A DNA stretch of 20,000 nucleotides from an uncultured virus (IMG/VR IMGVR_UViG_3300020379_000594). Taxonomy: Duplodnaviria > Heunggongvirae > Uroviricota > Caudoviricetes. The stretch lies in IMG/VR virus record IMGVR_UViG_3300020379_000594; one strand, written 5' to 3'. Shown in pieces: positions 1 to 20,000 of this stretch. Made by a program: the position numbers and the translations under genes. Below the pieces are notes generated by a model. The model worked only from the letters and a program-made list of their open reading frames with translations, did no database searches and was not told where the DNA came from. Position 1 is the first letter of the stretch. Each line of letters opens with the position of its first letter.

Positions 1-2393
1 CTACAAAGAAAAGAAGTAAGTGGAAGACTCTTGACGGTCAACCTGTAGAACCAATCAAACCTGGCACAATCAAGGATTGTAGGGAGTTTATTGATAAGTA
101 TTCACAGGTAAAAAACTTCAATGTATATGGTAATGAGAGGTATGTGCATCAATATATCTCTGATAATTACCCAGAGAATGAGATCAAGTTTGATCTGAGC
201 AAAATTAATCTAGTAACTATTGACATCGAGGTTGCCGCAGAGAGTGGATTCCCCGATGTCTTTAATTGTGCAGAAGAATTACTTCTAATCACGGTACAAG
301 ATTACAATACTAAAAGAATTACTACCTTTGGATCGCGTCCATATAAGACCAATCCAAACAGAAAGAACTACTCTTACATTGACTGCCATAACGAGGAAGG
401 TCTGATCTATACATTCCTAGAGTGGTGGCAGAAACACACGCCTGAGGTCATTACAGGGTGGAACTGTGAACTGTATGATATCCCTTACCTTGTAGGTAGG
501 GTAGAACGTCTTATGGGTGAGAAGATGGCCAAGAAGTTCTCTCCTTGGGGCATTGTAAGAAAGAATGAAATCACAATAATGGGTCGGGCAAACATTGTCT
601 TTGATCTTGCAGGCATATCTGTAATTGATTACTTGGATCTATACAAAAAATCCCCTGCAACTTCAAACCAAGAGAGTTTCAAATTGGATCATATTGCTAT
701 GATGGAACTCGGTCAACAGAAGTTGGATCACAGTGAGTTTGACACATTCCGTGAGTTCTATACAAAGAACTGGCAGAAGTTTGTAGATTACAACATCGTT
801 GACGTGGAACTGGTTGACCGTCTTGAGGATAAACTCAAGTTGATTGATCTATGTTGCACTCGTGCCTATGACGCAAAGATCAACTTCACTGATGTTGCGT
901 TTCAAGTTCGCACATGGGATGCGATTATCTACAACTATCTCAAAAAGAAAAACATTGTGATCCCACAGAAGGATCGTAACAAGAAAGATGAGAAGTATGC
1001 TGGTGCGTATGTGAAAGAACCTAAGCCTGGTAAGTATGACTGGGTGGTATCTTTTGACTTGAACTCACTGTATCCGCATTTGATTATGCAATACAACATC
1101 TCCCCAGAAACACTACAGGAAAAGAAACATCCTAGTGCCACGGTGGATAAACTTCTCAATCAAGAGATTACTTTTGAGATGTACAAGGACTATGCAGTTT
1201 GTGCCAATGGTGCAATGTTTAGTAAGGACAAGAAAGGTTTTCTACCTGAGTTGATGGAGAAGATGTATAACGAACGTGTCATCTTCAAAAAGAGGATGAT
1301 CAAAGCAAAAAAAGCCTATGAAAAAACCCCTACTAAAGAACTTGAAAAGGAGATTGCGAGATGCAACAACGTCCAAATGTCCAAGAAGATTGCCCTCAAT
1401 AGTGCTTATGGTGCTATTGGTAATCAATATTTTCGCTATTACAAACTTGCGAACGCGGAGGCCATCACCTTATCTGGACAGGTATCAATCCGATGGATTG
1501 AGAATAAAATAAACCAGAAGATGAATACTATTTTAAAAACAAAAGATATCGATTATGTTATTGCTAGTGATACTGATTCTATTTACTTGCACATGGGTCC
1601 TTTGGTTGACCGTGTATACGAAGGGAGAGAGGCGGCTACTGAAAGCATTGTGTCGTTCCTTAACAAGGTGTGTGAAAAACAACTTGAGCCTTATATTGAA
1701 AGTTCTTACGAAGAATTGGCAGAGTACGTCAACGCCTACGATCAAAAGATGATCATGAAGCGGGAGAATATCGCTGATCGTGGTATTTGGACTGCAAAGA
1801 AAAGATATATTCTTAACGTATGGGATAGTGAGGGTGTAAGATATGAACAGGCAAAACTTAAGATCATGGGTATTGAAGCAATCAAAACTTCTACCCCTGC
1901 ACCATGTCGTAAGTTCTTGAAAGATGCCTTTAAACTTTTGATGTCTGGTACAGAAGATGAAGTGATTGATTATATTGAACAGTGTAGGGAGGAGTTCAAA
2001 TCATTATCGCCAGAGGAAGTTGCATTTCCTCGTAGTCTATCTAATGTGGAGAAATGGAAGTCATCCACAGACATGTATCATAAGGGATGTCCTATTCATG
2101 TTCGTGGTGCAATCTTATATAATCACTACACAAAGAAGAAAGAGTTGACCAATAAATATGCTGCTATTCAAAACGGTGAGAAGATCAAGTTCTGCTACCT
2201 AAAGACACCTAATTGGATGCACGAAAATGTTATATCTTTCATTCAAGATTTCCCTACGGAACTTGACCTAGATAAACATATTGACTACGAACTACAGTTC
2301 AATAAGTCGTTTATGGAACCTGTAAAGGTTATCCTTGATTGCATTGGTTGGGAGACCGAACGCAAGAACACACTTGAATCATTCTTCGCATGA
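1..2393 (+). CDS. gp43: T4-like family B DNA polymerase (gp43), 5' end outside the window
   Basis: The frame is open from nt 3 (TKKRSKWKTLDG...) into the tracked ORF. It has Exo I 'TIDIEV', Exo II 'GWNCELYDIPY', Pol motifs 'SFDLNSLYP', 'KIALNSAYG' and 'SDTDS', and a C-terminal clamp-binding-like 'TLESFF'. Confidence 0.98.
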   Translation, partial: TKKRSKWKTLDGQPVEPIKPGTIKDCREFIDKYSQVKNFNVYGNERYVHQYISDNYPENEIKFDLSKINLVTIDIEVAAESGFPDVFNCAEELLLITVQDYNTKRITTFGSRPYKTNPNRKNYSYIDCHNEEGLIYTFLEWWQKHTPEVITGWNCELYDIPYLVGRVERLMGEKMAKKFSPWGIVRKNEITIMGRANIVFDLAGISVIDYLDLYKKSPATSNQESFKLDHIAMMELGQQKLDHSEFDTFREFYTKNWQKFVDYNIVDVELVDRLEDKLKLIDLCCTRAYDAKINFTDVAFQVRTWDAIIYNYLKKKNIVIPQKDRNKKDEKYAGAYVKEPKPGKYDWVVSFDLNSLYPHLIMQYNISPETLQEKKHPSATVDKLLNQEITFEMYKDYAVCANGAMFSKDKKGFLPELMEKMYNERVIFKKRMIKAKKAYEKTPTKELEKEIARCNNVQMSKKIALNSAYGAIGNQYFRYYKLANAEAITLSGQVSIRWIENKINQKMNTILKTKDIDYVIASDTDSIYLHMGPLVDRVYEGREAATESIVSFLNKVCEKQLEPYIESSYEELAEYVNAYDQKMIMKRENIADRGIWTAKKRYILNVWDSEGVRYEQAKLKIMGIEAIKTSTPAPCRKFLKDAFKLLMSGTEDEVIDYIEQCREEFKSLSPEEVAFPRSLSNVEKWKSSTDMYHKGCPIHVRGAILYNHYTKKKELTNKYAAIQNGEKIKFCYLKTPNWMHENVISFIQDFPTELDLDKHIDYELQFNKSFMEPVKVILDCIGWETERKNTLESFFA

Positions 2394-2554
2394 CAAAATA
2401 CATAGTATGCTGGTCTGATGATGGACTATTTTCTGATAGACAGATGAAAGTCTTTGAATCAAGAGATCCAGCAAATTGGTTTGCACAAAGTATACAAAAG
2501 CAGTATAATGATGTTAAAGTATACTTAGCTAGAAAAGGAGAGTTTGATGACTAA
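2390..2554 (+). CDS. Small hypothetical protein, 54 aa (MTKYIVCWSDDGLFSDRQMKVFESRDPANWFAQSIQKQYNDVKVYLARKGEFDD)
   Basis: Translated by hand. ATGA overlap with the gp43 stop; it fills the gap exactly and its stop overlaps the next start. Confidence 0.75.
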   Translation: MTKYIVCWSDDGLFSDRQMKVFESRDPANWFAQSIQKQYNDVKVYLARKGEFDD

Positions 2555-3011
2555 GAAGAGAATACTTACTCTAGTCACAGGCGGTTTTGATCCTCTTCAT
2601 AGTGGCCACATTGCTTACTTCGAGCAAGCAAAAGATCTTACAAATTACCTAGTAGTGGGGTTGAACACGGAAGAATGGTTGACTAAGAAGAAAGGACAAT
2701 ACTTCATGTCATGGAAAGAACGTGCAGAGATCATTCGTCACTTGGATGTAGTTGATGCCGTGATTACAGTAGAGGATGATGAACATGGTTCCGCCTGTCA
2801 TGCAATCGAAAGATGTTTAGAGATCGCACAAACTGTTGTCTTTGCCAATGGAGGTGACCGTGGTAAAGGTAATACACCAGAGATGGATAAGTTTGGTGAT
2901 GATCCTAGAGTAGAGATGGAGTTTGGTGTGGGTGGAACGGATAAGAAAAATAGTAGTTCATGGTTGCTCCATAACTACTTTGAAAGACAAAGAAAAATAG
3001 TGGGGATCTAA
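2547..3011 (+). CDS. Cytidylyltransferase-like nucleotidyltransferase (TagD/RfaE-domain type, HIGH superfamily)
   Basis: Motifs 'VTGGFDPLHSGH' (HxGH), 'LVVGLN', 'ERAEII', 'FANGGDR' and a C-terminal 'KNSSS'. ATG at 2547 follows AAGGAG. Confidence 0.9.
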   Translation: MTKKRILTLVTGGFDPLHSGHIAYFEQAKDLTNYLVVGLNTEEWLTKKKGQYFMSWKERAEIIRHLDVVDAVITVEDDEHGSACHAIERCLEIAQTVVFANGGDRGKGNTPEMDKFGDDPRVEMEFGVGGTDKKNSSSWLLHNYFERQRKIVGI

Positions 3012-3094
3012 TGAACAACATAGGATTAGAAGTTGTATTCTGGACAATATTGTCAGTATATCTTCTTGCTAAATTTGGAGTCTTTAAGAAATGA
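3011..3094 (+). CDS. 27-aa single-pass membrane peptide (MNNIGLEVVFWTILSVYLLAKFGVFKK)
   Basis: Translated by hand. TAATG coupling upstream and ATGA coupling downstream; hydrophobic core with a basic C-terminus. Confidence 0.65.
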   Translation: MNNIGLEVVFWTILSVYLLAKFGVFKK

Positions 3095-3249
3095 ATTGTT
3101 GGCATTGCAATACTGAACTAATATGGGGTTCAGACTTTGACGCTGAAGATTACCATTGTGAAGATGAGTATTCTATAGTGACTAATCTTTCATGCCCTAA
3201 GTGTGAATCATTCGTTCAAGTGTTTTATCCAAACAAACATGACAAGTGA
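3091..3249 (+). CDS. 52-aa zinc-ribbon-like protein (CWHC...CPKC)
   Basis: Translated by hand: MNCWHCNTELIWGSDFDAEDYHCEDEYSIVTNLSCPKCESFVQVFYPNKHDK. Two CxxC pairs; ATGA-coupled start. Confidence 0.75.
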   Translation: MNCWHCNTELIWGSDFDAEDYHCEDEYSIVTNLSCPKCESFVQVFYPNKHDK

Positions 3250-3901
3250 AGTATCATGGGAAGCGTTTCAATTACCTAACCTTCCGATATATAAAACTAA
3301 ACTTAGTGAAGATTGGATGTCTTATCTTTGGTCTGTTGTAAAACAGGCGGAGAAAGATAATGTCAATAATAGTAACGATTACAGTTACAGACTTGCTGGT
3401 AATATAACTGGCAGTTTGGGATTGAAAGACCCTGATAACAAATTCAGAGATCAAGTTGTAGGTCCTCTAACACAAAGGTTGATAGATGAAGACCCAAAGC
3501 ATTACTTTCCTCCCATAGATATTGACCCAAAGTTGGATCACAAACTTACAACAGAGTTCAGATTAAATTGGTGGGTAAACTATCAATATCAAACTGAGTT
3601 CAATCCCGAACACGGTCATACAGGCATCACATCATTTGTGATCTGGATGAAGATCCCAACAGATTATGTGGAACAACACAATCTGCCATTTCATTCAAAA
3701 GCCGCATCAGACTTTCAGTTTACCTATACTGATGTTCTAGGAAACACTATTGAGTTTCCTATCTTCATGAGTCCAGAAATGGAAGGTGCTATGATGTTAT
3801 TCCCATCTAATCTACATCATCAAGTGTATCCATTTTATAACACAGATGAACCAAGAATATCAATCGCTGGTAATTTATTGTGGTCTGTGGTAGAATTATA
3901 A
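3239..3901 (+). CDS. Putative 2OG-Fe(II) oxygenase (cyanophage HxH type)
   Basis: Double-stranded beta-helix motifs 'WVNYQ...EFNPEHGHTG..SFVIW', 'LFPSNLHHQVYPF' and 'RISIAGN'. ATG at 3239 is preferred over GTG at 3203. Confidence 0.82.
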   Translation: MTSEVSWEAFQLPNLPIYKTKLSEDWMSYLWSVVKQAEKDNVNNSNDYSYRLAGNITGSLGLKDPDNKFRDQVVGPLTQRLIDEDPKHYFPPIDIDPKLDHKLTTEFRLNWWVNYQYQTEFNPEHGHTGITSFVIWMKIPTDYVEQHNLPFHSKAASDFQFTYTDVLGNTIEFPIFMSPEMEGAMMLFPSNLHHQVYPFYNTDEPRISIAGNLLWSVVEL

Positions 3902-3916
3902 CAGAAGTAAATCATT

Positions 3917-4918
3917 ATGGATTTTTTAAAAGAAATTGTAAAAGAGATTGGAGATGAGTACACCCAACTTGCCTCCGAGGCAGAATCGACTGAAGAATTT
4001 ATTGACACAGGTTCGTACATTTTTAACGGACTCGTATCAGGTAGTATATTTGGTGGTGTATCTAGGAACAAGATTACTGCTATTGCTGGGGAGTCTTCTA
4101 CTGGAAAAACTTTCTTCAGCCTCGCTGTCGTTAAAAATTTCCTTGACAATAACCCTGATGGGTATTGTTTATATTTTGACACTGAAGCTGCTGTCAATAG
4201 GGGACTACTTGAGTCTAGAGGAATTGATCTCCAAAGGCTCGTTGTTGTCAATGTGGTAACGATTGAAGAGTTTAGATCAAAGGCACTCAAAGCAGTAGAT
4301 ATATACCTTAAGACAGATGAAGAGAATCGCAAACCATGTATGTTTGTATTGGATTCTCTAGGCATGCTTTCTACTGAGAAAGAGATTCGTGATGCGTTAG
4401 ATGATAAACAAGTAAGAGATATGACTAAATCTCAACTTGTCAAAGGTGCATTTAGAATGTTGACTCTTAAACTTGGTCAAGCAAACATTCCACTAATCGT
4501 TACCAATCATACCTATGATGTTATCGGATCATACGTTCCCACCAAAGAGATGGGCGGAGGCAGCGGCCTCAAGTATGCGGCAAGCACAATCATTTATCTC
4601 AGAAAAGCTAAGGAAAAGGAAGGAACGGAAGTCGTTGGAAATATTATTAAAGCTAAGACACACAAGTCGCGTCTGAGTAAAGAAAACAAGGAAGTATCCA
4701 TAAGGTTATACTATGATGAACGTGGTTTGGATAGATATTATGGACTACTCGAACTAGGAGAACTTGGCGGACTCTGGAAAAATGTTGCTGGAAGATACGA
4801 AATCGACGGCAAGAAAGTCTACGCAAAGAAAATACTGGCTTCCCCCGAAGAATATTTTACTGACGAAGTTATGGCAAAGTTGGAGGAGATTGCAGGGGAG
4901 ACGTTCAGCTATGGATAA
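3917..4918 (+). CDS. uvsX: UvsX RecA-like recombinase
   Basis: Walker A 'GESSTGKT', 'YFDTE', Walker B 'FVLDSLG', 'VTNHTY' and 'MGGGSGLKYAAS'. Lies between gp43 and gp41. Confidence 0.96.
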   Translation: MDFLKEIVKEIGDEYTQLASEAESTEEFIDTGSYIFNGLVSGSIFGGVSRNKITAIAGESSTGKTFFSLAVVKNFLDNNPDGYCLYFDTEAAVNRGLLESRGIDLQRLVVVNVVTIEEFRSKALKAVDIYLKTDEENRKPCMFVLDSLGMLSTEKEIRDALDDKQVRDMTKSQLVKGAFRMLTLKLGQANIPLIVTNHTYDVIGSYVPTKEMGGGSGLKYAASTIIYLRKAKEKEGTEVVGNIIKAKTHKSRLSKENKEVSIRLYYDERGLDRYYGLLELGELGGLWKNVAGRYEIDGKKVYAKKILASPEEYFTDEVMAKLEEIAGETFSYG

Positions 4919-5453
4919 ATTCATCAAGACCTATGAGGTTTTTGATGAATCATTATGCAAATCTATCATAGAAATATACGAAAACTGTGAGAAAAAACAG
5001 AGAGTAGAGAATGGTGGAGTGCCTGATTTTACTCAGGTAAATTTAAACACGGCTGGTAAGTTTGATAAGTTTGTACAACTATTGTGTTATAAAACTGTAG
5101 ATGTAATAAAACAATATAAGAAAGATCTACCAGAATATGTGGAGTGGTTTCCTGATAGATTTTTCTTTGAAGAATTTAGAATCAAAAAGTATGATCCAGG
5201 CGATGACCAGTTTGGATTACATACTGATGTTCAAGATCATATGAGTGCAAAGAGATATCTTGCTTTTCTCTTTTATCTTAATGACGATTTTGTAGGAGGA
5301 GAGACTGATTTTCCTTACAATGAATTGACAGTTTCGCCTGAAACTGGTAAAGTGTTAGTATTCCCACCCACATGGCAATATCCACACAGAGGATATCCTG
5401 TCAAGGGCGGATCACCAAAGTACATCATGAGTACATATCTTCATTATCAATGA
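4911..5453 (+). CDS. 2OG-Fe(II) oxygenase, prolyl-4-hydroxylase-like
   Basis: HxD motif 'FGLHTDV', 'FLFYLND..GGETDF', 'VFPPTWQYPHRG' and 'KYIMSTY'. The likely start is ATG 4911, after GGGGAG. Confidence 0.9.
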   Translation: MDKFIKTYEVFDESLCKSIIEIYENCEKKQRVENGGVPDFTQVNLNTAGKFDKFVQLLCYKTVDVIKQYKKDLPEYVEWFPDRFFFEEFRIKKYDPGDDQFGLHTDVQDHMSAKRYLAFLFYLNDDFVGGETDFPYNELTVSPETGKVLVFPPTWQYPHRGYPVKGGSPKYIMSTYLHYQ

Positions 5454-6832
5454 TTGAAACTATTGAAAATACGATCATCAAGAATCTCATATTTAATGAG
5501 GATTATACTAGGAAGGTATTGCCTTTTCTGAAACCTGATTACTTTGATAAGACAACAGACAAGATTATATTTGAAGAGTGTGCAAGGTTCATTGTAGACT
5601 ATGACAAGTGCCCTACTGTAGAGATCCTCTCCATTGAATGTGAGAAGAGAAAAGATATCAATGATGATACCTACAAAGAAATTTTAGATTGCCTGAATCA
5701 GACAAGTAAAGAAGATGCAGTAGATGATTGGTTGATAGATACTACAGAGAAGTGGTGTAAAGAAAGAGCAATCTATCTTGCACTGGTCGAGAGTATCTCT
5801 ATTGCAGATGGTCATGACATCAAGAAAGGTGTTGATGCTATCCCTGCTATCCTATCAGATGCACTTGCTGTTGGGTTTGATAACCATGTTGGACACGATT
5901 ACCTAGAAGATTATGAGGAGAGATTTGACTTCTACCACAAGAAGGAAGATAGAATCGAGTTTGACCTCGAATTTTTCAACAAGATTACAAAGGGTGGCCT
6001 TCCAAATAAAACACTCAATATTGCTCTCGCTGGCACTGGTGTTGGTAAGTCTTTGTTTATGTGTCATGTCGCAAGCAGTGTGTTACTCCAAGGCAAGAAC
6101 GTATTATACATCACGCTTGAGATGGCTGAGGAGAAGATTGCTGAAAGAATTGATGCTAATCTTTTAAACATACCTGTACAACAGTTGACAGAGATTCCTC
6201 GTCAGATGTTTGAAACTAAGGTTACTAAATTGTCAGAAAAGACTCAAGGTAATCTTATCATCAAAGAGTATCCTACCGCTGCTGCACACTCAGGACATTT
6301 CAAAGGTTTGTTGAATGAACTTGCACTTAAAAAGTCTTTCAAACCTGACATTATCTTCATTGATTACTTAAATATATGTGCATCATCACGTTATAGGGCT
6401 GGTTCTAATGTCAACTCATACTCCTACATCAAAGCAATCGCTGAAGAACTTAGAGGCCTTGCAGTCGAAACAGATGTTCCCATCGTATCCGCAACTCAAA
6501 CCACTCGTAGTGGGTATAGTAACAGTGACGTTGATCTTACAGATACCTCTGAGTCATTCGGTCTTCCCGCTACTGCCGACCTTATGTTTGCTCTTATTTC
6601 TACGGAGGAATTAGAGGAAGTAAATCAAATCATGGTCAAACAGTTGAAGAATAGATACAATGATATCAATATGAATAAGAGATTTGTTATTGGTATTGAT
6701 CGTTCAAAAATGAAACTATTTGATTGTGACCAGAGTGCTCAGGATGATATAGTTGACAGTGGACAGGATGAGGAGTATAATAATGATGAATCTAAAAAGA
6801 TTAAAGACAAGTTCGCAACGTTGAAATTCTAA
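5450..6832 (+). CDS. gp41: T4-like replicative DNA helicase (gp41, DnaB family)
   Basis: Walker A 'AGTGVGKS', 'YITLEMAEE', 'IIKEYPT', 'IFIDYLNI', 'SATQTTR' and 'KQLKNRY'. ATGA-coupled start at 5450. Confidence 0.97.
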   Translation: MIETIENTIIKNLIFNEDYTRKVLPFLKPDYFDKTTDKIIFEECARFIVDYDKCPTVEILSIECEKRKDINDDTYKEILDCLNQTSKEDAVDDWLIDTTEKWCKERAIYLALVESISIADGHDIKKGVDAIPAILSDALAVGFDNHVGHDYLEDYEERFDFYHKKEDRIEFDLEFFNKITKGGLPNKTLNIALAGTGVGKSLFMCHVASSVLLQGKNVLYITLEMAEEKIAERIDANLLNIPVQQLTEIPRQMFETKVTKLSEKTQGNLIIKEYPTAAAHSGHFKGLLNELALKKSFKPDIIFIDYLNICASSRYRAGSNVNSYSYIKAIAEELRGLAVETDVPIVSATQTTRSGYSNSDVDLTDTSESFGLPATADLMFALISTEELEEVNQIMVKQLKNRYNDINMNKRFVIGIDRSKMKLFDCDQSAQDDIVDSGQDEEYNNDESKKIKDKFATLKF

Positions 6833-7236
6833 TGACTATTGATTTTAAAAGGTACGAGACATTCGTAGATGCCGTAACCTCTGACGCTTCCAAAGACTTT
6901 GTTAATCTCGCTGACCGTATGGTTGAGTTGGATGGACAGGGTGCGAACATTGAAAGACTTTTGACTGCTGCAGTAGGTATGTCTGCTGAAGCGGGTGAGT
7001 TCACTGAGATTGTAAAGAAGATGGTGTTTCAAGGAAAGCCTTGGAATGGTGCAAACAAACATCATCTTGTAACAGAACTAGGTGATATCATGTGGTATGT
7101 TGCAAACGCTTGTATGGCTTTGGACATTTCATTTGATGATGTAATTGCAACCAATGTTAAGAAACTGGAAAAGAGATACCCAGGCGGTAGTTTTGATGTA
7201 TTCTATTCTGAGAATAGACAGGAGGGAGACCTCTAA
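6832..7236 (+). CDS. mazG: MazG-like nucleoside triphosphate pyrophosphohydrolase
   Basis: ExxE...ExxD motifs 'AEAGEFTEIVKK' and 'ELGDIMWY', plus 'NVKKLEKRYP'. This is its usual position after gp41 in cyanomyophages. Confidence 0.93.
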   Translation: MTIDFKRYETFVDAVTSDASKDFVNLADRMVELDGQGANIERLLTAAVGMSAEAGEFTEIVKKMVFQGKPWNGANKHHLVTELGDIMWYVANACMALDISFDDVIATNVKKLEKRYPGGSFDVFYSENRQEGDL

Positions 7237-7239
7237 ATA
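7234..7239 (+). promoter_or_regulatory. T4-like late promoter core TAAATA
   Basis: CTAAATAG overlaps the mazG stop, 13 nt upstream of ATG 7253. Confidence 0.55.
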
Positions 7240-7252
7240 GTATCAAAAACTC

Positions 7253-8512
7253 ATGGCTAGAACTGCTGAAGAAGTATTACAACTAAATCAGATCTTACAA
7301 GAGATTAATATTCCTGATAGGGATGTTGAAGTAAAAGGTGCAACTTCTAAACAAGTCACTTATGTTGTGAAATCTGATGACAGAGATAAAACTAAATCAG
7401 ATGTAGAAGGACTTCTATCAAGACTAGGCAGAGTTTATAACGAACAGAAATCTATTAGTTCCGTTCCTGTATCCTGTGTAAGGATGAGTGACGGAACTAT
7501 TTTGACGTTTATATACAAGCCCAGAAAGGGTGGTATGTCAATGACAACGTTGAACTCTTCCATGACGGAACTGTTTCCATGTATTGCTTTCATGAATAAT
7601 ATCAGTCCCAATCTATCAGTAAAGGATTTTTATCAAGCAATTAGAAAAGCAAACAATCCTAGTGCTGCATACTACCTGACATCACAGGACGCAGCTGCTG
7701 GAAAGAAGTTTATAGATCAGGCAGAGAACGGATCATTTCAAACAAAAGTAACAAACGCAAAGAATATAACAAAATGGTTGAGATCTCATAGTGCAAAACA
7801 TCCTATTGCACAATGTTACTGGGGATACAGAGCAAAACCAAGTGGTGTAGAGGGAAGTCATCCAGGCGATATTTTTGTTCAGTATAGAAATGGTGGTATG
7901 TTAGGTATCAGTTTGAAGGCTGGAACCGCAAAATCTGCCGAACCTAAGTTGAACACATATGTAAAACCAATATTTGATTTCTTTGGTGAACAGACTGCTT
8001 ACAATGCAATCAAAGATAAACTATGGCCAAACTATGAATCTATAGAGGGTATTGATAAGTCTGACTATGCTTTCTGGGGAACATCAAAATTGGCACTAAA
8101 GACTTTTCAATTTGAACAGGAGAATGAGGCTGAGTATAATAGACTATATGATTCTAATTTAAGTATTGTACGACAAGAGATAATCAATCTTTTCAATAGT
8201 AATTTTACTATGGCAAAAAAATATATTACTCAAAAGATTGCATACTCAGGGTTTAAAACTCCAGCAATAACAGTAAAGGCTACAGAAACTGATGCGAGTT
8301 TAGATAATACTAATGAAAAATTATCTGCTGCCTTATCTGCGGTGACAAGTGTAAGGGCACAAGCGGGTAGTGGTAAACAAGATTTCAATATTGTATTGAG
8401 TGATGGTTCAGTCATGTCAATGGCTTTCACCACTAGGACTAACAAGGTAGGTGCAATGCACAAGATGGGACAATTCCAGAACCTTGCTGTCAAATTTAAC
8501 AAAATTTCTTAA
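7253..8512 (+). CDS. Hypothetical 419-aa protein, possible PD-(D/E)xK restriction-like nuclease
   Basis: Long ORF filling the gap. 'HPGDIFVQYRNGGMLGISLKAG' resembles a D...(S)xK nuclease core. The CDS is secure; the function is tentative. Confidence 0.55.
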   Translation: MARTAEEVLQLNQILQEINIPDRDVEVKGATSKQVTYVVKSDDRDKTKSDVEGLLSRLGRVYNEQKSISSVPVSCVRMSDGTILTFIYKPRKGGMSMTTLNSSMTELFPCIAFMNNISPNLSVKDFYQAIRKANNPSAAYYLTSQDAAAGKKFIDQAENGSFQTKVTNAKNITKWLRSHSAKHPIAQCYWGYRAKPSGVEGSHPGDIFVQYRNGGMLGISLKAGTAKSAEPKLNTYVKPIFDFFGEQTAYNAIKDKLWPNYESIEGIDKSDYAFWGTSKLALKTFQFEQENEAEYNRLYDSNLSIVRQEIINLFNSNFTMAKKYITQKIAYSGFKTPAITVKATETDASLDNTNEKLSAALSAVTSVRAQAGSGKQDFNIVLSDGSVMSMAFTTRTNKVGAMHKMGQFQNLAVKFNKIS

Positions 8513-8517
8513 TGGAA

Positions 8518-8523
8518 TAAATA
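8518..8523 (+). promoter_or_regulatory. T4-like late promoter (AATAAATA)
   Basis: NATAAATA in the intergenic gap upstream of 8549. Confidence 0.65.
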
Positions 8524-8548
8524 AAACTGTACTCGTCTATTGAATTTT

Positions 8549-9916
8549 GTGAAATCCTTCGGTCAATTTTTAACAGAAGCTGTAAAGACTGCTGCATCCA
8601 CTGAGGCTAAACTCAAGGGATTAAAGGGCGACGGTCATGGAGGATGGTATGATGCCAAAGGAAATTTTGTAGCAAAGACAGTAAACGGTAAACTTAAATA
8701 CACAGGAGGAGGAGGTGCGGCCGATACCGAGGATCCAAAATCTACTAAGGTGGCCACACCAGAAAAACCCACTGCTCAGAAGAAAGCACCTGCTGCAGTT
8801 GCACCCGCTCCAAAACCAAAACCAAAGGAGGATCCTTCTGCTACCGCAACTAAATCACCTGAGCCTGGTGAATCTGATCAACAGACAGCAGAGGTAATGG
8901 GAGCACCTACTAGTGAAGGTGCAGTAGTTGTATTTGGTAGATTCAACCCACCAACCGTAGGTCATCAAAAATTATTAGACAAAGCAGCTGCAGAAGCTGG
9001 TAGATTAGGATATGACTTGAAGGTATATCCAAGTCGTAGTGTAGATTCTAAGAAGAATCCTCTACAGCCTGGTGCGAAGATAGAATATATGAGGAAGATG
9101 TTCCCAGATTATGAAGAGGATATCAAAGATGATCCTAATGCAAGAACTATATTTGATGTTCTTACAGGTGCCTTCAATCTAGGATACAAAGCAATAACAA
9201 TAGTTGTAGGACAGGATAGACTATCTGAATTCCAGAGTCTTGCACAAAAATATAATGGTGATTTGTACGAATTTGAGGATCTTCAAGTCATATCTGCTGG
9301 TGCAAGAGACCCAGACTCCGAAGGTATTGAGGGTATGTCTGCATCTAAGATGAGAGATGCAGTAGCAAAGGATGACTTCAAAGGGTTTGCAAAGGGTATC
9401 CCTAACTTAGGTAATATGGAGAAGAAGAATCTCTTCAACCTTATCCAAAAATCTATGGGAGCCACTGATGATCAACTTAGAGGATCATTATCCTCTGAGA
9501 CATGGCAGTATGCACCTAAACTAGATCCTTTTGGACTAAGAGTTGCATATCTAAAAGAACAATGTTTCAAAGTAGGATCATTAGTAGAGAATGTAAACAC
9601 TGGAGTCAGGGGTAGAATTACTAGGAGAGGTGCGAATCATGTTATCGTACAAACTCCAGAGTCTACTATGTACAAAGCATGGTTGAAAGATTTGACAGAG
9701 GCATATGATGTAGGCACGGATGAGTATAGACAATACATGCAGAGAATGACACCAGGCCAAGGTGATAAAAAGTGGAATGATGATCCAATTATAAAACCAA
9801 TCACCACTGGGTCTTACTATGATGGTAAGAAGGTTAAGAATCCTAATGACCCTGCTAGTGGACCTGGCACAAAGTATAATGATACATCTATACCTTATAA
9901 GGTTGGAAAGGGATAA
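8549..9916 (+). CDS. Multidomain phage cytidyltransferase/NMNAT-like nucleotidyltransferase
   Basis: 'FGRFNPPTVGH' (T/HxGH), 'IVVGQDR', 'SAGARDPD' and 'MSASKMR'. It has a Pro/Lys/Ala linker and an SH3-like C-terminal module. GTG at 8549 gives MKSFGQFLTE; TTG at 8540 is the alternative start. Confidence 0.8.
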   Translation: MKSFGQFLTEAVKTAASTEAKLKGLKGDGHGGWYDAKGNFVAKTVNGKLKYTGGGGAADTEDPKSTKVATPEKPTAQKKAPAAVAPAPKPKPKEDPSATATKSPEPGESDQQTAEVMGAPTSEGAVVVFGRFNPPTVGHQKLLDKAAAEAGRLGYDLKVYPSRSVDSKKNPLQPGAKIEYMRKMFPDYEEDIKDDPNARTIFDVLTGAFNLGYKAITIVVGQDRLSEFQSLAQKYNGDLYEFEDLQVISAGARDPDSEGIEGMSASKMRDAVAKDDFKGFAKGIPNLGNMEKKNLFNLIQKSMGATDDQLRGSLSSETWQYAPKLDPFGLRVAYLKEQCFKVGSLVENVNTGVRGRITRRGANHVIVQTPESTMYKAWLKDLTEAYDVGTDEYRQYMQRMTPGQGDKKWNDDPIIKPITTGSYYDGKKVKNPNDPASGPGTKYNDTSIPYKVGKG

Positions 9917-9919
9917 ATA
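9914..9919 (+). promoter_or_regulatory. T4-like late promoter (GATAAATA)
   Basis: Overlaps the stop of the upstream gene, 35 nt before ATG 9955. Confidence 0.65.
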
Positions 9920-9954
9920 AGGATAGACAAGGACTATCTAATTAATTTACCACC

Positions 9955-10791
9955 ATGACTGACGACTCAAAACTGGTTGACGCTTATAAGTCAATGTATG
10001 AACATCATCAAAAAGATGCTGATGGTAAAGTCATCGAGCATGATGATAAAGAACAAATAGATGAGCTCGCACCTCTAGCTGTTGCCCCCTTGCTCGCTAA
10101 GGGAATGGCTGTTGCTAGTAAGGTAGGAAAGGTTGCCAGTACTGTAGGGAAGGTTGCTAATGTTGCTAGTACAGTCGGTAATGTCGCTGATAAGATCAGA
10201 GGGAAAGGTCAATTAAACAACGCTGAATCTGTTGAATTGCATGATGCAGATGGTAATTTAACTCATGAGATTACTGATGTTGTTACTCCAGAACCACTAG
10301 GTAATCCAGATGAGAAACTGGTAGATAGACTCTGGGATCAGGTTGCAGCAAACCTTACTACTCTTGGAGAGATGTCTGGTACTAGGTATAAAGTATCTCC
10401 TTTAGAGGAAGGAAAGAAAAAGAAAAAGAAATTAGATCCAGTCGGAAAAGAAGATGATGATGTCGATAATGATGGTGATGTAGATGATTCTGATTCATAC
10501 CTTAAGAATCGTCGTAAGGCAATCGGAAAGGCGATGAAGAAAGAAGAGGTAGAAGTTGAGATTGAAGAGGGTAAAGCAAAGGATTGTTGGGACACCCATA
10601 AGAAGGTGGGTATGAAAATGAAAGGTGGTAAACTGGTAAATGATTGCCGTCCCAAGAACGAGAGTTTCAATGTCAAGAGTCCAGTTGTATTCTCAAAACC
10701 AGAGGAAGAAGTAGAAGAAACTATCTCAGAAGAGGTAATCGAAAAACACGCAAGTTCCATTTTTAAGGCACACAAATCCATCCAAAAGTAG
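9955..10791 (+). CDS. Modular hypothetical protein, probable internal head or core-type protein
   Basis: Short modules separated by Glu-rich spacers, including 'LDPVGKEDDDVDNDGDVDDSDSYLKNRRKAI' and 'CWDTHKKVGMKMKGGKLVNDCRP'. I recall similar motifs in T4-like cyanophage proteins but have not verified this. Confidence 0.7.
   Translation: MTDDSKLVDAYKSMYEHHQKDADGKVIEHDDKEQIDELAPLAVAPLLAKGMAVASKVGKVASTVGKVANVASTVGNVADKIRGKGQLNNAESVELHDADGNLTHEITDVVTPEPLGNPDEKLVDRLWDQVAANLTTLGEMSGTRYKVSPLEEGKKKKKKLDPVGKEDDDVDNDGDVDDSDSYLKNRRKAIGKAMKKEEVEVEIEEGKAKDCWDTHKKVGMKMKGGKLVNDCRPKNESFNVKSPVVFSKPEEEVEETISEEVIEKHASSIFKAHKSIQK
10111..10188 (+). repeat. Degenerate in-frame repeat encoding VASKVGK-VASTVGK-VAN-VASTVGN-VA
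   Basis: gttgctagt/gttgccagt units recur at about 21-nt spacing inside the 9955 ORF. Confidence 0.7.
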
Positions 10792-10798
10792 GATACAC

Positions 10799-12550
10799 AT
10801 GAAAAGCTTTGAACAATTTGAATATGAACAGTCTCCAATAACTGAGATTGTTGGGGTGGATGTCTCAAAACGTTTTGCCCAAAAGAATAAAACTCAAGTT
10901 ACTACTAATTCCACCACTCAAGGAGCTAGATCTCCTGTACCTCCAAGGAACATGGAGGGTGGTGCCACCCCATCGAAGGCTCCTAGTATTCCTCAGAGGC
11001 CTCAGAGGCCTGGATATAGAAGATCTGATGGATCAAAGAAGCCTGGAATACAGGCAACTTTGGATAGGAATAAGGCAAAAGCCGCTGCCGCTGCAGGATC
11101 TAAGTCAGGACAAAGAAAACTTTCCGCAGCAGGCGGAACTGTAGCAGGATTTGCAAAATTCAGACCAGATACAGAGGATGCAACCACTGGAACTGGACTT
11201 GGAACTAACATGAGAGCTCTTGCTCGTAGAGGTAGAGCTACCGTGGCTGGTGGTATTGATGCTTACAAAAGGAAAAAGAAAGAACAAGAACAACAAGATT
11301 TACCAAAGAGAAGTAAAGTTACAGGATCAGGACAACAAACTGGTAAAACTGGTTCAACTGGAGTAAGTAGTTTACTAGGTAAAGCTGTCAAATCAATAGG
11401 AAAGAAAGCACTTGGAGTTAAGGATGACAAAGTAAAAACTACAGGCGGTAGGACTATCACAGGTGATGCTGTTAAGAAACCAGAGGTTAAGCAAGAAAAA
11501 AGATATAGAGAAGGTCAGAAAAGGAGACAAGATGCAAGAAAGACGGCAGAGGATAAGTATAGACAGTATAAAGAAAAACCAAGGAAACAAACCAGTAATG
11601 TAACATCCAAGTCACCACAACAGAGTATAGACTCTACGGCGCTGAAGAAGTTCAATACATCGCCTGATAATAAAATAGTCAAGAAACAAGAGAAGGTAGC
11701 ATCAAAAGACGATGCTGCTAGGAAACAGGTAGAGAAAGACTCTGGAGAATCTATTAAGGGTGGTAGTATTGTAAGATCTCCAGGCGGAAAAGTAGCAACA
11801 ACAGGATCAGCATCGGATGAAGCGAAGAAAAACTTCGATAAACTATTTCCAAAGAAGAATAAAAAACTTACTGGTTCTAAACCCGATCAACCTAAACTTA
11901 CATCCACTGATAAGAAAGGTGGAGAGACCGATTCTCCTATAGTGAAGGGAGCTATCTCAGCGGCCGAAAAAGAAAGTAAGAGAAGGAAGAAGGCTGATGC
12001 AGGCGCAGATAGATTGATGTCTGCAATGAGGAAACAAGGAAAGAAAGATGATGCGACTCCACAAAGTAAGGCAATCACTGTCAAGGCCACAACAGTACCC
12101 AAGAAAAAAGAAGAGAAACCAAAAGAACAGAAACTTAAGAGACCTAACGTAAGAAGTTACAAAGGTGATGAAGCGGGATATAGGAAAGCACAAGCTGCAT
12201 ATAATGCCCAAAAACCTGAGAACAAAACTAAGAAAACCACACAAGGAAGACCTAAAAAAACAGAAGTCAAGGAGGCAACTAACTTCATCAAAGCAGAACA
12301 GGAAGCAAAGAGAATGGGTAGGAGAAAAATGAGAACCTATAAACAGATGAAGGAGGATGAAGCGAGAGAAAGAGCAATCAACAAACTTAAGCAAAAGAAT
12401 GAGTCATACTCTGATTGGCGTGAAGAATTTCTATGGGAGATAGATAAGAAGTATCCAGATAAGGTAAAAGAAATCAAACCTATGAGTGGTAAAAATACAA
12501 TCATCATCAACCCAGAAGATGAATCCGCTAAATATAAGAGAGGTTACTAA
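10799..12550 (+). CDS. Lys-rich, low-complexity 583-aa hypothetical protein (probable virion-internal or DNA-associated protein)
   Basis: Very basic, with almost no hydrophobic core. N-terminus MKSFEQFEYE; C-terminal 'ESYSDWREEF...KNTIIINP'. Confidence 0.7.
   Translation: MKSFEQFEYEQSPITEIVGVDVSKRFAQKNKTQVTTNSTTQGARSPVPPRNMEGGATPSKAPSIPQRPQRPGYRRSDGSKKPGIQATLDRNKAKAAAAAGSKSGQRKLSAAGGTVAGFAKFRPDTEDATTGTGLGTNMRALARRGRATVAGGIDAYKRKKKEQEQQDLPKRSKVTGSGQQTGKTGSTGVSSLLGKAVKSIGKKALGVKDDKVKTTGGRTITGDAVKKPEVKQEKRYREGQKRRQDARKTAEDKYRQYKEKPRKQTSNVTSKSPQQSIDSTALKKFNTSPDNKIVKKQEKVASKDDAARKQVEKDSGESIKGGSIVRSPGGKVATTGSASDEAKKNFDKLFPKKNKKLTGSKPDQPKLTSTDKKGGETDSPIVKGAISAAEKESKRRKKADAGADRLMSAMRKQGKKDDATPQSKAITVKATTVPKKKEEKPKEQKLKRPNVRSYKGDEAGYRKAQAAYNAQKPENKTKKTTQGRPKKTEVKEATNFIKAEQEAKRMGRRKMRTYKQMKEDEARERAINKLKQKNESYSDWREEFLWEIDKKYPDKVKEIKPMSGKNTIIINPEDESAKYKRGY
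12529..12534 (+). promoter_or_regulatory. T4-like late promoter core TAAATA within the end of the upstream CDS
   Basis: CTAAATA ends 22 nt upstream of ATG 12557. Confidence 0.45.
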
Positions 12551-12556
12551 AGAACC

Positions 12557-12817
12557 ATGTTAATTAAACCAATGGCACCACAGACCACCTTAGCGTCTGC
12601 AACTAATGTGAGTTTAGCAAAGGCGGTTCACATTGTGAACACTAATGGTGCTGCAGTTGTAATCATAAGATCTGATGCCAATGACGTTGGTATTGGTAGT
12701 TTCACTTTGCCTTCTAATCAGTCTGCACAGGTAGATAAAGATGGTACAGATAAACTTAGTGCATCCGCAAATGGTGGTGATGTAAAGGTAACAAAGATCG
12801 CTTTCAACGTATCCTGA
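12557..12817 (+). CDS. Small beta-rich hypothetical protein, likely virion-associated
   Basis: 86-aa ORF rich in Ala/Ser/Val/Asn, preceded by a late-promoter-like motif. Confidence 0.7.
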   Translation: MLIKPMAPQTTLASATNVSLAKAVHIVNTNGAAVVIIRSDANDVGIGSFTLPSNQSAQVDKDGTDKLSASANGGDVKVTKIAFNVS

Positions 12818-12831
12818 TATAGTCAGTGAGT

Positions 12832-12875
12832 CCACACATAACTAGTGGTTTATACTTAGTGTGGTATAATAAATA
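12832..12875 (+). promoter_or_regulatory. Extended -10 sigma70-type promoter (TGgTATAAT) with an overlapping late TAAATA and an upstream CCACAC...GTGTGG inverted repeat
   Basis: CCACAC at 12832-12837, GTGTGG at 12859-12864, TATAAT at 12865-12870 and TAAATA at 12870-12875. Confidence 0.6.
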
Positions 12876-12899
12876 GTGATGAATGGAGTTGAAACTATC

Positions 12900-13061
12900 A
12901 TGTCCCATTACACACTAGGTTGGCACGACCAAAAGAACGAACACCATGAAATTGGTGAATATGCTTCAGACGCATTTGAAGCAGCAAGAAACGCAAGAGA
13001 GGATGTTCCCTATCTACAGGAACATCCTTTTTCTTTGGATTTTATTAAGGAGGTAAAATGA
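12900..13061 (+). CDS. 53-aa His/acidic hypothetical protein, first gene of the PTOX cassette
   Basis: MSHYTLGWHDQKNEHHEIGEYASDAFEAARNAREDVPYLQEHPFSLDFIKEVK, with GGAG upstream of ATG 12900. Confidence 0.75.
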   Translation: MSHYTLGWHDQKNEHHEIGEYASDAFEAARNAREDVPYLQEHPFSLDFIKEVK

Positions 13062-13150
13062 AAAGTTTACCGATAGCATCCACTATAATCATATTAGGAA
13101 CAATTACAGTAGCTATTATTTACTTACCACAAATTGCCTACGCATTATGA
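13058..13150 (+). CDS. 30-aa hydrophobic peptide (MKSLPIASTIIILGTITVAIIYLPQIAYAL)
   Basis: Translated by hand. Strong SD (AAGGAGGT) and ATGA overlaps at both ends. Confidence 0.75.
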   Translation: MKSLPIASTIIILGTITVAIIYLPQIAYAL

Positions 13151-13650
13151 AACAATTTAATACAATCGTATTAAGTGTAACCATATCAATCCTTGACTTC
13201 CTTTACCGCAACAGACCTTTTCAAAGATTCTGGGTGTTGGAAGTCATAGCAAGAGCACCCTATTTTGCATTTATCAGTGTGTTACATTTTCGTGAATCCC
13301 TTGGACTCAGGGGTGATGATCATATATACTTGATGAAAGAACACTTCTATCAGGCACTCAATGAAACAGAGCATTTGGAAGAGATGGAACGTAGGGAGGG
13401 AAATAAACATTGGATCGACCGTTTCTTTGCCAAGCATCTTGTTTTGGTTTATTATTGGATCATGGTTGGGTATTATCTCATTGATCCTGTGGACGCTTAC
13501 GACATCAACATGAAGATTGAGAAGCACGCATTTGAAACTTACACAAAATACTTAAGTGTACACCCAGAAGATAAAAAGATACAAGAGATCGCACAAGATG
13601 AATTGGAACATGCAAGAGAATTAAAGGAGGCAATGAATCTAATAGGATAA
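13147..13650 (+). CDS. ptoX: Plastoquinol terminal oxidase (alternative oxidase family, di-iron)
   Basis: 'RFWVLEVIARAPYFAF', 'NETEHL' (ExxH), 'IEKHAFETY' and 'IAQDELEH' (ExxH). Short picocyanobacterial/cyanophage form. Confidence 0.95.
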   Translation: MKQFNTIVLSVTISILDFLYRNRPFQRFWVLEVIARAPYFAFISVLHFRESLGLRGDDHIYLMKEHFYQALNETEHLEEMERREGNKHWIDRFFAKHLVLVYYWIMVGYYLIDPVDAYDINMKIEKHAFETYTKYLSVHPEDKKIQEIAQDELEHARELKEAMNLIG

Positions 13651-13703
13651 TAAAAGAAATATAAAGTTGATAGATAGTATATAATTATCATTATTATTAG
13701 TAA

Positions 13704-14003
13704 ATGTTATCAACTCAATATCGTCTCCGTTTGGAAGCAATATGCAAAGACATTGCATCAGGAACAGAAGTCAGCATAGATGATATGATATGGGCTCAGA
13801 AATTAGCAAAAGCAAACACCTCAGCAAGAGGGATGTTACAACAGGCTAGAAGAATGACACAGAATCCAAATGATTCTTTTCTGAATAACTTGAATATAGG
13901 AGACCCCGATTCAAGTAACCACCGTAGGGGTTTCGGTTCACCAGACGAGATCGTAGACTGGTTCCATCAAGAGAGATCAGATGACTGGCGACAAAGAGAT
14001 TGA
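13704..14003 (+). CDS. Cyanophage hypothetical protein
   Basis: 99-aa ORF with an ATG start after an AT-rich intergenic region; ends 'DDWRQRD'. Confidence 0.75.
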   Translation: MLSTQYRLRLEAICKDIASGTEVSIDDMIWAQKLAKANTSARGMLQQARRMTQNPNDSFLNNLNIGDPDSSNHRRGFGSPDEIVDWFHQERSDDWRQRD

Positions 14004-14259
14004 TCCTAAGTTTTATCGTTCCCCTCAAGGGGTTGTTTATGAAAGAAATCCAGAACCAAGATACCCAAGAGTTATTGCAGTCTTCACACCCAGTTCACAC
14101 GACACTAGCTGGTTATATTGCAGAGAAGATGGCACATATTACTGGGAACATGCGAGAAAGAACGAAGGTATTAAAAAAGAGGATGTAGATGGATTACAGT
14201 TAGATCTATTTGGTCATCCTATACTAACTAAAGAGTTCATATTGAGATCAATACTATGA
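13981..14259 (+). CDS. Hypothetical protein
   Basis: 92-aa ORF overlapping the previous stop and ATGA-coupled to the next ORF. Confidence 0.65.
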   Translation: MTGDKEIDPKFYRSPQGVVYERNPEPRYPRVIAVFTPSSHDTSWLYCREDGTYYWEHARKNEGIKKEDVDGLQLDLFGHPILTKEFILRSIL

Positions 14260-14414
14260 TAGTCTGGAGTATTATATGGATGATTGTTATACTGCTGGTT
14301 GCAGTTTCTATTTTAATCTACTATATTATAAGATATGACCATTTTGTTCCGAATGATTTTGCTCACTCTCATGACAGCCATGCCAGTCATGGCGGGTCCG
14401 ATAGTGGAGAATGA
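14256..14414 (+). CDS. 52-aa membrane protein with a His-rich tail
   Basis: Translated by hand: MIVWSIIWMIVILLVAVSILIYYIIRYDHFVPNDFAHSHDSHASHGGSDSGE. ATGA-coupled start. Confidence 0.6.
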   Translation: MIVWSIIWMIVILLVAVSILIYYIIRYDHFVPNDFAHSHDSHASHGGSDSGE

Positions 14415-14586
14415 TCTATACGATCAACTTTATGAAGCGTTTGAAGACGCAAGAAATGAAAGGCGGAAACGATGGAGAACTTCCCCAGAAGACTCCATAA
14501 ATAAAGCACTGATGGAGTTTTACTATGGGAGCAATGACCCCACCGTCACGGAAGAGTTGTTACAACTTCCGAGTGACGAAAATTAA
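14353..14586 (+). CDS. Hypothetical protein with a signal-peptide-like N-terminus
   Basis: MILLTLMTAMPVMA-GPIVE...; the start is uncertain (14335 or 14353). It overlaps both neighbours. Confidence 0.55.
   Translation: MILLTLMTAMPVMAGPIVENDLYDQLYEAFEDARNERRKRWRTSPEDSINKALMEFYYGSNDPTVTEELLQLPSDEN
14498..14503 (+). promoter_or_regulatory. T4-like late promoter (CATAAATA)
   Basis: 21 nt upstream of the nuclease ATG at 14525, followed by a GGAG SD. Confidence 0.55.
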
Positions 14587-14986
14587 TAGAGTAGTTGATG
14601 GAGATACTATTGACGTTACTATTGACCTTGGATTTGATCTGACAAAGAAAGAAAGAGTTAGGGTCGCTGGTGTTGACACACCTGAGAAAAGAACTAGAGA
14701 CAAAGAGGAGAAAGCTCTTGGAATTGATGCGACGAATTGGCTCAAAGAGAAACTCCAGACGGCTGTGGCTGGTGATGATGATCTCATTATCCGTACTGAA
14801 CTTGTCGGTGGCGTTGGCAAGTACGGCCGTCTTCTTGGCTGGTTATACATTGGGGACGAACGTGTCTCAATCAATGAAGAAATGATCGGTGAAGGGTACG
14901 CCTGGCCATATGATGGCGGCAAAAAACAAAAAGATTTTGAGGAACTAAGAGTTCTTCGTAGATCTCGTGGAACATTAGTGGAGTAA
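14525..14986 (+). CDS. Thermonuclease (SNase-like) endonuclease
   Basis: 'RVVDGDTIDV', 'RVRVAGVDTPE', 'GKYGRLLG' and 'INEEMIGEGYA'. Confidence 0.92.
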   Translation: MGAMTPPSRKSCYNFRVTKINRVVDGDTIDVTIDLGFDLTKKERVRVAGVDTPEKRTRDKEEKALGIDATNWLKEKLQTAVAGDDDLIIRTELVGGVGKYGRLLGWLYIGDERVSINEEMIGEGYAWPYDGGKKQKDFEELRVLRRSRGTLVE

Positions 14987-14989
14987 ATT

Positions 14990-15184
14990 ATGTTATTTTC
15001 AGTATTAAATGTAGTAGAAGCATGGAATGAAATCTCTTGGGCAGATGCAATTCCTTTTACACTTGTTCTTATAGGTCTTTACTGGGTAAAGGTAAAGATA
15101 GATACCTCACTTGGATCTATTAATAAGAAGCAATCAAAACAATTAAAGAGAATTATCAAAGAGGCAATAGAAGAAACTAAATGA
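14990..15184 (+). CDS. Small membrane protein
   Basis: 64 aa with one hydrophobic segment (AIPFTLVLIGLYWV) and a basic tail; ATGA-coupled to the next gene. Confidence 0.7.
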   Translation: MLFSVLNVVEAWNEISWADAIPFTLVLIGLYWVKVKIDTSLGSINKKQSKQLKRIIKEAIEETK

Positions 15185-16281
15185 AAGTAGCCATAGTCGG
15201 TGCTGGCACAGCGGGACTATATTGTGCAGTATCTCTTTTAAAATCACTACCCAAGTTTGCTAAGGTGGATTTAATATACAGCAATGTTATAAGTCCTATT
15301 GACATTGGTGAATCTACTTTACCAATCTTTCCTCGTTCCTTGGGGGTTGGTGTTGATTATGTACATCATCTTGATTCTCAAGAACTGGATTCTACTACTA
15401 AGTATGGTATTCAGTTTAAGAATTGGAATGGTAATAAGTTCTTGCCATTTGTTTCTGGAGAGTATGGTATTCAGTTCGATACTACTAAGTTTCCTGAGTT
15501 TGTATTACCCAGACTCAGTAAAATGTATCCAAACTTCTCTGAGAAGGTCAGAACTATAAAAGAAATGAAGTCTTTGGGTAGAAAGGTATCTTTGGATGGC
15601 GAAGAATATGACTTTGTAGTGGATTGTAGAGGATATCCAGAGGATTATTCTGATTATATTATTAGTGATAACGTTTACTTAGACTCAGCGATTGCGGTGA
15701 GGTCATACACACCAGGCGACTGGGAATATACCTATCATATTGCCCATAAACATGGGTGGATGTTTGGTTTACCACTACAAAATAGAACTGGTTGGGGATA
15801 CTTATACAATTCTAAAATAACATCTCAGTTAGAAGCTCAGGATGATGTATCAAGGATACTAAATGAGTATCAGATTGAGTTCCATAGTAGAGATTGCAGA
15901 GAGTTCTCCTTTAAGAACTACTATGCTAAGAGTATAGTCAATGAAGATGGTAATATATTTGTCAATGGCAATAGAGCCTTGTTCTTAGAACCAATACAGG
16001 CCACATCATTGGGATGTTACGGTCTTATCAATGAGATGATTGTAGATTTTATATTGGACAACAAAGAACCCGATCAATATACCTGTATCATGGAAGAGGT
16101 TATCAGATTTATCAATTTGCATTACTACAAGGGTTCTGATTTTGATTCTCCTTTCTGGAATACTGCCTCGGAAGGATCAAAGAAACTATTTGGTGATACA
16201 GATCCTCGTGACTATCCTTGGCAGTTTGTTCTTGATTGGAATCCACAGTTTACACAGAAGATGTTTGATCATTTTCTCTAA
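15181..16281 (+). CDS. Tryptophan-halogenase-like flavin-dependent enzyme
   Basis: 'VAIVGAGTAG', 'IGESTLP', 'TKYGIQFKNW', 'FVVDCRG', 'GWMFGLPLQNRTGWGYLY', 'FLEPIQATS' and 'LHY...DSPFW'. Confidence 0.88.
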   Translation: MKVAIVGAGTAGLYCAVSLLKSLPKFAKVDLIYSNVISPIDIGESTLPIFPRSLGVGVDYVHHLDSQELDSTTKYGIQFKNWNGNKFLPFVSGEYGIQFDTTKFPEFVLPRLSKMYPNFSEKVRTIKEMKSLGRKVSLDGEEYDFVVDCRGYPEDYSDYIISDNVYLDSAIAVRSYTPGDWEYTYHIAHKHGWMFGLPLQNRTGWGYLYNSKITSQLEAQDDVSRILNEYQIEFHSRDCREFSFKNYYAKSIVNEDGNIFVNGNRALFLEPIQATSLGCYGLINEMIVDFILDNKEPDQYTCIMEEVIRFINLHYYKGSDFDSPFWNTASEGSKKLFGDTDPRDYPWQFVLDWNPQFTQKMFDHFL

Positions 16282-16317
16282 ACTGGTCTTATATATAGTG
16301 TAACTTGCTATAAGATT

Positions 16318-16506
16318 ATGACTAAATTTTTACTGCCTATCGCTATCAACGTTATCAACAAAGCGGTAGACAAGATCCCAGAAGACCTAGAAGAAAAACT
16401 AAAGGTATTTTTGATTGGATTACTCAAGAAAGCGGCTGCCAAGTCAGGCAACAAAGTAGATGACCAGTTAGTAGATGCTTTGGAAAAAGCCTTATTGGAT
16501 AAATAA
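16318..16506 (+). CDS. Hypothetical helical protein
   Basis: 62-aa ORF ('SGNKVDDQLV'), preceded by a TATATA variant of the late motif. Confidence 0.7.
   Translation: MTKFLLPIAINVINKAVDKIPEDLEEKLKVFLIGLLKKAAAKSGNKVDDQLVDALEKALLDK
16500..16505 (+). promoter_or_regulatory. T4-like late promoter (GATAAATA)
   Basis: Overlaps the end of the upstream gene; a GGAG SD precedes ATG 16541. Confidence 0.65.
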
Positions 16507-16540
16507 ATCTAGAAAGTAGTCTTAAATTGGAGAAAAGCCC

Positions 16541-17104
16541 ATGCCTCTTTGGGGAGCAACCGACTCAGACGAGTCAAAGCCTAAGTTTCTGACCGACGAA
16601 CAGAAGAAGCAATGTTTTGCTACAAAGTCTGGTTGGGTGTTGGAAAATGGTGCATTAACTGGTAACGATAATCCTAATGCAGACCCAGAGATTCTGGTCG
16701 CAATCGGAGAACTCGCTACAAGTATCGGTGCTGCAGACATTACCGAAATTGAGTTCATCACAACATCATTTGACAAGTCAGATGGTGGAACTTTACAGGT
16801 AAGAGTAAGATTCAACGAAGCAGTTGATGTCACAGGCACACCACAACTTACAGTGGTCAATGACCAACGAGCAAACCATACACTGTCATATGCCTCAGGT
16901 ACAGGCAGTAATGAATTGGTGTTCTCACTCACAATCGCCGCTGGTAACGCAGCGACTTCTGCTGATGACGAACTATCAATAGGAGCAAACGCAGTTGCAC
17001 TTAACGGTGGAACAATTAAGGATGCTGGTACATCTACCAACTCCACAATTACTAATGTTGCTTCTATCGGAACTGCTGCTGGTACAATTACTGTTGTCGC
17101 ATAA
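16541..17104 (+). CDS. Probable virion structural protein (MPLWG N-terminus, Ig-like Thr/Ala/Gly-rich domain)
   Basis: 'MPLWG' start and 'VRFNEAVDVTGTPQL...YASGTGSNELVF...LNGGTIKD', an Ig-like beta-sandwich signature. Late promoter upstream. Confidence 0.75.
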   Translation: MPLWGATDSDESKPKFLTDEQKKQCFATKSGWVLENGALTGNDNPNADPEILVAIGELATSIGAADITEIEFITTSFDKSDGGTLQVRVRFNEAVDVTGTPQLTVVNDQRANHTLSYASGTGSNELVFSLTIAAGNAATSADDELSIGANAVALNGGTIKDAGTSTNSTITNVASIGTAAGTITVVA

Positions 17105-17135
17105 CCGACCTAGATAATACAGAATAAAATGATTG

Positions 17136-17507
17136 ATGAAGTTTTCTGAACTGAATGAAAATAACTATGTAATTTTTGCAATTAAGAATTACGAAAACCC
17201 TCACGCAGTCACTAAGGAAGATTTTGAAGAGGATCTGAAAAGATTCAAATGGGTAAAAAGGCTTTTGAAACGTTATAAAACTACTGGCGTTTTGAAAGCT
17301 CATTTACTTATTAACCACTTCATAATCCTTTATAATGTTTTTGGTGAGGCCGCCACACCTCTTCTATTTTTCAAGATAGATAAGGACTTATGGCCTGTTG
17401 TTAAAACGTTTGTGGTATACTTAGGAAGATTCCCTGAGTTTCCCAAATCGGCACTACATGATGTACCTATGGATGATACATGTTTACAGTGTCTTAAAGA
17501 ACTATGA
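17136..17507 (+). CDS. Conserved T4-like hypothetical protein upstream of primase
   Basis: 'FAIKNYENP...FEEDLKRFKWVKRL...LLINHFIILYNVFG'. ATG at 17136; TTG at 17133 is the alternative. Confidence 0.8.
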   Translation: MKFSELNENNYVIFAIKNYENPHAVTKEDFEEDLKRFKWVKRLLKRYKTTGVLKAHLLINHFIILYNVFGEAATPLLFFKIDKDLWPVVKTFVVYLGRFPEFPKSALHDVPMDDTCLQCLKEL

Positions 17508-17671
17508 AGACTTTTAAGGAATTTAATGAGATGATGACCGCTGGTACAGGTGGTTTTACTTCTGCTGCAGATTCCAAAGGTCCTGTTGCTGGATATGATT
17601 TACCTTTTGGTGGAATGATTAGAAGATGGTACAACGCTGCAAAAGCAACCTCAAAACGTAAAAAGAAATGA
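17504..17671 (+). CDS. 55-aa protein, positionally and compositionally like T4 gp61.1
   Basis: Translated by hand: MKTFKEFNEMMTAGTGGFTSAADSKGPVAGYDLPFGGMIRRWYNAAKATSKRKKK. ATGA overlaps at both ends. Confidence 0.75.
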   Translation: MKTFKEFNEMMTAGTGGFTSAADSKGPVAGYDLPFGGMIRRWYNAAKATSKRKKK

Positions 17672-18105
17672 GCGAAAACGCCAGTATCAACACAGCTATA
17701 TTAGAAAGATTAGAAAAAGTAGTAGATTCTTTACAGGATAACTCCGTAAAGATGGGACAACTGCTTGCGGTTCATAATGAAAAGCTGGACAAGCAAGATA
17801 GGATAGATGCCGTACTATTCGAGAAGGTGGAATCTCTTCATAGGGAACTTAACCGTTCGACTAAAGAGATTAAGACAGGATGTGAGAGAGATATAATGAA
17901 GGTAGAAGAACGTCTGAGGATGATGGAGAAGAAGATGTGGACAATCGCTGGTGGTATCGGTGTCATATCAGTTCTCGTCAGTCCTATGGGTCAGAAAGTT
18001 ATACAAGGGTTGCAGAATAATCAATCATCTGTTATACTAGGAGTCGAACGAGTAGTCAGCATTGAACCTAGTAGACAGCAAATACATAAGTCTGGTATCG
18101 TCTAG
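17668..18105 (+). CDS. Coiled-coil protein with a C-terminal hydrophobic segment
   Basis: Heptad-rich N-terminal region followed by 'WTIAGGIGVISVLVS'. Overlaps the primase start. Confidence 0.75.
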   Translation: MSENASINTAILERLEKVVDSLQDNSVKMGQLLAVHNEKLDKQDRIDAVLFEKVESLHRELNRSTKEIKTGCERDIMKVEERLRMMEKKMWTIAGGIGVISVLVSPMGQKVIQGLQNNQSSVILGVERVVSIEPSRQQIHKSGIV

Positions 18106-19063
18106 ACTCCAAAAGTTTACTAAGAAGAGTAGAGGATTATATAATTTTAGATGCCCTTATTGTGGGGATTCTAGTAAGTATAAGAATAAAGCGAGGGGAT
18201 TCTTATATCCTATAAAAAATGATTATAATTTTAAGTGTCATAACTGTGGCGTTTCTAAGACACTTACTAATTTTCTTCGGGATCAGGATACTGTTTTGCA
18301 CAAGCAGTATATTATGGAGAGGTATAAAAAAGGTACTGTGGGACTGGGATCTAACACTCCTGTACCTAAATTTGACCTACCAAAACCAGTATTTATTAAA
18401 GACAAATTTCGTATCGATCTAGAAAATATCGTTAGTCTAAATAAATCACACCCCGCTCGAATATACCTAGAAGAAAGTAGGAAGATTTCTAGTAAAACAC
18501 TAGAAAATTTGTACTACTGCAATAATTTCAAAGAGTGGACTAATGCACAAAAGCACACGTTTGATGATGTCAAAAATGATGAACCGAGAATCATCATTCC
18601 GCTTAGGTACAAAGGTACACTTGTAGGATACCAAGGGAGATCTTTGCTCCCTAGATCCAAGATCAAATATATTACGATCATGTTGGAGGACGATGCTCCG
18701 AAGATTTATGGTCTCGATGATATCAATACTGGAAAAACTGTTTACGTCACGGAAGGACCATTTGACTCCACATTCATCCCTAATTCAATCGCAATGTGTG
18801 GAGCGGATGGTGATGTCTCCAAGTGGGGAATCACTAACCCTGTATGGATATATGACAATGAACCAAGGAACAGACAAATAGTTGAAAGACTTGCCACCAC
18901 TATCGATAGAGGTGATAGAGTCGTAATCTTCCCTAAGAATATTCTTGAAAAGGACATAAATGACATGTATCTTAGTGGACAAAGTGTGCAAAGAGTGGTA
19001 GACTCGAATATCTACCAAGGTTTAGAAGCCAAATTAAAATTACAAGCCTGGAAACGAGTATGA
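18062..19063 (+). CDS. gp61: T4-like DNA primase (gp61)
   Basis: Zn-binding 'CPYCGDS...CHNC', 'RIIIP', 'GYQGR' and TOPRIM motifs 'VTEGPFDS', 'YDNEPRN', 'KDINDM'. TTG start. Confidence 0.96.
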   Translation: MNLVDSKYISLVSSRLQKFTKKSRGLYNFRCPYCGDSSKYKNKARGFLYPIKNDYNFKCHNCGVSKTLTNFLRDQDTVLHKQYIMERYKKGTVGLGSNTPVPKFDLPKPVFIKDKFRIDLENIVSLNKSHPARIYLEESRKISSKTLENLYYCNNFKEWTNAQKHTFDDVKNDEPRIIIPLRYKGTLVGYQGRSLLPRSKIKYITIMLEDDAPKIYGLDDINTGKTVYVTEGPFDSTFIPNSIAMCGADGDVSKWGITNPVWIYDNEPRNRQIVERLATTIDRGDRVVIFPKNILEKDINDMYLSGQSVQRVVDSNIYQGLEAKLKLQAWKRV

Positions 19064-20000
19064 GCAATGGTATTAAAGTAGTCAAGAGAGCGGGACATAT
19101 TGAGCCTCTTGACTTGGAAAAGATGCACAAGATGGTTGAACTAGCTTGTGACGGTCTTGCAGGTGTATCTGCAAGTCAAGTTGAAATTCAATCTGGAATC
19201 CAATTCTATGATGGAATTACTACCTCCGAAATCCAAGGCATCCTCGTCAAGTCAGCAAGTGATCTGATTGATTTGGATGCTCCAAACTATCAGTATGTCG
19301 CTGCTAGACTTCTTCTCTTTGGTCTTAGAAAGAATCTATATGGTAGAATCCATGAGGTTCCTACACTTATTGATCAGATCAATAGAGGTGTAGAAAAAGG
19401 AATCTATGATTCTGATATCCTTAAGAAGTATTCCTTACAGGAGATTGAAGGATTAGACAAACTTATTGACCATGATCGTGATTATCTTTTCACTTATGCT
19501 GGTCTAAGACAGGTCGTTGATAAGTATTTGGTACAGGACAGAAGCACTGGACAGGTTTATGAGACCCCACAGTTCATGTACTTGCTTATTGCAATGACTA
19601 TCTTTGCGGAGTACCCCGCTCAAAACAGAATAGATTACGTTACACGCTACTACAATGCCATTTCCCGACACAAAATCAACATACCAACCCCAATCATGGG
19701 TGGTGTCCGAACACCTATTCGGCAGTTTGCGTCTTGCGTTCTGGTTGATGTTGACGACACCTTGGATAGTATTTTTAGTTCTGATATGGCCATCGGTCGT
19801 TATGTTGCTCAGAGGGCTGGGATTGGTATCAACGCAGGCCGCATCCGTGGGATCAACAGTAAAATCAGAGGCGGAGAAGTTCAACACACAGGTGTTGTAC
19901 CGTTCCTCAAAAAGTTTGAAGCAACTGTCAGATGTTGCACTCAAAATGGCATTAGAGGTGGATCAGCGACTGTCCACTTCCCCATCTGGCACCAAGAAAT
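19060..20000 (+). CDS. nrdA: Ribonucleotide reductase class Ia alpha subunit, 3' end outside the window
   Basis: Translated by hand. ATP-cone 'IKVVKRAGHIEPLDLEK', 'PTPIMGGVRTPIRQFASCVL' and 'CCTQNGIRGGSATVHFPIWHQE'. ATGA overlap with the primase stop. Missing from the ORF track because there is no stop in the window. Confidence 0.97.
   Translation, partial: MSNGIKVVKRAGHIEPLDLEKMHKMVELACDGLAGVSASQVEIQSGIQFYDGITTSEIQGILVKSASDLIDLDAPNYQYVAARLLLFGLRKNLYGRIHEVPTLIDQINRGVEKGIYDSDILKKYSLQEIEGLDKLIDHDRDYLFTYAGLRQVVDKYLVQDRSTGQVYETPQFMYLLIAMTIFAEYPAQNRIDYVTRYYNAISRHKINIPTPIMGGVRTPIRQFASCVLVDVDDTLDSIFSSDMAIGRYVAQRAGIGINAGRIRGINSKIRGGEVQHTGVVPFLKKFEATVRCCTQNGIRGGSATVHFPIWHQE

Follow-up and report, generated by a model that had tools for sequence, protein, structure and literature searches.

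Virulent phages purge restriction-site palindromes from their genomes by synonymous change. In the S-SSM7 lineage of cyanophages, in contrast to such classic avoidance, the purging depends on the flanking bases and would thereby read out the motif of a mark carried by the phage itself. The DruA protein of bacteria belongs to Druantia type I, in which druA stands with druB–E, including the DruE helicase. Among described phage systems, C5-methyltransferases act at GpC[C/T], that is, at GCY (available text of Burke et al. 2021, PMC8256090), and Mom of phage Mu modifies adenine in SAS (available text of PMC13219725). Synechococcus phage proteins that resemble DruA are mentioned in the available text of the Phold preprint (10.1101/2025.08.05.668817), and ORF152 of phage S-SCSM2R, annotated as 'methylcarbamoylase mom', was proposed to be an anti-restriction modifier from its predicted structure, with adenine assumed as its target and no motif given in the available text (PMC12801897). 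Searches of mainly open literature, without REBASE, returned no report of the footprint described here or of a motif or activity for a phage DruA-like protein, and no GNAT reported to acylate C or G in phage DNA.

Here we analyse a stretch of 20,000 nucleotides from an uncultured virus (IMG/VR IMGVR_UViG_3300020379_000594; hereafter the window). It derives from a T4-like cyanophage that is 86.6% identical to S-SSM7 and belongs to the Lipsvirus lineage, the kin of S-SSM7. We propose, with a probability of roughly 60%, that Lipsvirus DNA is marked at GCY by a DruA-like GNAT, that this mark shields restriction sites and that unshielded copies have been purged.

Restriction sites in the window

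A preliminary description of the window had reported that CCGG and CCSGG are missing and that each CCWGG is preceded by G or followed by C. Our recount agrees exactly: CCGG and CCSGG both number 0, and the 15 CCWGG sites (60, 1026, 5196, 7180, 7862, 8864, 9068, 9752, 9863, 11009, 11042, 11780, 14901, 15712 and 19047; span 60..19051) all read GCCWGG or CCWGGC, a context that we call shielded. Thirteen of them fall on Pro-Gly codon pairs and two on Ala-Trp (GCC-TGG). All six CCAGG sites are CCAGGC and, as had been described, spell CCA-GGC in frame. Every Pro-Gly pair spells CCNGG, which obliges the phage either to write Gly as GGC or to place a codon with a final G ahead of Pro; by one route or the other, 13/13 Pro-Gly pairs in the genes of the window are shielded.

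As a null for the window we used synonymous-codon shuffles in three modes (1,000 each), one of which keeps the next base. These shuffles led us to expect 14.5–15.6 unshielded sites (HCCWGGD) and 6.2–7.2 shielded ones, close to the one in three given earlier for chance, whereas 0 and 15 were observed. Codon shuffling had been named in the preliminary description as a check on the pattern, and 0/1,000 shuffles in each mode reached 0 HCCWGGD; each of 2,000 further within-gene shuffles gave at least 6. Likewise, 0 CCGG were observed against 10.7–16.3 expected, a level reached by 0/1,000 shuffles. The absence of CCSGG is weak taken alone (expected 2.4–3.4, P 0.03–0.08) and follows from the absence of CCGG.

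The shielding rule in the window is wider than CCWGG, extending to CTGCAG and CCCGC, each at P of about 0.03 alone. All seven copies of CTGCAG, a PstI-type site (6968, 8793, 8988, 11091, 12651, 16731 and 17565; span 6967..17570), read GCTGCAG, and unshielded copies number 0 against 3.3 expected from shuffles (P 0.026). The 11 CCCGC/GCGGG sites (span 1760..19620) are all CCCGCY or RGCGGG, with 0 CCCGCR against 3.3 expected (P 0.028, shuffles), which fixes the shielded pair as the C of GCY and the G of RGC.

The footprint in close relatives has the motif GCY

Repeating the analysis in related cyanophages, as had been suggested, reproduced the pattern in S-SSM7 (complete) and G002 (99% complete). 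In S-SSM7, 196 of 206 CCWGG sites overlap GC and the remaining 10/10 overlap GGWCC; in G002, 208 of 215 lie in GC context and six of the remaining seven at GGWCC, against a background rate of GGWCC overlap of 197/2,701. Pooled over both genomes and both strands, unshielded copies number 0 for CTGCAG (167 expected; 114 shielded), 0 for CTCGAG (39 expected; 14 shielded), 6 for CCATGG (114 expected; 66 shielded) and 6 for CCTAGG (76 expected; 42 shielded), and all six exception sites among the CCATGG/CCTAGG-type counts overlap GGWCC. ATGCAT, GTGCAC, GGTACC, TTCGAA and GACGTC are absent. GAATGC is followed by Y in 55/55 cases in the two genomes, and CCCGC in 49/50 in S-SSM7. The base 5′ of GCCWGG is unconstrained (T 135, C 117, A 89, G 47), which rules out RGCY as the motif for this lineage. 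After a Pro codon that is not preceded by G, Gly is written GGC in 100/108 cases in S-SSM7 and 109/114 in G002, compared with a GGC share of 9–10% overall and of 0–22% in 27 other genome samples.

A flank rule shared by so many unrelated sites points to one shielding modification rather than to an HCCWGGD nuclease, and we infer that the GCY footprint is the trace of a DNA modification. The second of the earlier alternatives, in which a GC-directed modification protects the sites that it overlaps, is strongly supported, and the predicted rule can be sharpened to the C and G that pair in GCY/RGC, with GGWCC as a second context.

Phages with C5-methylases leave the same footprint

The CCWGG shielding of the S-SSM7 lineage recurs in T4-like phages with a C5-methylase: in 26 of 33 dereplicated loci holding CCWGG (80 sites), this site occurs in GC context only. 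The C5-methylase carrier S-B43 has 0 unshielded CCGG against 77 expected, and 7 shielded. With or without TET, the published GpC[C/T] enzymes have the motif GCY with a free 5′ base (available text of PMC8256090), and the footprint, from which alone our motif is read, agrees on both counts. GAATGC and CCCGC are not avoided in the C5-methylase control loci, so GCY and GCN are not separable there.

Unlike these phages, S-SSM7, G002, Sf-FS3 and HTVC008M have no C5-methylase: an unfiltered six-frame search of the four genomes with a profile of 120 phage C5-methylases gave no match. A Pfam model and our own 120-sequence profile found no PF00145 methylase in S-SSM7 or G002. The C5 or N4 methyltransferase suggested in the preliminary description did not materialize, as no C5, N4/N6 or Dam methylase was found in these two relatives, and the best candidate is instead a DruA-like GNAT. 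No DruA-like gene lies within 10 kb in any of the 80 control loci.

A DruA-like GNAT is the probable writer

The footprint was probably written by this DruA-like GNAT acyltransferase rather than by a methylase, judging from gene content and context. The gene (380 aa; SSSM7_173; S-SSM7 147240-148379) lies in the clamp-loader cluster between gp44 and gp62, with a 104-aa hypothetical protein as a further neighbour. It is 4–5 kb upstream of the position that matches base 1 of the window, which opens within the gp43 DNA polymerase gene (3..2393, + strand, 5′ end cut by the window); it is therefore beyond the window and known from relatives only. Seven gp43 loci (85–95% identity) with enough upstream sequence carry it.

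Among CCGG-avoiding genomes, at least three CCGG survivors, all in GC context, were found in 9/10 DruA-like carriers versus 0/11 non-carriers that lack a C5-methylase, in a phylogenetically non-independent set in which the sample covered 100–120 kb only for 8 of these 11 negatives. In the complete genome of S-CAM9, CCGG is observed at 0 of 91 expected unshielded and 37 of 50 expected shielded sites. The GNAT is the only one of 269 S-SSM7 ORFs present in 5/5 complete positives and 0/3 complete negatives, although genomes initially entered the positive set because they carry this gene, which makes its presence in all positives partly circular. Carriers mostly form one clade, leaving about four independent contrasts: losses in P-SSM2 and DSL-LC03, and S-CREM1 and HTVC008M outside the clade. 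S-CREM1 is ambiguous, with GGCCGG making up 7/8 survivors and AGCGCT absent. S-T4 has two unshielded CCGG, and S-SSM7 keeps none at all, 0 against 37 expected even in GC context. Five carriers (S-SM2, Sf-CH8, S-B68, G004 and S-SRM01) show no avoidance of CCGG and give no information on this point. The SAR11 phage HTVC008M has two GNAT paralogues and two footprints, GCY and a second in which GATC and GANTC are kept only before C (otherwise 0 against 316 and 0 against 138 expected). Dam occurs in 10/13 non-carriers versus 1/14 carriers. Codon tests for a mutational signature disagreed: NAG before C had a median of 0.22 in 16 carriers and of 0.52 in 11 non-carriers (P 2e-4, among non-independent kin), a stronger depletion in the carriers, and NGC before Y showed the opposite trend. 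We rejected a zero count of YGCGCR as a footprint marker; it is depleted in non-carriers too (DSL-LC03, 0 against 66; S-PM2, 3 against 135).

The DruA profile (DUF4338, PF14236) matched residues 102–204 of the S-SSM7 GNAT at 44.5 bits, against a cut-off of 27 (Pfam E 1.4e-11), and PADLOC (E 8e-6) and Atlas (0.98) gave the same likeness. Of 8,000 candidates scored, 6,708 are relatives in this family. DruA of Druantia type I shares the profile; the phage protein differs in standing alone in a replication operon, with no druB–E cluster beside it. A model built from a 92-row alignment reached pLDDT 65 (33 from the single sequence), and its best Foldseek matches were all GNATs. Structural alignment (VIA-align) gave Z of 7–8.7, in which Mom (8bv8) reached 7.4 (rmsd 4.2 over 159 aligned), level with numerous ordinary GNATs, and a PDB sequence search with the same alignment found nothing under E 0.6. 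Mom takes Gly-tRNA(Gly) as its acyl donor. A tRNA-Gly gene lies 3 kb from the GNAT in S-SSM7 and G002; non-carriers have tRNA-Gly genes too.

Mu Mom, as described in the available text of PMC13219725, and the DruA-like protein share a GNAT fold, a single phage gene and a proposed post-replicative anti-restriction mark. They differ in that Mom targets adenine in SAS, whereas the GCY footprint requires no A. CCAGG holds SAS yet is purged unless flanked by GC, and GCC/GGC has no adenine, which departs from what a Mom-type mark would give. By sequence, the GNAT shows no likeness to the Mom family (PF25680): hhalign to the S-SSM7 member gave a probability of 0.6%, and in profile searches the GNAT matches DruA, not Mom. 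ORF152 of S-SCSM2R (available text of PMC12801897) is its orthologue, 73% identical; our footprint points to the C:G pair of GCY rather than to adenine.

Alternative explanations

The mark could be ordinary 5-methylcytosine at GCY, made by a methylase of the host or by one of the phage that is too divergent to detect or was recently lost, with the GNAT sharing ancestry only. We consider this unlikely, although the motif published for C5-methylases is precisely GCY (available text of PMC8256090), C5-methylase phages share the footprint, GNAT carriers are largely one clade and our Pfam scan took in 90 of about 319 annotated S-SSM7 proteins, leaving ~229. The six-frame profile search was empty for the complete S-SSM7, G002, Sf-FS3 and HTVC008M, and zero leaks across lineages that are 86% identical are not expected from a lost enzyme. 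Phages isolated on one strain, WH7803, differ: S-SCSM2R and S-T4 have the footprint and S-PM2, Syn33 and S-SCSM1 do not. A Pelagibacter phage also has the footprint, and a search of GTDB genomes, which covered close relatives of the phage methylase, found none.

The marked base might also be the guanine of RGC, altered by the GNAT or by another system such as deazaguanine exchange, which we regard as quite improbable. Guanine has an acylatable amine, some phage systems modify G at a GGC motif, and sequence alone does not separate the two members of the base pair. However, cytosine methylases produce an identical footprint, which favours C, in the major groove, and neither the S-SSM7 annotation nor the Pfam scan of 90 proteins names a deazaguanine-pathway gene.

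Very doubtful as writer of the GC shield is a 207-aa Mom-family protein (PF25680; SSSM7_282) that is conserved in the S-SSM7 clade, being present in S-SSM7 and G002 and 89–100% identical across clade contigs. A third carrier, DSL-LC03, keeps GGCC only inside GGSCC (otherwise 0 against 67 expected), so this protein may explain the GGWCC/GGNCC context, yet DSL-LC03 is without a GC footprint. The protein is also absent from phages that have one (Sf-FS3, S-CAM9, S-SCSM2R, DSL-LC02, G008 and HTVC008M), Mu Mom needs adenine (available text of PMC13219725), which GCC lacks, and in G011, with a 59% identical homologue, GGWCC rescues 0/5 CCWGG.

One or more nucleases of degenerate specificity, such as the HCCWGGD-like enzyme of the preliminary description, would formally fit the window alone and make a modification unnecessary. 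The phage may even encode a nuclease: a 419-aa ORF (7253..8512, + strand; phrog_2496), with a PD-(D/E)XK-like motif, has a feature match of 0.93 to a cluster with RE_HaeIII in 19% of members, and full-length matches in S-SSM7 and G002 only among 27 genomes. That it is a phage nuclease is possible, and a lead only on who cuts. The nuclease reading is nonetheless remote: at least six unrelated sites share one dependence on flanking bases, the same odd exclusion would be required for each of CTGCAG, CTCGAG, CCCGAG, CCATGG, CCTAGG, CCGG, GAATGC and CCCGC, and all 16 S-SSM7 exceptions share a second motif. Codon-pair or mutational bias is hardly credible even though Pro-Gly pairs make up 13/15 window sites, as no codon shuffle reproduces the pattern even with the next base kept, GGC is otherwise rare and sister lineages of similar composition are rich in unshielded CCWGG (Sf-FS3, 270/334).

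A model for GCY marking

In the model that we favour, the lineage would meet restriction enzymes at CCGG, CCWGG, CTGCAG, CYCGRG, CCATGG, CCTAGG, GAATGC, CCCGC and other sites. The DruA-like GNAT of the clamp-loader cluster, acting after replication by analogy with Mu Mom, would mark GCY (RGC on the opposite strand) at its C:G pair. A site with its end base on a marked pair would be shielded and kept, and other copies would be purged by synonymous change; sites beyond shielding (ATGCAT, GTGCAC, GGTACC, TTCGAA and GACGTC) would be removed outright. GCC/GGC contains no adenine, so the GNAT may acylate an amino group on cytosine, most likely at N4, or on guanine. GGWCC may provide another shield, which is less common.

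More broadly, the odds seem about even that this widespread DruA-like family writes acylated cytosine or guanine of a kind not yet described at GCY, that its motif converged with that of phage C5-methylases, that in marine T4-like phages it takes the place of those enzymes or of Dam within the replication cluster, that paralogues have other motifs (CCW marked at its first C, in HTVC008M), and that bacterial DruA may be a self-marking modifier of Druantia type I.

The weaker claim would by itself leave a clean GCY-marking footprint in a lineage with no recognizable methylase. Conditional site avoidance would make a phage modification motif readable from sequence alone, and it accounts for why the codons of Pro-Gly pairs are forced towards GGC. 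If the full proposal is true, the cultured phage S-SSM7 and one gene would come with a predicted motif for what is probably a new base modification in the DNA of abundant ocean viruses, and would offer a first entry point to the function of DruA-family proteins.

Site avoidance is conditional on GC context

The window encodes gp43, uvsX, gp41, mazG, PTOX, gp61 and nrdA, the gene content of a T4-like cyanophage, and Synechococcus phage S-SSM7 (Lipsvirus) matches it at 86.6% identity across 88% of its length. A preliminary description had reported no CCGG and 15 CCWGG sites, each preceded by G or followed by C. Our recount agreed at every position, and the flank rule held for all 15 sites. Shuffling synonymous codons in three modes gave an expectation of approximately 15 unshielded CCWGG (HCCWGGD) and 11–16 CCGG sites in the window, and never reproduced the observed zeros (0 of 3,000 shuffles for unshielded CCWGG, likewise for CCGG). 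Because a Pro-Gly pair necessarily spells CCNGG, the 13 pairs in window genes are all subject to the rule, and all 13 are written with GGC or after a codon ending in G. Similarly, CTGCAG always reads GCTGCAG (7 of 7) and CCCGC always reads CCCGCY (11 of 11). The GC-conditional avoidance is real.

Genome-wide counts were made in S-SSM7 (233 kb) and in G002, a 231-kb relative (99% complete) with identities of approximately 91% to the window and 86% to S-SSM7. As the preliminary description had proposed to check in related cyanophages, the rule recurs across both genomes. S-SSM7 contains no CCGG; 196 of its 206 CCWGG sites overlap a GC step, and the remaining ten all overlap GGWCC. In G002, 208 of 215 CCWGG sites are in GC context, six of the other seven lie at GGWCC, and all five CCGG copies are GC-flanked. 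With both strands pooled, 167 unshielded CTGCAG are expected in the two genomes and none occurs. The flank rule of CCWGG also extends to CTCGAG, CCCGAG, CCATGG and CCTAGG; the six exceptions, at CCATGG and CCTAGG, all overlap GGWCC. Genomes without such avoidance give a background of 197 of 2,701 sites overlapping GGWCC; GGWCC is a real second shield (16 of 16 exceptions in S-SSM7). Where no G precedes, Gly after Pro is encoded by GGC in 100 of 108 cases in S-SSM7, versus 9% overall, and in 0–22% in 27 other genome samples. CCWGG avoidance is confined to the window's clade, where 6 of 262 sites over 34 loci are unshielded (five of them at GGWCC); sister groups have many unshielded sites.

Short stretches rich in unshielded CCGG and CCWGG in clade contigs L383 and L384 and at the end of L368 are probably host DNA or chimeric ends. 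CAATTG and GGSCC, absent in S-SSM7 and the window, have 19 and 22 copies in G002, a contrast that reflects a recent change in restriction pressure. We also noted that a basic, low-complexity 583-amino acid ORF (window 10799–12550) is annotated as two genes in S-SSM7 (SSSM7_196 and SSSM7_197).

One probable modification accounts for the flank rules

The TGCA-centred sites ATGCAT and GTGCAC are absent, and their inner GC gives no rescue. A pyrimidine follows GAATGC in all 55 cases and CCCGC in 49 of 50 (S-SSM7), and the base 5′ of GCCWGG is unconstrained. The shielded unit is therefore the C:G pair of GC*Y, read as RG*C on the opposite strand. One modification accounts for all flank rules, and these patterns make it very likely that some GCY mark exists on the phage DNA. 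The preliminary description had also considered an HCCWGGD-like nuclease; this, or several nucleases that each happen to spare the same flanks, leaves unexplained why CCWGG, CTGCAG, CTCGAG, CCCGAG, CCATGG and CCTAGG share an identical flank rule.

Search for the writer

The cytosine methyltransferase that the preliminary description suggested seeking did not appear: Pfam models found no C5, N4/N6 or Dam methylase in S-SSM7 or G002, and a profile built from 120 phage C5-methylases, run without filters, retrieved no C5-methylase from either. A Pfam scan of 90 of the approximately 319 S-SSM7 proteins gave two candidates, the Mom-family protein SSSM7_282 and the DruA-like protein SSSM7_173, encoded between gp44 and gp62. 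The DruA-like gene occurs in 18 and the Mom-family gene in three of the 31 genomes or records searched. The predicted fold of the DruA-like protein is GNAT (model pLDDT 65), with Mom one among many tied matches. A tRNA-Gly(TCC) gene lies in the interval from the DruA-like gene to gp43, both in S-SSM7 (1564–1634 of genome piece L021) and in G002 (67692–67762, scoring below the default ARAGORN threshold). In phage DSL-LC03, the Mom-family gene adjoins an ORF annotated as a type II restriction endonuclease; across that record all 43 GGCC sites kept lie inside GGGCC or GGCCC, with none otherwise versus 67 expected.

C5-methylase loci provided a positive control. According to Burke et al. (PMC8256090), phage C5-methylases methylate mainly GpC[C/T]. 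S-B43, the sole genome in our set with GC-only CCGG but without the DruA-like gene, carries a C5-methylase. We collected 80 viral loci around relatives of the S-B43 methylase, most of them lying in T4-like replication gene clusters. The loci group into 35 clusters, and 26 of the 33 holding CCWGG have it in GC context only (80 sites). Cytosine marking at GC thus yields this very footprint. A second C5-methylase carrier, S-CRM01, shows no relevant avoidance and does not bear on the comparison. Of the GC/GCC-directed cytosine modification put forward in the preliminary description, GC shielding is strongly supported and is refined to GCY/RGC; the target is C or G, with cytosine favoured by the C5-methylase footprint.

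The DruA-like gene is associated with the footprint

Nine of ten CCGG-avoiding carriers of the DruA-like gene retain at least three CCGG sites, GC-flanked: G002 (5), Sf-FS3 (12), G003 (8; nearly identical to Sf-FS3), S-SCSM2R (6), DSL-LC02 (6), S-CAM9 (37), S-T4 (5, plus 2 unshielded), S-CREM1 (8) and the genome G008 (11); S-SSM7 retains none. Among CCGG-avoiding non-carriers without a C5-methylase, eight of them partial samples, none of 11 retains three or more, with two GC-flanked sites altogether. The contrast (Fisher P = 3 × 10−5) comprises approximately four independent contrasts, as carriers are mostly one clade, and positives were initially picked for having the gene. The count excludes HTVC008M, which avoids CCGG only in part, as well as the two C5-methylase genomes and five carriers without CCGG avoidance. 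The S-CREM1 survivors may reflect GGCC marking in place of GC marking. Across complete genomes, the DruA-like gene is the sole one of 269 S-SSM7 ORFs shared by all five positives and missing from each of the three negatives. S-B68 (L171–L173), with a divergent homologue, strongly avoids AGCC (30 versus 245 expected) and AGCT (22 versus 284), unlike other carriers.

Pelagibacter phage HTVC008M has two DruA-like paralogues and two footprints. One is a GCY footprint (GAATGC before Y, 26 of 28; CCCGC before Y, 7 of 7). In the other, GATC, GANTC and GTMKAC are retained almost solely before CW; across the record all 83 GATC copies are GGATC or GATCC, with none elsewhere versus 316 expected. This second footprint matches the second paralogue.

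Proposed mechanism and relation to published work

Our overall reading, to which we give a probability of roughly 0.6, is that the phage DruA-like GNAT is the predicted writer of the GCY mark. By analogy with Mom, it would most likely acylate an exocyclic amine on DNA after replication. Mom acylates adenine using Gly-tRNA (PMC13219725). Adenine is missing from the GCC/GGC footprint unit of the S-SSM7 lineage, which leaves C or G as the target; sharing the footprint of cytosine methylases favours C (N4). Cutting may be by host enzymes, or possibly in part by a nuclease-like phage ORF of 419 amino acids (window 7253–8512), which S-SSM7 and G002 alone, out of 27 genomes, match over its full length. 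This ORF has weak feature likeness to HaeIII-type nucleases and what we take to be a PD-(D/E)XK-like motif.

One paper (PMC12801897) describes the S-SCSM2R orthologue, solely on structural grounds, as a Mom-like modifier of adenine, and the Phold preprint (10.1101/2025.08.05.668817) notes the likeness of Synechococcus phage proteins to DruA. No motif, activity or footprint is described for a phage DruA-like protein in the literature searched; the connection of footprint, motif and gene, together with the methylase control, is new. Dam is found in 10 of 13 non-carriers versus 1 of 14 carriers, and no C5-methylase locus has a DruA-like gene within 10 kb. These distributions suggest that the DruA-like gene, Dam and C5-methylase are alternative solutions to one problem.
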